From positions 3,712,001 through 3,776,000 of the forward strand of contig OZ241917.1 of NCBI GenBank assembly GCA_965203805.1: a stretch of DNA of 64,000 nucleotides, read 5' to 3'. The translations under genes were made by a program, and so were the position numbers. Positions within the stretch are counted from its first letter, which is position 1; the number at the start of each line of letters is the position of its first letter. Shown one piece after another: positions 1 to 64,000 of the stretch. The notes under the pieces are model-generated. The model saw only the letters and a list, made by a program, of their open reading frames with translations. It searched no databases and was not told where the DNA came from. The stretch comes from Candidatus Latescibacterota bacterium (GTDB lineage: Bacteria; Latescibacterota; UBA2968; GCA-2709665).

Positions 1-153
1 TCGCAAAGTAGGGCGTGATCCGGGTGGATTGAGCGCCGCGCCCGGACATTCCCGCCGCCGCGCCGGGACAATCTCCTTGTCGGAATCTCGAAATTTTGTT
101 ACGTTTCTGTAACATACAATATTATAGGATGTTTATAACTGAAGAAGGGTAAG

Positions 154-1701
154 GTGCGAGTGAAGAGCGAAATCATTATCAATGTAGGGTCTCACGAGTC
201 TCGAATCGCTGTTCTGGAAGATGGAAAGCTGGTTGAAATTCTCGTCGAATGCGCCGAAAACGAGCGCATGGTCGGCGACATCTACAAGGGAACCGTAACA
301 TCGGTGCTCCCCGGCATGCAGGCTGCCTTTGTGGAAATCGGCCTGGAAAAAAGCGCTTTTCTTCATGCCTCCGATATGCCCGGTTCGCCCGGGTCCATGG
401 TGGGGCTGGACGAAGAAACCCTCGAAGAAATCGACGCGCGAACCAACGTCAACGGAAGATCTGTCATTCCCATAGAAGGACTCATCCGGAAGGGCCAGGA
501 GGTCCTGGTTCAGGTCAAGAAGGAACCCATTGGCACGAAGGGGCCCAGGGTAACCGCGGTACCCTCCCTGGCCGGGCGGTTCATGGTGCTGGTGCCCAAC
601 GGGGAGAAGGTGGGGGTTTCCCGGAAGATCACCAACATGTCGGAAAAACGCAGACTGAAGGATCTCGGCCGCGACATTCGTCCCGACGGATTCGGGATCA
701 TTGTGCGGACCGAAGCTTCCGGCAAGGGCGACCGGGAACTGATGCGAGACCTGAAGCAACTGATGAACGTCTGGACGCGCATCCAGAAACTGTTCCGAAT
801 CGCCGATCCGGCCAGCATCCTGCACAAAGAAATGGGCATGACGTCGAGTCTCATACGCGACCTGTTTACCGATGACGTGGACCGCCTGGTGGTCGACGCA
901 AAACAGGAATACAAGAAGATCCAGGCCTATCTCAAATCCACTTCGCCCCACCTGCGCGAACGGGTGGAATACCACAGAGACAGTACGCCTGTCTTCGACG
1001 CCTTCGGAATCGAACGTGAAATTGAGAAATGTTCCGAGCGTAAAGTCTGGTTGAAGGGCGGCGGCTACCTGGTTCTGGACCACACCGAGGCCCTGTTTGC
1101 CATCGACGTGAACAGCGGCCGGTTCGTGGGCCGGTCGAACCAGGAAGAAAACGTGCTGAAGATCAACCTCGAGGCCGCCCGGGAGATCGCGCGGCAGCTT
1201 CGCCTGCGCGATATTGGCGGTATCATCGTCATTGATTTCATCGACATGGCGGTGGCGCAGAACCGAAAACGGGTGGAGCAGGAATTCCGGCAGGCCGTCC
1301 GGCGGGACCGGTCCAGGCCCCGTTTATCGGAGATCAGCGAGTTCGGCCTTCTGGAAATGACCCGGCAAAGGGTGCGCCCGAGTCTCATGTTCACCTTCAG
1401 CGAATCCTGTCCCCACTGCCACGGCAGCGGGCGCGTGCCCAGCCGGGAGTCCACGCTGGCACGCATCGAGCGGTGGCTCAAGAGGTCCAGGGCCGCCTCG
1501 GTCGAACGCAGGCTGACCGTGCACGTCAACCCCACGGTGGGAGATTTCATCCTCGAAAACCGCCGCGAACGCCTGAAGAGGCTGCGCCGGTCCACCCGGG
1601 TCTGGCTGAACGTGGAGAATGACCCGGACCTGTCCGTCGAGGCGTACCGGATGGTTTCCCGGAAGCGGAACATGGACATTACGGACAAATTTAGAACTTG
1701 A
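154..1701 (+). CDS. rng: Ribonuclease G/E family endoribonuclease (RNase G-like, no long C-terminal scaffold)
   Basis: S1-domain start (VGDIYKGTVTSVLPGMQAAFV), DVNSG, RQLRLRDIGGIIVIDFIDM and the CPHCHGSG zinc link; start could be GTG 154 or 160. Confidence 0.92.
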   Translation: MRVKSEIIINVGSHESRIAVLEDGKLVEILVECAENERMVGDIYKGTVTSVLPGMQAAFVEIGLEKSAFLHASDMPGSPGSMVGLDEETLEEIDARTNVNGRSVIPIEGLIRKGQEVLVQVKKEPIGTKGPRVTAVPSLAGRFMVLVPNGEKVGVSRKITNMSEKRRLKDLGRDIRPDGFGIIVRTEASGKGDRELMRDLKQLMNVWTRIQKLFRIADPASILHKEMGMTSSLIRDLFTDDVDRLVVDAKQEYKKIQAYLKSTSPHLRERVEYHRDSTPVFDAFGIEREIEKCSERKVWLKGGGYLVLDHTEALFAIDVNSGRFVGRSNQEENVLKINLEAAREIARQLRLRDIGGIIVIDFIDMAVAQNRKRVEQEFRQAVRRDRSRPRLSEISEFGLLEMTRQRVRPSLMFTFSESCPHCHGSGRVPSRESTLARIERWLKRSRAASVERRLTVHVNPTVGDFILENRRERLKRLRRSTRVWLNVENDPDLSVEAYRMVSRKRNMDITDKFRT

Positions 1702-1726
1702 CAAAACCTCCGGTCTTTGTTACCGT
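1698..1726 (+). promoter_or_regulatory. Putative sigma70 promoter for rplU-rpmA
   Basis: TTGACA (1698-1703), 17-nt spacer, TGn-extended TACCGT (1721-1726). Confidence 0.55.
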
Positions 1727-1788
1727 TTTCGGCCCGTTTCGCGATTGAAACGGGCGGATATGACAATTCGTATTCTGGAGGTCTTTCC

Positions 1789-2100
1789 ATGTATGCCGTT
1801 GTAGAAATCGCCGGTCAGCAGGTCAAGGTTCAGGAAGGAGACCGCATTCGCGTCTCCCGCCTCAAGGCCGAGGCCGGAGAATCACTCACCCTGGATCGGG
1901 TCCTGCTGGTGTCCAAAGACGGTGAAACCAGCATCGGCAGGCCGCAGGTCGATGGGGCCGCCGTGGAGGCCAGTGTCCTGGGGCACGGCAAGCACGACAA
2001 AGTCACGGTCTTCAAAATGAAACGCAGGAAAGGCTACCGGCGGAAGAACGGACATCGACAGCCTTATACGGAATTGCAGATCGACGGCATCTCAGCGTAA
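1789..2100 (+). CDS. rplU: 50S ribosomal protein L21
   Basis: [14 protein letters not shown]...[17 protein letters not shown]; GGAGG at 1777-1781 precedes ATG 1789. Confidence 0.97.
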
Positions 2101-2168
2101 TCCCGTCCCTGATTCCAGCCCGGCATCGGGATCTGCGGAATTCGGCGGCAGGGGAGGAGGACAACGGT

Positions 2169-2432
2169 ATGGCCCATAAGAAAGGGGTCGGAAGTTCCAG
2201 GAACGGCCGCGACAGCCGGGGGCAGCGTCTGGGCGTCAAAGTTTTCGGCGGTCAGTTTGTCACGGCGGGCAGCATCATTGTCCGGCAGCGCGGCACGCGG
2301 ATCCATCCCGGAAGCATGGTCAGTCGCGCCAAAGACGACTCGCTTTTCGCGCTGGTCGACGGCATTGTGACATTCCAGAACCTGGACAAGCGCCGCAAGA
2401 AGGTCAGCGTTTTTCCCTCAGCAGCCCGTTGA
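2169..2432 (+). CDS. rpmA: 50S ribosomal protein L27
   Basis: [16 protein letters not shown]...IIVRQRGT; follows rplU. Confidence 0.98.
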
Positions 2433-2584
2433 AAAAGTCCATCCGGGCTGCGGCCGGCCCTTGCGGTCGAAATACTGCGTTGCGCGCCCTCGCCGAATCG
2501 CTGGATGGGACTCGGTTGCGCGCCTTGTCTTCGACCACAATGGCTCGGCCTCGCCTGCAGAGCGACTTTATCAACGGACTGATA
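2420..2584. mobile_element. MITE family A, copy 1 (non-autonomous; TIR GCAGYCCGTTGRAAAAGTC)
   Basis: Inverted ends CAGCCCGTTGAAAAAGTC / GACTTTATCAACGGACTG; homologous along its full length to 32900-33095; supplies the last codons and stop of rpmA. Confidence 0.8.
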
Positions 2585-2600
2585 GCGGAGTAGCCCAGCA

Positions 2601-3530
2601 TTGAAGATCGCAGTGGTTGGCGCCGGCAACGTGGGAGCGACCGCCGCTCAGCATATTGCGGAGCGGGAACTCGCCCGCGAACTGATCCTGCTGGACGTCG
2701 CCGAGGGCATTCCACAGGGTAAAGCCCTGGATCTTGCTGAGGCGTCGCCGGTTGACCGCTTCGATACCCGGGTTTCGGGTACGAGCGATTCCGGCAGCCT
2801 GTCCGGATCCGACATCGTCGTCATTACCGCCGGGCTTGCGCGCCAGCCCGGCATGAGCCGGGACGACCTGCTTGCCACGAACGCGGACATCGTGGGCTCG
2901 GTCTGCGAACGCGTTAAAGAAACAGCGCCCGACGCCATTGTTATCGTGGTGACGAATCCCCTCGACGCAATGGCTTACGTGGCACTGAAAGTTACGGAGT
3001 TTTCGCCCGCTCGTGTCGTTGGCATGGCGGGCATTCTTGATTCCGCGCGGTTTCGTTATTTCATCGCGGGAGAACTGAACGTATCCGTGGAAGACGTGAC
3101 CGCCTTCGTTCTGGGCGGCCACGGCGATTCCATGGTGCCTTTGCCCCGCTACTCTTCCGTGGCCGGCATTCCGCTGTCTGAATTGCTCGACGAAGCCGTC
3201 ATCGAACGCCTGGTCGAACGCACGCGGAACGGCGGCGCCGAGATTGTCGGACACCTCAAAACGGGCAGCGCCTTCTACGCGCCCGCTTCCGCCATTGCCG
3301 AAATGGTGGCGGCCATTGTGCGGGACAAAAAACGAATCCTTCCATGCGCCGCCTGGCTGACCGGCCAGTACGGCATCCACGACCTGTACATGGGCGTGCC
3401 GGTCAAGATGGGCGCATCCGGCGTGGAGGAAATCATCGAAATCGGCCTGACGCCGGACGAACAGCAGGCCTTTCACGCATCCGCCGAGGCCATTCGATCC
3501 AGCGTCCGGAAACTTAACTTTGATTCGTAA
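2601..3530 (+). CDS. mdh: Malate dehydrogenase (LDH-like type)
   Basis: [46 protein letters not shown]; TTG start after GGAG. Confidence 0.95.
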
Positions 3531-3734
3531 GTGTTCGTGAACGTTAATTCGAATATGTGTTAGTTAACAAAGGCGATTTGAAGGCGGATTTCCAGGATAC
3601 ACCAGGTCACTGGACGGGTACGGAAAAAATGTCCTTCCGGACGACCTCAACACCCCGTTTTACACCGGTACCTTCTGTGCATTTTGTGCTTTCTGTGGCC
3701 AATTTGACTGTTGTCTTTTTCGAATTGGGGTTAA
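3514..3734. mobile_element. MITE family B, copy 1 (IS1380-like ends, TTAA flanks)
   Basis: TTAA-CTTTGATTCG ... CGAATTGGGG-TTAA; homologous to 37882-38080 and, inverted, to 27184-27297. Confidence 0.8.
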
Positions 3735-3783
3735 GCTCTAAGTAGAGCAACCTTCGACGTACTGATCATCAGGATGCAATCAC

Positions 3784-3818
3784 GGCCGGGTCCTCAGAAA
3801 GGAGCCGGTTTCTTTTTG
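3784..3818 (+). terminator. Putative Rho-independent terminator between convergent mdh and acnA
   Basis: Imperfect hairpin CCGGGTCCT-CAGAA-AGGAGCCGG followed by TTTCTTTTT. Confidence 0.45.
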
Positions 3819-3872
3819 CGCTCCCCAGGATCGGGCACCTGTTTTTCTCCGTCGCAAACCCGAGGCCGGAGA

Positions 3873-6572
3873 TCAGGACGCCTTCAGGAAATTCCTGAGA
3901 ACCGTGTGCAGAATGCCGCCGTTCCGGTAGTAGTCGATCTCCACGGGCGTATCGATGCGCACCGTTGCGGCAAATGTCGTCACAGTACCATCATCCGCCG
4001 TAGCCGTTACCGTCGCGTCCTGAAGCAGTCGCAGGTCGTCGCCGATTCCCTCGATATCGAACACCTCCCTGCCCGTGAGCCCCAGCGACGCCGCGCTTTC
4101 GCCGTCCTTGTACTGGAGCGGCAGGACGCCCATGCCCACCAGATTGCTCCGGTGAATCCGTTCGTAACTCTCGGCGATCACGGCCCGCACCCCCTGCAGC
4201 GCCGGCCCCTTGGCGGCCCAGTCCCGTGACGATCCCGCGCCGTACTCCTTACCGGACAGAACGACCAGCGGGGTCTCCTCCCGTGCATAGCGCATCGCCG
4301 CATCGTAAATCGCCATCTGCTCGCCGCCGGGCAGATGTACGGTGACGCCGCCTTCAGTGCCGGGCGCGAGCAGGTTGCGGATGCGGATATTCGCGAACGT
4401 GCCGCGCACCATCACTTCATGATTGCCCCGCCTGGACCCGTACGAGTTGAAATCCTTCGGCGCCACGCCGCTTTCGATCAGGTACCGACCGGCCGGGCTG
4501 TCTACCGCAATACTGCCCGCCGGTGAAATGTGGTCCGTGGTGACCGAATCACCCACCATCACAAGCACCCGGGCGCCATGAATCTCCCGGATGGGCGCCG
4601 GCTGCTCCGACAGGTCCCGGAAAAACGGCGGTTCCTGCACATAGGTGCTGTCCGCGTTCCAGGAATACAGCGCCGTTTCCTGCCCGGAAATGGCGTTCCA
4701 GGTCTCGTTGCCGTCGAATACATTGCTATACTGTGTTTCGAACATCTCGGGCTTCAGCGCCTGTGCGATGGTATCGGAGATTTCCTCCTGGGTGGGCCAG
4801 ATGTCCTTCAGGGTAACCGGATTTCCTTCGGCATCCTCACCCAGGGGCTCGCTCGCCAGGTCCACGTCAACCCTGCCCGCCAGGGCGTAGGCCACCACCA
4901 GGGGCGGAGAGGCGAGGTAGTTCGCCTTCACGTGCGGGTTCACCCTGCCCTCGAAATTCCGGTTGCCCGACAGGACCGATGCAGCCACCAGGTCGCCTTC
5001 GTGGATCGCCTCCACCACCGGCTCCGGCAGCGGACCGCTGTTGCCGATGCAGGTGGTGCAACCGTATCCCACCGTGTGGAATCCGAGGCGTTCCAGGTAA
5101 GGCGTCAACCCCGCCGCATTCAGATAATCCGTCACCACGCGGGATCCGGGCGCCAGGCTTGTCTTTACGTACGGGGGCACCGCGAGGCCCCGTTCCACGG
5201 CCTTTTTCGCCAGAAGCCCCGCGCCCACCATGACCGAGGGATTGCTCGTATTCGTGCAACTGGTGATCGCCGCGATCACCACCGCGCCGTGTCCGATCCT
5301 GGCCCTGCCGTTGGCCGCCACGGTCAATTGCCTGGCGCGAACCGAGTCATCCACCCCGAACCCGTTGTGACCGACGGGAGACGTCAACGCCTGCTCGAAG
5401 CCCTGCTTCATGGCGTCCAGCGGCACACGGTCCTGCGGCCGTTTCGGCCCGGCCAGACTCGGTTCCACCGAGCCCAGGTCCATCTCGAGCGTTTCCGTAA
5501 ACGCGGGTTCCGGCGATTCGTCCGTACGAAACAGACCCTGAGCCCGGGTATACCGCGCCACCAGGTCGACCGCCTCCGCCGACCTGGCGGTGCGCTCCAG
5601 GTATCGCAACGTCTCGTGGTCCACGGGAAAGAATCCCACGGTCGCGCCGTATTCGGGCGCCATATTCGCAATGGTTGCGCGGTCGGCCAGGCTGATGCCG
5701 GACAGCCCCGTGCCGTAGAACTCCACGAACTTGCCGACCACCCCTTTTGCGCGCAGCATCTGCGTTACCGTCAGCGCCAGGTCCGTGGCGGTCGCGCCGT
5801 CGGGCAGACTGCCGTACAGCTTGAAGCCCACGACCTCGGGCGTGGCCATATAGATCGGTTGCCCGAGCATAACCGCTTCGGCCTCGATCCCGCCAACCCC
5901 CCATCCCAGCACGCCCAGTCCGTTGATCATTGTGGTATGCGAGTCCGTTCCGACCAGGCTGTCCGGAAATGCAGCGCCCCGCTGGCGCACAACGCCCTTC
6001 GCCAGATATTCCAGGTTCACCTGATGGACGATTCCCGTGGCCGGCGGCACCACCTGAAACTTCTCAAACGCGTTGGCGCCCCACCTCAGGAACTCATAGC
6101 GTTCCCGGTTCCGTTCGAATTCGATCTCCGCGTTGATACGCAGCGCGTCGTGCCGCGCAAACCGGTCGACCTGGACCGAATGGTCGATGACCAGGTCGGC
6201 GGGTATCAGCGGCTCGATCCGCCGGGGGTCCTTTCCCATCCGCGCCAGGGCGGAACGCAGCGCGGCCAGGTCCACCAGGGATGGCACGCCGGTGAAGTCC
6301 TGCAATACCACGCGCGCAGGCATGAAGGGGATCTCCGCCCGGGTGGGCGCCGACGCATTCCATCCCGCCAGTTCCGCGGCATCGTCTTCGGTTACCAGAT
6401 ATCCGTCCAGGTTCCGAAGCGCGGCCTCCAGCAACACCTTGATGGTGAAGGGCAATCGCGAAACCGCGCCGACGCCGGCCGATTCCAGTCGGTCCAGCCG
6501 ATAGATCCATACCTCGCCAGCGGCAGTAGGCAACTTGTCGCGCAATCCGAAAGGATCCTTGTTGTTACTCAT
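3873..6572 (-). CDS. acnA: Aconitate hydratase A
   Basis: [59 protein letters not shown]. Confidence 0.97.
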
Positions 6573-6703
6573 AACAGACACCCTCAAAAAGCGATCAGTC
6601 ATCAACTCAAATCAAGAGCTGCTTACACAATATATAATATCGTCTTAAGTTCGCAAGTGGGAATCGAACTTCGGTTTCGTCCAAGAGCCGACGCCTGGTT
6701 CCG

Positions 6704-6743
6704 CTCCCCCTTTCCCACCGGGAGAGGGGGTTGGGGGGAGAGG
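6704..6743. repeat. REP-like GC-rich hairpin repeat
   Basis: CTCCCCCTTTCCC-ACC-GGGAGAGGGGG-TTGGGGGGAGAGG; a related degenerate copy lies at ~13268-13298. Confidence 0.5.
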
Positions 6744-6960
6744 TTTGCGGGGCTGGGGGCGGTTCGATTTTTATTCAAACTGACGGCTGAAAGCCGACCG
6801 CACAGGCTCCCCCTTTACATCGCAATCGAATTTATCTAATTTCAATACAATACAAAAGCGAATCGTTGTTATAGATTATATTCCTGATTGGAATGGATTT
6901 GAGCCGCGGGCGCAAGCGTCCGGCGGTCGCGAGGATTCCAAATCCGGAGGGCGATGTGTT

Positions 6961-7848
6961 ATGATCGAGAACATTGAAACCCTGTCCGCGCTTGCCGAGG
7001 CAGGCACCATGACCAAGGCCGGCACACGGCTGCGCATCACCCAGTCGGCCGTCAGCAAACGCATAGACGTCCTCGAAAATGCACTGGGTCGCAAACTCGT
7101 CGAACCCGTCGGCAGACGCGTCCGGCTCACGCCCGCGGGCATCCAGCTGCTTGAGAAGACGGCGCCGTTCATGGCCGCGTTGCGGGAGGCCGTTGCGGAC
7201 GAGTCCCCCGTTCAGGGCAGCCGCCTGGTGATCGGCATCTCGGAATCCATTCTTTCCGCCTGGGGTTCGCGCGTTCTGGCCGGCGTCGTTCAGGCCATTC
7301 CGCAGCTTGAACTCGTCATCAATGCCCATCGAAGCCCGGTTGCCATTGACAACGTCCGCTCCGGCGAATATATGCTCGCGCTGTGCGCGGACATGGGGGG
7401 GTACAGCGCCGACGTGAAGTCGGAGCCCCTTGTGGACGAGCCGATGGTCCTCGTGCCCTCGGGGCTGAAGCCGTTTCAGCTTCGCCGCGATACAACCCTT
7501 CCCGTCATCACCATCGAACCCCATGCCGCGACCTGGCGGCACCTGGAACGGCAGATCAGGGCGCACGCCGGGAACTGGAACATCCGAATCGAAGCCGAAC
7601 AGACCCTGCAATCTTTCGCGGGGATCGCCCAGTTGGCCCGGTGCGGGTTCGGGCACGGACTCGTGCCGCTGGGCATCGCAAGCGCATTGGGCATTCCGGA
7701 CACGAGCCTCATTCGATTCCCCGAACCCGGGCTCTCCCGGCCGATCGCTCTGATCGGACGCAGCACGACCTTCGCCCGTCCCATCGTCAGGACCTTTCAC
7801 CGTATGCTCAGAAAAACCATCCCTTCAAGTCTCTCCGAAACAGGCTGA
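6961..7848 (+). CDS. LysR-family transcriptional regulator
   Basis: N-terminal HTH (TMTKAGTRLRITQSAVSKRIDVLE...LTPAG) plus a substrate-binding domain; divergent from acnA. Confidence 0.9.
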   Translation: MIENIETLSALAEAGTMTKAGTRLRITQSAVSKRIDVLENALGRKLVEPVGRRVRLTPAGIQLLEKTAPFMAALREAVADESPVQGSRLVIGISESILSAWGSRVLAGVVQAIPQLELVINAHRSPVAIDNVRSGEYMLALCADMGGYSADVKSEPLVDEPMVLVPSGLKPFQLRRDTTLPVITIEPHAATWRHLERQIRAHAGNWNIRIEAEQTLQSFAGIAQLARCGFGHGLVPLGIASALGIPDTSLIRFPEPGLSRPIALIGRSTTFARPIVRTFHRMLRKTIPSSLSETG

Positions 7849-7906
7849 TTTCATTCCTGTTTCGGCTTGCCATTCGAGCGCCAAAACCGTATTTTCCGAC
7901 TCCCCA

Positions 7907-9481
7907 ATGTCCAGCCCGGAACGACGTTTTGCCGCCCTGGTCATCCTCGACGGCTGGGGCCTTTCTTCCAACGAGGACCATAACGCGGTCGCGCTTGCCG
8001 ATACACCGGCTATGGACCGGATCGGCGCGATGTACCCGTCCACCACCCTGCAGACCTGTGGACGCAGCGTCGGTCTGCCCGACGGATTGATCGGCAACTC
8101 CGAAGTGGGGCATCTCAACCTGGGCGCCGGACGTGTCGTGACGCAGGCCGTCACCCGGATCGACGACAGGGTGAGGGACGGGGACTTCTCGCGGAATGAG
8201 GCGTTGCTCGCGTCGATGGACCGGGTTGCCGGTACCGATCGACGCCTCCATCTGATCGGACTGGTGTCCGACGGGGGGGTGCATTCCTGGCCCAACCACT
8301 ACAACGGACTGCTCAAAATGGCCGCCGGCCGCCGGCTGAAGCCGGACCAGGTCTGCGTCCATGCGTGGCTCGACGGACGTGACACGCCGCCCAGGAGCGG
8401 TATCCGCCATCTGGCTGCCCTGGTCGAGATGTGCGAGTCCGCGGGCGTGGGCGGAATTGCCACGGTTTGCGGCCGCTACTTCGCCATGGACCGGGACCGG
8501 CGCTGGGACCGTGTTCGTTCGGCCTATGACGCCATGACACTCGGCCGCGGGGCGCCCGCAAGGGACCCGTTCGAGGCCCTCCAGGACGCGTACGATCGTA
8601 ACGAGACGGACGAGTTCGTCAAGCCGATCATAATCGAGGGCCCGGATGCGGGGCCGCCGGCCACCATCGGGAACGACGACTCCGTGCTTTGCTTCAATTT
8701 TCGGGGCGACCGGGGCCGGCAGATCACACGCGCGTTCGTGCTTCGGGATTTCGACGGGTTTGAGCGGGCAGTACACCCAGGGGTACACTATACGTGCCTC
8801 ACGCGTTACGAAGCCGGCCTGCCCGTGGACGGGGTCGCGTTTTCGCCCGGGGACCTGGCCCAGGAAATGCCGGACGTCTGCGGGAAGACGTTGAGCGAAG
8901 CCGGTCTCCGGCAGCTGCGCATTGCCGAAACCGAGAAATACGCGCACGTCACCTATTTCTTCAACGGCCAGCGGGAGGAACCCTTCGAGGGCGAAACGCG
9001 TATCATGGTCCCCTCGCCCAGGGACGTGCCCACGTACGACTTCAAGCCCGAAATGAGTGCGCGGACCGTCACACGGAAATTCGTAGACGCGATCCGCTCG
9101 CGGCGGTTCGACGCCGCCATCTGCAATTTCGCAAATCCCGACATGGTCGGTCATACCGGCGACCTGGCGGCGGCCGTCAAAGCCGTGACGACCGTAGACC
9201 GGTGTCTGGGGCAGATCCTCGCAGCCATCGCGGAAGCCGGCGGCGCCGCCATCGTTACCGCGGACCACGGCAACGCCGAACAGATGATTCACCACCGAAC
9301 CCGCGAGCCGCATACCGCCCATACAGCCAATCCCGCGCCATTCGTTCTTGTCGATCCCCGGTTCCGCGGAAGGCTCAGGGACGGCGGCCGGCTCTGCGAC
9401 GTCGCGCCCACCCTTCTGGGCGTTCTCGGGCTTCTCAAGCCGGAGGCCATGACGGGAGACGACCTCAGAGAGATGTCCTGA
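7907..9481 (+). CDS. gpmI: 2,3-bisphosphoglycerate-independent phosphoglycerate mutase
   Basis: ILDGWG, GNSEVGH, AETEKYAHVT, NFANPDMVGHTG, TADHGNAE. Confidence 0.97.
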   Translation: MSSPERRFAALVILDGWGLSSNEDHNAVALADTPAMDRIGAMYPSTTLQTCGRSVGLPDGLIGNSEVGHLNLGAGRVVTQAVTRIDDRVRDGDFSRNEALLASMDRVAGTDRRLHLIGLVSDGGVHSWPNHYNGLLKMAAGRRLKPDQVCVHAWLDGRDTPPRSGIRHLAALVEMCESAGVGGIATVCGRYFAMDRDRRWDRVRSAYDAMTLGRGAPARDPFEALQDAYDRNETDEFVKPIIIEGPDAGPPATIGNDDSVLCFNFRGDRGRQITRAFVLRDFDGFERAVHPGVHYTCLTRYEAGLPVDGVAFSPGDLAQEMPDVCGKTLSEAGLRQLRIAETEKYAHVTYFFNGQREEPFEGETRIMVPSPRDVPTYDFKPEMSARTVTRKFVDAIRSRRFDAAICNFANPDMVGHTGDLAAAVKAVTTVDRCLGQILAAIAEAGGAAIVTADHGNAEQMIHHRTREPHTAHTANPAPFVLVDPRFRGRLRDGGRLCDVAPTLLGVLGLLKPEAMTGDDLREMS

Positions 9482-9525
9482 AAACCGCTCGGCGCCCCGA
9501 CGCGGCCCACCCATGAGGAAACCCC

Positions 9526-10689
9526 ATGAAGATCCACGAATACCAGGCAAAGGAAATCCTCAAATCGTTTGACGTTCCCGTACCCGACGGCCGCCTTGCC
9601 ACCACGGCCGGCGAGGCCGGAAGCGCGGCGGCCGAAATCGGCGGCGCCGTCGTCGTCAAGGCCCAGATCCACGCCGGCGGCAGGGGCAAGGGAGGTGGGA
9701 TCAAAATCGCGCGGAGCCCGGACGAGGCCCGTGAAGTTGCCGGGGACATGCTCGGACGGAAACTGGTGACGCCCCAGACAGGCCCCGAAGGGCAGAACGT
9801 CAAGCAGGTGTGGATCGAAAGCGCCACCGATATCGCCCGGGAACTCTACCTGGGCGTGGTGTTGGACCGTGATCAATCCAGACTGGTCATCATGGCTTCC
9901 AGCGAGGGTGGCATGGACATCGAAGAAGTGGCCGCCGCCACGCCGGAAAAGATCCTCAGGGAGACCGTCGATCCGGCGGTCGGGCTTCAGCCATACCAGG
10001 CCCGCCGGCTCGCTTTCGGCCTCGGTCTGGAGGGGGGGGCGTTCAAGCAGGGCGTGCGGTTCATCGACCGCCTCTGCGCCGCCTACATCGGCACCGACTG
10101 TTCACTGGCCGAAATCAACCCCCTCGTCGTGACCGCCGATGACAACCTGGTGGCCCTGGACGCCAAGATGAACTTCGACGACAACGCGCTCTTCCGCCAC
10201 GGAGAGATTCGGAAACTCCGTGACACCGACGAGGAAGACCCTCTGGAAGTGGACGCCTCAGAATTCGATCTCAACTATATCAAGCTCGACGGCGAGGTCG
10301 GCTGCATGGTCAACGGCGCCGGTCTGGCCATGGCCACCATGGATATCGTCAAGCACGCGGGATCGTCCCCCGCCAATTTCCTGGACGTGGGCGGGGGCGC
10401 AAACGTGGAGCGGGTGGAGAACGCCTTCCGTATCCTGCTTTCGGACACCGGCGTCAAGGCCGTGCTCATCAATATTTTCGGCGGTATCGTTCGTTGCGAC
10501 CGGGTTGCCGAGGGGGTGGTTCAGGCGTTGGGGAGTTTCTCGGTCAACCTGCCCATCGTGGTGCGCCTGCAGGGGACCAACGCCGAAGAGGGCGCGCGAA
10601 TTCTGGAGAACTCGGACCTGAAATTCACGGTCGCCCGGGAGTTGAAAGAAGCGGCGGAAGCGGTTGTGACGGCGGTTCGGGGACGGTGA
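9526..10689 (+). CDS. sucC: Succinyl-CoA synthetase beta subunit
   Basis: MKIHEYQAK, KAQIHAGGRGKGGG, GCMVNGAGLAMATMD, NFLDVGGGA. Confidence 0.96.
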   Translation: MKIHEYQAKEILKSFDVPVPDGRLATTAGEAGSAAAEIGGAVVVKAQIHAGGRGKGGGIKIARSPDEAREVAGDMLGRKLVTPQTGPEGQNVKQVWIESATDIARELYLGVVLDRDQSRLVIMASSEGGMDIEEVAAATPEKILRETVDPAVGLQPYQARRLAFGLGLEGGAFKQGVRFIDRLCAAYIGTDCSLAEINPLVVTADDNLVALDAKMNFDDNALFRHGEIRKLRDTDEEDPLEVDASEFDLNYIKLDGEVGCMVNGAGLAMATMDIVKHAGSSPANFLDVGGGANVERVENAFRILLSDTGVKAVLINIFGGIVRCDRVAEGVVQALGSFSVNLPIVVRLQGTNAEEGARILENSDLKFTVARELKEAAEAVVTAVRGR

Positions 10690-10736
10690 AGAGAAAAGCC
10701 AAATGGCTGCATTCTTTGCAGCCACCTCCCTTTGTG

Positions 10737-10865
10737 TATGCCAAAATGGCATATTTATGCAAAAATAGCAGAATTCAGACGAGGCCGGTCCAGGCACTGG
10801 AATTGATATCTACTTGTTTTTAAGATATTTCGCTAGAATTCGCAGTCTGTGGTACTCATGTTGCT
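10737..10865 (+). promoter_or_regulatory. Putative sigma54 promoter with upstream inverted-repeat enhancer
   Basis: TGGTAC-N5-TTGCT at 10850-10865 fits the -24/-12 consensus; inverted repeat TATGCC-AAAAT-GGCATA at 10737-10753. Confidence 0.6.
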
Positions 10866-10922
10866 TCAATTGGGTTGTTGGTCCTATCAAGAATCGGAAG
10901 CCTAAAGAACAGGAAGCCCCTT

Positions 10923-11216
10923 ATGCCCACGTATGACTACGTATGTGAAGCGTGCAGCCATGAGTTCGAGCACTTTCAGAGCATTACATCGTCTCCGTTG
11001 CGCAAATGTCCGGAATGCGGCGAGCGAAAACTGAAGCGGCTCATCGGCGCCGGGGCGGGACTCCTCTTCAAGGGCTCGGGTTTCTACATTACGGACTACC
11101 GGAGTGAAGGATATAAAGAGGCCGCGAAGAAAGACGCGCCCAAAGACAAGAAAAAGGAATCGAAAGGCAAGGGCGGCAGCGGCGCAAAGTCCAAGAGCAA
11201 GGAAAAAGCGGCATAA
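10923..11216 (+). CDS. FmdB-family zinc-ribbon protein
   Basis: [13 protein letters not shown]...CPECG...[11 protein letters not shown] with a Lys-rich tail. Confidence 0.9.
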
Positions 11217-11250
11217 ATCAAGCCGTAATCAACAGAAAGGAAGACAACCA

Positions 11251-13170
11251 ATGGGCAAAGTTATCGGAATCGACCTGGGGACGACCAACTCCTGCGTTGC
11301 CGTGATGGAGGGAGGCGATCCCGTCGTGATTCCCAATGCCGAAGGCGGGCGCACCACGCCGTCGGTCATCGCGTTCACCAAAGACGACGAGCGCCTCGTC
11401 GGTCAGGTGGCGAAACGGCAGGCCGTGACGAACCCGCAAAACACCGTCTATTCCATCAAACGCTTTATGGGCAGGCGCTACGAGGAAGTGCCCAACGAAA
11501 TCGAAGAAGTGCCCTACGAAGTCCAGAGGGAGAGCAACGGTCTTGCTACCGCAAAACTCGGCGACACGACGTACACACCTCCCGAGATCTCGGCCATGGT
11601 CCTTCAGAAAATGAAGCAGACGGCTGAAGAATACCTGGGCGAGACCGTTACGGACGCCGTGATCACGGTCCCGGCCTACTTTAACGACGCACAGCGCAAA
11701 GCCACCACGGACGCGGGGAAGATCGCCGGCCTGGAGGTGAAGCGAATCGTCAACGAACCCACGGCCGCTTCATTGGCCTACGGCCTGGACAAGAAAAGCG
11801 ACGAAATCATCGCGGTCTACGACCTGGGCGGCGGCACGTTCGACATTTCCATTCTGGAACTGGGCGACGGCGTATTCGAAGTCAAATCCACCAACGGGGA
11901 TACCCACCTGGGCGGGGACGACTTCGATCAGCGCATCATCGACTGGCTCGCGGACGAGTTCCAGCGGGAGAACAACATCGACCTGCGCAACGACCCAATG
12001 GCGCTGCAGCGGCTGAAGGAAGCGGCCGAAAAAGCCAAATGCGAACTTTCCAGTTCTCTTCAGACGGACGTCAACCTGCCGTTTGTCACGGCCGACGCGT
12101 CAGGCCCCAAGCATATGAACCTGACCCTGTCCCGGGCCAAATTCGAGCAACTCGTGGAAGACCTGGTCGAACGCACCAAGAGGCCGTGTGCCCAGGCGAT
12201 CAGGGACGCGGGCCTGTCGCCGTCTGAGATCAACGAGGTGATCCTGGTTGGCGGCAGCACACGCATTCCCAAAGTTCAGGAAGCGGTGAAGGAGCTCTTC
12301 GGCAAAGACCCGAACCGGGGCGTAAACCCCGACGAAGTGGTCGCGGTGGGCGCCGCGATCCAGGCCGGTGTGCTTTCGGGCGAGGTCAAAGACGTGGTGC
12401 TTCTGGACGTAACCCCGCTGTCCCTCGGCATTGAGACGCTGGGCGGCGTGATGACGAAGCTCATCGATCGCAACACCACCATTCCAACCAGGAAGTCCCA
12501 GGTATTCACAACGGCTGCCGACAGCCAGCCTTCGGTCGAGGTGCACGTGCTCCAGGGCGAAAGGGAAATGTCGGTTGACAACCGTACGATCGGCCGGTTC
12601 CACCTGGACGGCATTCCGCCCGCGCCCCGCGGCACCCCCCAGATCGAAGTCAGCTTCGACATCGACGCCAACGGGATCATGAACGTCTCCGCGAAAGACA
12701 TGGGCACAAACAAGGAACAGAGCATCCGGATTGAGGCCTCATCGGGCCTGTCCGACGCCGAAATCGACCGGATGGTCAGCGACGCCAAGGAAAACGCCGC
12801 CGATGACAAGAAGCGGCGCGAGGGCATCGAAGTTCGCAACCAGGCGGATCAGCAGGTTTACCAGACCGAAAAGCAACTCGGCGAAATGGGCGACAAAGTC
12901 AGCGACGACGCCAGGGCCAAGGTACAGGCCGCGGTGGACCGGGTGAAGGAAACGCTCAAGGGCGAGAACCCGGACGAAATCAAGGCGGCTACCGAAGCGC
13001 TCACCCAGCAGTGGCACCAGGTGGCGAGCGAACTCTATGCGCAGGCCTCGCAGGCGGGTCCGGAGGATGGGGCTCCGGGTGGTCCGGAGCAGCCCGCCGG
13101 TGAACAGAAGACAGACGACGGTGTCGTCGACGCGGAGTATGAAGTGGTGGATGACGACAAAAAGAAGTAA
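11251..13170 (+). CDS. dnaK: Chaperone DnaK (Hsp70)
   Basis: [37 protein letters not shown]-terminal VDAEYEVV. Confidence 0.99.
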
Positions 13171-13189
13171 TCCACATCAGGAGAAGAAC

Positions 13190-13228
13190 AGCGGAGGCGA
13201 TCCCCCGGGGATGGCCTCCGCTTTTTTG
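13190..13228 (+). terminator. Rho-independent terminator of dnaK
   Basis: AGCGGAGGC...GCCTCCGCT hairpin followed by a T run. Confidence 0.85.
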
Positions 13229-13247
13229 TTTCAAATTCGGCGCGTTT

Positions 13248-13298
13248 TCCCGTCTCCCGTCTTCCGTCTCCCCCGGGGGTGAAGGGTTGTGGGGAGGA
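13248..13298. repeat. Heptamer tandem repeat (TCCCGTC x3) abutting a REP-like hairpin
   Basis: TCCCGTC TCCCGTC TTCCGTC; related AGACGTK/TCTCMCG heptamers occur at 31320-31465. Confidence 0.45.
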
Positions 13299-13311
13299 TC
13301 CGCGATCGTCG

Positions 13312-13509
13312 TCAACTCTCGAGTTGCCGCGCGGAAAAGAGCGCCCACGCCCGTTCGCGCGCGGCGGTCTCATTCTTCGGTTCATTCAACTTGTACTCGA
13401 ACCGGAGCCGACGCTTTCCTTTCACGACCTCAAAGACATCGACGAGCCAGAAGTCGCCGTCATGTCTCGCATTCAGGATAAACTCGCGCTTCTTGTGGCG
13501 AAAAACCAT
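13312..13509 (-). CDS. Small hypothetical protein (65 aa)
   Basis: MVFRHKKREFILNARHDGDFWLVDVFEV...; GGAG upstream of ATG; protein-like composition. Confidence 0.5.
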   Translation of the reverse strand: MVFRHKKREFILNARHDGDFWLVDVFEVVKGKRRLRFEYKLNEPKNETAARERAWALFSARQLES

Positions 13510-13591
13510 AGCCGGCTCCGGCTTCGAGGATTCGCGTTCGGCGATATCTCTCAGGCACCGTGATCCTGCATCGGAAGGCCGCCGGGCCGGG

Positions 13592-14410
13592 CTACCAGTT
13601 GTCCATGCCAAGCAGCTTTCGCCCGAGCGGCGTCAACCGAGCCGTTTCGCCTTCCAGGTGTTCCTTTTCCTTCCGGTTCTTGCCCAGCCCAGTAAGCCGT
13701 TCACGCCATCCCTCAATGCGGCGCTGCCGGTGGGATTCGTCGACGTCCCTGGCCGGTGTCATTGTGATGTATTGCGCAATGCGCGGCCGTTCGGCCGAGT
13801 TCGGGCTGCTTCCATGGGGCAACAGGCTGTTCCAGATGACGAGGTCGCCCTCCCTGCCGGCGATCGGCTTCGCCTGATGCCCGAATTCCGCCTGCATCCG
13901 CGTCCTGGGGTCGTCCTCGTCCGACAGCGTATCGAGCCAGTCCGCAATACGACGGTGGAAGCCGGGGATGCACGTGAACGCGCCCTGGTTCGCCGCTGTA
14001 TCCGACAGATACAACACCCCCTGTACCATGAAGCGGGAAGGGTCGTCCAGTGAGATATCCCAATGCAGATAGGGTCCCTTGAACGCAAATCCGGGTCGTT
14101 CCGGCGGATTCAGACTCGTCCTGTCGAAACTCACCCAGAGCTTCTCGGTCCCCCAGATGTCAGCAAACGCCCGGTGGACCCTGGGGTGCTGCCGGTTGTT
14201 CCACAGCGCCTGGCTCTGGTACATTTCGACCATGATTCCTGGCCTGGGCGGGTCCGGGTACCACGTCTCCGCGTTTTCGGAGTCCATGCCCAGAAATCCC
14301 CACACGGCCTCCTCGGCCGCGCGGCAGTTTGCCTGCGGAACGGCCTCGGGCACCACAACGTATCCGTTCTCCTTCCAGAATGCCAACGCTTCGGCGTCCA
14401 GAACTGCCAT
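13592..14410 (-). CDS. Phytanoyl-CoA dioxygenase (PhyH) family Fe(II)/2OG enzyme
   Basis: FWKENGYVVV, HWD, GDLVIWNSLLPHG; GGAGG before ATG 14410. Confidence 0.88.
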   Translation of the reverse strand: MAVLDAEALAFWKENGYVVVPEAVPQANCRAAEEAVWGFLGMDSENAETWYPDPPRPGIMVEMYQSQALWNNRQHPRVHRAFADIWGTEKLWVSFDRTSLNPPERPGFAFKGPYLHWDISLDDPSRFMVQGVLYLSDTAANQGAFTCIPGFHRRIADWLDTLSDEDDPRTRMQAEFGHQAKPIAGREGDLVIWNSLLPHGSSPNSAERPRIAQYITMTPARDVDESHRQRRIEGWRERLTGLGKNRKEKEHLEGETARLTPLGRKLLGMDNW

Positions 14411-14761
14411 GTCAACCTCCCTTAACTTATCGGATCGAACGGAATGAAAAAACCCACTCGATTTCCAGGTGATAACGTGCGGTCCCGAATATGTTGCCGG
14501 AACGAAACCTGTCAAGTCATTTCGATCTGCCACCGGGACTCGGGAGGACAATGCGAGCGACGATCGGACCGGCGGACTCCGGAAACTCTTTTTTGTGTGG
14601 ATAATGTGCCGATCTTGTATATATTTCCTTGTTGGCCCGGGTCGGCCCGTCCAACGGGTCCCGATGCCTCCGATACGGATCGAAACACGGGTCCGAACCC
14701 CGTTTTCCGCAACGTCGCCAGAGGGTTTGCTGAAGCTGTATCTGTTCCTGGGACTCCGATC

Positions 14762-15199
14762 ATGACGGTCCGGAAAGTCAAATTCATCTCGGGTTTCGCG
14801 GTCATCGTCGCCAGCCTGATTCTTCTGGTTGTTACCAGTTCTCAGAAAATGGCGATGTATTACCTTACCGTTTCGGAACTGGATGCCCGTGAGACTGAAT
14901 TCGCGAATCAGCGCATCAAGCTCGCGGGCAAGGTCACGCCCGGCACCATCCGGAAGCGTCCGGGCCGCATTGTCGAGTTTCAGATCTGGGAACCCCTGGG
15001 CGGAGACGCCTTCTCCGCCAAACGATCGGTGGTATATGCGGGCATTGTGCCGGACACGTTCCGGGACGAAGCCGACGTGGTCCTGGAAGGCGAAGTTGGC
15101 GCGAACGGCCTCTTTCGCGCCCAAACTCTGTTGGCCAAGTGCCCCTCCAAATACGAGGGGCAATCTTACGACGAAATCAAGAAAGCCTATAGCAGGTAA
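14762..15199 (+). CDS. ccmE: Heme chaperone CcmE (CxxxY type)
   Basis: N-terminal TM helix, YYLTVSEL, VPDTFRDEADVVLEG, LLAKCPSKYE. Confidence 0.92.
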   Translation: MTVRKVKFISGFAVIVASLILLVVTSSQKMAMYYLTVSELDARETEFANQRIKLAGKVTPGTIRKRPGRIVEFQIWEPLGGDAFSAKRSVVYAGIVPDTFRDEADVVLEGEVGANGLFRAQTLLAKCPSKYEGQSYDEIKKAYSR

Positions 15200-15304
15200 C
15201 ATCCATCCAGTGTTCTGACCCGCTGAAAGATCCTCGAATGACGACACATCTCACATACAGGAAACCGGTAAAGACCGGTCGTCCGATGAACCGCGGCTCC
15301 AGCA

Positions 15305-17287
15305 ATGGCTGAAATCGGCAATTTTCTCATCTGGTTCTCGGCGGTCGCCTCCCTCTACGCGGCGGTGTCCGGTGTTCTGGCCGGCCGGACCGGCAGGCTG
15401 AATCTCACGCTCAGCACGGAACGCGCGGTTGCCGCCACTTTCGTTATGGTTCTGGGAGCCTTCGGCCTGCTGGAGTACTTTTTCCTCGACGACCGATTCG
15501 ACCTCCACTACGTGGCCGGTCATTCCAGCCGCGACCTGCCGACGCCCTATAAGTTCACCGCCGTATGGTCTGGCATGGAGGGCTCGCTCCTGCTCTGGGC
15601 CCTCATTCTGGCAGGTTTCAATTTCTTCGCCACGCGCAATACGCGGAGGTTCCGCGGGCCGCTGGCCTCGTACGCGACCATTGTGATGTCGCTCACCCAG
15701 GTCTTTTTCCTCGTCCTGATCGGATATTGGGAGAATCCCTTCCGCGAACTCGGTTTCGAGGCCCCCGACGGGCAGGGCATGAATCCGCTGCTGGTCCATC
15801 CGGCCATGGCCATTCACCCGCCCATGCTGTATCTCGGCTACGTGGGATTCATCGTACCGTATGCGTTCGCAATGGCCGCGCTTCTGAGCCGGCAGGTGGA
15901 CGAAGCGTGGATCCGCACCACCCGCCGCTGGACCATCTGGCCATGGTTTTTCCTTGGCACGGGGCAGCTCCTGGGCGGCAACTGGGCCTACGTGGTCCTC
16001 GGATGGGGCGGGTACTGGGGTTGGGACCCGGTTGAGAACGCCGCGCTGCTTCCCTGGCTCACGGGCACCGCGTTCCTGCATTCGGTTATGATCCAGGAAA
16101 AGAAGGGGATGCTCAAAGTCTGGAACATGGCGCTCATCATCCTCACCTTTACGCTGTGCATCTATGGCACCTTTCTGACCCGCAGCGGCCTGGTTTCCTC
16201 CGTGCATGCGTTCGCACAGTCGCCGATCGGCAGCGTGTTCCTCTATTTCCTGGCGGTCATCGTGGTCTTTTCCGCCGGCCTCCTGTGGCGGCGGCGGCCA
16301 TTGCTCAAGAGCGGGAACGAATACGAATCTCCCGTCTCCCGGGAAGGGGGCTTCCTGCTCAACAATCTCCTGTTTCTTACGGCCACTTTTGCGGTGTTCT
16401 GGGGCGTCATGTTCCCGGTGCTCTCGGAAGCCGTCACCGGCACAAAGGTCACCGTGGGCCCGCCCTTTTTCAGCACCGTAATGACGCCCATAGGCCTGCT
16501 TCTGCTTCTTCTGACGGGCGTGGGTCCGCTGCTGGCCTGGCGCAAGACGTCGGCGCGCAGCCTGAAAAAGCACTTCACCGGACCGGGCATCTTCGGTCTC
16601 CTCTGCGGGGCTGCCGCATTCGCCGCCGGGGCGCGCGAACCGTACGCGTTGATCTCCTTTACGCTGTGCGGATTCGTGACAGGCGCCATCGCCAGCGAGT
16701 TTCACAGAGGCGCGAAGGCGCGGGGAAGCAGTTCAAACGAGCCGTATCTCAGGGCGCTCTGGTCTCTCACCGTGCGAAACCGCCGGCGTTACGGCGGTTA
16801 TATCGTCCACTTCGGCGTTGTGCTTCTCTTCTTGGGATTCACGGGCAATGCCTTCAACCGGGAAATCGAAGCCGGGCTGAAGCACGGCGAGTCCGCGACC
16901 ATCGGCAAATACCGCCTCGTCTACGAAGGCAGTTCCCAGAGCCGGAATCCGCTCACCATCGTGATCCAGACCCAGCTTGGCGTGTACCAGGGCGACCGGC
17001 GTCTGGGGACGATGTGGCCGGAGCAGCACGTCTACTACAAACGAAAGGACCAGCAGCGAACCACGGAAGTCGCCGTCCGTTCCAGCCTGCGGGAAGACCT
17101 GTACGTCTTATATGAGGGGCGGGATCCGGACGGCGCCGCCCTGTTCAGAATCTACGTCAATCCCCTCGTGATGTGGGTCTGGATCGGCGCGTGGGTCCTC
17201 ACCTTCGGGACGGTAATCGCCATCCTGCCCGACCGGCGTGAGCGCCTCAGGCGCGGACGAAAGGTAGGGCTTCCCGCCGCTTCCTGA
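15305..17287 (+). CDS. ccmF: Heme lyase CcmF
   Basis: IHPPMLYLGY, WWD motif WGGYWGWDPVEN, LVSSVHAF, multiple TM segments. Confidence 0.97.
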   Translation: MAEIGNFLIWFSAVASLYAAVSGVLAGRTGRLNLTLSTERAVAATFVMVLGAFGLLEYFFLDDRFDLHYVAGHSSRDLPTPYKFTAVWSGMEGSLLLWALILAGFNFFATRNTRRFRGPLASYATIVMSLTQVFFLVLIGYWENPFRELGFEAPDGQGMNPLLVHPAMAIHPPMLYLGYVGFIVPYAFAMAALLSRQVDEAWIRTTRRWTIWPWFFLGTGQLLGGNWAYVVLGWGGYWGWDPVENAALLPWLTGTAFLHSVMIQEKKGMLKVWNMALIILTFTLCIYGTFLTRSGLVSSVHAFAQSPIGSVFLYFLAVIVVFSAGLLWRRRPLLKSGNEYESPVSREGGFLLNNLLFLTATFAVFWGVMFPVLSEAVTGTKVTVGPPFFSTVMTPIGLLLLLLTGVGPLLAWRKTSARSLKKHFTGPGIFGLLCGAAAFAAGAREPYALISFTLCGFVTGAIASEFHRGAKARGSSSNEPYLRALWSLTVRNRRRYGGYIVHFGVVLLFLGFTGNAFNREIEAGLKHGESATIGKYRLVYEGSSQSRNPLTIVIQTQLGVYQGDRRLGTMWPEQHVYYKRKDQQRTTEVAVRSSLREDLYVLYEGRDPDGAALFRIYVNPLVMWVWIGAWVLTFGTVIAILPDRRERLRRGRKVGLPAAS

Positions 17288-17352
17288 AAGGGTACGGTCT
17301 GAACAACAATAGGCAATCAGCTGCGTATCGAAAGCGGGCGAAATCCGGCGGC

Positions 17353-17844
17353 GTGTGTCTCCGGCGCTCCTTTTTCCGCGCACGGACTATCTTTCCGGCA
17401 TTTCTGCTTCTCTCGCTCGCATTCTCCGTGTCCGCGGAAGTGACGCAGGAACGGGTGAGGGAGGTGGCAAAGGGCCTCGCCTGTCTCTGCGGCGACTGCC
17501 CTCGCCGTCCGCTGGACGAATGTTCCTGCGGCTGGGCGGATCGAAAGAGAGCACGAATTGCCGAAGCTCTGGAAGCCGGGCAGGACAAGGAGGCCATCGT
17601 TGCCGGCTTTGTGGCGGAATTCGGCCAGGAAGTTTTCGTCACGCCCCCGGCCGAGGGCTTCAATCTCTCCGCCTGGATCATGCCCATTGTGGCGCTGCTG
17701 CTCGGCGCTGTCGTGTTGGCGGCGGTGCTGCGCAACTGGTCGCGGCATCGCGCAGTTCCCGCGGAAGGAAGGACCCCGGAAACCGAGGCCGACGAAAAAT
17801 ACAGATCGAGGCTGGAGCATGAACTCCGGGAGCGGGAACTGTGA
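17353..17844 (+). CDS. ccmH: Cytochrome c biogenesis protein CcmH (Cys-rich variant)
   Basis: LACLCGDC...ECSCG, FVAEFGQEVFVTPP, TM WIMPIVALL. Confidence 0.8.
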   Translation: MCLRRSFFRARTIFPAFLLLSLAFSVSAEVTQERVREVAKGLACLCGDCPRRPLDECSCGWADRKRARIAEALEAGQDKEAIVAGFVAEFGQEVFVTPPAEGFNLSAWIMPIVALLLGAVVLAAVLRNWSRHRAVPAEGRTPETEADEKYRSRLEHELREREL

Positions 17845-18269
17845 GCGTCGGGGTCTGCATCGTCATTGTCACGGCCGTCTTCATCTTTGTGTTCCGCCCG
17901 TTCATGACCACGCGTGGTCGGGTCGGACAGACGCATGCGGGATCCGGTCGCGGAAACCGGCTCGTTGAAGACAGAGAGGCCCTGTATGATGCCATCCGCG
18001 AGCTGGACTTCGACTATCGCATGGGAAAGGTGGAAGAAGACGACTATCGCGCGACCCGTTCACGCTATGAGAGCCGGGCGGTTGAACTGATAAAGGCTAT
18101 CGAGGAAACCGCCGCTCCCGCTCAGGGAATCGAGGATCGTATCGAACGGGAAATCGCCGCCCTCAGACAAAAGGACGCCATCACGTGCGCCGGGTGCGGA
18201 AGCACGACGCCCCCGGGCGCCCGCTTTTGTCCGCAATGCGGCAAAGCCCTCGCGGAATCTCGTCCATGA
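17841..18269 (+). CDS. Membrane-anchored zinc-ribbon protein (CcmI-N-like) in the ccm operon
   Basis: TM helix, IRELDFDYRMGKVEEDDY, C-terminal CAGCG...FCPQCG. Confidence 0.75.
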   Translation: MSVGVCIVIVTAVFIFVFRPFMTTRGRVGQTHAGSGRGNRLVEDREALYDAIRELDFDYRMGKVEEDDYRATRSRYESRAVELIKAIEETAAPAQGIEDRIEREIAALRQKDAITCAGCGSTTPPGARFCPQCGKALAESRP

Positions 18270-19360
18270 GCAGACGATTCTACTGTCTCGTCCTTCTGCT
18301 GGCCGGGTTTTCTGACGCATCCTCCGCCACAGGCCTGGTCGTTGGTCAGGTCACCAATGAGACGCTTTCCGCGCCCCAGCGGGAATGCGTGGTTTCGCTG
18401 ATCCGCCAGACCGCCGAACCCGAAATCGTCCTTCAGGACACCACCGATGAAAAGGGGCGATTCTCGTTCAGGGACGCAGGCGGCGATGACGCGCTGTGGT
18501 TTCTTTCGGCGGCCTATGCGGGCGTCAATTACGTCCAGCGGCTTGCGGACGGCCCCAACGAAATCGCTGTCTTCGAAACCACCGACTCGGACACGGCCGT
18601 CTCCGTTGTCTCCCACCACATCATCGTGGACGCGGCCGAAAAACGAGTCGAACAGATACTGATCGTACAGAATACCGGAAACCGCACGTTCAGGACCGGC
18701 GAGGGGCATGGGCACGGACTGGAGGTTCTCCTTCCGGAAGGCGTTACCGAAGTGAGGGAAGGGCCGCAGGGCCTTCACACGCACGGCGAGATTCTCGTGA
18801 ATCCGGATCCCGTTCGACCGGGTCACAGCCAGCTCCTGTTTGCATTTGACATGCCCGCTTCCGGGCGCCTGTCGCAAACGCTGAGCTATCCCACCGGTAC
18901 CGTGGACGTCTTCATCACGCCACCCGAAGCGGACGTCAAGACAGGCGCGCTTCAGGATAGAGGCGAGGCCGCGTTTGAACAGCACAGCTTTCGAAGGTTC
19001 TCCGGCGCCGGGTTTAACAGGGGCGACCGGATCGATCTGGAAGTCAACGCCTCGCCATGGTCTCTTTCGTCCATCATGGGGGATATCGAACTCATCTGGG
19101 TGTTTTCCGGCCTGGCGGTCGGCTTTGCGCTGCTTGCCGTCTTCCTTCGGCCGTCCGGGAAGCACGTTTCTCCCGAGTCAACGCAAACCGAAGGCCGGCC
19201 CGACGTCCTCGCGCGCAGAAATGCCCTTGTTCACCAGATCGCGGACATGGATAACCGATACGAGAAGGGCGTGCTTTCGAATGAAGAGTACCAGGCCCGG
19301 CGGGATGCCTTTAAAGCGGAGCTTGTGGAGATGACCCGCATTGTGGATGGGGAGGCGTAA
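18266..19360 (+). CDS. Ccm-associated membrane protein with a carboxypeptidase-regulatory-like beta domain
   Basis: Signal peptide, GQVTNET...TTDEKGRFSF, TM helix, then LVHQIADMDNRYEKGVLSNEEY; ATGA overlap with the upstream gene. Confidence 0.7.
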   Translation: MSRRFYCLVLLLAGFSDASSATGLVVGQVTNETLSAPQRECVVSLIRQTAEPEIVLQDTTDEKGRFSFRDAGGDDALWFLSAAYAGVNYVQRLADGPNEIAVFETTDSDTAVSVVSHHIIVDAAEKRVEQILIVQNTGNRTFRTGEGHGHGLEVLLPEGVTEVREGPQGLHTHGEILVNPDPVRPGHSQLLFAFDMPASGRLSQTLSYPTGTVDVFITPPEADVKTGALQDRGEAAFEQHSFRRFSGAGFNRGDRIDLEVNASPWSLSSIMGDIELIWVFSGLAVGFALLAVFLRPSGKHVSPESTQTEGRPDVLARRNALVHQIADMDNRYEKGVLSNEEYQARRDAFKAELVEMTRIVDGEA

Positions 19361-19365
19361 GCGTT

Positions 19366-20106
19366 GTGGCCCCGCCCGCTCCGGCGATCGTTCTCAAAAC
19401 CGTGGAAAAACGGTACGGCCGCCTCGCCGCCCTGGACGGCGTCGACCTCAACCTTCCAGGCGGGGCCCTTGCGCTTCTGGGTCCGAACGGGGCCGGCAAA
19501 ACCACCCTCCTGCGGGTTATCGCCACCCTTTCCAGGCCTACGCGCGGGCGTATTTTCATCCGGGGCAGAGACGCCCGCAAGGAACCGGAACGCGTGCGGG
19601 CCGACATCGGCCTGATTTCCCACCAGACCTTTCTCTACGAGGATCTGACCGCTCGCGAAAACCTGAGCTTCTACGGCCGTCTGTACGGCCTGCGCGACCT
19701 CAAGGAACGGGTGAGAAGGGCGTTGGAGGACGTCGGCCTTTCCGGCAGGGAAGACGACCGCGTCCGCGGGTTCTCCAGGGGGATGAAACAGCGCCTCGCC
19801 ATTGCCCGGGCAACGCTCCACCATCCCGCGATTCTTCTTCTCGACGAGCCGTTTACAGGCCTGGATGCCGCCGCGTGCGCCATGTTGAGCGACCGGCTGC
19901 AACACCATCGCCGGGAGGGGCGAACGGCCATCCTGGTGACCCATGATCTGCAACGGGGTCTGTCGCTGGCGGACCGTTTCGCGATCCTGAACCGGGGGCG
20001 GTTCGTGGCGAAGGGAGAAACCCGGGGACTTTCCCCCGAGGCGATGGAACGTCGTTATGAAGGCGCCATAAACCAGCAACCTTCCGCAATCGGGACGTCA
20101 GGATAG
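19366..20106 (+). CDS. ccmA: Heme exporter ATP-binding protein CcmA
   Basis: GPNGAGKTT, FSRGMKQR, LLDEP; ccm context. Confidence 0.9.
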   Translation: MAPPAPAIVLKTVEKRYGRLAALDGVDLNLPGGALALLGPNGAGKTTLLRVIATLSRPTRGRIFIRGRDARKEPERVRADIGLISHQTFLYEDLTARENLSFYGRLYGLRDLKERVRRALEDVGLSGREDDRVRGFSRGMKQRLAIARATLHHPAILLLDEPFTGLDAAACAMLSDRLQHHRREGRTAILVTHDLQRGLSLADRFAILNRGRFVAKGETRGLSPEAMERRYEGAINQQPSAIGTSG

Positions 20107-20166
20107 GCGCGGACCGCCACCCCGCCCACGTCTGAAGTCCGGTCCAACGCGGGAACGGGGGTATCC

Positions 20167-20847
20167 CTGGCTTTCTTCTTCCGTCAGGTTTCCGCTGTAT
20201 TCTGGAAAGATTTCAAGACCGAGTTACGCACCAGAGAGCGACTCAGCGCCATGTGTTTTTTTGCGTTTCTGGTGCTTCTCGTCTTTAATTTCGTGTTCAC
20301 ACCCGATTCCGAAACCATCAGAAACGCGGCGCCGGGCATATTCTGGGTCGCCGTTACGTTTTCCGGATTCATGGTCCTGACACGTTCCTTCATTTCGGAA
20401 CGCGAAAACGACTGCCTGACGGGCCTCCTGCTTTCTCCCGCCGATCGGGGGGCGATCTACCTGGGCAAGATGCTGGCGAACCTCTGCGCCATGCTCCTGC
20501 TCGAGGCCCTGATTCTTCCGCTGATGGCTGTCTTTCTGAATATCGACGTCTGGCAGCACCTGCCGCGCCTGGTTCCAGGACTCCTGCTGGGAACCCTCGG
20601 ATTCGCCGCCGTGGGCACCCTCTTCGCCGCGATGTCGCTCAAGACCCGGCTCCAGGAGGCCCTGCTGCCAATGCTTACCCTTCCGGTTCTGGTCCCGGCC
20701 CTCCTGGCGGCCGTCGAATCTTTCCGGGGGGCGCTGGCGGGTGACTCTCTCTCCGAAATCTCCGCCTGGACCAACATCGGCGCCGCGTTCGCGCTGCTGT
20801 TCGTGGCGGCCTGCGTGCTTTTGTTCGACTATGTTGTCGAGGAGTGA
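20167..20847 (+). CDS. ccmB: Heme exporter permease CcmB (probable CTG start)
   Basis: FFRQVSAVFWKDFKTELRTRE lies in frame upstream of ATG 20251; ERENDCL..LLLSP, LLPMLTLP. Confidence 0.88.
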   Translation: MAFFFRQVSAVFWKDFKTELRTRERLSAMCFFAFLVLLVFNFVFTPDSETIRNAAPGIFWVAVTFSGFMVLTRSFISERENDCLTGLLLSPADRGAIYLGKMLANLCAMLLLEALILPLMAVFLNIDVWQHLPRLVPGLLLGTLGFAAVGTLFAAMSLKTRLQEALLPMLTLPVLVPALLAAVESFRGALAGDSLSEISAWTNIGAAFALLFVAACVLLFDYVVEE

Positions 20848-20848
20848 T

Positions 20849-21547
20849 ATGGGGAAGCGACTGTACCTCTGGTCCCGTATCCTGGGCGCGCTGGCGCTGA
20901 TCGGTATGTTGATTGCGCCCTGGCTCGCCCTCGTGTACGCAAGTGTGGAGAGGCAGATGGGCCTCGCCCAGAAGATCTTCTACTTTCACGTGCCGTCTGC
21001 TTTCGCAATGTACGCCGCCTTCTTTCTCGTCTTCGTGTTCAGCATCCTGTACCTCGTTCAAAAGAAAAAAATGTGGGACATCTGGGCCGCGTGCGCAGCC
21101 GAAGTCGGTCTTCTCTTCTGCACGCTCGTGTTACTCACCGGCCCCATCTGGGCGAAGCCCGTCTGGGGCGCCTGGTGGGTGTGGGACGCACAGTTGACCC
21201 TTACCCTGGTCCTCTGGCTGATATTCGTCGCCTACATGATGTTGAAGAGTTACAGCGAGGATCCGCTTCAGAGCGCCAGATTCCGGGCGGTTCTGGGGAT
21301 TATCGGGTTTCTTGACGCGCCGCTCATTCATTACTCCACGCGGCTGTGGCGCACCCAGCATCCCGAGGTTGTCAGGGCGGAAACAATCGGCCTCCCGCCC
21401 GACATGCTGGTCGCGTTCGTCTTCTGCTGTGCCGTATTCATCGTGCTTGCCGCCGCCATTCTGACCAGACGCGTCTCGCTCGAATTTGCCAGGGACGAGC
21501 TCGAATCGCTCAGGGCCCGATTCCGCGTGTTGGAAACGCAGGCGTAG
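20849..21547 (+). CDS. ccmC: Heme exporter protein CcmC
   Basis: IFYFHVPSA, WAKPVWGAWWVWDA, WRTQHP. Confidence 0.94.
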   Translation: MGKRLYLWSRILGALALIGMLIAPWLALVYASVERQMGLAQKIFYFHVPSAFAMYAAFFLVFVFSILYLVQKKKMWDIWAACAAEVGLLFCTLVLLTGPIWAKPVWGAWWVWDAQLTLTLVLWLIFVAYMMLKSYSEDPLQSARFRAVLGIIGFLDAPLIHYSTRLWRTQHPEVVRAETIGLPPDMLVAFVFCCAVFIVLAAAILTRRVSLEFARDELESLRARFRVLETQA

Positions 21548-21589
21548 CGGACCCTGGGCTGACCTGCCGGGCTTTTTCGGAGGACTTCA

Positions 21590-21760
21590 ATGCAACACCT
21601 CGGTTACATGGCCGCCGCATACGCCATCATATGGGCGGCGATTCTTATCTATTTCCTGGGCCTCGGACGCCGCGAACGCGAGATATGGCGCGAAATCCAC
21701 GAGCTGCGCGAATCCGTCGGCAGACGGGACGCCGGGGTCGATTCGGGCGAACACCAATAG
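21590..21760 (+). CDS. ccmD: CcmD-family small membrane protein (56 aa; absent from the ORF track)
   Basis: MQHLGYMAAAYAIIWAAILIYFLGLGRREREIWREIHELRES...; GGAGGA RBS; directly after ccmC. Confidence 0.82.
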   Translation: MQHLGYMAAAYAIIWAAILIYFLGLGRREREIWREIHELRESVGRRDAGVDSGEHQ

Positions 21761-21806
21761 GCGGCAGGTCGGTCCGAAGCCCTTCCGGCGCCGTCACAGG
21801 AACCCT

Positions 21807-22583
21807 ATGGCCGTAAAGAACGCCCGCAAGATCCTTGCGCTTATCAGGAACCGAAAGGCGCGGGAGCGCGAACGCCAGTTCGTTATCGAAGGCATCCGCC
21901 TGGTCGAAGAAGCGTTGCTGTCGAACGCACCGGTCGAGCAGCTCATCTTCGACAGGGACGCCCTCGAGGCCGACGTGCGCCTGCAGCAGTTTCACCGGGA
22001 GGCGGAAAGCCGAAATATTACCGTCCAGCAGACAGACCGCAGGGCGATCAGAAATATGGGCGAGCATCAGAATCCCGAGGGCGTGCTGGGCGTGGTTCGA
22101 TTTCAGGAGCGAAGCAGGGACCGGGTGCTGGACGCAAGCGGTCCTCTCCTTCTCTTCGACCGGCTGCGAGACCCCAACAACCTCGGTCTGGTCCTCCGCA
22201 CCGCCGAGGCGGCGGGCGTTGCCGCCGTCTTCCTTTCGCCCGGTTCCGTCGAACTCTACAATTCCAAGGTTGTGCGCGCCTCCCGGGGCTCCATTTTTCG
22301 CCTTCCCGTCTTTCGAAACGAAGACCTCCCCGCGCTGATCGGGGACCTGCGGCAGCGCGGCGTCCGCGTTATCTCCACCGAGCTTTGCGGTACGCCATTC
22401 TACGAGACCAGACAGAGCGGCCGTGTCGCCTTTCTGTTTGGCAACGAGACGTCCGGCGTCGACCCGGACCTCCAGGGCCGCGTTCACGAGACCGTCTCCA
22501 TACCCACGGCTGAGGGGGTGAATTCCCTCAACGTGGCCGTCGCCGCGGGCATTCTGCTGTTCAATCACCGCGAGCCCACCTGA
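21807..22583 (+). CDS. TrmH/SpoU-family RNA methyltransferase
   Basis: FVIEGIRLVEEAL, RDPNNLG, FGNETSGV, NSLNVAVAAGI. Confidence 0.92.
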   Translation: MAVKNARKILALIRNRKARERERQFVIEGIRLVEEALLSNAPVEQLIFDRDALEADVRLQQFHREAESRNITVQQTDRRAIRNMGEHQNPEGVLGVVRFQERSRDRVLDASGPLLLFDRLRDPNNLGLVLRTAEAAGVAAVFLSPGSVELYNSKVVRASRGSIFRLPVFRNEDLPALIGDLRQRGVRVISTELCGTPFYETRQSGRVAFLFGNETSGVDPDLQGRVHETVSIPTAEGVNSLNVAVAAGILLFNHREPT

Positions 22584-22589
22584 CACAAG

Positions 22590-22620
22590 AAGCGCCCGGC
22601 GGATGTTCCACCGGGCGCTT
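22590..22620. terminator. Hairpin between convergent genes (possible bidirectional terminator)
   Basis: AAGCGCCCGG...CCGGGCGCTT. Confidence 0.6.
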
Positions 22621-22671
22621 CATCCGCTTCATCCATCCTCACCAGGAAGAAGGACGACCGGGGGCGACTCA

Positions 22672-24006
22672 CTAATAAACCGCGGCCGTCAGCGACCCCC
22701 GGTTTGACTCGTCACGGTACGCCTCATAGAGATGCGGCCGGCGCTGCAACCAGTTCACTTCCCGGAAGCACCCCCCGTTCCATGTCCGATACCCGTCCGC
22801 CAGGTCTACCGTCGCCAGAATGTGGGCGCTGTCTCCTTCGTTCCACGCCAGGATGTCGCCCTTTCTATCCACCACACAGCTGCCCTGCGTCGTATTCCGC
22901 GCAACCACCATACACACCTGGTTGTCCATCGCGCGAGTTCGCATGATGGCCTTCCAGCGGTCCTCGCTGAAGATCGGCGATCCGGTACTCCACCTGCTGG
23001 CGCGGTGATCGCCCATGATCGGCAGCAGGAGAAAGTCCGCCCCGCTCAGTCCCACCATCCGTGAGGATTCAGCAGCTGAGCTGTCCATGCAGATATTGCA
23101 TCCGATTCGTCCGATGACCGTGTCGAACATGGGAAAGCCGTCACCGGGCAGAATTCCGGATTCGCTTTCGCCGCCCACAGCCAGATGCACCTTCCGATAT
23201 CTGCCGTCCACCGCTCCGTCCGGACCCAACAACGCCGCCGTATTGTGAACCGCGTCGCCGTCTCGCTCGATCAGTCCCAGGAGAAGGTACAGGCCGTGAC
23301 GGCGGGCAAGGTCCGCAAACGGCGCCGTTTCCGGGCCTGGCAGCGGTACCGCCAGGTCGATAGGACTCCCCGAAATCCCCCACTGAAGGGCGATTTCGGG
23401 CAATACGATCAGGTCCGGCCCATCATCGCACGCGGCCTCGCACAGCGGCAAATAATATTCGATGTTTTCGGTAACGGTCGTGTAGGGTCCCTTCCGAGAC
23501 CCTGACTTGCCGGTTACGACCGCCACCTTCACCGCCGCGGGCATCTCCGGGGCCTCAACAATCTCTGCCTCCGGCAGATGCCACTCCGACTCACCAGCGG
23601 TTGCCCACCGGAACGTGCCGCGCAACGTCAAGAGGTCGACGCCTTCCGGCGCGGTCATTGTTCTGGAAAACCGGATCGTCCGCGGTCCGGCCGGCTCCGG
23701 CAGGAGGTAATCCCATCCCTTTATGTCTCCCGTACGTACCGTCGCGTCGTCCGGCGGCATCTCCCCCCAGTAGGATTTGCAGCGCAGCGTGTCCCGCGGG
23801 TGGTCAAGAGCCCTGTAGTCCACCTCCCACGTTGCCCGTAGCGTCTGACCCTGTTCAATCCCCGAGAATACCGCCTGCCATCCGCCAACGCATGTCCGTG
23901 TTCCATTGGCCGCCGCCGCGAAGGTCTTGCCGTCTCGCTCGGTCAAAGGCGCGGCGGAAGGATGCGGCGCCCAGGGTTCGATCCTCTCCAGTTTCAGGTC
24001 GGCCAT
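22672..24006 (-). CDS. Carbon-nitrogen hydrolase (nitrilase superfamily) with an extra N-terminal domain
   Basis: LPE, YRKVHL and ICMD give the E-K-C triad; preceded by ~150 aa of beta-rich sequence. Confidence 0.88.
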   Translation of the reverse strand: MADLKLERIEPWAPHPSAAPLTERDGKTFAAAANGTRTCVGGWQAVFSGIEQGQTLRATWEVDYRALDHPRDTLRCKSYWGEMPPDDATVRTGDIKGWDYLLPEPAGPRTIRFSRTMTAPEGVDLLTLRGTFRWATAGESEWHLPEAEIVEAPEMPAAVKVAVVTGKSGSRKGPYTTVTENIEYYLPLCEAACDDGPDLIVLPEIALQWGISGSPIDLAVPLPGPETAPFADLARRHGLYLLLGLIERDGDAVHNTAALLGPDGAVDGRYRKVHLAVGGESESGILPGDGFPMFDTVIGRIGCNICMDSSAAESSRMVGLSGADFLLLPIMGDHRASRWSTGSPIFSEDRWKAIMRTRAMDNQVCMVVARNTTQGSCVVDRKGDILAWNEGDSAHILATVDLADGYRTWNGGCFREVNWLQRRPHLYEAYRDESNRGSLTAAVY

Positions 24007-24046
24007 TTCTACCTCCCGCGGGTAGGTGTTACAAGCGTCATCGGAT

Positions 24047-25153
24047 TCACTTCCGGCGTTCGCCGGCTTTCAATATTCCATCGACAAACGCATAGGCCTG
24101 TTCGCGGATATCCGGCGGAAACGCATGCTCCGCGTCGGGGTGTACAGCCAGCAGACGGCCGGAGGCGCCAAGCAGCGCGTATACGGGCGCTGCCGCCTTT
24201 ACGCAATCTCTAACACCCGACACCTCGAAATTACTGTCCCGTGTGGGCGCATTGATGAAGAAGGCCCGCGGCGCGAGGGCGGCGACCACCTCCGTGAAGT
24301 CGAACGGCATCCGATTCGGGTCCCTGGCGTAGCGCTCGGATATACGCGGCATATACCCCCGATGGCTCCACCCCGTCAGGTCGCCGTTGTAATATTTGAA
24401 GAACGAAGTGAACCCGCAACTGGACACCACGACCTGCAACCGGGGTTCGAACACGGACAGATACATGGAATTGTGTCCGCCGAGGGAATGGCCGATACAC
24501 CCGATCCGGCCGCGGTCCACCTCCGGCAGCGACTGAAGCAGGTCCACGGCCCGCATGTGGTTCCAGATCCCTTTCATTGTGGCGCTGGCATACCCATTCT
24601 GATATGCATCGAATTCGTAATCTCCGAAATTCACATAGTCCGGCGCCAGTGTCACGTAACCCCTGCGCGCAAGTTCCAGCGCATAGTGCAGATCGGGGAT
24701 GCCACCCACGCCCGCGGGTTCGCCCTTCCCGATCTTCGTTGTCTGGTGCAGGCACAACATTGCCGGCGCCTTGCCATTCAGGCCCTTCGGGACCAGCAGG
24801 TACGCGGGAACCCGGTCCTCCGGTTCCGACAGGTACGTGACTTTCTTCCGTATCACGTCGCCCAGGTCCTCCGCAGCCAAGACCTCGATCTGCAGTTCAG
24901 GCAGGCTGGAGCGGTCGGGAAGGGGTCCCATCACTTCCTCCATATTCGCCAGAATATGCGCCCGCCGCTTCGCCCAGTCCTCCGCGTTCGTTATCGCCCT
25001 CTCCTTGCCCTCCGCATCCAAATATACCAATAGGTTCATCTTATCCTCATAGAATGGCAGGCTCTGTTCGGCAGCGGGGACGCCCACCAGCATCGCGCTC
25101 CACAATACCAGCCCGACCGTCCATTGCGAAAACCTGGTCAGAAAAGACACCAT
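24047..25153 (-). CDS. Secreted alpha/beta hydrolase (acetylxylan esterase/dienelactone hydrolase-like)
   Basis: Signal peptide, GHSLGG nucleophile elbow, LAPRA, EHAFP. Confidence 0.85.
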   Translation of the reverse strand: MVSFLTRFSQWTVGLVLWSAMLVGVPAAEQSLPFYEDKMNLLVYLDAEGKERAITNAEDWAKRRAHILANMEEVMGPLPDRSSLPELQIEVLAAEDLGDVIRKKVTYLSEPEDRVPAYLLVPKGLNGKAPAMLCLHQTTKIGKGEPAGVGGIPDLHYALELARRGYVTLAPDYVNFGDYEFDAYQNGYASATMKGIWNHMRAVDLLQSLPEVDRGRIGCIGHSLGGHNSMYLSVFEPRLQVVVSSCGFTSFFKYYNGDLTGWSHRGYMPRISERYARDPNRMPFDFTEVVAALAPRAFFINAPTRDSNFEVSGVRDCVKAAAPVYALLGASGRLLAVHPDAEHAFPPDIREQAYAFVDGILKAGERRK

Positions 25154-25200
25154 TCAGAGTTCCTCGATGAAGAATCTTGACAGAAACACGATCGCGCGAC

Positions 25201-25980
25201 TCAACGCGCCGTCCACCCGCCGTCCACAAACAGCGATGTGCCCGTCACATAGGTCGACGCGTCGCTGGCGAGAAAGAGGGCGGCGCCGCGGATCTCACGC
25301 ATCTCGCCCCACCGGTTGAACGCCGTCTGGCTGAGCAGACTCTTCACCTTGTCGGGCGTCTTCAACAGCGGACGGTTGATCTCTGTCAGAAACGGCCCCG
25401 GGCACAGCGCGTTGCACCGCACGCCGAAGGGCGCCCATTCCAGTGCGAGCGCGCGGGTCATGCCGGCAACCCCGGCCTTGGACGAACAATATGCCGAGCG
25501 TTCTGCCAGTCCCACGGCGCTGAGCGTGGACCCCACGTTGATGACCGATCCGCTTTTCTGACGGGTCATGATCGGCCCCGCGGCCCTGCAGCAGAGCCAG
25601 GATCCGGTCAGATTGGTCTCGACAACCTGCTTGAATTCGTCAACCGGAAAACGTTCTAACGGATGCCGGATGTTGATCCCGGCGCAGTTCACCAGAACAT
25701 CCAGCCGTCCCAACCGATCCGTGACCGCCTGCATCAGTTGCATAACATCATCATCCGACGTCACGTCGACGGCAAGTCCCAGGCTTTCGCGTCCCGTCTG
25801 CGCCGCGATCTCCGCCGCAACCGATTTACAGTCCGGCCCGTTTCTCGAACAGACCACGGTCACGGCGCCCGCTTCGGCCAGCGCCAGCGCCATTTCCCTG
25901 CCCAGGCCCTTCGATCCACCGGTAATCAGGGCCACTCTTTCATCCAGCCGAAAAAGATCCAGCGTCTTTGGCTCTGCCAT
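25201..25980 (-). CDS. Short-chain dehydrogenase/reductase (gluconate 5-dehydrogenase-like)
   Basis: TGGSKGLG, VNCAG, YCSSK, LFVDGG. Confidence 0.9.
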   Translation of the reverse strand: MAEPKTLDLFRLDERVALITGGSKGLGREMALALAEAGAVTVVCSRNGPDCKSVAAEIAAQTGRESLGLAVDVTSDDDVMQLMQAVTDRLGRLDVLVNCAGINIRHPLERFPVDEFKQVVETNLTGSWLCCRAAGPIMTRQKSGSVINVGSTLSAVGLAERSAYCSSKAGVAGMTRALALEWAPFGVRCNALCPGPFLTEINRPLLKTPDKVKSLLSQTAFNRWGEMREIRGAALFLASDASTYVTGTSLFVDGGWTAR

Positions 25981-26043
25981 ATCCGCCTCCGCAGTCTGCT
26001 GTCCAGTTCCTCGAGTCAATTGCTGTTCGAAGCGATTCAACGA

Positions 26044-27147
26044 TTACAATTCGGCGAGAACCGTCCGCAATATTCCGCCGAACAATCTCCGCTCCTCCGG
26101 CGTCCCCACCGTTACCCTGAAACACCTGTCCAGAGGCGCCGCCATCGGTTTTCGCACAAACGCACCGTGCCGTTGCAGCGTCTCCAGAATCGTATTCGCG
26201 CGTTCTGTCGTTCCCGCATCGAACGCCACGAAATTCGTGGCTGAGGGCAACGTGGGCAAGCCGAGGCCCGCCCCCAGCCGCGCATAGTCCTCTCGCCCTT
26301 CCTCGACCGAGTTCACAACGCCGGCCACGAATTCCGTATCCTGGAGCGAGGCCAGCGCCCCCGCCTGCGCGACGCGGTTCACGCCATAGTGGTGCCGCAC
26401 CTTTTCAAGCGCTTCGACAACGACCGTGTCCGCAATTGCGTATCCGATCCGCGCCCCGGCCATCCCGTGCGCCTTCGAGAACGTGCGCATACGAATGACG
26501 CGCGGCCGGATCGGCGCCATCGGCAGCGGCGGGTCCTGGATGGAGAACTCCGAATACGCCTCATCCAGAATCAGCAGACACCGCTCGGGAAGCGATTCTT
26601 CAAACGACCGGATGTTTGCCGCCGTATGCCATGTGCCCGCCGGGTTGTCCGGATTCGACAGGTACGCCAATCCGGCTCCCGTCTCGGCGGCCGCTCCGGC
26701 CAACCCCTCGAGGTCATTTCTGTCGTCCCGGTAGGGCACGAAGCGCAAGAGGCCGCCGAACCCCGACACGTGGTAGTTGAAGGTCGGGTAAGCTCCCAGA
26801 GATGTCACGACGGTCTCGCCGGGCTCCACGAAGACCCGTACGACAAGCCCCAGAAGGTCGTCGATTCCACTGCCAACGCTGACGTTTTCGAACGGAACGC
26901 CGTGGAATCCGGCAATTGCGGCGCGGATTTCGTGGTTTTCAGGATCGTTGTACCAACTCACCCGATCGACCGCCCGGAACATGGCCTCGCGCGCCATCGG
27001 GGAGATCCCGAAGGCGCTTTCGTTGGCCCCCACCCTCACCCTGAATGCCTTTCCGCGCCGGCGCTCCAGGGCTTCGGGCCCCACGAAGGGCACCGATGCC
27101 GGCAGGCCGCGAACAATTCGGGTAAATGGAAACCCGCTATCCATCAT
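26044..27147 (-). CDS. PLP-dependent aminotransferase, HisC-like
   Basis: ANES, SNPDNPAG, LDEAY, RTFSKAHGMAGARIG, RVTVG. Confidence 0.88.
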   Translation of the reverse strand: MMDSGFPFTRIVRGLPASVPFVGPEALERRRGKAFRVRVGANESAFGISPMAREAMFRAVDRVSWYNDPENHEIRAAIAGFHGVPFENVSVGSGIDDLLGLVVRVFVEPGETVVTSLGAYPTFNYHVSGFGGLLRFVPYRDDRNDLEGLAGAAAETGAGLAYLSNPDNPAGTWHTAANIRSFEESLPERCLLILDEAYSEFSIQDPPLPMAPIRPRVIRMRTFSKAHGMAGARIGYAIADTVVVEALEKVRHHYGVNRVAQAGALASLQDTEFVAGVVNSVEEGREDYARLGAGLGLPTLPSATNFVAFDAGTTERANTILETLQRHGAFVRKPMAAPLDRCFRVTVGTPEERRLFGGILRTVLAEL

Positions 27148-27183
27148 CCGGACTCCATGGACGCAGAGATATTCTGGCGGCCG

Positions 27184-27297
27184 TCAACCTCAATTCGCCG
27201 AAAGACGACAGTCAAATTGGCCACAAAAGGCACAAAAAACACAGAAGGGACCGGCGCCAAACGGGTATTGAGGTCGTTCACGACGAATCCAGGTTAA
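27184..27297. mobile_element. MITE family B, copy 2 (internally deleted, inverted)
   Basis: CCTCAATTCG...CGAATCCAGG-TTAA; interior is the reverse complement of ~3641-3730; right TTAA overlaps the stop codon of the adjacent gene. Confidence 0.72.
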
Positions 27298-27788
27298 AAG
27301 CGGATGCGGAACCGGATGCGGAATTCAAGGCCTTCCTCACCGGATCCATGAGGCGCCCCCCAGTCGACCTGGTCCAGATGCGCATCCACATAGGCATCGC
27401 CCATGCTGAACAGGATAAGGCCAATCGTGGTATATAGAAAGATATTCCGTTCCGGGGATGCATCGGTCGACCTGCGCTGGTTCAATTGGCTTCGGCGAAC
27501 AAAAAAAGCCGCCGCGGAACTCACCTGCGCGGCAGCGATAATGCTTCCTTTTATGGGCCGGCGATTATAAAACTGCCCCCATCCGGGCAGCGCCAGCGAC
27601 CGCAACATCGCACCCCGCGCGGCCCGGGTTTCGCGGATACTGTCCACGGCCGACGAATCCGGACGCGCGGCGGAAGCCGGAACCGCACAGGCGAGAATCG
27701 CCATTCCAGCGACGAACGCCAGAATCCTGGCGCCGGAACCCCCCGGATCCGAAGCAGCGGTTCCTCGCTTGCAGGCCTTGCGCTTCAC
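27294..27788 (-). CDS. DUF5683-like membrane protein
   Basis: AMLRSLALPGWGQFYN...KG, DAYVDAHL. Confidence 0.75.
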   Translation of the reverse strand: MKRKACKRGTAASDPGGSGARILAFVAGMAILACAVPASAARPDSSAVDSIRETRAARGAMLRSLALPGWGQFYNRRPIKGSIIAAAQVSSAAAFFVRRSQLNQRRSTDASPERNIFLYTTIGLILFSMGDAYVDAHLDQVDWGAPHGSGEEGLEFRIRFRIRF

Positions 27789-27791
27789 GAT

Positions 27792-28730
27792 TCATGCTCC
27801 CATCGCCAATCTTGCCGCGCCCAGAATCCCGGCGTCGTCTCCAAGCATACCCGCCACAATCTTCACCCTCTCCTTCACGCCGACCGTACCGCGTTCCTGA
27901 AACGTCTTTCTGACCGGCTCAAACAGCCATTCTCCCGCGCGCGCCAGCCCCCCGCACAACGCAACCACCTCCACGTTCGTCACACTGACAAGGCTCACGA
28001 GCCCAATGCCCAGCAACGTGCCCGTCTCCTCGAACATATTGCGCGCGAATCCGTCACCTGCCTCCGCCGCCTCGAATATCGCCCGCGTCGTCAGACCCTG
28101 GGCGACCAACGGGGTTTCCGGCGTTTCCGTGATCAGCCGCTCGCGGGTCCGCCTCACCATCGCGGTCGCGGAAACGTAGAGTTCCAGACAGCCATAATTT
28201 CCGCAGGGGCAGCGGGGTCCGTTCCAGTCGATGGTAATGTGGCCCACCTCGGCCGCATTGCCGTTGAATCCGTGCATCAATTCGCCGTTGCATACCCAGC
28301 CGCCGCCCACGCCCGTGCCCAGCGTCACACACAAAAAATGGGGCGCCTTGCTGCCGGCGCCCCGCCACTGCTCGCCAAAAGCCGCGAGATTCGCGTCGTT
28401 GTCCACCACCACCGGCATTTCGAGCGCCGCCTCCAGCCGGTCTTTCAGGCGCACGCCGTGCATGCACGGCATGTTCTCCGGAGAAATGATGATGCCGTTA
28501 AAGGGATCCAGCGGGCCGGGCGCCCCGACGCCCACGCCGCGCACTTCCGTTCCGCCCCCCTCCCGGAGCACCTGCCTGACGCACGTCGCGATTCCTCCAA
28601 TCACACGATCACTGCCCAGGTCGGGGCGGGTGGGACATCGGAACCGGGCGACGATCTCGCCCGCGTCCGTCACCAGACCCGCGCGGGTATTGGTTCCGCC
28701 CAGGTCGACGCCAACCGTCAGTGCGCTCAC
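27792..28730 (-). CDS. ROK-family sugar kinase (glucokinase-like)
   Basis: GVDLGGTN, DNDAN, TLGTGVGGG, EVGH, CPCGNYGCLE. Confidence 0.93.
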   Translation of the reverse strand: MSALTVGVDLGGTNTRAGLVTDAGEIVARFRCPTRPDLGSDRVIGGIATCVRQVLREGGGTEVRGVGVGAPGPLDPFNGIIISPENMPCMHGVRLKDRLEAALEMPVVVDNDANLAAFGEQWRGAGSKAPHFLCVTLGTGVGGGWVCNGELMHGFNGNAAEVGHITIDWNGPRCPCGNYGCLELYVSATAMVRRTRERLITETPETPLVAQGLTTRAIFEAAEAGDGFARNMFEETGTLLGIGLVSLVSVTNVEVVALCGGLARAGEWLFEPVRKTFQERGTVGVKERVKIVAGMLGDDAGILGAARLAMGA

Positions 28731-29368
28731 CTCTCCGCCCGCGCCTGTTTCACGGCGTCCACGAACGCCCGGGCGGTCGCCGTCAACTTCGCCCAGTCCC
28801 TGTCCGCCACCGCCTGTTTATCCACCATCGCGCTTCCGGCCCCCACCGCGCACGCGCCGGCCTTGATGAATTCCGGGGTCGTTCGGGCGTCGACACCGCC
28901 GGTGGGCATCAACCGCACCTGCGGAAGCGGTCCTTTAACGTCTTTGAAATAGGAAGGGCCGCCGACGCCCGCGGGGAACACTTTCACCACGTCGGCCCCG
29001 GCCTGCCAGGCGGCAAGAATCTCCGTAGGCGTGAAGCCCGCCGGCATCACCACCTTTCCGTATCGCCTGGCCATTGTGATAACATCCAGGTTCAGCGTGG
29101 GCCCCACGACGTATTCCGCACCCGACAGAATGGCCGCGCGCGCCGTCTCCGGGTCCAGGACGGATCCGACACCCACAATCGTATCCACCATTTTCGCGGA
29201 GGCTTCCTCAATGACCTTGAGCGCACCCGGCACGGTCATGGTCACCTCGATGGCAATCACGCCGCCTTCCCGCAACGCTTTGGATACGTCCATCAGTTCC
29301 GCGGGCGAATCCGCCCTCAGCACCGCCACCACGCCACAGTCGATGATTCGATCCAGCACACCGGCCAT
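28727..29368 (-). CDS. eda: KDPG/KHG aldolase
   Basis: VVAVLR, EVT, TPTEI, KVFPA, MPTGGV. Confidence 0.9.
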   Translation of the reverse strand: MAGVLDRIIDCGVVAVLRADSPAELMDVSKALREGGVIAIEVTMTVPGALKVIEEASAKMVDTIVGVGSVLDPETARAAILSGAEYVVGPTLNLDVITMARRYGKVVMPAGFTPTEILAAWQAGADVVKVFPAGVGGPSYFKDVKGPLPQVRLMPTGGVDARTTPEFIKAGACAVGAGSAMVDKQAVADRDWAKLTATARAFVDAVKQARAER

Positions 29369-29417
29369 TCGATATTCTCCTCTGTCTGTGCGATCGCGAG
29401 CCGCTCGTCCGGCGACC

Positions 29418-30461
29418 TTACCGCCGGATTCTGGCTGCGGCGCCCTTCATGGCCGCCTCCGCTTCCGCCCGGGTCGCCCAGTTGACGTCCCCCGGGAAGG
29501 TATGGGCAAGGGCCGAATACGCGCCCGCGAAATCCACCGCGGACTGGGGGTCGGCCCCTTCGATCAGGCCGGCAATGAGACCCGCCGAGAAACTGTCTCC
29601 CCCACCCACCCGGTCGACCATTTCCAGGTCTTCGTAGATTCGAGACAGGTAGAACGCCTCACCGTCGAACAGGAGCGTACGCCAGTCGTTCAGCAGCCCG
29701 GTCTTTGCTACCCGCAGCGTTGTGCCCACGAAATCCACATTGGGATACCTTTCGACCGCCCGCCGCGCCACGTCCTTGTAGCTTTCGGGGTCCAGTTGAC
29801 TGTAGTCCTCTTTCGAACCCTCCGCCTTCAACCCAAGGACCTTTTCAAAGTCCTCTTCGTTGCCGATCAGGACCTTGACCAGCGGAACTATCCTGCTGCT
29901 GGTTTTCTGCGCTTTTTCCGAACTCCACAGCTTCGACCGGAAGTTCAGATCGTAACTCGTCGTTACTCCGGCCTCGCTGGCCGCCTTGAGGGCTTCAAGC
30001 GTTGTGTCTGCGGCGCCGTCGGAAAGCGCAGGCGTGATACCGCTGACGTGAAACCATTTCGCGCCGTCAAAAATGGACTTCCAGTCCACCATGCCTGGCT
30101 CGATGTTCGATATCGCGGAATTCGCCCGGTCGTACGTCACCGCGCTGGCCCGCGGCCCGACGCCCAGTTCGATGTGGTAAAACCCGTTCCGTTCGAAACC
30201 GACCCCGTCGAAATCCACCCATTGGATATTGGACATGTCCACGCCGTGCTCCCGCCCCCGGTTCCGGATGACCCAACCCGTCCAATTGTCCACCAGTCGG
30301 GATATCCACGCCGTATTCAGCCCCAGATGAGCGCAGGCTACAGCGACGTTGTATTCGCCACCGCCTATCTCGACGTCGAGATTGTTGGAATTCTCGAGCC
30401 GGCGGTATCCCGGAGACGACAAGCGGATCATCGCCTCACCGAAGGTTACGACATCGTACAT
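29418..30461 (-). CDS. kdgK: 2-keto-3-deoxygluconate kinase (PfkB family)
   Basis: FGEAMIRL, SGITPAL, DLNFRSKLW, DRVGGGDSF; adjacent to eda. Confidence 0.85.
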   Translation of the reverse strand: MYDVVTFGEAMIRLSSPGYRRLENSNNLDVEIGGGEYNVAVACAHLGLNTAWISRLVDNWTGWVIRNRGREHGVDMSNIQWVDFDGVGFERNGFYHIELGVGPRASAVTYDRANSAISNIEPGMVDWKSIFDGAKWFHVSGITPALSDGAADTTLEALKAASEAGVTTSYDLNFRSKLWSSEKAQKTSSRIVPLVKVLIGNEEDFEKVLGLKAEGSKEDYSQLDPESYKDVARRAVERYPNVDFVGTTLRVAKTGLLNDWRTLLFDGEAFYLSRIYEDLEMVDRVGGGDSFSAGLIAGLIEGADPQSAVDFAGAYSALAHTFPGDVNWATRAEAEAAMKGAAARIRR

Positions 30462-30525
30462 TCATCTCTCCTCAAGAAAAATCCGCGGCTCTGAGGCCAA
30501 CGTTCGGAACACAGAACCCGCGTAT

Positions 30526-31221
30526 TCATTCATCGCTTCCGCCCAGGAAGCCGGACAGGATCAACATCCGGAACAGATGGAGCACCGCCACCAGCGCCGA
30601 CGCCACGTAGGTCCAGGCCGCTGCGTTCAATACCCTCCGGGCCGCGGGAATCTCTTCCCGGGTCAGATATCCGCCTTCGCGCAGGATGGAAATCGCCCGG
30701 CTGCTGGCATTGAACTCCACCGGCAACGTAACGAGCCCGAACAGGACGGCGAAGGAAAAGAACACGATGCCGAGTTGAAGCATCAGACCGGATTGAAAAA
30801 AGAACCCGATGACAAACAGGGGCATGCCGACCCAGGAGCCGAAATTGGCCACGGGCACGATATTCGTCCGCAGGCTCAAGGGAAAGTACCCATGCGCGTG
30901 CTGAAAGGCGTGACCCGCCTCGTGGGCCGCCACGCCGATGGCCGCAAGCGAACGCGATCCGTAGGTGCTGTCCGACAGACGCAACGTATGGTCTCTCGGA
31001 TCGTAGTGGTCGGTCAGATTGCCGTCCACGCTTTCAACCTTCACCGAAACACGGCCCCGCCTCAGAATGTCCCGGGCAACCTGGTCCGCGGTCCACCCGC
31101 TTCGGGAACCGAATTCATCGTATTTGGCGAATGTTCGCTTGACCTTGAAATGCGCCCACAGCGCCAGGATGAACCCGGGGATCACCAGTATCAGCGTCGG
31201 GTCCCAGAAGAGAGGAAACAT
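30526..31221 (-). CDS. Membrane neutral zinc metallopeptidase (YugP-like)
   Basis: LTDHYDP, AAHEAGHA, LPVEFNASSRA, AAAWTYVA. Confidence 0.92.
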   Translation of the reverse strand: MFPLFWDPTLILVIPGFILALWAHFKVKRTFAKYDEFGSRSGWTADQVARDILRRGRVSVKVESVDGNLTDHYDPRDHTLRLSDSTYGSRSLAAIGVAAHEAGHAFQHAHGYFPLSLRTNIVPVANFGSWVGMPLFVIGFFFQSGLMLQLGIVFFSFAVLFGLVTLPVEFNASSRAISILREGGYLTREEIPAARRVLNAAAWTYVASALVAVLHLFRMLILSGFLGGSDE

Positions 31222-31507
31222 AAACGCAACACCTCCTTAGTGTGCTGTCCAAAAGTACCTCACTATTCTTCCAACGATTCATCCCGTCTCGCTGCAGTAT
31301 GATCTCCTGACTTCGGTAAGACGTTAGACGTGAGACGGTAGAGGAGGACTTTTACCGCAGCGTTTCCGCATTTACCGTGCCTGTTTCTCTAACCTTTATC
31401 GTAACGACAACAAAAACCATAAGGCACCCATGTCATCTCCCGACTCACCTCTCCCGTCTCACCGCCTTTAGAGAATTGCTGCTTTCCCACGGCCGAATTC
31501 AGGCAAC

Positions 31508-32455
31508 TTATTTCCGGGACAGAACACTGAAGTCTCCGAGGAACTCGCCGGCTTCGATGCGGTACCCGCGTACCAGTTCCGCGCCGCTCATCCGCGCCTT
31601 GCCGGACGGTTGTACTTCCTGAAGCGCGACGGCTCCGTCTCCGGCGGCCACCACACATCCCGTCCTGCCGTCCGCCACGACCACCTCGCCGGGCATCCCC
31701 GCGCCGGCGGCGGCCGTCGTTCGGTGCACCTTCAGGGTTCCGCCTCTCCAGGTCGTAAACGCCCCTGGAAAGGGATTGGTTCCGCGAACCAGATTGCGGA
31801 CAGACACAGCGCCGCGCGCCCAGTCGATCCGTCCGTCCTCCTTCTCGAGCCGGGGCGCCCTGGTGACCCCGGTCTTCGGCTGCGGGGTCGGCGCCAATGC
31901 GTCTTTCTCCAGCCCGTCGACGACGTTCGCAATCGCATCCGCCCCCAATTCCCGCAGCCGATCCGAAAGCTCTCCGGCCGTCTCGTCGGGCCCGATTCCC
32001 ACCACCCGCTGGAACAGCAGATCTCCCGCGTCCACGCGCGCGGTCAGGCGGAATACGCTTATCCCTGTTTCAGTCTCTCCCCGGATAATCGCCCAGTTGA
32101 TCGGGGCCGCTCCCCTGTACCTGGGCAACAGAGAAGGGTGAAGGTTAATGGACCCGAGCTTTGGTATTTTCAGCACGACCCGTGGCAATATTGCGAACGC
32201 GACCACCACGAAAAGGTCGGCATCGAGGCGCCGGAGCCGGCACAGAAAGTCCCGCGCATCCAACAAGTCTGGCTGCAATACCGGAAGCGCCAATCGTTGA
32301 GCGGCCGCCTTTACGGGCGGCGGCATCAGCTTCCGCCCCCGTCCCCGCGGACGGTCCGGCCGGGTCACGACCGCGGCGACTTCGTGGCCGCAAGCGACAA
32401 GGCGCTCCAGGGACGGCACCGCGAAATCCGGCGTCCCCATAAACACCAGCTTCAC
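31508..32455 (-). CDS. fmt: Methionyl-tRNA formyltransferase
   Basis: FMGTPDFA, VTRPDRPRGRG, NLHPSLLPRYRGAAPI. Confidence 0.96.
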   Translation of the reverse strand: MKLVFMGTPDFAVPSLERLVACGHEVAAVVTRPDRPRGRGRKLMPPPVKAAAQRLALPVLQPDLLDARDFLCRLRRLDADLFVVVAFAILPRVVLKIPKLGSINLHPSLLPRYRGAAPINWAIIRGETETGISVFRLTARVDAGDLLFQRVVGIGPDETAGELSDRLRELGADAIANVVDGLEKDALAPTPQPKTGVTRAPRLEKEDGRIDWARGAVSVRNLVRGTNPFPGAFTTWRGGTLKVHRTTAAAGAGMPGEVVVADGRTGCVVAAGDGAVALQEVQPSGKARMSGAELVRGYRIEAGEFLGDFSVLSRK

Positions 32456-32522
32456 GACAGTCTCCGATCAGGGATCCGTTCAGGCCGATATCTCCCGCCA
32501 TCCATCCCGATCCGGTCTCCGA

Positions 32523-32849
32523 TCACTTCTCTTCCACAACCCGGGAAACAGATCCCCTCGCGACCTCGAGGCGGACTTCCTTGGCGACCTGCACGACCAG
32601 GATGCCAGCCTCTTCTTTAACGCCCACAATCGTCCCGTGAATCCCCCCCGAGGTCACGATTTTGTCGCCCTTCTGCAGTGCGTCGATCATCGCCTGTTGC
32701 GCCTTCTGCTTCTTGATTTGAGGGCGAAAGATCAGCAGGTAGACGACAACGACCATCAATAGCAGGGGGAAAATCTGCATCAGAAATCCCGGCTGGGACC
32801 CGTCGGCCGGCTGGCCGCCCATGGCAAATGCTTCGGTTACGCCAAACAA
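32523..32849 (-). CDS. yajC: Preprotein translocase subunit YajC
   Basis: YLLIFRPQ, LQKGDKIVTSGGIHG; TTG 32849 after GGAGG. Confidence 0.93.
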   Translation of the reverse strand: MFGVTEAFAMGGQPADGSQPGFLMQIFPLLLMVVVVYLLIFRPQIKKQKAQQAMIDALQKGDKIVTSGGIHGTIVGVKEEAGILVVQVAKEVRLEVARGSVSRVVEEK

Positions 32850-32899
32850 AGGAGCCCTCCTTGAAGGAATCAGGAATGTGAATTGAACCGAAGAATCCC

Positions 32900-33092
32900 T
32901 ACCAGCCCGTTGGAAAAGTCCATCCGGTCTGCGTCCGGCCCTTGTGACCGAAATACGGCGTTGCGCTCCCTCCCCGAATCCAGGGATTCGCGTCGGTCGC
33001 CTGCCTGTGCGTGTCCGCACGCAGACAGGCGCGCCTTGTCTTCGACCACAATGGCTCGGCCTCGCCTACAGAGCGACTTTTCCAACGGACTG

Positions 33093-33095
<3 letters not shown>
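32900..33095. mobile_element. MITE family A, copy 2, with a nested 30-bp palindrome
   Basis: CAGCCCGTTGGAAAAGTC / GACTTTTCCAACGGACTG ends; matches 2420-2584 apart from substitutions and an insert at 33000-33029; abuts the tgt stop. Confidence 0.82.
33000..33029. repeat. Short palindromic insertion CCTGCCTGTGCGTGTCCGCACGCAGACAGG
   Basis: Absent from MITE A copy 1; no target duplication. Confidence 0.85.
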
Positions 33096-34280
<1,185 letters not shown>

Positions 34281-34404
34281 TCAACCAGAACAAACGAGTC
34301 TTCGGTTATACTACCGAAGACTTCGTTGCGCGATTGCCGCAGTGCAATGGTTTTCTGCGCCCTTTCTCTCCACGGGAAGCGGCCCCCGGCCCGGACGCGG
34401 CCCA

Positions 34405-34433
34405 AATATACCAAGCGTTCAGGTGCAAGTCAA
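34405..34433 (-). promoter_or_regulatory. Putative sigma70 promoter for tgt-yajC-fmt
   Basis: Minus strand TTGACT-N17-TATATT with TGn extension. Confidence 0.6.
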
Positions 34434-34499
34434 CGGGTATTGAAATCTGAGCAGCGTCGGATCGATATCCTGTCCTCAGCGACAATCATCGCCGACGGC

Positions 34500-35735
34500 T
34501 TACCTGACAGCTTCCCTGGCATCGATGAACACGAATCCGCGTTTTTCGAGTTCCGGCAGCACGCGTTCGAGCGCAGCCAGCGTGGCTGGCAACGCGCGTC
34601 CGATGCCGATAACGGTTCCCGAAATGCCGGCCGTTTCAGCCAGAGCCTCCACGGACCGTTCGACCGACTCCTGCGTTTCCTTCCTGTCCAGAAACATCGA
34701 GTTTCGTCCGGCAGGCATTCCCTTTTCCTCTGCGACAGACCATGCCTTCGAGCGCGGACTGGTAACGCTGTCTACGAAAAAGAGACCATAGCGGTCCACT
34801 TCTTCCAATACCCTGCCGATTGCCGTCGTATCCTCCGTCAACCGCGACCCCATATGGTTGTTCAATCCCGTTGCCTGAGGCAGGTTCGCACGCGCCGACC
34901 GAATCAGCGATCTGACTTTTTCCGGCGGATGGCCCGTCAACACCGTGTTGGGACCCGGGTCCGGGCGAGGATAACCCAGGGGTTCCATCGACATATACAC
35001 CATGACTCCGTGTCCGGCCGCGGCCGCCTGTTCGGCAATCCACGCGGATTTTTCCCGGCCGGGAAATACCGAGAGCGTTATCGTCTGTTTCAACGCGCAG
35101 AATCCTCGAACCAATGCCTCGTCCTGATGCCCGAAATCGGCCACTATAATGGCGATTCGGCCCGGCATTCGATCGAGCGCTCTTTTCCGTTTCAATATGA
35201 TCTGATTCGTGCGGACGCCGTCTATTCCCACAAACATCGACAGTCTGCCGCGCTTGCGATCCTCAACGGCTTCAATAACGTCGCCGCCCAGTCGACGGGC
35301 AAGCCGTGTCAGCTGAAGATTGCAGACCGCCAATGGCAACGCGCCGGGTATGTCGGAGGTCATCACCCAGCGGGCGGTACCGTCGGTGCGAGTCGCCGAC
35401 CGTTTCACGGACACGACCCTGTCGGGAACCCCGAGCCCTTTCAGTACCGCGGGCGCCCGTGATGCCACGGAATCTGCAAACGCCGGCGGACCCGCCGGAA
35501 GCGTCCGCAACCGCATCTGCTGATTTAACGCGATTTCCCCATCATAGGGAGGAGCTTCCATCGTGCGCCACCGCATCCATCCAGCCAGGCCGACGACCAA
35601 CGCCAGAAGAAGTGCCAGCGACCAGAGGCGAAACGACAACTTTCGCCGCCTGCGGGCCATCCTCTTTCGGCGAGACCGGCGAGTCTTTTCCGGCGCACCC
35701 GCAATACCGGGACGCCTGCGGAAGATCTTTGCCAT
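34500..35735 (-). CDS. Divergent polysaccharide deacetylase (YibQ-like), membrane anchored
   Basis: IAIIVADFG, MEP, GLNNHMGS, FFVDSVT, IGIG. Confidence 0.85.
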   Translation of the reverse strand: MAKIFRRRPGIAGAPEKTRRSRRKRMARRRRKLSFRLWSLALLLALVVGLAGWMRWRTMEAPPYDGEIALNQQMRLRTLPAGPPAFADSVASRAPAVLKGLGVPDRVVSVKRSATRTDGTARWVMTSDIPGALPLAVCNLQLTRLARRLGGDVIEAVEDRKRGRLSMFVGIDGVRTNQIILKRKRALDRMPGRIAIIVADFGHQDEALVRGFCALKQTITLSVFPGREKSAWIAEQAAAAGHGVMVYMSMEPLGYPRPDPGPNTVLTGHPPEKVRSLIRSARANLPQATGLNNHMGSRLTEDTTAIGRVLEEVDRYGLFFVDSVTSPRSKAWSVAEEKGMPAGRNSMFLDRKETQESVERSVEALAETAGISGTVIGIGRALPATLAALERVLPELEKRGFVFIDAREAVR

Positions 35736-35911
35736 AGGAGCCGGAGGAAGCGTGGAACGCGTGAGGCAGACCCGAACGCGAAGCAGCTCGGACAAACGGA
35801 GCCAGCTTCACTTCCGGATCAACCGAAACGTAAAACAAGCGGAATCAGATGGGAGAGAATTGTCGCGCCTGAATTCCGGAGCCGGGGAGATAGAGCGCGT
35901 CCGTGGGAAAT

Positions 35912-36868
35912 TCAGGGCACCGAGAAACTGACGGGCCGCGGCACAAAACACAGCAGGAAAATAACCAGCGAAACGTACGCCATCAGTTTCCGAAACGGAT
36001 CGAGGGCCGAATGGGGGTCTTCCGGCGGGGAATGCCGGCGCCCCAGCGCCAACGCGATCAGTATCCAGATGAGCCAACCCGGCCACCGCGTGTCGAGCCA
36101 GGTGGAAAATCCATGTTGGGCGTAAAGCCAGTCATACGGAGGCCCCACCGCCCACAAGGCGCCAAGCGTGACCATCGCCATCCTCGAAACGAGCGCGTGA
36201 ATCTTCCCGCCTCCGAAAGCATACACAATGTGCCCGCCGTCGAACTGTCCCAGCGGCATCAGATTCAGCGCCGTCACGAAGAGACCCAGCCATCCGGCCA
36301 CGAAGATCGGATGGTCGTAAATTGCATACCCGTCGGGAAGGTCTCCGATAATCTGATGCGACAGCCAGCCGCCCAGGATGGAATCTCCGAGCGAAATCCC
36401 GCCTTTCGCGAACATTGAAACCGGCACGACTGCCGACAGATGCAATCCGACGACCATGGCAAGCAGCGCGACCACGAAGCCGGCAAGAGGACCGGACGCA
36501 CCGATGTCCATCAGCGCGCGCCGGTTGGGAATGGGGGACCTGATCTTGATTACCGCGCCAAGGGTGCCGATGAAAGAAGGGAACGGAATGAAATAGGGCA
36601 GGGTTGCGCGCACGTTCCAGTGGCGTGAAGTAAGATAGTGCCCCATCTCGTGGATGCCAAGGATCAGAAGCAACGTTCCGGAAAACGGCAGCCCCATAAT
36701 CAGATATTTCGGATTCCACAGCAGGGAAAGCGAAAGGGAATCCGGCGGCAAGGACCCTGGAGAAACCGCCAGGCGCATGGCCACCGCCATTTGCACGCCA
36801 GCTGCTGTTGTCGTGTACGCCGTGAGGGCGAACAACAACACGTTGAGCCGGATGCGGTCTCCTGACAA
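35912..36868 (-). CDS. Site-2 protease family (M50) membrane metalloprotease
   Basis: HEMGH, IGTLGAVI, GPLAG, LNLMPLGQFDGGH. Confidence 0.92.
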   Translation of the reverse strand: MSGDRIRLNVLLFALTAYTTTAAGVQMAVAMRLAVSPGSLPPDSLSLSLLWNPKYLIMGLPFSGTLLLILGIHEMGHYLTSRHWNVRATLPYFIPFPSFIGTLGAVIKIRSPIPNRRALMDIGASGPLAGFVVALLAMVVGLHLSAVVPVSMFAKGGISLGDSILGGWLSHQIIGDLPDGYAIYDHPIFVAGWLGLFVTALNLMPLGQFDGGHIVYAFGGGKIHALVSRMAMVTLGALWAVGPPYDWLYAQHGFSTWLDTRWPGWLIWILIALALGRRHSPPEDPHSALDPFRKLMAYVSLVIFLLCFVPRPVSFSVP

Positions 36869-36940
36869 AAAAGCCTCGTTCTCAGCGTGATTTTCGTAAA
36901 GCGCCAGGTTGAAGCAAAGCGGATCCGGTTTCCACGCCGG

Positions 36941-37837
36941 TTACCTGATTCCGAACTCCAGCCGATGTGAACCGTCGAGCCCCAGCGCGGCCGGCACATA
37001 GGCATATTCCATCCGCCAACCGCCCGGCCGAATCCCGAATCCAAAGGACCAGTCGCGGATGTCATTCCCCGTTCGGTACCCGCCCCGCAGGCACAACGCA
37101 CGCTTTACGCGCAGTTCCAAACCTGCATGCATACCCGCGGACCCGTGTCTGGGAGCGCGCATGTCGAGAGAACCGGTCAGCCATTTCGCCCGCCACGCAA
37201 TCCCGGCTCGAAAGGTCCCCGGCAGAGGCGCCCGCTGTGCGTCCATTGCCTCCATCCGACCCAGGTTCCGATAGCTGACTCCCGCACTCAGACCCTTATT
37301 CTCGAAGCGGTAGAGTAAGCCGAGATCCACGCTGACTCCGGATGCCCGCTCGGGTCCGATGGATTCGTGCAATGCGCGCAAGGTTGTGCCGGCGTAAAAC
37401 CCCTCCTTGATCCGTCTTGCATACGTGAGCCCCGTGTTGATTTCGTAGATGCCAAACGTCCCCTGTGGCTGCGCGGATGGCCCCGTGCGCGCTTCGATTC
37501 CGCTAACGGAATAGATGCCCAGGCTCAGTGCCACGCCGGACCGGGTGTTGCCATATGCCCATCCGCCATATATCTGCTGGATTTCCTGAAACGAACTGTG
37601 ATGGGTGATCAGAAAGTCCTTTCCCGTCAGCGCGCCGATGCCCGCCGGATTCCAGGACGCCGCCGTCTGATCGACCGCAACCGCGGTATACGCGCCGCCC
37701 ATCGCCTCCGCGCGGGCGCCTACTCCCTCCCGAAGCAGCACGAATCCGGCGCCCTTACCGGACGCCTCTGCCGCGCCTGCCGATCCCAGTACCATTAAAA
37801 TACCGAAGACCGATAAACCTTGTCTGAAGGACCTCAC
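36941..37837 (-). CDS. PorV/PorQ-family outer-membrane beta-barrel protein
   Basis: Signal peptide, GARAEAMGGAYTAVA...WNPAG, DLGLLY, C-terminal HRLEFGIR. Confidence 0.8.
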   Translation of the reverse strand: MRSFRQGLSVFGILMVLGSAGAAEASGKGAGFVLLREGVGARAEAMGGAYTAVAVDQTAASWNPAGIGALTGKDFLITHHSSFQEIQQIYGGWAYGNTRSGVALSLGIYSVSGIEARTGPSAQPQGTFGIYEINTGLTYARRIKEGFYAGTTLRALHESIGPERASGVSVDLGLLYRFENKGLSAGVSYRNLGRMEAMDAQRAPLPGTFRAGIAWRAKWLTGSLDMRAPRHGSAGMHAGLELRVKRALCLRGGYRTGNDIRDWSFGFGIRPGGWRMEYAYVPAALGLDGSHRLEFGIR

Positions 37838-37881
37838 GACACACTCCCTGCACGCGCGAAATATGACATGTCAATCAGCAT

Positions 37882-38080
37882 TTAACCTTGATTCGTAAGT
37901 CTTCGGGGACGTAAATTCGAATATGTGCTTGTAAATAAAGGCGATTAGACGGCGGATTACCAGGATACACCAGGTCACTGGACGTGAAGGGAAAGAACGT
38001 CCTTCTATACGTCGATAACACCCCGTTTCGGAGGGTTTTATCGCGTCGCCGCGTTGCTGTTTTTTTCGGATTGAGGTTAA
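37882..38080. mobile_element. MITE family B, copy 3
   Basis: TTAA-CCTTGATTCG...CGGATTGAGG-TTAA; shares CCAGGATACACCAGGTCACTGGACG with 3514-3734. Confidence 0.82.
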
Positions 38081-38139
38081 ATTTTAAACAATGCTGGCGG
38101 AAGAGTCAATATTCAATGGAAATCGTCCGGGCGAAATTT

Positions 38140-39156
38140 TCATCTCAAGGCCACGTCGTGTGCATTCTCATCTGCCGCCTTCTGAATCCTGAGCACCGTT
38201 CTGGCAGCGCGAATCACCGACTCCGTGTGCCGTTCCCCGGATTCCGCGTCGCACTTGATATCCCTTAAAAACGCCTCCAGGTATCCTCCGGACCGATCTT
38301 CCGGTACCGGTCGCGTTTCCACCCGTTCCGAATCCTTCCACGCAACCTGGATGGTATCCTGTGTGGTACCTGCTTCGAGCACGCCGTCCCTGCCCCAGAA
38401 CGTGTAACGCCAGTAGAACGGCAGGGAATATCCCGTTTTGTCGGGCATGAAGTACGACACGTCTCCGAGAACGCCGCAACCGTTGTCCATCGTCAACATC
38501 ATCTGCGCACCGTCGTGAAAATGTGGAAACTCCGGTGCGAATGCATTCCAGCATCTGGCGGCGTTCACCGATTCGAATTCCAGGCCCGTAATCCACGGAA
38601 GGCAATCGATTGCGTGAATGGCGAGGTCGTTGATCGTGCCGCCGTGTTTGCCCTCCTCGAAATACCAGCCCGGGCGCTTGCCCAGCATCAGCGGATGCTG
38701 CCCGCCGAATGAAATCGCGTGGATCTCGCCGATCGTTCCCTCCCGGATCAGCTTCCTCGCGCCGATGGTCTGTCCGTGGTCCCGCATCGACAGCATGCAC
38801 CCTACCTTCAATTCCGTCTCACCCGCGATTCGTTCGATTTCGTCGAGTTCATCGAGACTGGTGCACAGCGGTTTATCCACGATGACATGCTTCCCTTCGT
38901 TCAACGCGTGTATGGCCGCACTGCCGCGCCGGGCGAAATACTCTCCGATGGCCACGACGTCGCAGTCCACGACGCGCAACATCCCCGATGGATCCGAATG
39001 CGTGATTCTTGCCCCGGCCGCCCCAGCCGCCGCACGCGCCGCCTCATCCGATTCGCAGGCGGCCACCACCTCCACGTCATCGTGCGCGACCGCCCTCTTG
39101 TACAGATCGTGAATGTGCGCATGACGAAATCCGACAAAAGCAAACCGAACCGACAT
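38140..39156 (-). CDS. Gfo/Idh/MocA-family oxidoreductase
   Basis: GKHVIVDKP, GGTINDLAIHAID; GGAGG before ATG 39156. Confidence 0.9.
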   Translation of the reverse strand: MSVRFAFVGFRHAHIHDLYKRAVAHDDVEVVAACESDEAARAAAGAAGARITHSDPSGMLRVVDCDVVAIGEYFARRGSAAIHALNEGKHVIVDKPLCTSLDELDEIERIAGETELKVGCMLSMRDHGQTIGARKLIREGTIGEIHAISFGGQHPLMLGKRPGWYFEEGKHGGTINDLAIHAIDCLPWITGLEFESVNAARCWNAFAPEFPHFHDGAQMMLTMDNGCGVLGDVSYFMPDKTGYSLPFYWRYTFWGRDGVLEAGTTQDTIQVAWKDSERVETRPVPEDRSGGYLEAFLRDIKCDAESGERHTESVIRAARTVLRIQKAADENAHDVALR

Positions 39157-39210
39157 ATCGCCTCCTCTTTGTCCTTCTTTTATTCTAGAAACAGAACTTA
39201 CATGGATAGA

Positions 39211-39263
39211 CCTGTCTGCGTGCGTGCCACACTGCGTGCGCCAAGCCCCGCGCGGCAGGCAGG
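39211..39263. repeat. Palindromic element CCTGTCTGCGTGCG...CAGGCAGG (53 bp)
   Basis: First 14 and last 8 nt equal the reverse complement of the 33000-33029 element. Confidence 0.7.
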
Positions 39264-39920
39264 CCACCTTCCTTCGGTCCCTGCGGTCGAGGACAGAAAC
39301 CGATCTTGGACAGGGGTGATCGAGTGTCTTTTTGTGCCTGTTGTGGCAATTGCGTTTGACGCGCCAAAACGGGTCGCGCGGGGAGCATAGCCACAAAAAG
39401 CACAAAAGACACAGATGGCGCGTTTCGCGGCTATCAGACAAATGACACGGCCTCTGCCAGCCAAGACAGAATCTGGTTCACTTCCGAGAAGCAAAGGCTC
39501 GATCAAGGTCGCCTGAAATTCACAAAATGCCTATTTTACGGGCTTATTGAGACGGGAACAGCGCAATTATGGCCGCTGGAAATGTCACTTTGTTATTGGA
39601 CAGCATTGCACAGGCAATGGCAACCTGGTTTTCATAGTTCGGGTCAAACCCATCCAAAAACGCCAATTGATGCCAATTTTCGAACCTTATCTCTGAGAAT
39701 CCCACGGTTCTTGGACAGCAGTGACCAAACTGATAAATCCACAACACAAAAAAGCGATCCTGAAATTTCCGAAAGGAAAACTTGACAGTATAGGATTCGT
39801 TGATTATATTCTTTGTTGTTGTCGGTAGCAGAACCCGACGCACTGGGTCAACTGAAGGAATTTTGTGAAGTATTCGGGGAGCAGCATGGGCATCATAAAT
39901 ACATTAAAAACAAGGCTTTA

Positions 39921-39944
39921 CCCCCCCCCCCCCCCCCCCCCCCC
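39921..39944. repeat. 24-nt C homopolymer
   Basis: Direct read. Confidence 0.9.
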
Positions 39945-40040
39945 GAAACATTCGACGGAGAGAACAGGGGAACTAGTGTAGCAGCGGATTTTCAGCTTGG
40001 TAGAGTTGGAAGCCGGACACCCTAGTGTCAATCGAAACAC

Positions 40041-40070
40041 GCCCACTCGTATTGGAGGTGGGCTTTTTTT
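40041..40070 (+). terminator. Rho-independent terminator (probable target of the IIC intron)
   Basis: GCCCAC...GTGGGC hairpin followed by T7. Confidence 0.75.
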
Positions 40071-40600
40071 ATTTCCCAAGCATGAACGACAGCTTGGAGG
40101 TATAAGTCCTCTATCCAGCCTGATTGCGGCGAAAGATGAGCGAAGCGCAAGGGCGTCGTCGCAAGGCGATGTTAGTAGGAAGCGCACAGCAAAGGCGCGA
40201 CCCGATAGACAAGAACCCGATACGCGATCAACCCTGCGGGACGAGCGAGCCAATGATGGCGAAGTCCAAAGCCATCATTGCACGGAAAGGTGAATCCGGC
40301 GGGTGTGTGCTGAAGGCGGTCGGTCTTACCTCGGGAAGTCTGCGCCGTGTTTGGAAGGAAGGGGCCGCGCGGTCTGTCAAGGACCGTGGTTGTAGCGTAG
40401 AAGTCAACAGATGGCATAGTAGGCAATCAGTCGGCGGAGGACCGAACGACGGACAGGACAAGTAGGACGGCGCGCTTATGGATACCAAGCGGCAGAAAAC
40501 CCAGTTGGCACCGGCCTTGGTGCCGATGACGAAAGGTGAAGCCCCCGTCGCTGGCGTGGAACGGACGGAAGTGCGCGTAGCGCGTGGCGGACAAGCGTCT
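40071..40600 (+). mobile_element. 5' fragment of a class IIC group II intron with a truncated RT ORF start
   Basis: CCCAAGCATG, GGAGGTATAAGTCCT, TTACCTCGGGAAGTCT, GAAGTCAACAGATGGCATAGTA, GGACCGAAC, then MDTKRQKTQL...GEAP at 40478; no RT core or domain V/VI. Confidence 0.75.
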
Positions 40601-40700
40601 ACACAAGGAGATCAGCGGCTTTCTCAGCGTGGTCGGAATTGCAGTCTGACGTGATGGAACCAGACAGTCTCCGATGTGATAGTCGATATGACAGACAGTA

Positions 40701-40893
40701 ATCCTTGATTCCACAAAAACAGGCAGTTGACGGCTTTGTCACGCCGAGACACATGTGGGGTTAATTCCATTCGGATTCGCTTGATTTTCGGTCACATCCG
40801 GTGAACTCAAGAATTGCCTAATTGTAAAGTCAATTGCATTTGTTTTTCTGGGCAAATTAAAACTGACGTCGCCGAAATATGACAAATCAAGGG
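40701..40893. mobile_element. MITE family C, copy 1 (IS1380-like ends)
   Basis: CCTTGATTCC...CAAATCAAGG; homologous to 56180-56404 (shared AGTTGACGGC and TTCGGTCACATCC). Confidence 0.7.
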
Positions 40894-41016
40894 TGAGCGT
40901 ACATCGAAATGTCAGATTCGCTTATAAAGAAAAAGCAGAAAATTAAAGGTGTATCTGTGTAGCAACGTCATTGATGAAACGTGGGGGCAGGAAGTAACAG
41001 GAGATGTTTAATTGGA

Positions 41017-41340
41017 ATGTCTTGCTCACAGAATAAAACAAGGGATAGCAGTTTGCATTTCGAGTATTGCAAGGCTTATTCATTGAGCGAATTGCTTAGG
41101 TTCCCAGGGTTTGCGGAAAGAGAAACCAAATGCAAATCTAGTGACAAAGGGAATTCTGTGCGCTCACATCGAGGTTCTTCTAAGTTGGGGATTGTATATC
41201 TCCACGAAGACTTCACCGTCACAGCCTCAGGTCGCAGGGGTGAAGACTTAATATACCATCAAGTTACATCTGAATGGAGAGAGTTCTGTACGAAGGAACT
41301 GAAGTTTGAGATCCCGCCAATAACGAAGCCATCGACCTAA
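41017..41340 (+). CDS. Conserved hypothetical protein of the type seen beside MbtH/TauD NRPS clusters
   Basis: YCKAYSLSELLRF, YLHEDFTVT, EWREFCTKELKFEIP; recognised from recall, not from a search. Confidence 0.6.
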   Translation: MSCSQNKTRDSSLHFEYCKAYSLSELLRFPGFAERETKCKSSDKGNSVRSHRGSSKLGIVYLHEDFTVTASGRRGEDLIYHQVTSEWREFCTKELKFEIPPITKPST

Positions 41341-41381
41341 CACACTAGGCGCGGATGAGATTATACGCACTGGAAAATTCA

Positions 41382-41960
41382 ATGAGCAATACCGAAAAAG
41401 ACGTTAAAGTTGTTGTCAATGCTCATGGAGAATACTCCATTTGGTCGGCTTCACGTGATATCCCAGATGGCTGGCACGATGTTGGTAGAGTTGGAATAAA
41501 GGAGGAGTGCCTAGATTACATTGAAGGCGTGTGGCTGACAGAAACACCGCTACGAGCTCAATATCCATCAAAACATGCTTGTTGCGAGCATCTCTCCGAG
41601 GAACTAACGAAATTCGACGTAAACAAAAGACCCGAGACAGGCCCCAGAGACTTGGTCAAGCACCTCGCTCAAGGAAAGCACGCTATCGAGCTTTGTGCTC
41701 GTTCAAATAGACATACCACGATCAATGAAATCGCCAAGGAACCGTACGCCTTCGTCAATTTTCCCAATACCCAGGGCGGTACACTGCTCAGGGTCCCAAC
41801 CGACACTTTCCGTAACACGAAAATAAACAAGCACGAATGTGACGTGGGATACTGGCACTTGGAAGGTGAGACCGTACTTAATCACGTGAAGATACGGTGT
41901 ATCCTCCACATAGATGGCGACACTCTGGCCGGAGAGGGGTACGTAAAGATTCTCTCGTGA
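41382..41960 (+). CDS. MbtH-domain protein with a C-terminal extension
   Basis: VVVNAHGEYSIW...PDGW...CLDYIEGVW (all three Trp), followed by ~130 aa including VNFPNTQGGTLL. Confidence 0.88.
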   Translation: MSNTEKDVKVVVNAHGEYSIWSASRDIPDGWHDVGRVGIKEECLDYIEGVWLTETPLRAQYPSKHACCEHLSEELTKFDVNKRPETGPRDLVKHLAQGKHAIELCARSNRHTTINEIAKEPYAFVNFPNTQGGTLLRVPTDTFRNTKINKHECDVGYWHLEGETVLNHVKIRCILHIDGDTLAGEGYVKILS

Positions 41961-42009
41961 CTTGGCCCGACATGAGTGCTGTACTTATTGATGGACTGTT
42001 GTATTGTAG

Positions 42010-42254
42010 CCTGATTTATAAGGTGGGCGTTGGGATGTTGCGGGCGAAGTGTTGGGTTCTACGCCTAGAGTGATTGCTAGACACCGACGTAAAGTTGAGG
42101 AGCCACATCAAGCGCTTACGAGACTATAGTTGGCTTGGGCGACAGGTTGTTGTGTCATTCATTAAGACTAACGAGGCTGTCGCTTTGTTTGGCCGCAACC
42201 AAATGGGTTCTGGTAAATACACTGCCCGTAGTTTTTCGTTATGAAAAACTAAGG
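42010..42254. mobile_element. Possible degenerate IS1380-type MITE abutting the IS1380
   Basis: Imperfect ends CCTGATTTATAA / TTATGAAAAACTAAGG; shares the TTAA at 42255-42258. Confidence 0.3.
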
Positions 42255-42414
42255 TTAACCTTATTTCGCAAATAATGCTGTTGAATTTCGGAGCATTGAA
42301 GACTAAGCAAAGATGGTGATAAGTCTATATTTTTCAATAGGAAAAGGCCTTCCATTTTGTTGTATTGGGAAGCGTCGAAACCCCCAATTCACCCAAAACG
42401 AAAAGCCACGTACA

Positions 42415-43813
42415 GTGAGACGAAAGAAAGCCGATTTGCGCGCGCGCGTCAACGACAATTTGAAGATCGAATTCACCGGTGAAGGCCTCACTTCGTATGT
42501 GGGTTTGGAATTGTTGATGCGATATTTGCGGAACGTGGATTGGAACAGGCAATTGCGCCGTCATTTGGGCAATGTGGGCTTTGGCGGCGATTTCGGTGTG
42601 GTGAGCCTTTCCCGTGTTGTATTGGGATTGCTGGTGGTGGGCGGCCGTCGGTTGCGACATCTGGATTTCTTGAAAGGAGATCCCCTGCTGCAGCGGTTCT
42701 GCGGTCTGACGGATCTACCGCCCCCCCGTAGCATGAGCGCGTTTCTGAGACGGTTTACCGACAAGGGTCTCAATGCCCTGAAAGCCCTCAACGCCGATGT
42801 TGTTGCCCATAAGATCAAGTTGTTGCGCGCCCGGAAATTGACGATCGACGTGGACGGCACCGTGTTGTGCACCGGAAAACGCGTCGGCGGCGCCCGCCGC
42901 GGGTATAATCCGCATCATCGCAAAGTCCCCAGTTACTATCCGATTACCGCCTACCTGGCCGACAGTGGTCATTTTCTGGGCGCCCACAACCGGCCCGGCA
43001 ACATCAACGATGGCAGTGCCTCCATCGAGTTTCTAAAGGATGTGTTTTCTCAGATCAAGGAAAGCTTGGGACACGCCTACTCCCTGCGATTCCGCATGGA
43101 TGGCGACTTTTTCAAGAAAGATGTGATCAACAGGCTCGACAAGAACAAGGCCTCGTATGCCATCAAGGTGCCCTTTTGGAAAGGCTTGGACTTACAGCAC
43201 AAAATCCGTCAATGCAGCAACTGGCAGCGCATCGAGAAAGGCGTCGACGGCTTCACGTCAACGCTGACGGTCAAAAAATGGGAACGCACCCTCAACATTG
43301 CCATCTTTCGAAAACGCGTGATGCATCAAACCCGCAAAAACTACCAGTTGGACCTATTCGATCTCGATGACGGTACCTTCGAATACTCTGCGGTGGCCAC
43401 CAATCTACCTTTCAAGTTGCGCTCGCTCCGGCGCTTCATGGCAGGGCGCGGCGTGCACGAGAGAGCCATCGGCGAACTCAAGACCGGACTCAGCTTCGAT
43501 ACCATCCCCACACACGATACCCACGCCAATAGTGCCTGGCAACAGTTCGTCATTCTCGCGTACAACCTCCTGGTCAACTTCCAGATCGAAACCGGACCGA
43601 CAAAACGCAATCGCACCTTGAAAAATACCAACCGACCTGCCTGCTGCAGGCAGGTGGCCACTCAAATCCATACGCACCCTACGGTTCGAACTCGTCAACC
43701 GAGCCGGACACCTCGTGCGACCCGAAGGACGCCTTACACTGCGCCTCCAACGCAACAAACACACCGAAAAACATTACCGTCAAAGTTGCAATGCGCTACA
43801 GAAAGCTGCCTGA
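42415..43813 (+). pseudogene. IS1380 transposase frameshifted by a 19-bp palindrome
   Basis: LTSYVGL, TIDVDGT, FRMDGDF, RGVHERAIGELK, LAYNL; removing 43636-43654 restores WPLKSIRTLRFELVNRAGHLVRPEGRLTLRL...KAA-stop (43813). Confidence 0.85.
43636..43654. repeat. 19-bp perfect hairpin CCTGCCTGC-T-GCAGGCAGG
   Basis: Inserted between codons CGA and TGG without duplication. Confidence 0.88.
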
Positions 43814-43840
43814 TTTATTTCAAATTTAGGTTAAACACCA

Positions 43841-43905
43841 AATCGCCCGTGTTCTTGCGGGTATATCCAAGTTCATGTTGCTTAATTTTGTCGAATCTAA
43901 GTTAG
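43841..43905. mobile_element. MITE family C right-end remnant
   Basis: GTGTTCTTGCGG...TTTGTCGAATCTAAGTTAG, very similar to 52181-52245. Confidence 0.65.
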
Positions 43906-44396
43906 AGTCTAAGACCTTGAGACACAGACGGTGACGGGGTTGCGATCGCGATTTCCTCGGCAGAAGACACGTGACTATTACGGCATTTCTCGACTCTATG
44001 TTCGATCCGAGTACCGCCAATGAACCGCGCGTGGAGTCTCCCGCGCTGTAAGTTGCGAATATTCTTGAATGTCCAATGCGTGTGGAGGTGTCTTGGCCAT
44101 CCTCACCTTGTGCAGATTAATTGCAAATCTGGGTCTACGACCTCCGTCGCAACAAGGGATGTGTCCGTTTGAGGAATTGACTACTACCCGGCCGATTTCG
44201 TTGTTATTAAGGGGAGCGTCAAATAGTTGACAATATTAGAGGGCAGCGTAGCGTACGGATGGGACCTGACAGTAGCGTTAATTACCAAGAGCGGCAAATG
44301 GTTGACATCTATGCCCGGCTACGCCAGCAATATGCTCCCCGTAATAACGCGAAACATGGCCTCAGGCTGAACCGGAAACTCTGGTGACGGAATCTT

Positions 44397-46139
44397 ATGT
44401 TTCGTGACAGGACCGAAAACAGCCGCATCTTGCGGCCTTCATATCGCCAAATTCTGACCAAGTATCTGGGATTTCAAAAACGCCTAGTTGGCTTGCTAGC
44501 GACTCTGTTGATGGCTGCGATCGCCATGCAATTGATCAGCCCGCAAATTGTGCGGCAGTTCATCGATGAGGCCCTCGCAGGTGGCGAGCTAACTCTACTC
44601 GCTGTCGTCTTTATGCTAGTGACCGTATCGGCGCGGGTGCTTACAGTTCTTACAGTGTATACTAGTGAAAAAGTAGCTTGGGAGGCTACTAACGCGCTAC
44701 GCCACGATTTAGTTGAACATTGCCTAAGGCTAGATATAGAATTCCACGAAGAAAATTCGCCCGGTGTTCTAATCGAGCGGATCGACGGAGATGCGGCTAA
44801 GCTGGCGTCGTTTTTTTCTAGTCTTGTACTTCGCATTCTTGGCAATGTCCTGTTGTTGTCTGGAGTCTTGATCGCAATGTTTGTCGAGGATTGGCGTATA
44901 GGATTCTTGATGACCGTTTATGCGGCACTTACGATCAGCGTGATGTGGTTCTTCCGTAGTTTGGCAGTATCGCATTGGAAGGAAGCCCGTTCGGCGGCCA
45001 CAATGCTATTCGGATTTATTGAGGAGCGGATGGCGGGTGCCAGCGAGGTTCGCGCTGTAGGTGGGCTAAGACAAACCGTTCGTCAACTGCAGGAACATAC
45101 GCAACTGCGGATGAAAAGTGAACTCCGAGCTAGTATCATGAATGTAAGACTTAGGGTCTGCAACACGGGTTCATATGTTCTCGGCCAAGTGCTCGCAGTC
45201 GGGATGGGATACTATCTATACAATCAAGATGCGATCACTGTCGGCACGATTTTTCTGATCGTTAACTACGCCGATTTACTGTTTTGGCCACTTCGTGAGA
45301 TTAACTATCAAGTTGAGGGTCTTCAGCAGGCCGGCGGAAGTGTTGAACGAATTCTCGAATTGCACCATAGGCAAGGCAGAGTCTCCTCCGGGGTAAAGCG
45401 ATTTGGGTGGGGGGGACCGATGGAGGTGTCATTCGAAAAGGTGAGCTTTAGTTACAACCAGAAAAATACAGTTCTTGATGACGTATCCTTTTCTTTGGCA
45501 AGAGGTAGAGTGCTAAGTGTCTTAGGACGTACAGGATCAGGGAAAAGCACACTAGCGAAGCTCATCTCCAGACAAATACACCCTATGAGAGGCAATATCA
45601 CGATCGATCATATGGCAATTGGTGAAATCTCTGAGTGTGACTTTCGGAGATATGTTGGATCGACACCCCAGTCAGTTCAGTTATTCCGCGGTACGGTACG
45701 CGATAATTTGACATTCTTCGAAGGAAAAATTCCAGATCACTCTCTTCTAAGGGTTGTCGATGCCCTCGGACTCGGGGAGTGGTTTGACACACTTCCAATG
45801 GGGTTAGATACGCAAATAAAGGCATCTGGTGAAGGGTTTTCCGCTGGTGAAGGACAACTGATCGCTCTGATGCGGATATTTCTTAGAGATCCCGGACTGG
45901 TTGTCCTTGACGAGGTGTCATCACGGCTCGATCCAGTCACAAAAACCCATGTGGAACGCGCGGTCAGCGAACTAGTGAAAGGCCGCACCACGGTACTCGT
46001 TACGCACGATCCCGAGACTGTGAATCGCTCAGACGATGTCCTCATTTTGGAGAATGGGCGAATTCGTGAGTATGGAAAACGACAACGGCTATTTCAGAAT
46101 ATTGAATCATACCTAGCTTCCGTACCCATACAGAGATGA
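44397..46139 (+). CDS. ABC exporter half-transporter (TMD-NBD), subunit 1
   Basis: Six-TM region, PGVLIERIDGD, GRTGSGKS, FSAGE, LDEV, VTH. Confidence 0.92.
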   Translation: MFRDRTENSRILRPSYRQILTKYLGFQKRLVGLLATLLMAAIAMQLISPQIVRQFIDEALAGGELTLLAVVFMLVTVSARVLTVLTVYTSEKVAWEATNALRHDLVEHCLRLDIEFHEENSPGVLIERIDGDAAKLASFFSSLVLRILGNVLLLSGVLIAMFVEDWRIGFLMTVYAALTISVMWFFRSLAVSHWKEARSAATMLFGFIEERMAGASEVRAVGGLRQTVRQLQEHTQLRMKSELRASIMNVRLRVCNTGSYVLGQVLAVGMGYYLYNQDAITVGTIFLIVNYADLLFWPLREINYQVEGLQQAGGSVERILELHHRQGRVSSGVKRFGWGGPMEVSFEKVSFSYNQKNTVLDDVSFSLARGRVLSVLGRTGSGKSTLAKLISRQIHPMRGNITIDHMAIGEISECDFRRYVGSTPQSVQLFRGTVRDNLTFFEGKIPDHSLLRVVDALGLGEWFDTLPMGLDTQIKASGEGFSAGEGQLIALMRIFLRDPGLVVLDEVSSRLDPVTKTHVERAVSELVKGRTTVLVTHDPETVNRSDDVLILENGRIREYGKRQRLFQNIESYLASVPIQR

Positions 46140-46152
46140 GGAAATTGTCAGG

Positions 46153-47901
46153 GTGTATGCTTTAAGAGCGGCACTGGTACTAATCCGAGTTCGGCGGGCA
46201 CTCTTCGTAGCCAACTTTGGTGCGATGGTGATGTATTTTGTGTCGGTACAAGCACCTGCTTGGCTGTTACGTGAATTCTTCGATATGCTTACGGGGGGCC
46301 CCGCTCGCTTGGGATTCTTTTCGGTTATTGCGTTGCTTGCAAGCGCGGGACTCGGTCGGATACTGGCGAACTACCTGATGGTCTCTACTCATGTACCATT
46401 TATGAACTCTGTCTCCAGTCTTCTACAAACAAATATGTTAGCACATGTACTGACGAAACCACAGGCAATTCCTAAGTCTCCTGGAGAATCGATTAGCCGA
46501 TTCAGAGATGATGTTGATTTCTCGCGACGCGTCCCGATGCGGATAAATGACCTCCTTGGGGGAGGTATTGCTGCTGTGGTCGCCGTCGGGGCTATGCTCA
46601 GCATTGATATTTCGATCACTATCGTTGCCCTACTTCCAATCTTGACAACTGTTGTCTTGTCGCACCTTGCTTCACCGAAGGTCGCGGAGGTTCGCAGACG
46701 AAGCCGTGAGGCCCACGGCGAAGTGACGAACTTCATTGGGGAGATTTTCGGGTCGGTTCAGAGTGTCAAGTTGAGCAACGCCGAGTCTCCCGTACTGTGC
46801 CAATTCGATAAGCTTGGCACAGTACGCTCCAAAACCGCTATAACAGACAGCTTCACTGCGGCAATCTTAAACGCTTGCAACGGAATCGCGGTCGGGCTTT
46901 CGACAGGAGGCGTTTTATTGTTCGCGGGTCCGTCTGCCTCATCTGGCGAAGTCTCAATGGGTGACCTTGTGCTCTTTCTATACTTTGCCGGTTTCATTAC
47001 GGAGTGGGCACAATTGATCGGTTCAAGTATTTTGACGTTCAGGCAGGCTGACGTTTCCTTCCAGCGGATGTTAAAGCTCATACCGGGTGCCCAATTAAAA
47101 GATCTCGTCGGACCCCGCCAGCTTTTCATAAATGGAAGCGGGCGAGGGCGGCCGTTTTATTGTGTTCCGGCGAAAGACCCATTGGAGTTGCTAAAGGTAC
47201 GCGGGCTGACTTTCAAATATCCCCGATCGAATAAGGGAATCCAAAATGTGAATCTAGATCTTCTCGGCGGCTCGTTAACGGTAATTGCCGGGAGAGTTGG
47301 ATCTGGGAAAAGCACAATTATAAGAGCGCTCTTGGGGCTAGTTCCCCAGCAGAGAGGCGAGGTCTATTGGAACGGCAAAATCGTGTCGGATCGTGGTTCC
47401 TTCTTCGTGCCTCCGCGTAGCTCCTATACTCCACAGCATATACATTTGTTCAGTGGGACGCTTCGCGAGAATATCGCCCTGGGTTTCTCAGATGATGACA
47501 GGAGTATTGAAAGGGCGATTAGACTAGCGGTGCTGGATGAGGATGTCAAGACTCTCGAAGAAGGGATAGATACAATAATAGGTCAACGGGGGCTAAAGCT
47601 CTCGGGTGGCCAGAAACAACGCGTGGCCATAGCGCGAATGTTGATTTCTCGATCAGAGTTCCTAGTCCTTGATGACCCTACAAGCTCCCTGGACATGACA
47701 ACCGAGAACGAGTTTTGGAAAAGGCTTTGCGATTGGGAAAGTTCGAGCATTCTTGCAGCCTCAAATAGCGCGGTTGCGTTGAAGAAATCCGATCAGGTTA
47801 TCGTAATGAAGGACGGTGAGGTGCACGCGGTTGGGAAGTCTATGTCACTGCTAACGTCGTGCGCCGAACTACAGCAAATATGGAACGGAGATCTTGGGTA
47901 G
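46153..47901 (+). CDS. ABC exporter half-transporter (TMD-NBD), subunit 2 with degenerate catalytic residues
   Basis: GESISRFRDDV, GRVGSGKS, LSGGQ, Walker B LDD (Glu to Asp), ASN in place of the H-loop. Confidence 0.92.
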   Translation: MYALRAALVLIRVRRALFVANFGAMVMYFVSVQAPAWLLREFFDMLTGGPARLGFFSVIALLASAGLGRILANYLMVSTHVPFMNSVSSLLQTNMLAHVLTKPQAIPKSPGESISRFRDDVDFSRRVPMRINDLLGGGIAAVVAVGAMLSIDISITIVALLPILTTVVLSHLASPKVAEVRRRSREAHGEVTNFIGEIFGSVQSVKLSNAESPVLCQFDKLGTVRSKTAITDSFTAAILNACNGIAVGLSTGGVLLFAGPSASSGEVSMGDLVLFLYFAGFITEWAQLIGSSILTFRQADVSFQRMLKLIPGAQLKDLVGPRQLFINGSGRGRPFYCVPAKDPLELLKVRGLTFKYPRSNKGIQNVNLDLLGGSLTVIAGRVGSGKSTIIRALLGLVPQQRGEVYWNGKIVSDRGSFFVPPRSSYTPQHIHLFSGTLRENIALGFSDDDRSIERAIRLAVLDEDVKTLEEGIDTIIGQRGLKLSGGQKQRVAIARMLISRSEFLVLDDPTSSLDMTTENEFWKRLCDWESSSILAASNSAVALKKSDQVIVMKDGEVHAVGKSMSLLTSCAELQQIWNGDLG

Positions 47902-48078
47902 TGGTTGTTTGCGCTAAAGGGAACCTATGCTAAACTTCGTCCGATCGCATAGACAACCGAATTATGCACAAAAACCCAAGCGAAAGACTTCCTAAGGATT
48001 TTTGTATGGGTACCAAGAGTTTTTTACAAAGCGGGCACGAAACTTGTATAAACACTCACACACAGTTTGGAGGCGCAA

Positions 48079-49224
48079 ATGCCAAATCTTAAGGATCGTA
48101 TCAGCGTTGACCTCAATGAGAACCTGCAATACCGCCCGGTATTAGGAAAGTCTGTGGATGAGCGCCTTGATTTAGACATAGATAGAGTGATGAACAAGGT
48201 TCAGTACCCTGAAAGACTGTTCGCTGGCCTTGACGATATCGAGTTGCCTGCTCTTGAGCAACTGTTGAGAGAAACTCAATTGTATGTGCTCGGTCTGCGT
48301 TTGACCAATGTCTGTAACTACGACTGTGTATATTGTGGAACTGCAGCAAAGAGAGGCCGTGATTCCAAACTTGTCCTGAGAACCCGGGAGTACCGGGACG
48401 TAGTCGAACAAGCCTCCGAACTTGGAGTAAGCAGCATAATTTTCGGTGCAAATGGCGAACCACTAATGACCAAGGATCTATTGGAGATTGTGGAGTACAC
48501 GGCAAAACATAATATGACGCCGATAATCTTCACGAACTTGTCAATTTTAGGTCATGATCAACTGTGTGAACGTCTCCATGGAATTTCAGGCATATCTCTA
48601 ATGCAGAGACTGGATGATGCCGGTACCTCATTGATTATTGCGTGTGAGTCGCTAGAGGAAAGGACTTACAATGCGATCATGGGTGTCGACACGTTTAGAT
48701 ACTTCGAGGCCGGAATTGAGAGAATCCAATCAAGCTCCTCGTTCACGCAATACCGGGAGTTTGGGCTCTTGCCTTTGTGTAGAATTGCGGTCTCAACAGT
48801 GGTGATGCCGATCAACTACAAGGAATGTCATGCACTAAGAGATTTCGCACACAGTTTGAATGGACTGATAGTCCTCAAGCCGCCATCTTTGCACGGGTCG
48901 GCAAAAAAGAATGCGAAGGATATGTTTGCACCAGAGCAAGTTGCAGACATCCGTAAGGAATTGAATGAGCTCTCCGATAAGCGTGCAACCCTTCAGATTT
49001 TGACGCTCGCTTGCGCATCGTGGACCCTAGGATTGTCCATAGATAATGAGGGAAACTACATGAGTTGCATGACTGAGGAAGTAAACCCGTTCGGTGAAGG
49101 TCTGACCGTGAGAAACACGCGTTTGCGTTCAGTAGTGCAAAGACGAAATGAACTAGTCAAGCTCAGTAATACCATTTGTCCAGTAAAGGACAAATTCTAC
49201 ACGCCGGAACCGGCCCAAATCTAG
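48079..49224 (+). CDS. Radical SAM enzyme with a twitch-like C-terminal domain
   Basis: CNYDCVYC, NGEPL, FTN; C-terminal Cx12Gx4C plus one more Cys; GGAGG before ATG 48079. Confidence 0.88.
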   Translation: MPNLKDRISVDLNENLQYRPVLGKSVDERLDLDIDRVMNKVQYPERLFAGLDDIELPALEQLLRETQLYVLGLRLTNVCNYDCVYCGTAAKRGRDSKLVLRTREYRDVVEQASELGVSSIIFGANGEPLMTKDLLEIVEYTAKHNMTPIIFTNLSILGHDQLCERLHGISGISLMQRLDDAGTSLIIACESLEERTYNAIMGVDTFRYFEAGIERIQSSSSFTQYREFGLLPLCRIAVSTVVMPINYKECHALRDFAHSLNGLIVLKPPSLHGSAKKNAKDMFAPEQVADIRKELNELSDKRATLQILTLACASWTLGLSIDNEGNYMSCMTEEVNPFGEGLTVRNTRLRSVVQRRNELVKLSNTICPVKDKFYTPEPAQI

Positions 49225-49515
49225 GCTGCACAGGAAACGTCCCCCTTCGCGATCCGTACATGGAGTTCGGATTGAACTTTATGCATCAAGAATAGCCAAT
49301 CCACAAGGCGGTCGTCGAACGCAGGAGAATTGGGGAGTTTCGTTCGTCCGAGAAAGCATTCGTCCCACATTTAGCCGGTAGAGTTTTGAGAATCGTCGTC
49401 TTGTGACATTGATTCGCCGTTATTTTTCAGACCACATAACGCTGAAGACCTCCTGAATTATTCAATTCGGGGATAAGAGTTAATCGGTGGATTCCTAATT
49501 CCTGGCGATAGAAAA

Positions 49516-50808
49516 ATGAAAGAACATGGAAATCCCAATCTTGCAACTCTAAAGGACCCTAATGGACTTGTGCATGACTGGAACGTAGAACGATTTCCAC
49601 CTCGGTTTTGTGGATTTGTAGACGAGACAATAAGGGATGGTCTCCAGGCTCCCAACGCTCCAGCCTTAAGCACTTCGGATCGGATGGATTTTATCGATCT
49701 GATGGTGCGATCAGGAATAACAGATGTGATAGTTGGGATGGTTGGTCCCGGCCGTGAAAACAGAGATAGGATTGAGGCGCTCTTACGAAGCTGTGACGAG
49801 CGTTCCTATCCCATCCAAACTTGGCTGCTATCTCGGCATTCAGACGAGGATCTGCAAGAGTTGGTAGATATTAGTCAGTCAACTGGGTGTGATTTTGGCA
49901 TGAACATATTTCTTTGTGCGAGTAATATCCGACTGTTTGCGGAAGGCTGGGACTTGAAGAAGCTACTTAGAAAACTTGAAAGGTGTCTTCAGGTCCAAGG
50001 CCGTGAGTTTTCTGAAATACGAGTTGCAATTGAAGATGCCACGAGAACGTTCCCAAACACCTTGGCTGAAGTGGCCAAACTAGCGATTGAGAATGGAGCA
50101 ACAAGAATTACTGTAGCCGATACTGCTGGGATTTCTACTCCCGATGGAGTAAGGAGGATTTTTGAATTCCTACAAGCGTCGCACCTGGCCCTTGCTGACG
50201 GACTGGTGAAGCTAGAATGGCATGGACATAATGATCGGGGTTTGGCGGTTTCAAACAGCCTTGAAAGTATTCAGTGTGGTGCCAGCTACGTGCATGGAAC
50301 TATCCTTGGAGTAGGTGAGAGAAACGGTAATGCCGCACTTGACACGGTCATACTCAATCTTGCCGATATTCTATCGGACAAGATGAATTGGACGGCGCTG
50401 CAGAAGTATTATCATGTATGCTACGATAAATTCAGAGATGTAATAGCCAAAAACCATCCATTTCTTGGCGAGAATTCCTTCATTACTTCCACGGGAACAC
50501 ACTGTGCTGCAATCAAAAAGGCGCTGGAGAAGGGGTGCCCCGAGATTGCGCAAAGCCTCTTTTCCCCTGCCTCAGCGTACAACGATGTAGAGAGCATTTC
50601 ATTTCAGGTGTCTCCCAATAGCGGAAGACGAAGTGTGCAACTTGTACTCGAGCGTATTGGGATAGATTATCGGAACGAATGTCTGATCGAGGAGATATTG
50701 GATTTGGCAAACTGCCTGAATCGGACCCTGACTAATCGCGAGATAAGAAACATAACGGAGGCCTGTATTGGATCTAAGCGAGAGCAGTCTGTGAACGAAT
50801 CACAATAA
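49516..50808 (+). CDS. Isopropylmalate/homocitrate synthase-like DRE-TIM acyltransferase without a regulatory domain
   Basis: DETIRDGLQ, EDATR, ADTAG, HGHNDRGLAVSN, GVGERNGN. Confidence 0.88.
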   Translation: MKEHGNPNLATLKDPNGLVHDWNVERFPPRFCGFVDETIRDGLQAPNAPALSTSDRMDFIDLMVRSGITDVIVGMVGPGRENRDRIEALLRSCDERSYPIQTWLLSRHSDEDLQELVDISQSTGCDFGMNIFLCASNIRLFAEGWDLKKLLRKLERCLQVQGREFSEIRVAIEDATRTFPNTLAEVAKLAIENGATRITVADTAGISTPDGVRRIFEFLQASHLALADGLVKLEWHGHNDRGLAVSNSLESIQCGASYVHGTILGVGERNGNAALDTVILNLADILSDKMNWTALQKYYHVCYDKFRDVIAKNHPFLGENSFITSTGTHCAAIKKALEKGCPEIAQSLFSPASAYNDVESISFQVSPNSGRRSVQLVLERIGIDYRNECLIEEILDLANCLNRTLTNREIRNITEACIGSKREQSVNESQ

Positions 50809-50989
50809 TGGATTCGGCATCGTCCTGCCGTTTACAGTTCTTCAACTATAAGGGTGCAGGGTAGTATGAAAAACTCTCCCGAGAAGGTGCCGGAGCAATG
50901 GAGGAGAACATACCTCTGTAGCTATAGAGTTGACGATAGAGTTGACGGGTGTAGAGAATTTGCTGCAAGGCATACCCGATGAACCGGGC

Positions 50990-52151
50990 TAGTACTTAAT
51001 TGGTTAAATTAGAGTATTTTTCTTCAAGGGCTTTGGGTCGGACTTTTGTGGATTTCCACTCGAAGGGATGTGCGTTCTCGTTGTAGGCGTCAATGAAGTG
51101 ATTGATGGCGGTGCGTAAGTCTCGAATCGAGGTGAAGGAGCCGCCTTTGAGCGCGCTTCTCCACAGGATGCTGAACCAGATTTCGATCTGGTTGAGCCAG
51201 GATGCGTGGGTGGGGGTGTAGTAGAAGTGGACATTGGGATGGCGTGGCAGCCAGCGGTCGTTCTTGGGCTTGTGGGTGTTCAGGTTGTCGAGGATGATGT
51301 GGAGTTCCTGATCGGGGTATTCGGCGACAAGTTCGTTCATAAAGCTCAGAAACTGGCGTCGTTTGCGCCTTTTGTAATGCCCGGCCTTGACGAGGCCGGT
51401 GGCGACGTTCAATGCAGCGAATAAGGTGGTGGTGCCGTTTCTCTTGTATTCGTGGTTAAAGCCGGTCACGGCCTTGCCGTTGGGCAGCTTGAGCCATCCC
51501 TGTACCCTTTCCAACGCCTGGATCGCGGGCTTTTCATCGACGCACAAGACAATCGCATTTTTGGGAGGTTCCAGATACAACCCCACGATGGCTGCGGCCT
51601 TGGTGGCAAATTCCGGATCGGTGCTGATACACCAGCTGCGCCTTCTGGCCAGCGAAATGCCGTGGTTGCGCAAGACCTGCCAGACATAGTGGACAGAAAT
51701 TCCCAGCTTGTCGGCCAACAACGGACCGGTCCAGTTTCCATAGCCCTTGGGCGGGGCATCGTCCAAGGCCTCCAAAATGCGCTTTTCGCTTGACTGGTCG
51801 TACTTGGCAGGCTTGCCCGATCTCGCCTTGTCCTGCAACCCGGAAAGACCCGACTCGTGAAAGCGCCGGCGCCACTTGCACACCGTGGCCTCGCGCGTTC
51901 CCAGATCCCTGGCGATGTCCCGGTTCGCATCGCCCTGGGACGCTGAAAGAACAATCCGGGCGCGCAGCACATAACGGTGTTGCGTCTTGCCTGAACGTGT
52001 CCAACTCAACAGCGTCTCTTTTTCCTCGTCACGCAACGTGATCAACACGGCGGGGCGGCTCATAGGCGGTCTCCTCTCCACAGTTGAACTGAGATCGATT
52101 CCCTATGAGCACAAGATATATTATTTCGCTTTTTTTGTCAAGTAAGTACTA
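50990..52151 (-). mobile_element. IS630-family insertion sequence
   Basis: Ends TAGTACTT / AAGTACTA (TA target); intact transposase. Confidence 0.88.
50996..52063 (-). CDS. IS630 transposase
   Basis: HTH WRRRF, CVDEKPAIQAL, YKRNGT, ILDNLNTHK, SWLNQIEIWFS. Confidence 0.95.
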   Translation of the reverse strand: MSRPAVLITLRDEEKETLLSWTRSGKTQHRYVLRARIVLSASQGDANRDIARDLGTREATVCKWRRRFHESGLSGLQDKARSGKPAKYDQSSEKRILEALDDAPPKGYGNWTGPLLADKLGISVHYVWQVLRNHGISLARRRSWCISTDPEFATKAAAIVGLYLEPPKNAIVLCVDEKPAIQALERVQGWLKLPNGKAVTGFNHEYKRNGTTTLFAALNVATGLVKAGHYKRRKRRQFLSFMNELVAEYPDQELHIILDNLNTHKPKNDRWLPRHPNVHFYYTPTHASWLNQIEIWFSILWRSALKGGSFTSIRDLRTAINHFIDAYNENAHPFEWKSTKVRPKALEEKYSNLTN

Positions 52152-52180
52152 GTAGTAGATCCATCGACTCATTACATCAG

Positions 52181-52245
52181 ATCGCCTGTGTTCTTGCGGA
52201 TAAATCCGAGCTAATGTCGCTCAAATTTGTCGAATCAAGGTTAGA
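52181..52245. mobile_element. MITE family C right-end remnant
   Basis: ATCGCCTGTGTTCTTGCGG...GTCGAATCAAGG-TTAG; direct repeat of 43841-43905. Confidence 0.65.
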
Positions 52246-52538
52246 CCGTTGAACGGGCGCGCGCTTTTACTTCCACCTATTCGGTTTCGGCTGAGAACAG
52301 TGAAGCAATTCGGCAAGTTGCGCCACGATTTCTGCTGCCTTCACCCCGTTGTGGCCAAACGTCGTTACAGATGCATTTTACATTCTTCGCCGCTCCTTCG
52401 CACTCTACATGTTTCTCTAATTTCAAAGGAGAAATTGCCTCATTGGTATAGGTGCAGAGGGATACCATGGTTACGTGAAAGACTGGGTAGCTAAGAAGGT
52501 CGGGCGCTATCTTATGTGCGGGCGCAAGGGTAAGGTTT

Positions 52539-54113
52539 TTGGAGGGAAGATGTGGAGTAGGCCATGGCCGTACAAAATACTTGGACATTTTTCGGAATAT
52601 TGGGTTTACTACCACGCGCCGAAAGGCACCGCGGTATAATGGGTCCCATGCCCTTGAGAGGAAATTAAGGGGAAAGACCAGTGTGTTCAAACCGTGCGAT
52701 AGGTATTATTTGGCGGGAGTTGAAACCGTGACCAGAAGAGCCGGACAAAGGCACCTCGAGAAAAAGGCGGTATCGTCGCCGGACCCTACCGACGAACGAG
52801 ATGTGGTAATACTTGATCGGAAGGACGACAACAGCAAGGATTGGGAAGGCAGACTCGCGGTCCTTTCGGAGGAGCGACTATTGACGCACACACAAAGTAC
52901 TTGGGAAAGGCTCTGGCGTTTCTACAGATATTGTCGTGAGGCGTCACCATGGTACACTCGACATTTACCGCGATTCGACGATGCGGCTCAGATGATGTCG
53001 CGCTGGGCAGAGGTTCCGGTGCTAACAAAGGACGATCTCAGAGTTCATGGCTATGAGTTGCTAACGAACGCAGCAGGGAGCTCAATCGAAGTCAGTACAA
53101 GCGGAAGCACAGGGGTGCCCCTGTCATCCGTATGGACTCAGGACGAGTACAACCGATGTAGTATGGAAGTTTGGAAAGCGCGCATCGCTTTAGGCGCTCG
53201 GCTAAGTCATCCGGTCGTTTATTTCCTAGGGCTTCCGATGGAAGCGCCGACAGATTCAGCTGGGAAGATATGCAAGGTCGGCAGGACATATACACTGAGT
53301 CGAGTCTTTACTAAAGAAGCTATACGTCAATACACGGAGTTTCTCAATACCTTTAGTGGTGAGGTAGTTATCCATGGCTCACCAACTACTCTATATCGGT
53401 TCACTTGCCGGATTAAGGAGGAAGGGTATCCGATGCCCAGATTTAGCTGTGTCGAATTGAATGGTGAAATGTGTGAACCACATGAACTATTGGGAATTCA
53501 AGCTAGTCTCCGATCTCCTATGCTGAACAATTACGGTGCGCGCGAGATGTGGCCGATTGGCCTCACCTGTGCATGGGGGACGATGCATGTCTGCGACAAG
53601 CTAGTTTATGTTGAGGCTCCTGATAAGGAAGTGCTGATAACTTCAATCGTCAAGCGCCGCCAGCCTCTGATTAAATACTCAATTGGTGACCTTGCTGACG
53701 TCAGTTGGGCCGAATGCAATTGCGGAAAGCGTGGGATAGTAATTACTCGGCTTGTGGGTAGGAAAAACGACTTCCTATTTAGGGAAAAGGGTGTGAAGGA
53801 GCATTGGGCGCTCCTCTGTAATGCTATCAACAGTTGCATATTGGATAACCCAAATTTAGTTAGAGAATACGGAGTTCATCAGAAGAAGAACTATGACATT
53901 GAGATCAGTATCGTCAAAGGCGAATACTTCGATCCGAGAATCTGTCAAATCCTCTCGGACCGTGCTGGAGAAGTCTATCCGAAGTTGAAGTTTACTGTTA
54001 TAGTACGGGAGGCTATCGAGACCCACCGCAGTGGAAAGAAAATCTACTTCAAGTGCGATGTTGATGAAAGTGTGTTGCCTATCCCGCAAAGTGAGATTAT
54101 CAGTGCGGTTTAG
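52539..54113 (+). CDS. Phenylacetate-CoA ligase/CapK-like adenylate-forming enzyme (true start probably downstream, e.g. GTG 52683 or 52728)
   Basis: VPVLTKDDL, STSGSTGVP, NYGARE, PLIKYSIGD, GRKND. Confidence 0.82.
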   Translation: MEGRCGVGHGRTKYLDIFRNIGFTTTRRKAPRYNGSHALERKLRGKTSVFKPCDRYYLAGVETVTRRAGQRHLEKKAVSSPDPTDERDVVILDRKDDNSKDWEGRLAVLSEERLLTHTQSTWERLWRFYRYCREASPWYTRHLPRFDDAAQMMSRWAEVPVLTKDDLRVHGYELLTNAAGSSIEVSTSGSTGVPLSSVWTQDEYNRCSMEVWKARIALGARLSHPVVYFLGLPMEAPTDSAGKICKVGRTYTLSRVFTKEAIRQYTEFLNTFSGEVVIHGSPTTLYRFTCRIKEEGYPMPRFSCVELNGEMCEPHELLGIQASLRSPMLNNYGAREMWPIGLTCAWGTMHVCDKLVYVEAPDKEVLITSIVKRRQPLIKYSIGDLADVSWAECNCGKRGIVITRLVGRKNDFLFREKGVKEHWALLCNAINSCILDNPNLVREYGVHQKKNYDIEISIVKGEYFDPRICQILSDRAGEVYPKLKFTVIVREAIETHRSGKKIYFKCDVDESVLPIPQSEIISAV

Positions 54114-54184
54114 GAAGTGGGAGGTTTGTGGCGTTGCCCCGGATTTCTTTTGCCGATGCAATAATGCGATGTTCAGCCACCTAA

Positions 54185-54430
54185 GGTGAATTATTCACGA
54201 AAACCCTGGTCTTGATGTATAACGGGTTGTTTTTCAATAGATTCTGCGAAATATGACGCGTCAGCATTTCATGAATTACGAAAGTGATGGGTCAGGGTGA
54301 TGTTTTGTAGCCCACCGAGGTAAGGATCCATCGGTTTGGCCCGGAATCGTGGGCATTTGTCCTGCTCTTGGTCTTTTTCCTGTTCATCCTGTCCATCCAT
54401 GTAAGTTCATGTTTAGTGGATTATTCAGGC
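54185..54430. mobile_element. Possible MITE with TGAATTATTCAC / GTGGATTATTCAGG ends
   Basis: Imperfect inverted ends; contains a TTCATCCTGTCCATCCATGTAA repeat related to 39194-39210; a similar CCTGAATTATTCA end lies at ~49452. Confidence 0.4.
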
Positions 54431-54562
54431 TAAACGAGTTATCGTTCGCGTTGTACCGGCCTAGAAGCAGGGGCACCGCTACTTGACAGGCTCATCATTC
54501 ACACGTGATTTTATGTTCAACCTCCTGATACCCGAGCTACGTCAATCAAGAGACTCTCCGTC

Positions 54563-55949
54563 GAGATATTGTCAAATGTTGTGGATGGCGGCGAGCGTAT
54601 CCTGATGGATCAGGCGGCGGCTTTGACGTCTCCATCCTCGAATTCGACGCCCTGGACCACGAGTTCAATGAGCTTGTGACTGTGTAATCGTTGCCAGTGT
54701 TTCTGGGCTTGGTCGGCCAGTTTGTAAACCATCATCAACGTGGCGTTTCGAGAGCCGCATCCTTTGGTCTGGCGCGTGCGGTGGCGAACGGTGCTGAAAG
54801 TGGATTCAATGGGATTGGTGGACCGGAGGTGTCGCCAGTGAGCGGCCGGGAAATCGTAAAAGGTGAACAGCACGTCCTTGTCTTTTTCCAGGCACGCACA
54901 CGCTTTGGGGTATTTGGCTTCATAAAGGGACAGAAAGTCCTCGTAAGCGGCCAGGGCATCCTCTCTGGTGGGTGAGAGATACATCTCGTGGAGGCGCCCT
55001 TTGGCCTGCGCCTGGACCGTTTTGGGGAGGTTATCCAGCACGTTGGCACTCTTGTGCACCCAGCAGCGCTGATGGCTTGTCTCGGGGAAGACTTCCTCCA
55101 GCGCGGCCCAGAAACCCAGGCCGCCATCGCCAATGGCCAGGGCAGGCGCTTCTTTCAACCCTCTTCTTTTCAGGTCCCTGAGCACACCTTCCCAGGACAG
55201 CTTGCTTTCACGATGTCCATCCTCGATCGCCAACAGTTCCTTACGGCCATCCTTCGTGGCACCGATGATGACTAAGACGCAGGGCCGGTCCGGTTCCAGT
55301 CGCACCTGGAAATAGATGCCATCGGCCCAGACATACACGTAGTGTTTATCTGAAAGATCCCGTTGTTGCCACGCTCGATATTCTTCGTCCCAGATCTGCT
55401 TGAGCCGAACGATGTTGGCCGGTGACAGCCCCACCGCATTCTCACCCAAAATCGCAGAAAGTGCCTCGGGGAAGGACGACGTCGAGACCCCCTTGAGATA
55501 CAGTGCCGGAATCAACGCATCGATAGAGGGTGCCCGACGCATATATCTCGGCAAAATGGCTGAGCTGAATGTCTTTCCCTTACGCCTGTCGTGCACACGC
55601 GGCTGCCGGATCTCAAGGTGTCCTACGCCCGTGATCAGTTCCCGTGGCTTGTGAGATCCATTCCTGACCACTTGCCGGTGACCACGTTCATCCTTCTCCG
55701 CTTGCAACCCTTCAACGTAGGCGTCCACTTCAAACTCCAACGCGGCTTGCAGCATCCGCCTGGCCCCAACACGAATCAGATCTTCCAGGCTCAACGTCAC
55801 TTCATCTTTGACTATCGTCTCAACTTCGGAGGCCGTATATTGTCTCATCGAGCGTATCCTTCCTCCCTCGTCTGAGGGATCTCGGGTTAATAGTGATACT
55901 ATAGGATACGCTCTTTTTTTACCTCATCCACAACTTTTGAATATAACTC
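54563..55949 (-). mobile_element. IS256-family insertion sequence with a perfect 9-bp target duplication
   Basis: TIRs GAGATATTGTCAAATGTTGTGGATG / CATCCACAACTTTTGAATATAACTC; CTCTCCGTC at 54554-54562 and 55950-55958. Confidence 0.93.
54610..55848 (-). CDS. IS256 transposase
   Basis: LYLKGVST, WADGI, IGDGGLGFW, QRCWVHK, STNPIES. Confidence 0.95.
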   Translation of the reverse strand: MRQYTASEVETIVKDEVTLSLEDLIRVGARRMLQAALEFEVDAYVEGLQAEKDERGHRQVVRNGSHKPRELITGVGHLEIRQPRVHDRRKGKTFSSAILPRYMRRAPSIDALIPALYLKGVSTSSFPEALSAILGENAVGLSPANIVRLKQIWDEEYRAWQQRDLSDKHYVYVWADGIYFQVRLEPDRPCVLVIIGATKDGRKELLAIEDGHRESKLSWEGVLRDLKRRGLKEAPALAIGDGGLGFWAALEEVFPETSHQRCWVHKSANVLDNLPKTVQAQAKGRLHEMYLSPTREDALAAYEDFLSLYEAKYPKACACLEKDKDVLFTFYDFPAAHWRHLRSTNPIESTFSTVRHRTRQTKGCGSRNATLMMVYKLADQAQKHWQRLHSHKLIELVVQGVEFEDGDVKAAA

Positions 55950-56179
55950 CTCTCCGTCTGCCTGCGTCCAATAGGCCTACTCAACGCAGGCAATCCAGAT
56001 CTTGCTTCGACCTCTTTTAGGTTTGTCAGCCGACCTTTGACAAGATTAACATTCAAGGAATGATAATAGTAGTCCATGAAGAGGGTGTCCGTTTCAATGC
56101 CTTCTTCCCCATTGGTGCGATGCAGGCGTTCCTTCGCCACATACCTCGTTCTTTATTCTCAAAGGGGATGTTGTCTCAT

Positions 56180-56404
56180 TAACTTTGATTCGAAAAGAGT
56201 AGGTAGTTGAACTATTCTGTGGAGAGAATAGGTAGTTGACGGCGATCTAAACGCCCCGACAAAAGCGGGGTAAATCCCGTGTGGATTGGTTTGATCTTCG
56301 GTCACATCCTGTGAAATTAACTATCATCCAATTGCAGAGTCTATCGCGTTTGTCTTACTTGGCAGATTCAATCTCTCGTCGGTGGAGTTTTAACGAATCA
56401 AGGC
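56180..56404. mobile_element. MITE family C, copy 2
   Basis: TAACTTTGATTCG...CGAATCAAGG; homologous to 40701-40893. Confidence 0.7.
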
Positions 56405-56514
56405 AAAATGCCCACAAAGCATCCTTTCCGAACTCGTTAGGAAGCGCAAATCCTTAGTTCGAAAGATCGTGTTATTTCGTCTATATTTCATCAAAGAAAT
56501 ACAAGGAGTACGCA

Positions 56515-56805
56515 GTGAGTAACGAAACAACGTCGCTAGTTGTCGAGAGGGTCAACACGATACTTGCCGCTAACAATCAAGCAGTCCTTCCAACTAACTT
56601 GGCAGGTGATGACACTCTTCTGAAGTCGGAGAAATACTCCCTCGGATTGATCGGATTGGACTCACAAGCGATTATGGAGCTGTTCTTAGTCATTGAACAA
56701 GACTTTAATGTGGATTTGGTAGACGATGATCTTTCCTATGAGGCAGTAGGCACTCTGGGCCACCTCGTTGATTATGTCGACCGAAAATTGGAGAATGTCA
56801 CATGA
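56515..56805 (+). CDS. Stand-alone acyl carrier protein
   Basis: LIGLDSQAIMELFLVIEQDFNV (GxDS site), acidic, AGGAG RBS. Confidence 0.88.
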   Translation: MSNETTSLVVERVNTILAANNQAVLPTNLAGDDTLLKSEKYSLGLIGLDSQAIMELFLVIEQDFNVDLVDDDLSYEAVGTLGHLVDYVDRKLENVT

Positions 56806-57680
56806 GAATCGGGTTAGCACAGATGCAAATAGGAGATAGTCTGACAGGAAACGCGGAAAAAGTGGTGTCCTTCATAAGAGAAGCAAGCTCGGACAAGGTT
56901 GACTTTATCGCATTTCCAGAGACTTGCTTGACCGGTTACCTTGGAATTTCACTGAACTGCCTGTCTTCTGTAAAAATGAAGAGTCTGTATAAGGCTCTCA
57001 ACGAAATACAGGATCTCTGCCGGGAATTATGCATCAGTGTCGCAACCGGTCAATATTTCAGGAGATGTGGGCGGTGGTATAACAACGCCGTAGTATTCGG
57101 AAGTGATGGGAAGTGTAAAACTAGCTACGACAAGAATCACCTTATTGACCGGGATTGTTTCGATGTAGTAGCTGGGAGAGAACCGCCTGAAGTGTTTCAA
57201 CTGCAAAAAGCTAGGGTGTCGATTGGGATTTGCCATGATATTCGGTATCCCGAGCCGTGGCGATGGGCCGCAATAAAAGGAAGCCAGATACAAGCCTGTT
57301 TGTTCTACGGTGTCCGATCCGAAAGCGATTTGCGAGATCAAGAGATATATGATGCGCATTTGTCCACACGTGCGGCAGAAAACGGCGTATTCTTGGTCGC
57401 TACCAATGTAGCGGCTAAGGAGCAAATGGTTCGATCGCAGATACGCGATCCCGAAGGCCGTCTGCTGGTCCGCGCGAACTCCTGGAAGGAAGAACTCTTA
57501 GTAAGCGACATTGAACCCGATCTAGGAGGCCAAGGTTGGGTAGAGCGGCGTCGCGGGGATCTGTATACACTAAAGCTTCAACCGAAGGAACGAGGAAGTG
57601 TGTTTGATGAGGGATTCTGGGAACGTCCGTACTATATAATTGAGCATGATCGAAGATTGATGGGGGATCAGGAAACTTGA
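56802..57680 (+). CDS. Carbon-nitrogen hydrolase (nitrilase/amidase)
   Basis: FPE, YDKNHL, ICHDIRYPE, RAAENG; ATGA overlap with the ACP gene. Confidence 0.9.
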   Translation: MRIGLAQMQIGDSLTGNAEKVVSFIREASSDKVDFIAFPETCLTGYLGISLNCLSSVKMKSLYKALNEIQDLCRELCISVATGQYFRRCGRWYNNAVVFGSDGKCKTSYDKNHLIDRDCFDVVAGREPPEVFQLQKARVSIGICHDIRYPEPWRWAAIKGSQIQACLFYGVRSESDLRDQEIYDAHLSTRAAENGVFLVATNVAAKEQMVRSQIRDPEGRLLVRANSWKEELLVSDIEPDLGGQGWVERRRGDLYTLKLQPKERGSVFDEGFWERPYYIIEHDRRLMGDQET

Positions 57681-57730
57681 ACATCCTTTCGAAGAGACGT
57701 TGATGGGATGGGATTTCTAAAGGCTCTAAA

Positions 57731-58570
57731 ATGGCACTGCATGATATTGTGGTCGGTGACTTCGGACGCCAAGGGACATTAAGGTATTTGATTGAATTCT
57801 CCAAAGCGGAAAGAGAGCTAATTTCAGCCCAATTGGAAAATGGCGAGTTTCTGGATGAGTACAGGCGCATTCGTTATACGGTGATTGGGAGACTTAGAGA
57901 GATAAAGCACAAGTTGGTTGGTCGCTGCAATGGACAGCTTGACCGTAGCGTCTTAATAGGTGTCAGACACGGTGTTTCTCCTCACGAGATTTTAACTCCA
58001 CTTCTTGCGACCGTGCTGCCGTTCATCCGTCTTGTAGCCAATTCGAAGACTGAACGGATACGGCTAATATTGCCGTGCAATACGCTGGGAAGGCTAGCAT
58101 CGACTCTACAATCGATCTTTGATGACCGCCACGATCGAAAAGAATTGGAAATGGCCATGGGCCAAAATGCAAAGGCCGACTTGGAATGGGTGTCAAGGTG
58201 GCTACGTGAAGGAGGGGATATTGAAGTTCCTGGTATACCAGAGACTGTGGTTGGAGAGCTAGCATGTCCAAGCACTCGGACGCTTTCTATTCTCGGGTCA
58301 CAAGAGAGCTTGTTTGCTTACAAACAAGCGGTTCAAAAACAACGCCTTTCGATTGCCGTTCAATCGTATCTGCCAAATGGGGTGCAAAGTTTCGAGCGAT
58401 TACTTATCGGAGTCATTAACGGCCGAATCTCCCTAAAGGGAATAGATCCGCCCGCCAAAAATGAAGTCCGCATTTGCGGATGTACCGATTTGAAAGTGCC
58501 GATTATAGCAGATTCGATCAGGATCTTTGCTAGACACCTAGTCACCCACGCGTATAAGTATCTTTCGTAA
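57731..58570 (+). CDS. Divergent Asp/Glu racemase-superfamily protein
   Basis: Two catalytic-type Cys motifs, LILPCNT and ICGCTDL. Confidence 0.6.
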   Translation: MALHDIVVGDFGRQGTLRYLIEFSKAERELISAQLENGEFLDEYRRIRYTVIGRLREIKHKLVGRCNGQLDRSVLIGVRHGVSPHEILTPLLATVLPFIRLVANSKTERIRLILPCNTLGRLASTLQSIFDDRHDRKELEMAMGQNAKADLEWVSRWLREGGDIEVPGIPETVVGELACPSTRTLSILGSQESLFAYKQAVQKQRLSIAVQSYLPNGVQSFERLLIGVINGRISLKGIDPPAKNEVRICGCTDLKVPIIADSIRIFARHLVTHAYKYLS

Positions 58571-58578
58571 GGTTCCCG

Positions 58579-61353
58579 ATGAAAATTGAGATCCCGTTAA
58601 TATTCGACAATGAGTCACATACCTGTTTAGAGGATCTGGGAGCATCGATAGTAAACTGGTACGGACGTCCATTTCAGCTTATGTATGCAGAATCGTGGGG
58701 GTTTGCTTTTGATACCGCTACCATCACTTCTCGGAAATTGCTTGGCGAGAGACTTAATCCGAACATAGGTAACCAGTGGAGTCTCCTGGAGCGACACCAG
58801 GGCATAAGGCTAGATAAACGTGAACATGAACTAGCTTTTGACAGGTACGTGTGCGACCAAGTTACAGACGGTACACCTGTTATCTTTAAACTCGCGAGTA
58901 AGTTGAATGAAAAATGCTCGTGGGGGATTGCTATCGGATTTGACAGAAAAAGGGGGAGCATTCACTATCTGACTCAGAACAGAGAATCGAGCTTCCGCCG
59001 GTCGACAAAGGCTGGTTCAATTCGACTTGATGAGTTTGCTAACAGAACAGTGTATACACTCACGCCCACGGTCCTTAGCTCCGACGAGATACTTAACGTT
59101 AATTTCCAACAGCTTGTTATTGCAGGTGTTATGCGTTCAATGTGTGGTGGAATTGAGCCGACAAGCTATCAAAGTAAACTGAAGTTTGCTGACGCGATTG
59201 AGCGTTCATTGGATATTGAAGCTGAGCTAAGAGGGTATTCTGAACTGTTTTGGCCGCCCCTCCTGTACAATCTTATGCGTGTCAGCCATGGCAGGTCACA
59301 GTTCTCGCGTTTTCTAGACTTCACTCATGAGTTGTTTCCGCTGCCTGGACTAAGGGATGGTTCGTCAGAAATCAAACGGCTAGGTCGCGAGTGGTGGTTG
59401 ATCCGTAGCCTTCTTATCAAATTGGCAATGGCGCCAAAAGATAGTAAGCTTGTTTCTCATATTGCGAATCGAATTCGGAGTTTGGCAAGTGAGGAGGCGA
59501 ATGTAGCCAAGAGGTTACAGCAGATCGACTGGATTTGCTTAGGCAAACTCGAATCTTCCAAAGCTAATTTACAGATAGCCAGTGTAGTTGCAAGGTCAAA
59601 GAACGAGCCGCCTTACCCTAATCCAAGCCACCCGCGACCCAGGTTGGCATTTTCGCCTGCTCTTCCATTGAACGGTACTGAATTTCGACTATGCGGGATT
59701 TGGGCTGAAGTGTTGGGAGTGGATGTTATTGGCACAATGGATGATTTCTTTGAACTTGGGGGCGATTCGTTATCGGCCGTACGAGTATTGGGGCGTGTAT
59801 GTGAGGAATTTGGTGTGAAGCTCTCGTTGCGGCGGCTGTTTGAGAGTCCGACGGTATCTGGGTTGGCGATTCTCATTGACGCGGAGGGTGGTTTGCAGGG
59901 AAAGGTCGGAAATTCGTCCATGATACCTCGGGCCAATAGAAGCGAGGATGCACTGCCGCTTTCGTTTGCACAGCAGCGGCTGTGGTTTTTTGATCAACTG
60001 GAGCCAGGAAATGTCTTCTATAATATACCGTCTGCGGTTCGTCTACGTGGTCCACTTTGTATGACTGCTCTTTGGTGGAGTGTAAATGAGATAATCCGGC
60101 GACATGAGTCTCTGCGCACAACCTTTGCGAGGCGTGAAGGACAGCCTATACAAGTAGTGGCAGATGAGTTACAGCTGCCGTTGAGGGTGATAGACTTACG
60201 AGGTCTTCCAGATGCAGAACAGCGCGCTCAACAATTAGCCCGCAGGGAGGCTGAGCGTGCTTTTTCACTGGAATGCGGTCCGTTGTTAAGGATCGTGTTA
60301 TTGTGGATAGGTGACGAGGATTACCTGCTGGTACGGATAACACACCACATAATCTCTGATGGTTGGTCTGAGAGTATTTTTCTTAAAGAGTTGGCTGTTT
60401 TCTACAATGGTCGTGTAAGTGGTCGGCATACAACTCTTCCAGCGCTACCCATCCAATATGTTGATTTCTCGGTTTGGCAGCGACAACAGTTGCAGGGTGA
60501 AATGCTGGCGAAACAACAAGCATATTGGAATGAGCAACTGCGAGATAGCCCACCTATTTTAAAGCTACCTATTGATCGTCCCAGACCAGAGATACAATCG
60601 TTTCGAGGTGGTGTATGCTCCCTGAAGTTACCGAAAGAGCAGACCGAAGAACTGAAGAAATTGAGCCGTCAAGAAGGGACGACATTGTTCATGACATTGC
60701 TGACGGCACTCAAGGTTTTGCTGTACAGACTCAGTGGTCAGAGCGATATCTGCGTGGGGACTCCAATTTCCAATCGCACACGCCCTGAAACAGAGGGGAT
60801 CATAGGGCTATTTCTAAACATGCTGCCCTTGCGAACACATGTGCAAGAGGATATGAGCTTTCGCGACCTGCTTAGAACGGTGCAAAAGACTTGCCTAGAT
60901 GCATTCGCAAATAAAGATATCCCATTCGAAATGTTGGTACGCGCCGTATCGGGACGGAACGGCTTAGCGATCAGTCCAATCTTCCAGGTTGTATTCCAGT
61001 TTCAAAATACGCCGAAAGCCCATAAGAGAATTGCTGGCATCGACACGTCTAAAGTGAGGATCATGGCACCAGTGGCAAAATTTGATCTCCTGCTAAACAT
61101 GTGCGAGGAAGATGACGGTGAACTGTTCGGCCTTCTGGAGTATTGCATAGATATATTCAAGCATGACAGCGCACTACGACTGATGCGGCAGCTCAAGAGG
61201 ATAATTGACTTGGTCGCGATTCGACCGGACGATACCCTATTCGATATGTACAGGAATTTCCAGCGTGAAGAGGATGAGAACACGGCAAGAAGTACGAAAA
61301 GATATGAGGAGATTTTGAGGAGTCAGTTGAGGACTCTTGTAAAGCAAGAGTAG
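58579..61353 (+). CDS. A-less NRPS protein: BtrH-like N-terminal domain, T domain, C domain
   Basis: HTCLED...LMYAESWGFAF...IGFD (BtrH_N-like); FFELGGDSL (T); LSFAQQRLWF, RHESLRT, HHIISDGWS (C); no A domain. Confidence 0.85.
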   Translation: MKIEIPLIFDNESHTCLEDLGASIVNWYGRPFQLMYAESWGFAFDTATITSRKLLGERLNPNIGNQWSLLERHQGIRLDKREHELAFDRYVCDQVTDGTPVIFKLASKLNEKCSWGIAIGFDRKRGSIHYLTQNRESSFRRSTKAGSIRLDEFANRTVYTLTPTVLSSDEILNVNFQQLVIAGVMRSMCGGIEPTSYQSKLKFADAIERSLDIEAELRGYSELFWPPLLYNLMRVSHGRSQFSRFLDFTHELFPLPGLRDGSSEIKRLGREWWLIRSLLIKLAMAPKDSKLVSHIANRIRSLASEEANVAKRLQQIDWICLGKLESSKANLQIASVVARSKNEPPYPNPSHPRPRLAFSPALPLNGTEFRLCGIWAEVLGVDVIGTMDDFFELGGDSLSAVRVLGRVCEEFGVKLSLRRLFESPTVSGLAILIDAEGGLQGKVGNSSMIPRANRSEDALPLSFAQQRLWFFDQLEPGNVFYNIPSAVRLRGPLCMTALWWSVNEIIRRHESLRTTFARREGQPIQVVADELQLPLRVIDLRGLPDAEQRAQQLARREAERAFSLECGPLLRIVLLWIGDEDYLLVRITHHIISDGWSESIFLKELAVFYNGRVSGRHTTLPALPIQYVDFSVWQRQQLQGEMLAKQQAYWNEQLRDSPPILKLPIDRPRPEIQSFRGGVCSLKLPKEQTEELKKLSRQEGTTLFMTLLTALKVLLYRLSGQSDICVGTPISNRTRPETEGIIGLFLNMLPLRTHVQEDMSFRDLLRTVQKTCLDAFANKDIPFEMLVRAVSGRNGLAISPIFQVVFQFQNTPKAHKRIAGIDTSKVRIMAPVAKFDLLLNMCEEDDGELFGLLEYCIDIFKHDSALRLMRQLKRIIDLVAIRPDDTLFDMYRNFQREEDENTARSTKRYEEILRSQLRTLVKQE

Positions 61354-61399
61354 AAGCGAAAAAGACAGAATATTGGGTTGACTTGAGGGGGAGGTTGAA

Positions 61400-62434
61400 A
61401 TGACACTTAAAGGCCCTAGTGATGTGAAACGGAATAGAATTTCGGTGTCTAGTAATGAGCTTGCGGCGATAGGCTACATTGAAAGGGAGAGCATATTACC
61501 TCTCGTTGTACGGGCAAAGTCTCCAGGAGTAGACATCACTCATTGGTACAGTGACAACGCAGTCCTCGTTCGGAACGGTTTAAGCAAATTTGGTGCCGTT
61601 CTGTTCAGAGGATTTGAGATCGAATGTTTGGGAGAATTCCAGAAGTTCGTAGCAGTCTCTTCTGGGGAACTTTTGGAGTACTACGAGCGATCTTCCCCAA
61701 GAAGAAAAATAACAGGGAAAATCTACACTTCCACCGAATATCCGGCAACCCGCCCCATCTTTCTGCATAATGAGAACTCGTACCAACATCAGTTCCCTAG
61801 CAAGATCTATTTTTTCTGTCAATCGCCCCCACAGGCAGGAGGCGAAACTCCGATAGCAGATTGTCGGAGTGTCTACAAATCAATTGATCCAGCGATTCGA
61901 GAGAAATTCATCAATAAAGGTGTAATGTATGTCCGAAATTTCTACAAGGGCTTAAATCCTTCGTGGCAGACGGTCTTTCAGACGCAAGAAAAGTTGGTTG
62001 TTGAGGCGTATTGCCACAATGCCAATATTGCGGTTGAGTGGAAGGCGGATGACAGTCTGCGAATTAGCCAGATCCGTCCCGCCGTCATCGACCATCCTCA
62101 GACCTCTGAGAAGGTATGGTTTAACCACGCGGTCTTCTTTCATGCGTCGTCCGTGGAAGTCTCAGCTCGAACGCAGCTTGGCCAGATATTGAACGAGGAG
62201 GATCTTCCAAGCAACACATTTTACGGAGATGGTTCTATTATTGAGCCATCGGTTGTATCGCGGATACGAAGCATTTACCTGCAGAATAAAGTGTCTTTCA
62301 CTTGGGAGAAGAATGACATCCTGATGCTCGATAATATTAGCGTTGCTCATGGGAGAGAGCCATTTGTTGGGCGTAGGGAGATAATGGTTGCAATGACGGA
62401 GCCTACGAAACACCTCAACGTGAAGGAGGATTAA
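61400..62434 (+). CDS. SyrP-like TauD Fe(II)/2OG beta-hydroxylase
   Basis: GAVLFRGF, YTSTEYP, LHNENSY, GGETPIAD, WFNH, DNISVAHGR. Confidence 0.9.
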   Translation: MTLKGPSDVKRNRISVSSNELAAIGYIERESILPLVVRAKSPGVDITHWYSDNAVLVRNGLSKFGAVLFRGFEIECLGEFQKFVAVSSGELLEYYERSSPRRKITGKIYTSTEYPATRPIFLHNENSYQHQFPSKIYFFCQSPPQAGGETPIADCRSVYKSIDPAIREKFINKGVMYVRNFYKGLNPSWQTVFQTQEKLVVEAYCHNANIAVEWKADDSLRISQIRPAVIDHPQTSEKVWFNHAVFFHASSVEVSARTQLGQILNEEDLPSNTFYGDGSIIEPSVVSRIRSIYLQNKVSFTWEKNDILMLDNISVAHGREPFVGRREIMVAMTEPTKHLNVKED

Positions 62435-64000
62435 TGAACTCGGACACAATTGTGGGAACTCGACTCTCTCCACAACAGGACCACGTTTGGCGTCTGCAAG
62501 TAGCTGCTTCAGGTCGAATATTTGGTGTACATTGTCTAGTGAATATTCGGGGTGTTTTAGATGGGGAATCTCTGAGGAGTGCCCTATTGTCCGTAGTCGA
62601 GCGACACGAGATCCTTCGGACAGAGTTTCAATTCATTCCTGGCCTGAAGGTACCACTTCAGGTAATACAAGAGACAGTCGATCTATCGTTTAATAAATGT
62701 GACATCAGCCACTTGAGTTCGCTGGCTCAAACTGAAAAGATTGAATCGACATTCTATATGGACAAGCCCAATGTGACGAAGACTGAACAGCGTGAAGTGC
62801 CGACCTTTCAACTGCTGAAGCTCACTAAAAAGGAGCATTTGCTGTCGGTCAACTTACCAGCAATGTGTGCGGACGCAAAGTCATGTGACATTCTGGCGAG
62901 GGAGCTAAGTTGCTTCTACAATCGAGGCATTAGTTCAGAGTGTATTACATCCGACCAACTTCAGTTCGCTGATGTTGGGGAATGGGAGCACAGCGTGTTA
63001 GAATCAGAGGATAGTGAAATTGGGAGAGCGTACTGGCGAGATTGTAAATTGGATAGTTTGCTCAACACGAAGTTGCCAATCCAACGTGAACAAGCCGACA
63101 GTCGCTTGTTTGATCCTCGCGCACTTGAACTTGCGGTTCCGGCTGAATTGCACTCAGCAATTGTAAATGCTTGTCGTAACTGGAGAGTCTCAATTGCTGA
63201 TTTTCTCTTGACGTGCTGGTACGTGTTTCTTTGGCGATTGAACCGGCAGAGTGGTCTGGCCGTCGGTGTCGCTGTGGACGGGCGGAATTATGAAGAGATA
63301 GAAGGATTGGTCGGACCACTTACAAGCTACGTACCGGTGAGAGTCGGCATGTCTAAACACTCGCCGTTCAAGCAGATTCTGGCTACGGTAGCTAAGGCGA
63401 CGAAGGACGCAAGGCGATGGCGAGAGTCCTTCTCATGGCAGGAGAGACTGAGTTCAGCAAACGTCGACGAACCCTACTTTCCATATATTTTCGATTTCTA
63501 CGGCGCCGAACGTGAATATTGCTGCGGTAAGGTCGAGTTCTCTGCTGACGTAATTCAATGGCGAACCGAACGATTCAAACTAAGGTTTTTAGGGCGAATG
63601 CAGAAAAGGTCGTTGCAAATTGGGATCGAGTACGACTCCGCCTGCTTTAGTGAAGAGGATGTTCGATCGCTACGCCGACCGTTAACCGAACTGGTCAAGA
63701 GTTGTCTCGACAGGCCGGATGTTCCCATATCTGCCATTAAACTCGTCGATGATGCGATGCAGTATCATTCAACAATCAATCGGAACGAGAGACCGGCGAA
63801 AAATCTTGAAGAGAAGTGTATTCACCGGCTTTTCCAGTGCCAAGTTCAGAAAGTGTCAGACCGAATTGCAATCGAGTTTGCGGCAGGACACCTGACGTAC
63901 AGCGCCCTTGAAACCCGTGCTAACCAGTTAGCAAATCACCTTCGTAGGCTGGGGGTTGGCCCTGGAGTACAAGTTGGAATACTCATTGAGCGCTCTCCGG
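62434..64000 (+). CDS. NRPS starting with an interface (I)-type C-like domain followed by an A domain; truncated by the window end and absent from the ORF track
   Basis: Frame open from ATG 62434 (TAATG overlap) to 64000: RLSPQQ, RHEILRT, LPAMCAD replacing HHxxxDG, DGRNYEE, then A1 motif LTYSALETRANQLA. Confidence 0.88.
   Translation, partial: MNSDTIVGTRLSPQQDHVWRLQVAASGRIFGVHCLVNIRGVLDGESLRSALLSVVERHEILRTEFQFIPGLKVPLQVIQETVDLSFNKCDISHLSSLAQTEKIESTFYMDKPNVTKTEQREVPTFQLLKLTKKEHLLSVNLPAMCADAKSCDILARELSCFYNRGISSECITSDQLQFADVGEWEHSVLESEDSEIGRAYWRDCKLDSLLNTKLPIQREQADSRLFDPRALELAVPAELHSAIVNACRNWRVSIADFLLTCWYVFLWRLNRQSGLAVGVAVDGRNYEEIEGLVGPLTSYVPVRVGMSKHSPFKQILATVAKATKDARRWRESFSWQERLSSANVDEPYFPYIFDFYGAEREYCCGKVEFSADVIQWRTERFKLRFLGRMQKRSLQIGIEYDSACFSEEDVRSLRRPLTELVKSCLDRPDVPISAIKLVDDAMQYHSTINRNERPAKNLEEKCIHRLFQCQVQKVSDRIAIEFAAGHLTYSALETRANQLANHLRRLGVGPGVQVGILIERSP

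Follow-up and report, generated by a model that had tools for sequence, protein, structure and literature searches.

The window analysed here is a stretch of 64,000 nucleotides from a Candidatus Latescibacterota bacterium, and its right part lies in a low-GC island of about 39 kb that runs from about 39.2 kb to 78.1 kb in window-equivalent numbering, so that about 14 kb of it fall outside the window. The GC content of the island is about 0.48, compared with a genome mean of 0.590; along the window it changes from 0.58-0.65 at 1-38 kb to 0.46-0.53 at 40-64 kb, and the low-GC stretch ends on the right near 78 kb. Homology to the same genus stops at about position 39165, and the left edge lies at 39166..39726, thus at 39.2-39.7 kb and to the left of position 41017, from which the sequence-only reading had started the cluster. 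Just inside this edge are a 260-bp dispersed genome repeat (39465-39726) and a D1-D4 fragment of a group II intron (40155..40324, + strand; RF02001, 94 bits, E 3.6e-18), with no reverse-transcriptase ORF after it in the ORF list. In six genomes of the same genus the two flanks are separated by 1.1-1.7 kb, compared with 38.9 kb here. The X domain described below, which we used as a signature gene, was present in 0 of 14 same-genus genomes, and the radical SAM gene in 0 of 167 other genomes of the phylum (E<=1e-10). Because the flanks adjoin each other in these relatives, the signature gene is absent from the genus set and the GC content differs, we consider that the island was acquired by insertion. 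Horizontal acquisition, as proposed from the sequence alone, is strongly supported.

Every gene named in the sequence-only reading was recovered by ORF, Pfam and NCBIfam analysis, on the + strand and at or near the place given for it. The series begins with an MbtH-like protein (41355..41960), in which Pfam places MbtH at residues 9-57 and which continues C-terminally for about 130 aa with no assigned function. It is followed by two ABC exporters with fused permease and ATPase (44397-46139 and 46153-47901; 580 and 582 aa; Pfam, NCBIfam), which likely form a heterodimer. A radical SAM enzyme (48067..49224; Pfam) has its CxxxCxxC motif as CNYDCVYC; the "twitch" label given to it earlier is weakly supported, since its only PDB sequence matches were BlsE (4e-5) and BtrN (8e-4). 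Next come an HMGL-like Claisen condensing enzyme of the homocitrate/isopropylmalate-synthase (IPMS) type (49516..50808; Pfam, NCBIfam), with the RDG and HxH motifs kept and no LeuA regulatory domain, and a PaaK/F390-synthetase-like adenylate-forming ligase (52539..54113). The ligase was assigned by PaaK-type NCBIfam families, had no Pfam match and matched PaaK structures at E 8e-9; its homology begins only at about residue 100, and the gene may actually start downstream of the given position. A free-standing carrier protein (ACP; 56515..56805; Pfam, NCBIfam) with a GLDS serine overlaps by 4 bp at its stop with the start of a carbon-nitrogen hydrolase (56802..57680; Pfam), whose Glu-Lys-Cys triad is intact. 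The racemase-like protein (57731..58570) had no Pfam match, and its label rests on a divergent Asp/Glu-racemase fold and two conserved Cys motifs, PCNT and CTD. The X-T-C protein (58579..61353), previously called BtrH-T-C, consists of X (residues 1-360), T (370-431) and C (456-888, with HHIISDG). A TauD/TfdA-family Fe(II)/2-oxoglutarate dioxygenase (61400..62434; Pfam; HNE...H and HGR motifs in the translation) follows, and its stop codon overlaps the start codon of the nonribosomal peptide synthetase (NRPS). All the named biosynthetic ORFs are open, none being interrupted or frameshifted, and the cluster genes are thus intact.

The NRPS (2,114 aa; 62434..L002:6778, + strand) crosses the end of the window into the downstream stretch L002, in which position 6778 is window-equivalent 68778. 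The domain scan gave the order C*-A-T-C-A-T and found no thioesterase domain. The C* domain has NLPAMCADA in place of HHxxxDG. By our own mapping on an LgrA alignment, which relies on general position rules and reference codes, the codes of the two A domains are DLTKVGEVGK and DAMHVGGLAK. The first agrees at 9/10 positions with what we take to be the Asn code and at 8/10 with that for Asp, and on these codes the domain would be Asn/Asp-like and nearer Asn. The earlier suggestion of a beta-hydroxy amino acid is therefore plausible, as TauD precedes a module that combines this A code with a C* lacking HHxxxDG. A direct repeat of 1,249 bp with a single mismatch (99.92% identity) is shared by the X-T-C gene (59690..60938) and the NRPS gene (window-equivalent 65381-66629), where it covers T1 and most of C2.

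The X domain belongs to the BtrH/CtaG family and keeps the conserved Cys16, but the catalytic His is missing. Its family has 955 representatives at E<=1e-3, and BtrH_N was matched by 12 of 15 sampled members. In hhalign the X domain aligned to the cluster's own BtrH_N protein with a probability of 75% (E 2.6e-5), and a search of its structural model, a poor one with pLDDT 50, against 48,161 chains ranked CtaG (Z 11.1), CcbD (10.8) and AziU3 (10.5) as the top three. The triad His was kept in none of eight X-T-C-type sequences, compared with 19 of 20 other family members, and the triad Asp is probably absent as well. The X domain is thus a true but degenerate relative of the CtaG/BtrH ligases. 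An excerpt of PMC7183216 describes the CtaG mutants H128A and D144A as inactive; lacking the His that CtaG needs, the X domain may not be the transfer catalyst. Excerpts of PMC12865890 and PMC7183216 describe CtaG, BtrH, AsbE and MllDE, of the closthioamide, butirosin, petrobactin and methylolanthanin pathways, as papain-like, carrier-protein-dependent transacylases. The X domain and a 380-aa protein further downstream belong to this same family (BtrH_N/DUF4872), and both share with it a bipartite papain-like and helical build, an N-terminal nucleophile Cys and a position beside carrier proteins. However, in the island the X domain forms the N-terminal part of one protein with T-C, its His is lost as in all eight X-T-C-type sequences, and ATP-grasp and decarboxylase partners are absent.

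Past the end of the window, downstream of the NRPS, we found a DUF2332 protein (L002:7386-8597), a DUF5916/CBM9 protein (L002:9136-11667), an AziU2 homologue, orf209 (L002:12242-12871; E 6e-16 against AziU2/Azi28), and the intact 380-aa BtrH_N+DUF4872 protein (L002:14240-15382), with an IS remnant between the last two genes. Orf209 also matches fused family members over their C-terminal 200 aa, with E values down to 1e-22, and seven proteins elsewhere have fused T-BtrH-AziU2 ends. A Streptomyces plasmid with a LysW-type cluster has the same order, an AziU2-like gene and then BtrH_N. By these matches the island pair is a split version of a didomain that elsewhere stands at the end of many assembly lines. 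AziU3/AziU2 (Azi29/Azi28; PDB 7wuw, 8gs1) is reportedly, in work by Kurosawa et al. from 2022, the aziridine-forming heterodimer of azinomycin-type pathways. This heterodimer itself forms an aziridine and is no release enzyme, which counts against a release role for the island pair. The island resembles those pathways in having orf209 and then the BtrH_N protein, in the order of the Streptomyces plasmid, but it has no LysW/LysX amino-group-carrier genes, transketolase or sulfotransferase. Because the pair follows an NRPS without a TE, and its fused form is terminal on the NRPS/PKS lines of relatives, we suggest that it has a different, undescribed role.

The radical SAM, IPMS-like and DUF2332 genes recur together within 6 kb on plasmid pDE of Cereibacter sphaeroides, at identities of 32% (E 5e-43), 31% (E 1e-17) and 22% (E 5e-9), respectively. 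Their partners there are a methyltransferase, a PLP enzyme, an AsnB-like protein and LysE, with no NRPS. IPMS-like homologation enzymes of the HphA/HtyA type occur in NRPS clusters, and such a gene here points to the supply of a chain-extended 2-oxo acid or a homo-amino acid as a building block. The mycoplanecin cluster is a further case, as an excerpt of PMC10817943 describes. The island differs from these systems in having no dedicated isomerase or dehydrogenase genes, the partners being the radical SAM and DUF2332 proteins. With the DarH/FlxY clusters of flexirubin and dialkylresorcinol (NCBIfam NF053550, NF053551) it shares the logic of combining a BtrH-related acyltransferase with a PaaK-like ligase and an additional carrier protein. 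On a Bacillus plasmid, too, a PaaK-like ligase adjoins a carrier protein. The ligase matched FlxY at 1.4e-13 and the 380-aa protein matched DarH at 6.7e-7, both far under the family cut-offs. Aryl-polyene and resorcinol genes are absent from the island, which has an NRPS context instead.

Taken together, we favour, with a probability of about 0.55, a horizontally acquired orphan cluster, about 39 kb long, in which a two-module NRPS with carrier-protein and papain-like ends would make a small, tailored peptide that is probably N-acylated. The PaaK-like ligase would activate a carboxylic acid and load it onto the free ACP, where the CN-hydrolase and the racemase-fold enzyme could tailor the bound unit, and the radical SAM/IPMS-like/DUF2332 trio might provide a building block in the form of an unusual acid or amino acid. 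The unit would then move to the T domain of X-T-C, with the His-less X as a carrier-protein docking domain or a Cys-only hand-off domain, and the canonical C domain would join it to Asn/Asp on T1. TauD may hydroxylate this residue, aided by the His-less C-like domain, and C2 would add the second residue. As there is no thioesterase, the intact BtrH-like protein and its AziU2-like partner may act in trans to free or complete the chain, as the fused didomain does at the ends of many assembly lines, and the ABC pair would export the product. The roles of the CN-hydrolase, racemase-like, radical SAM and IPMS-like enzymes are guesses from family membership.

It is possible, although doubtful, that the cluster is decaying and silent, and that our explanation then stands for an ancestral cluster. 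The island contains an IS4-like element (DDE_Tnp_1_4; 42252..43833, + strand; Pfam and genome repeat search), with two further genomic copies 92% and 86% identical and no clear target duplication, and a dispersed MITE-like repeat (54180..54432) that occurs many times in the genome, at 70-93% identity. An IS630-family copy (50989..52152, inserted at CTAG/TA) and an IS256-family copy (54563..55950, with an 8-bp target duplication, TCTCCGTC) both have the transposase on the - strand, antisense inside a former single + strand operon. The former is 99-100% identical to seven other genomic copies and the latter identical to two, so both are recent. Together with the IS remnant that separates the AziU2-like and BtrH_N genes, the intron fragment at the edge and the gene-converted T-C, these insertions may have ended expression of the cluster as a single unit. 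However, the insertions are intergenic and have left the biosynthetic ORFs open. IS elements can also provide outward promoters. A coral-metagenome contig, from a run of a second study, joins position 50988 to 52149 without IS630. The IS630 and IS256 copies are simple insertions after assembly of the cluster, and with their target duplications and the IS630-free junction, chance IS-mediated juxtaposition is unlikely at these two junctions.

A somewhat less likely alternative is that the island holds two or three unrelated pathways side by side (the radical SAM/IPMS-like/DUF2332 genes; ACP, X-T-C and ABC; a dipeptide NRPS with TauD) and yields no single product. The whole gene set was not found in another genome or contig, except as near-identical DNA in one coral metagenome. 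The conserved co-occurrence that the sequence-only reading had named as its own test was thus not seen, and only sub-modules recur, namely the trio, with quite different partners, on the Cereibacter plasmid, and ACP, X-T-C and ABC within the phylum. In four genomes the latter set occurs alone, without the other cluster genes. In four of five distant relatives from the phylum a carrier-protein gene, homologous to the ACP (24-30%), lies directly upstream of X-T-C with an ABC exporter nearby, and this comparative anatomy supports the proposed link of the free ACP to X-T-C; only in this genome do the CN-hydrolase and racemase-like genes lie between them. Homologues of the racemase-like protein had no cluster genes nearby in 4/4 loci. 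The parts seem to have separate histories, because the radical SAM protein has 27 homologue clusters in public data at 51-64% identity, whereas no homologue of the X domain or of the racemase-like protein exceeds 39%. Nevertheless, all parts share one GC level, one strand and one insertion, and they are interleaved, since DUF2332 lies beyond the NRPS and away from its trio partners. The near-identical repeat ties the X-T-C and NRPS genes to each other, and the junctions did not arise through the IS630 or IS256 insertions.

The product could instead be a beta-hydroxyaspartate-type metallophore similar to cupriachelin, made with a stand-alone TauD-type hydroxylase and a condensation-family interface domain, an arrangement reportedly set out for siderophore NRPSs by Reitz et al. 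in 2019. Like those NRPSs, the island has an MbtH-like protein and a TauD gene that immediately precedes a module in which the C-family domain is His-less and the A code Asx-like; the ABC exporter pair would also fit, and the IPMS-like enzyme could yield an alpha-hydroxy-acid ligand. Such systems, which are cited in excerpts of PMC7100376 and PMC12971057, start with a starter C domain and fatty acyl-CoA, whereas the island has the ACP and X-T-C, only two modules, no TE and a first A code nearer to Asn than to Asp. The two modules predict at most one beta-hydroxy-Asx chelating residue. The island ORFs scanned included no TonB-dependent receptor, periplasmic binding protein, FecCD permease or reductase, so the metallophore offered by the sequence-only reading is weakly supported and unlikely.

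The island carries a genuine orphan cluster that would make a small modified peptide. Its unusual mix of assembly-line parts may interest specialists in natural products, although it introduces no new principle.

All genes named by the sequence-only reading were recovered on the + strand by ORF listing with Pfam and NCBIfam matches. They comprise an MbtH-like gene, an ABC pair, a radical SAM gene (rSAM), an HMGL/IPMS-like gene, a PaaK-like ligase, a free carrier protein (ACP), a CN-hydrolase, a 279-aa racemase-like protein (57731-58570), a 924-aa protein (58579-61353) that joins a BtrH/CtaG-like domain (X) to a carrier (T) and a condensation (C) domain, a TauD gene and an NRPS starting at 62434. 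Past the end of the window, the NRPS is followed by a DUF2332 gene, a DUF5916/CBM9 protein, two small ORFs and a 380-aa BtrH_N/DUF4872 protein (L002:14240-15382; L002 is the DNA continuing to the right of the window). With a probability of roughly 0.55, we consider that these genes form a single acquired cluster, whose product would be a small acylated peptide containing beta-hydroxy-Asx. The PaaK-like ligase, the free ACP and the X-T-C protein would start the chain and an AziU3/U2-like pair would finish it; every chemical step of this route we infer.

The genome was assembled as a single contig of 5.87 Mb with a mean GC content of 0.590. The GC content was 0.58-0.65 up to 38 kb vs 0.46-0.53 from 40 kb to the end of the window, and the low-GC stretch ended at about 78 kb in window-equivalent numbering (window numbering extended past 64000). 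The flanks on the left (to 39165) and on the right (from window-equivalent 78092; a sulfatase gene, L002:16090-17403, is a native part of it) occurred in each of the other 14 genomes of the genus. In six of these (G056, G050, G055, G058, G045 and G049) the flanks lay on one contig in the same orientation and only 1.1-1.7 kb apart, compared to 38.9 kb in the studied genome. The X domain was found in none of the 14 same-genus genomes. Among the phylum's 167 other genomes, none had the rSAM enzyme at E<=1e-10 and two had the PaaK-like ligase, as remote matches only. The atypical composition and the empty site in relatives mark the stretch as a genomic island, and together with the absence of these genes from relatives they give good support to the horizontal acquisition that had been proposed from the sequence.

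No tRNA gene or integrase was found at the island edges, both of which carry dispersed genome repeats. These short repeats, of two families, are located exactly at the edges (39465-39726 and L002:15931-16084, window-equivalent 77931-78084) and may have been sites of recombination or insertion. Another dispersed repeat, of about 200 bp at 37883-38081 has very many copies with 90-99% identity in this genome and in the whole genus. At the left end of the island we also found a group II intron D1-D4 fragment (40155-40324, +; RF02001, 94 bits), which is probably a remnant, with no maturase ORF after it and no D5-D6 match.

Interspersed among the cluster genes were an IS4-like element, one IS630 and one IS256 copy (both antisense) and a MITE-like repeat. 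The IS630 copy shared 99-100% identity with seven others in the genome and occupied a CTAG site with TA on each side; the IS256 copy was identical to two other genomic copies and was flanked by an 8-bp target duplication, TCTCCGTC. The near-identical copies and the target duplications indicate that both elements arrived recently, by simple insertion, in stretches that had been contiguous beforehand. In a coral-metagenome run from another study, the contigs contained 64% of the words sampled from 56.5-62.5 kb as near-identical DNA; one contig ran from 50988 straight into 52149, an IS630-free junction, and none spanned the IS256 site. The sequence-only reading would have given way to a chance juxtaposition of genes mediated by IS elements. 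Such an origin is unlikely for the IS630 and IS256 junctions, and the older IS4-like element had no evident target duplication. It is possible, though doubtful, that a cluster carrying these insertions is decaying and silent, a view that is compatible with the other readings.

Several small elements were found near these genes. An element of about 165 nt occurs twice on the + strand (40718-40871 and 56227-56381; 73% identity), directly upstream of orf119/MbtH and of the ACP operon, and could serve both as a common promoter, operator or leader. It had no match in Rfam or to a sigma-70-type promoter and no convincing structure, two copies being too few for covariation. Rfam over 38-64 kb at E<=0.1 recovered no riboswitch or leader, the intron fragment being the sole match. 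A 72-bp repeat (82% identity; 43835-43906 and 52174-52245) immediately follows the IS4-like and the IS630 element, each at its right end, upstream of ABC1 and of orf81/PaaK-like. The MbtH-like protein (41355-41960) has 201 aa, with MbtH residues 9-57 followed by about 130 aa that match no family. Two ORFs of odd composition and without a family match, orf119 (40981-41340) and orf81 (52249-52494), are probably not genes.

Conserved co-occurrence of the whole gene set, on which the idea of a single pathway had been staked, was not borne out. The set was found only in the studied genome and in the one near-identical coral metagenome, which may point to a carrier that lives in the sea in association with corals, and elsewhere only sub-modules recurred. 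We consider it rather unlikely that the cluster is a mosaic, in which unrelated sub-pathways lie side by side. The sub-modules bear on this point, and the most distinctive of them is built around the X-T-C protein.

The first 360 residues of this protein, the X domain, had DUF4872 as their only direct Pfam match (E 0.018). Among 1.84 billion representatives, a profile of six X domains retrieved 955 at E<=1e-3, of which 686 reached E<=1e-10 and 182 reached E<=1e-30. BtrH_N (PF14399) was matched by 12 of the 15 representatives sampled, the three without it being of the X-T-C type, and hhalign placed X with the BtrH_N protein of the cluster itself (probability 75%, E 2.6e-5). The sequence family of X is thus BtrH_N/DUF4872, whose members stand alone (~320 aa), carry a 200-aa tail (~530 aa), or lie at the very end of an NRPS/PKS after T, before A-T or before T-C. 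CtaG/BtrH-type enzymes are carrier-dependent transacylases with a bipartite fold, papain-like in the N-terminal part and helical in the C-terminal part. The three best matches of a poor structural model of X (pLDDT 50) among 48,161 chains were CtaG (9qvj, Z 11.1), CcbD (7yn1, Z 10.8) and AziU3 (7wuw_C, Z 10.5), all with an rmsd of about 10 Å (10.2 over 241 aligned residues for CtaG). Searches of PDB sequences with the X profile returned only chance-level matches, including a C39-like entry at E 0.77, and those with the 380-aa protein returned nothing relevant.

Cys16, at the start of the first helix, was invariant in all six X-T-C proteins, and in a 28-sequence alignment the nucleophile Cys was present in 26 of the 27 family sequences that cover the column. 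The column of the catalytic His is occupied by W, P, K, R or F in all eight sequences of the X-T-C type, and by His in 19 of the 20 others, among them the 380-aa protein. The triad Asp column is not conserved, and the Trp-rich loop ahead of the His is absent in the X-T-C type. PMC7183216 gives the CtaG mutants H128A and D144A as inactive. Since the His is lost and CtaG mutants in His or Asp are dead, we do not class X among the functional ligases of the CtaG type. The label 'BtrH' given by the sequence-only reading therefore stands as homology, by profile family and hhalign and in agreement with the matches of the poor structural model, and is doubtful as a description of a working ligase. Judged by its residues, X is a degenerate member of the family, and it may serve for docking or for a hand-off that uses the Cys alone. 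In runs without controls, complexes predicted for X (59-row alignment) and the free ACP (5 rows) scored 0.01, 0.65 and 0.00.

The X-T-C layout, of about 900 aa, was found in five of the 167 other genomes of the phylum (G041, G097, G098, G106 and G107), with 30-39% identity in X. G107, G106, G098 and G097 have a carrier-protein gene immediately before X-T-C and an ABC exporter in the vicinity; the ORF upstream in G041 had no PP-binding match. The carrier proteins of the relatives share 24-30% identity with the island ACP. The rSAM, PaaK-like, CN-hydrolase, racemase-like and TauD genes were absent from the X-T-C loci of all five relatives, and the HMGL-family genes near those of G098 and G097 stand among genes of the leucine-pathway type (aconitase, isopropylmalate dehydrogenase). 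This recurring arrangement, with the other island genes missing, defines a conserved core of ACP and X-T-C, with the ABC exporter as a frequent companion. In the studied genome, the ACP and X-T-C are separated by the CN-hydrolase and racemase-like genes, with a canonical NRPS coming after. Directly upstream of ACP and X-T-C, G098 (L021:2068-4116) and G097 (L030:1454-3397) encode a fusion of subtilase (Peptidase_S8) and DUF1611, a possible loading or processing partner of the module. A profile scan of metagenome contigs with the X alignment found four loci, all 25-27% relatives and none with the gene set of the studied genome; two of the four had a homologue of orf209, a small gene at the back end of the island, adjoining a BtrH-like gene.

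The C domain of the X-T-C protein is of the ordinary elongation type (HHIISDG), whereas those of the five relatives are atypical. The T domain and about 80% of this C domain (59690-60938) are duplicated as T1 and C2 of the NRPS (65381-66629), with 99.92% identity and one mismatch in 1,249 bp. In two runs of the probable source organism the duplicated segment formed a separate contig at about 1.6-2x the depth of its neighbours, which matches the expectation for a true two-copy repeat.

The NRPS has 2,114 aa in the order C*-A-T-C-A-T, where C* is a first, His-less C-family domain; T-C is in the preceding protein and the MbtH-like gene is present. It has the parts of an assembly line except for a release domain, as no thioesterase or reductase domain was found. 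C* carries NLPAMCADA at the HHxxxDG position and, lacking this motif, is unlikely to condense. The TauD gene immediately upstream matches PF02668 (4.5e-42) and has the motifs HNE...H and HGR; among solved structures it comes closest to At3g21360 (4e-33) and an unnamed TauD-like entry. Reitz et al. in 2019 reportedly put forward the idea of an interface domain, a C-family domain beside a stand-alone Asp beta-hydroxylase, and by analogy TauD and the His-less C*, taken for an interface domain already by the sequence-only reading, would fit such an arrangement of the siderophore type. Specificity positions of the A domains, mapped on an LgrA alignment by anchor rules, gave DLTKVGEVGK for A1 and DAMHVGGLAK for A2 in our own mapping. 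The A1 code agrees at nine of ten positions with an Asn code and at eight of ten with the Asp code in reference tables, and it is presumably Asn/Asp-like. A beta-hydroxyaspartate metallophore would suit these features; however, uptake genes were not seen among the scanned ORFs of the island, and we find such a product unlikely.

An acylated peptide also has to leave the line, and the back end of the island offers candidates for this step. The product of orf209 (L002:12242-12871) is an AziU2/Azi28 homologue (E 6e-16 to 7wuw_A/8gs1_A), and it is likewise similar to the tails of 200 aa found in the 530-aa family members and in the NRPS/PKS termini (E down to 1e-22; profile E 2e-30). The 380-aa BtrH_N+DUF4872 protein, with its Cys-His set intact, is encoded 1.4 kb downstream, across an IS remnant (weak match, E 1.6e-4), so that an AziU2 homologue stands near a partner of the BtrH_N type. 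A LysW-type cluster is present on a Streptomyces plasmid that encodes a homologue of orf209 (E 1.8e-27) directly before a BtrH_N protein (E 1.6e-12 to the 380-aa protein). From these homologies we read a split AziU3/AziU2-like pair behind an NRPS without a thioesterase. A fused didomain follows the last T in the public proteins P0077, P0120 and P0144 and forms the C-terminus of P0029, P0031, P0035 and P0037; by analogy with this position at the ends of assembly lines, a chain-ending role is suggested for the pair. The AziU3/AziU2 system works in the context of an amino-group carrier (LysW) with hydroxyl activation, whereas none of the island ORFs scanned with Pfam matched LysW, LysX, a transketolase or a sulfotransferase.

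Other enzymes could supply unusual building blocks. The 279-aa protein had nine relatives at 30-33% identity in a search of 5.8 billion proteins, and PCNT (C116) and CTD (C251) were invariant in all ten sequences. In Foldseek its model (pLDDT 81) had 24 PDB matches at E<=1e-3 (best 3.5e-6; TM 0.44-0.54), with Asp/Glu racemases on top and McyF (5xnk) next at E 1.0e-3. The two-domain racemase fold and the two Cys place it in the Asp/Glu racemase superfamily, and the absence of a PF01177 match at E<=10 makes it a divergent branch; the protein atlas gave racemase leads below threshold. Its alignment matched four loci in genome contigs, none with other cluster genes. The CN-hydrolase has the Glu-Lys-Cys triad. 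The PaaK-like ligase matches PaaK structures, and a 24% relative is encoded on a Bacillus plasmid two genes from a carrier protein.

The rSAM enzyme had 27 homologue clusters at 51-64% identity, mostly metagenomic. It contains CNYDCVYC, an instance of CxxxCxxC, and three C-terminal Cys and weakly matches BlsE (4e-5), BtrN (8e-4) and NF033640 (3.7e-6, below its cut-off). The twitch domain of the sequence-only reading, a short C-terminal domain with Cys for an auxiliary cluster, is a tentative label here. Homologues of rSAM (32%), the IPMS-like protein (31%) and DUF2332 (22%) lie within 6 kb on plasmid pDE of Cereibacter sphaeroides 2.4.1. The cluster there (88.6-99.8 kb), flanked by IS66, encodes DUF2332, LysE, rSAM, a methyltransferase, an IPMS/homocitrate-synthase-like protein, a PLP-dependent transferase and an AsnB-like protein. 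The co-occurrence of the trio is real though distant, and it points to a sub-pathway that would supply an unusual building block. No syntenic cluster besides the Cereibacter, Bacillus and Streptomyces loci came out of plasmid searches in which the PaaK-like, DUF2332, orf209 and racemase-like proteins were the queries. For DUF2332, the protein atlas returned DUF2332 again and nothing further, and a literature search found nothing.

The sequence-only reading could not match the gene set to a characterised pathway. We likewise found none in the literature, MIBiG and antiSMASH being outside this comparison, and for the combination of genes nothing related beyond IPMS-like/rSAM use. In the main texts of the papers found there was no description of a BtrH-like domain fused to T-C or of a terminal BtrH-AziU2 didomain. 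It is improbable that the island holds two undescribed assembly-line devices: a Cys-only, His-less papain-like domain that is fused to T-C and moves cargo from a dedicated free carrier into the NRPS, and an AziU3/AziU2-like pair that ends a T-bound, TauD-hydroxylated Asx peptide. The latter would act by release onto an amine or by closure of the beta-hydroxy amine to an aziridine-2,3-dicarboxylate-type warhead. If true, the former would be a third mode of chain initiation, in addition to starter C domains and loading A domains.

For genome mining, the island shows how recurring sub-modules can be picked out of an orphan cluster that, taken as a whole, is without relatives; its practical value, a new bioactive compound or a metallophore, is unproven. 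If the reading of one acquired cluster for an acylated peptide holds, the island would offer a compact case, open to testing, of two parts of thiotemplate biosynthesis that have received little study. One is the BtrH-like and AziU2-like didomain, which ends many public NRPS/PKS lines in the place expected for a thioesterase and is split here over two small genes, making it easy to test. The other is the His-less BtrH-like domain, always before T-C and preceded by a free carrier protein, except at the G041 locus, where no carrier was detected upstream. On the same reading, the island would also tie the conserved rSAM, IPMS-like and DUF2332 trio to a peptide product.
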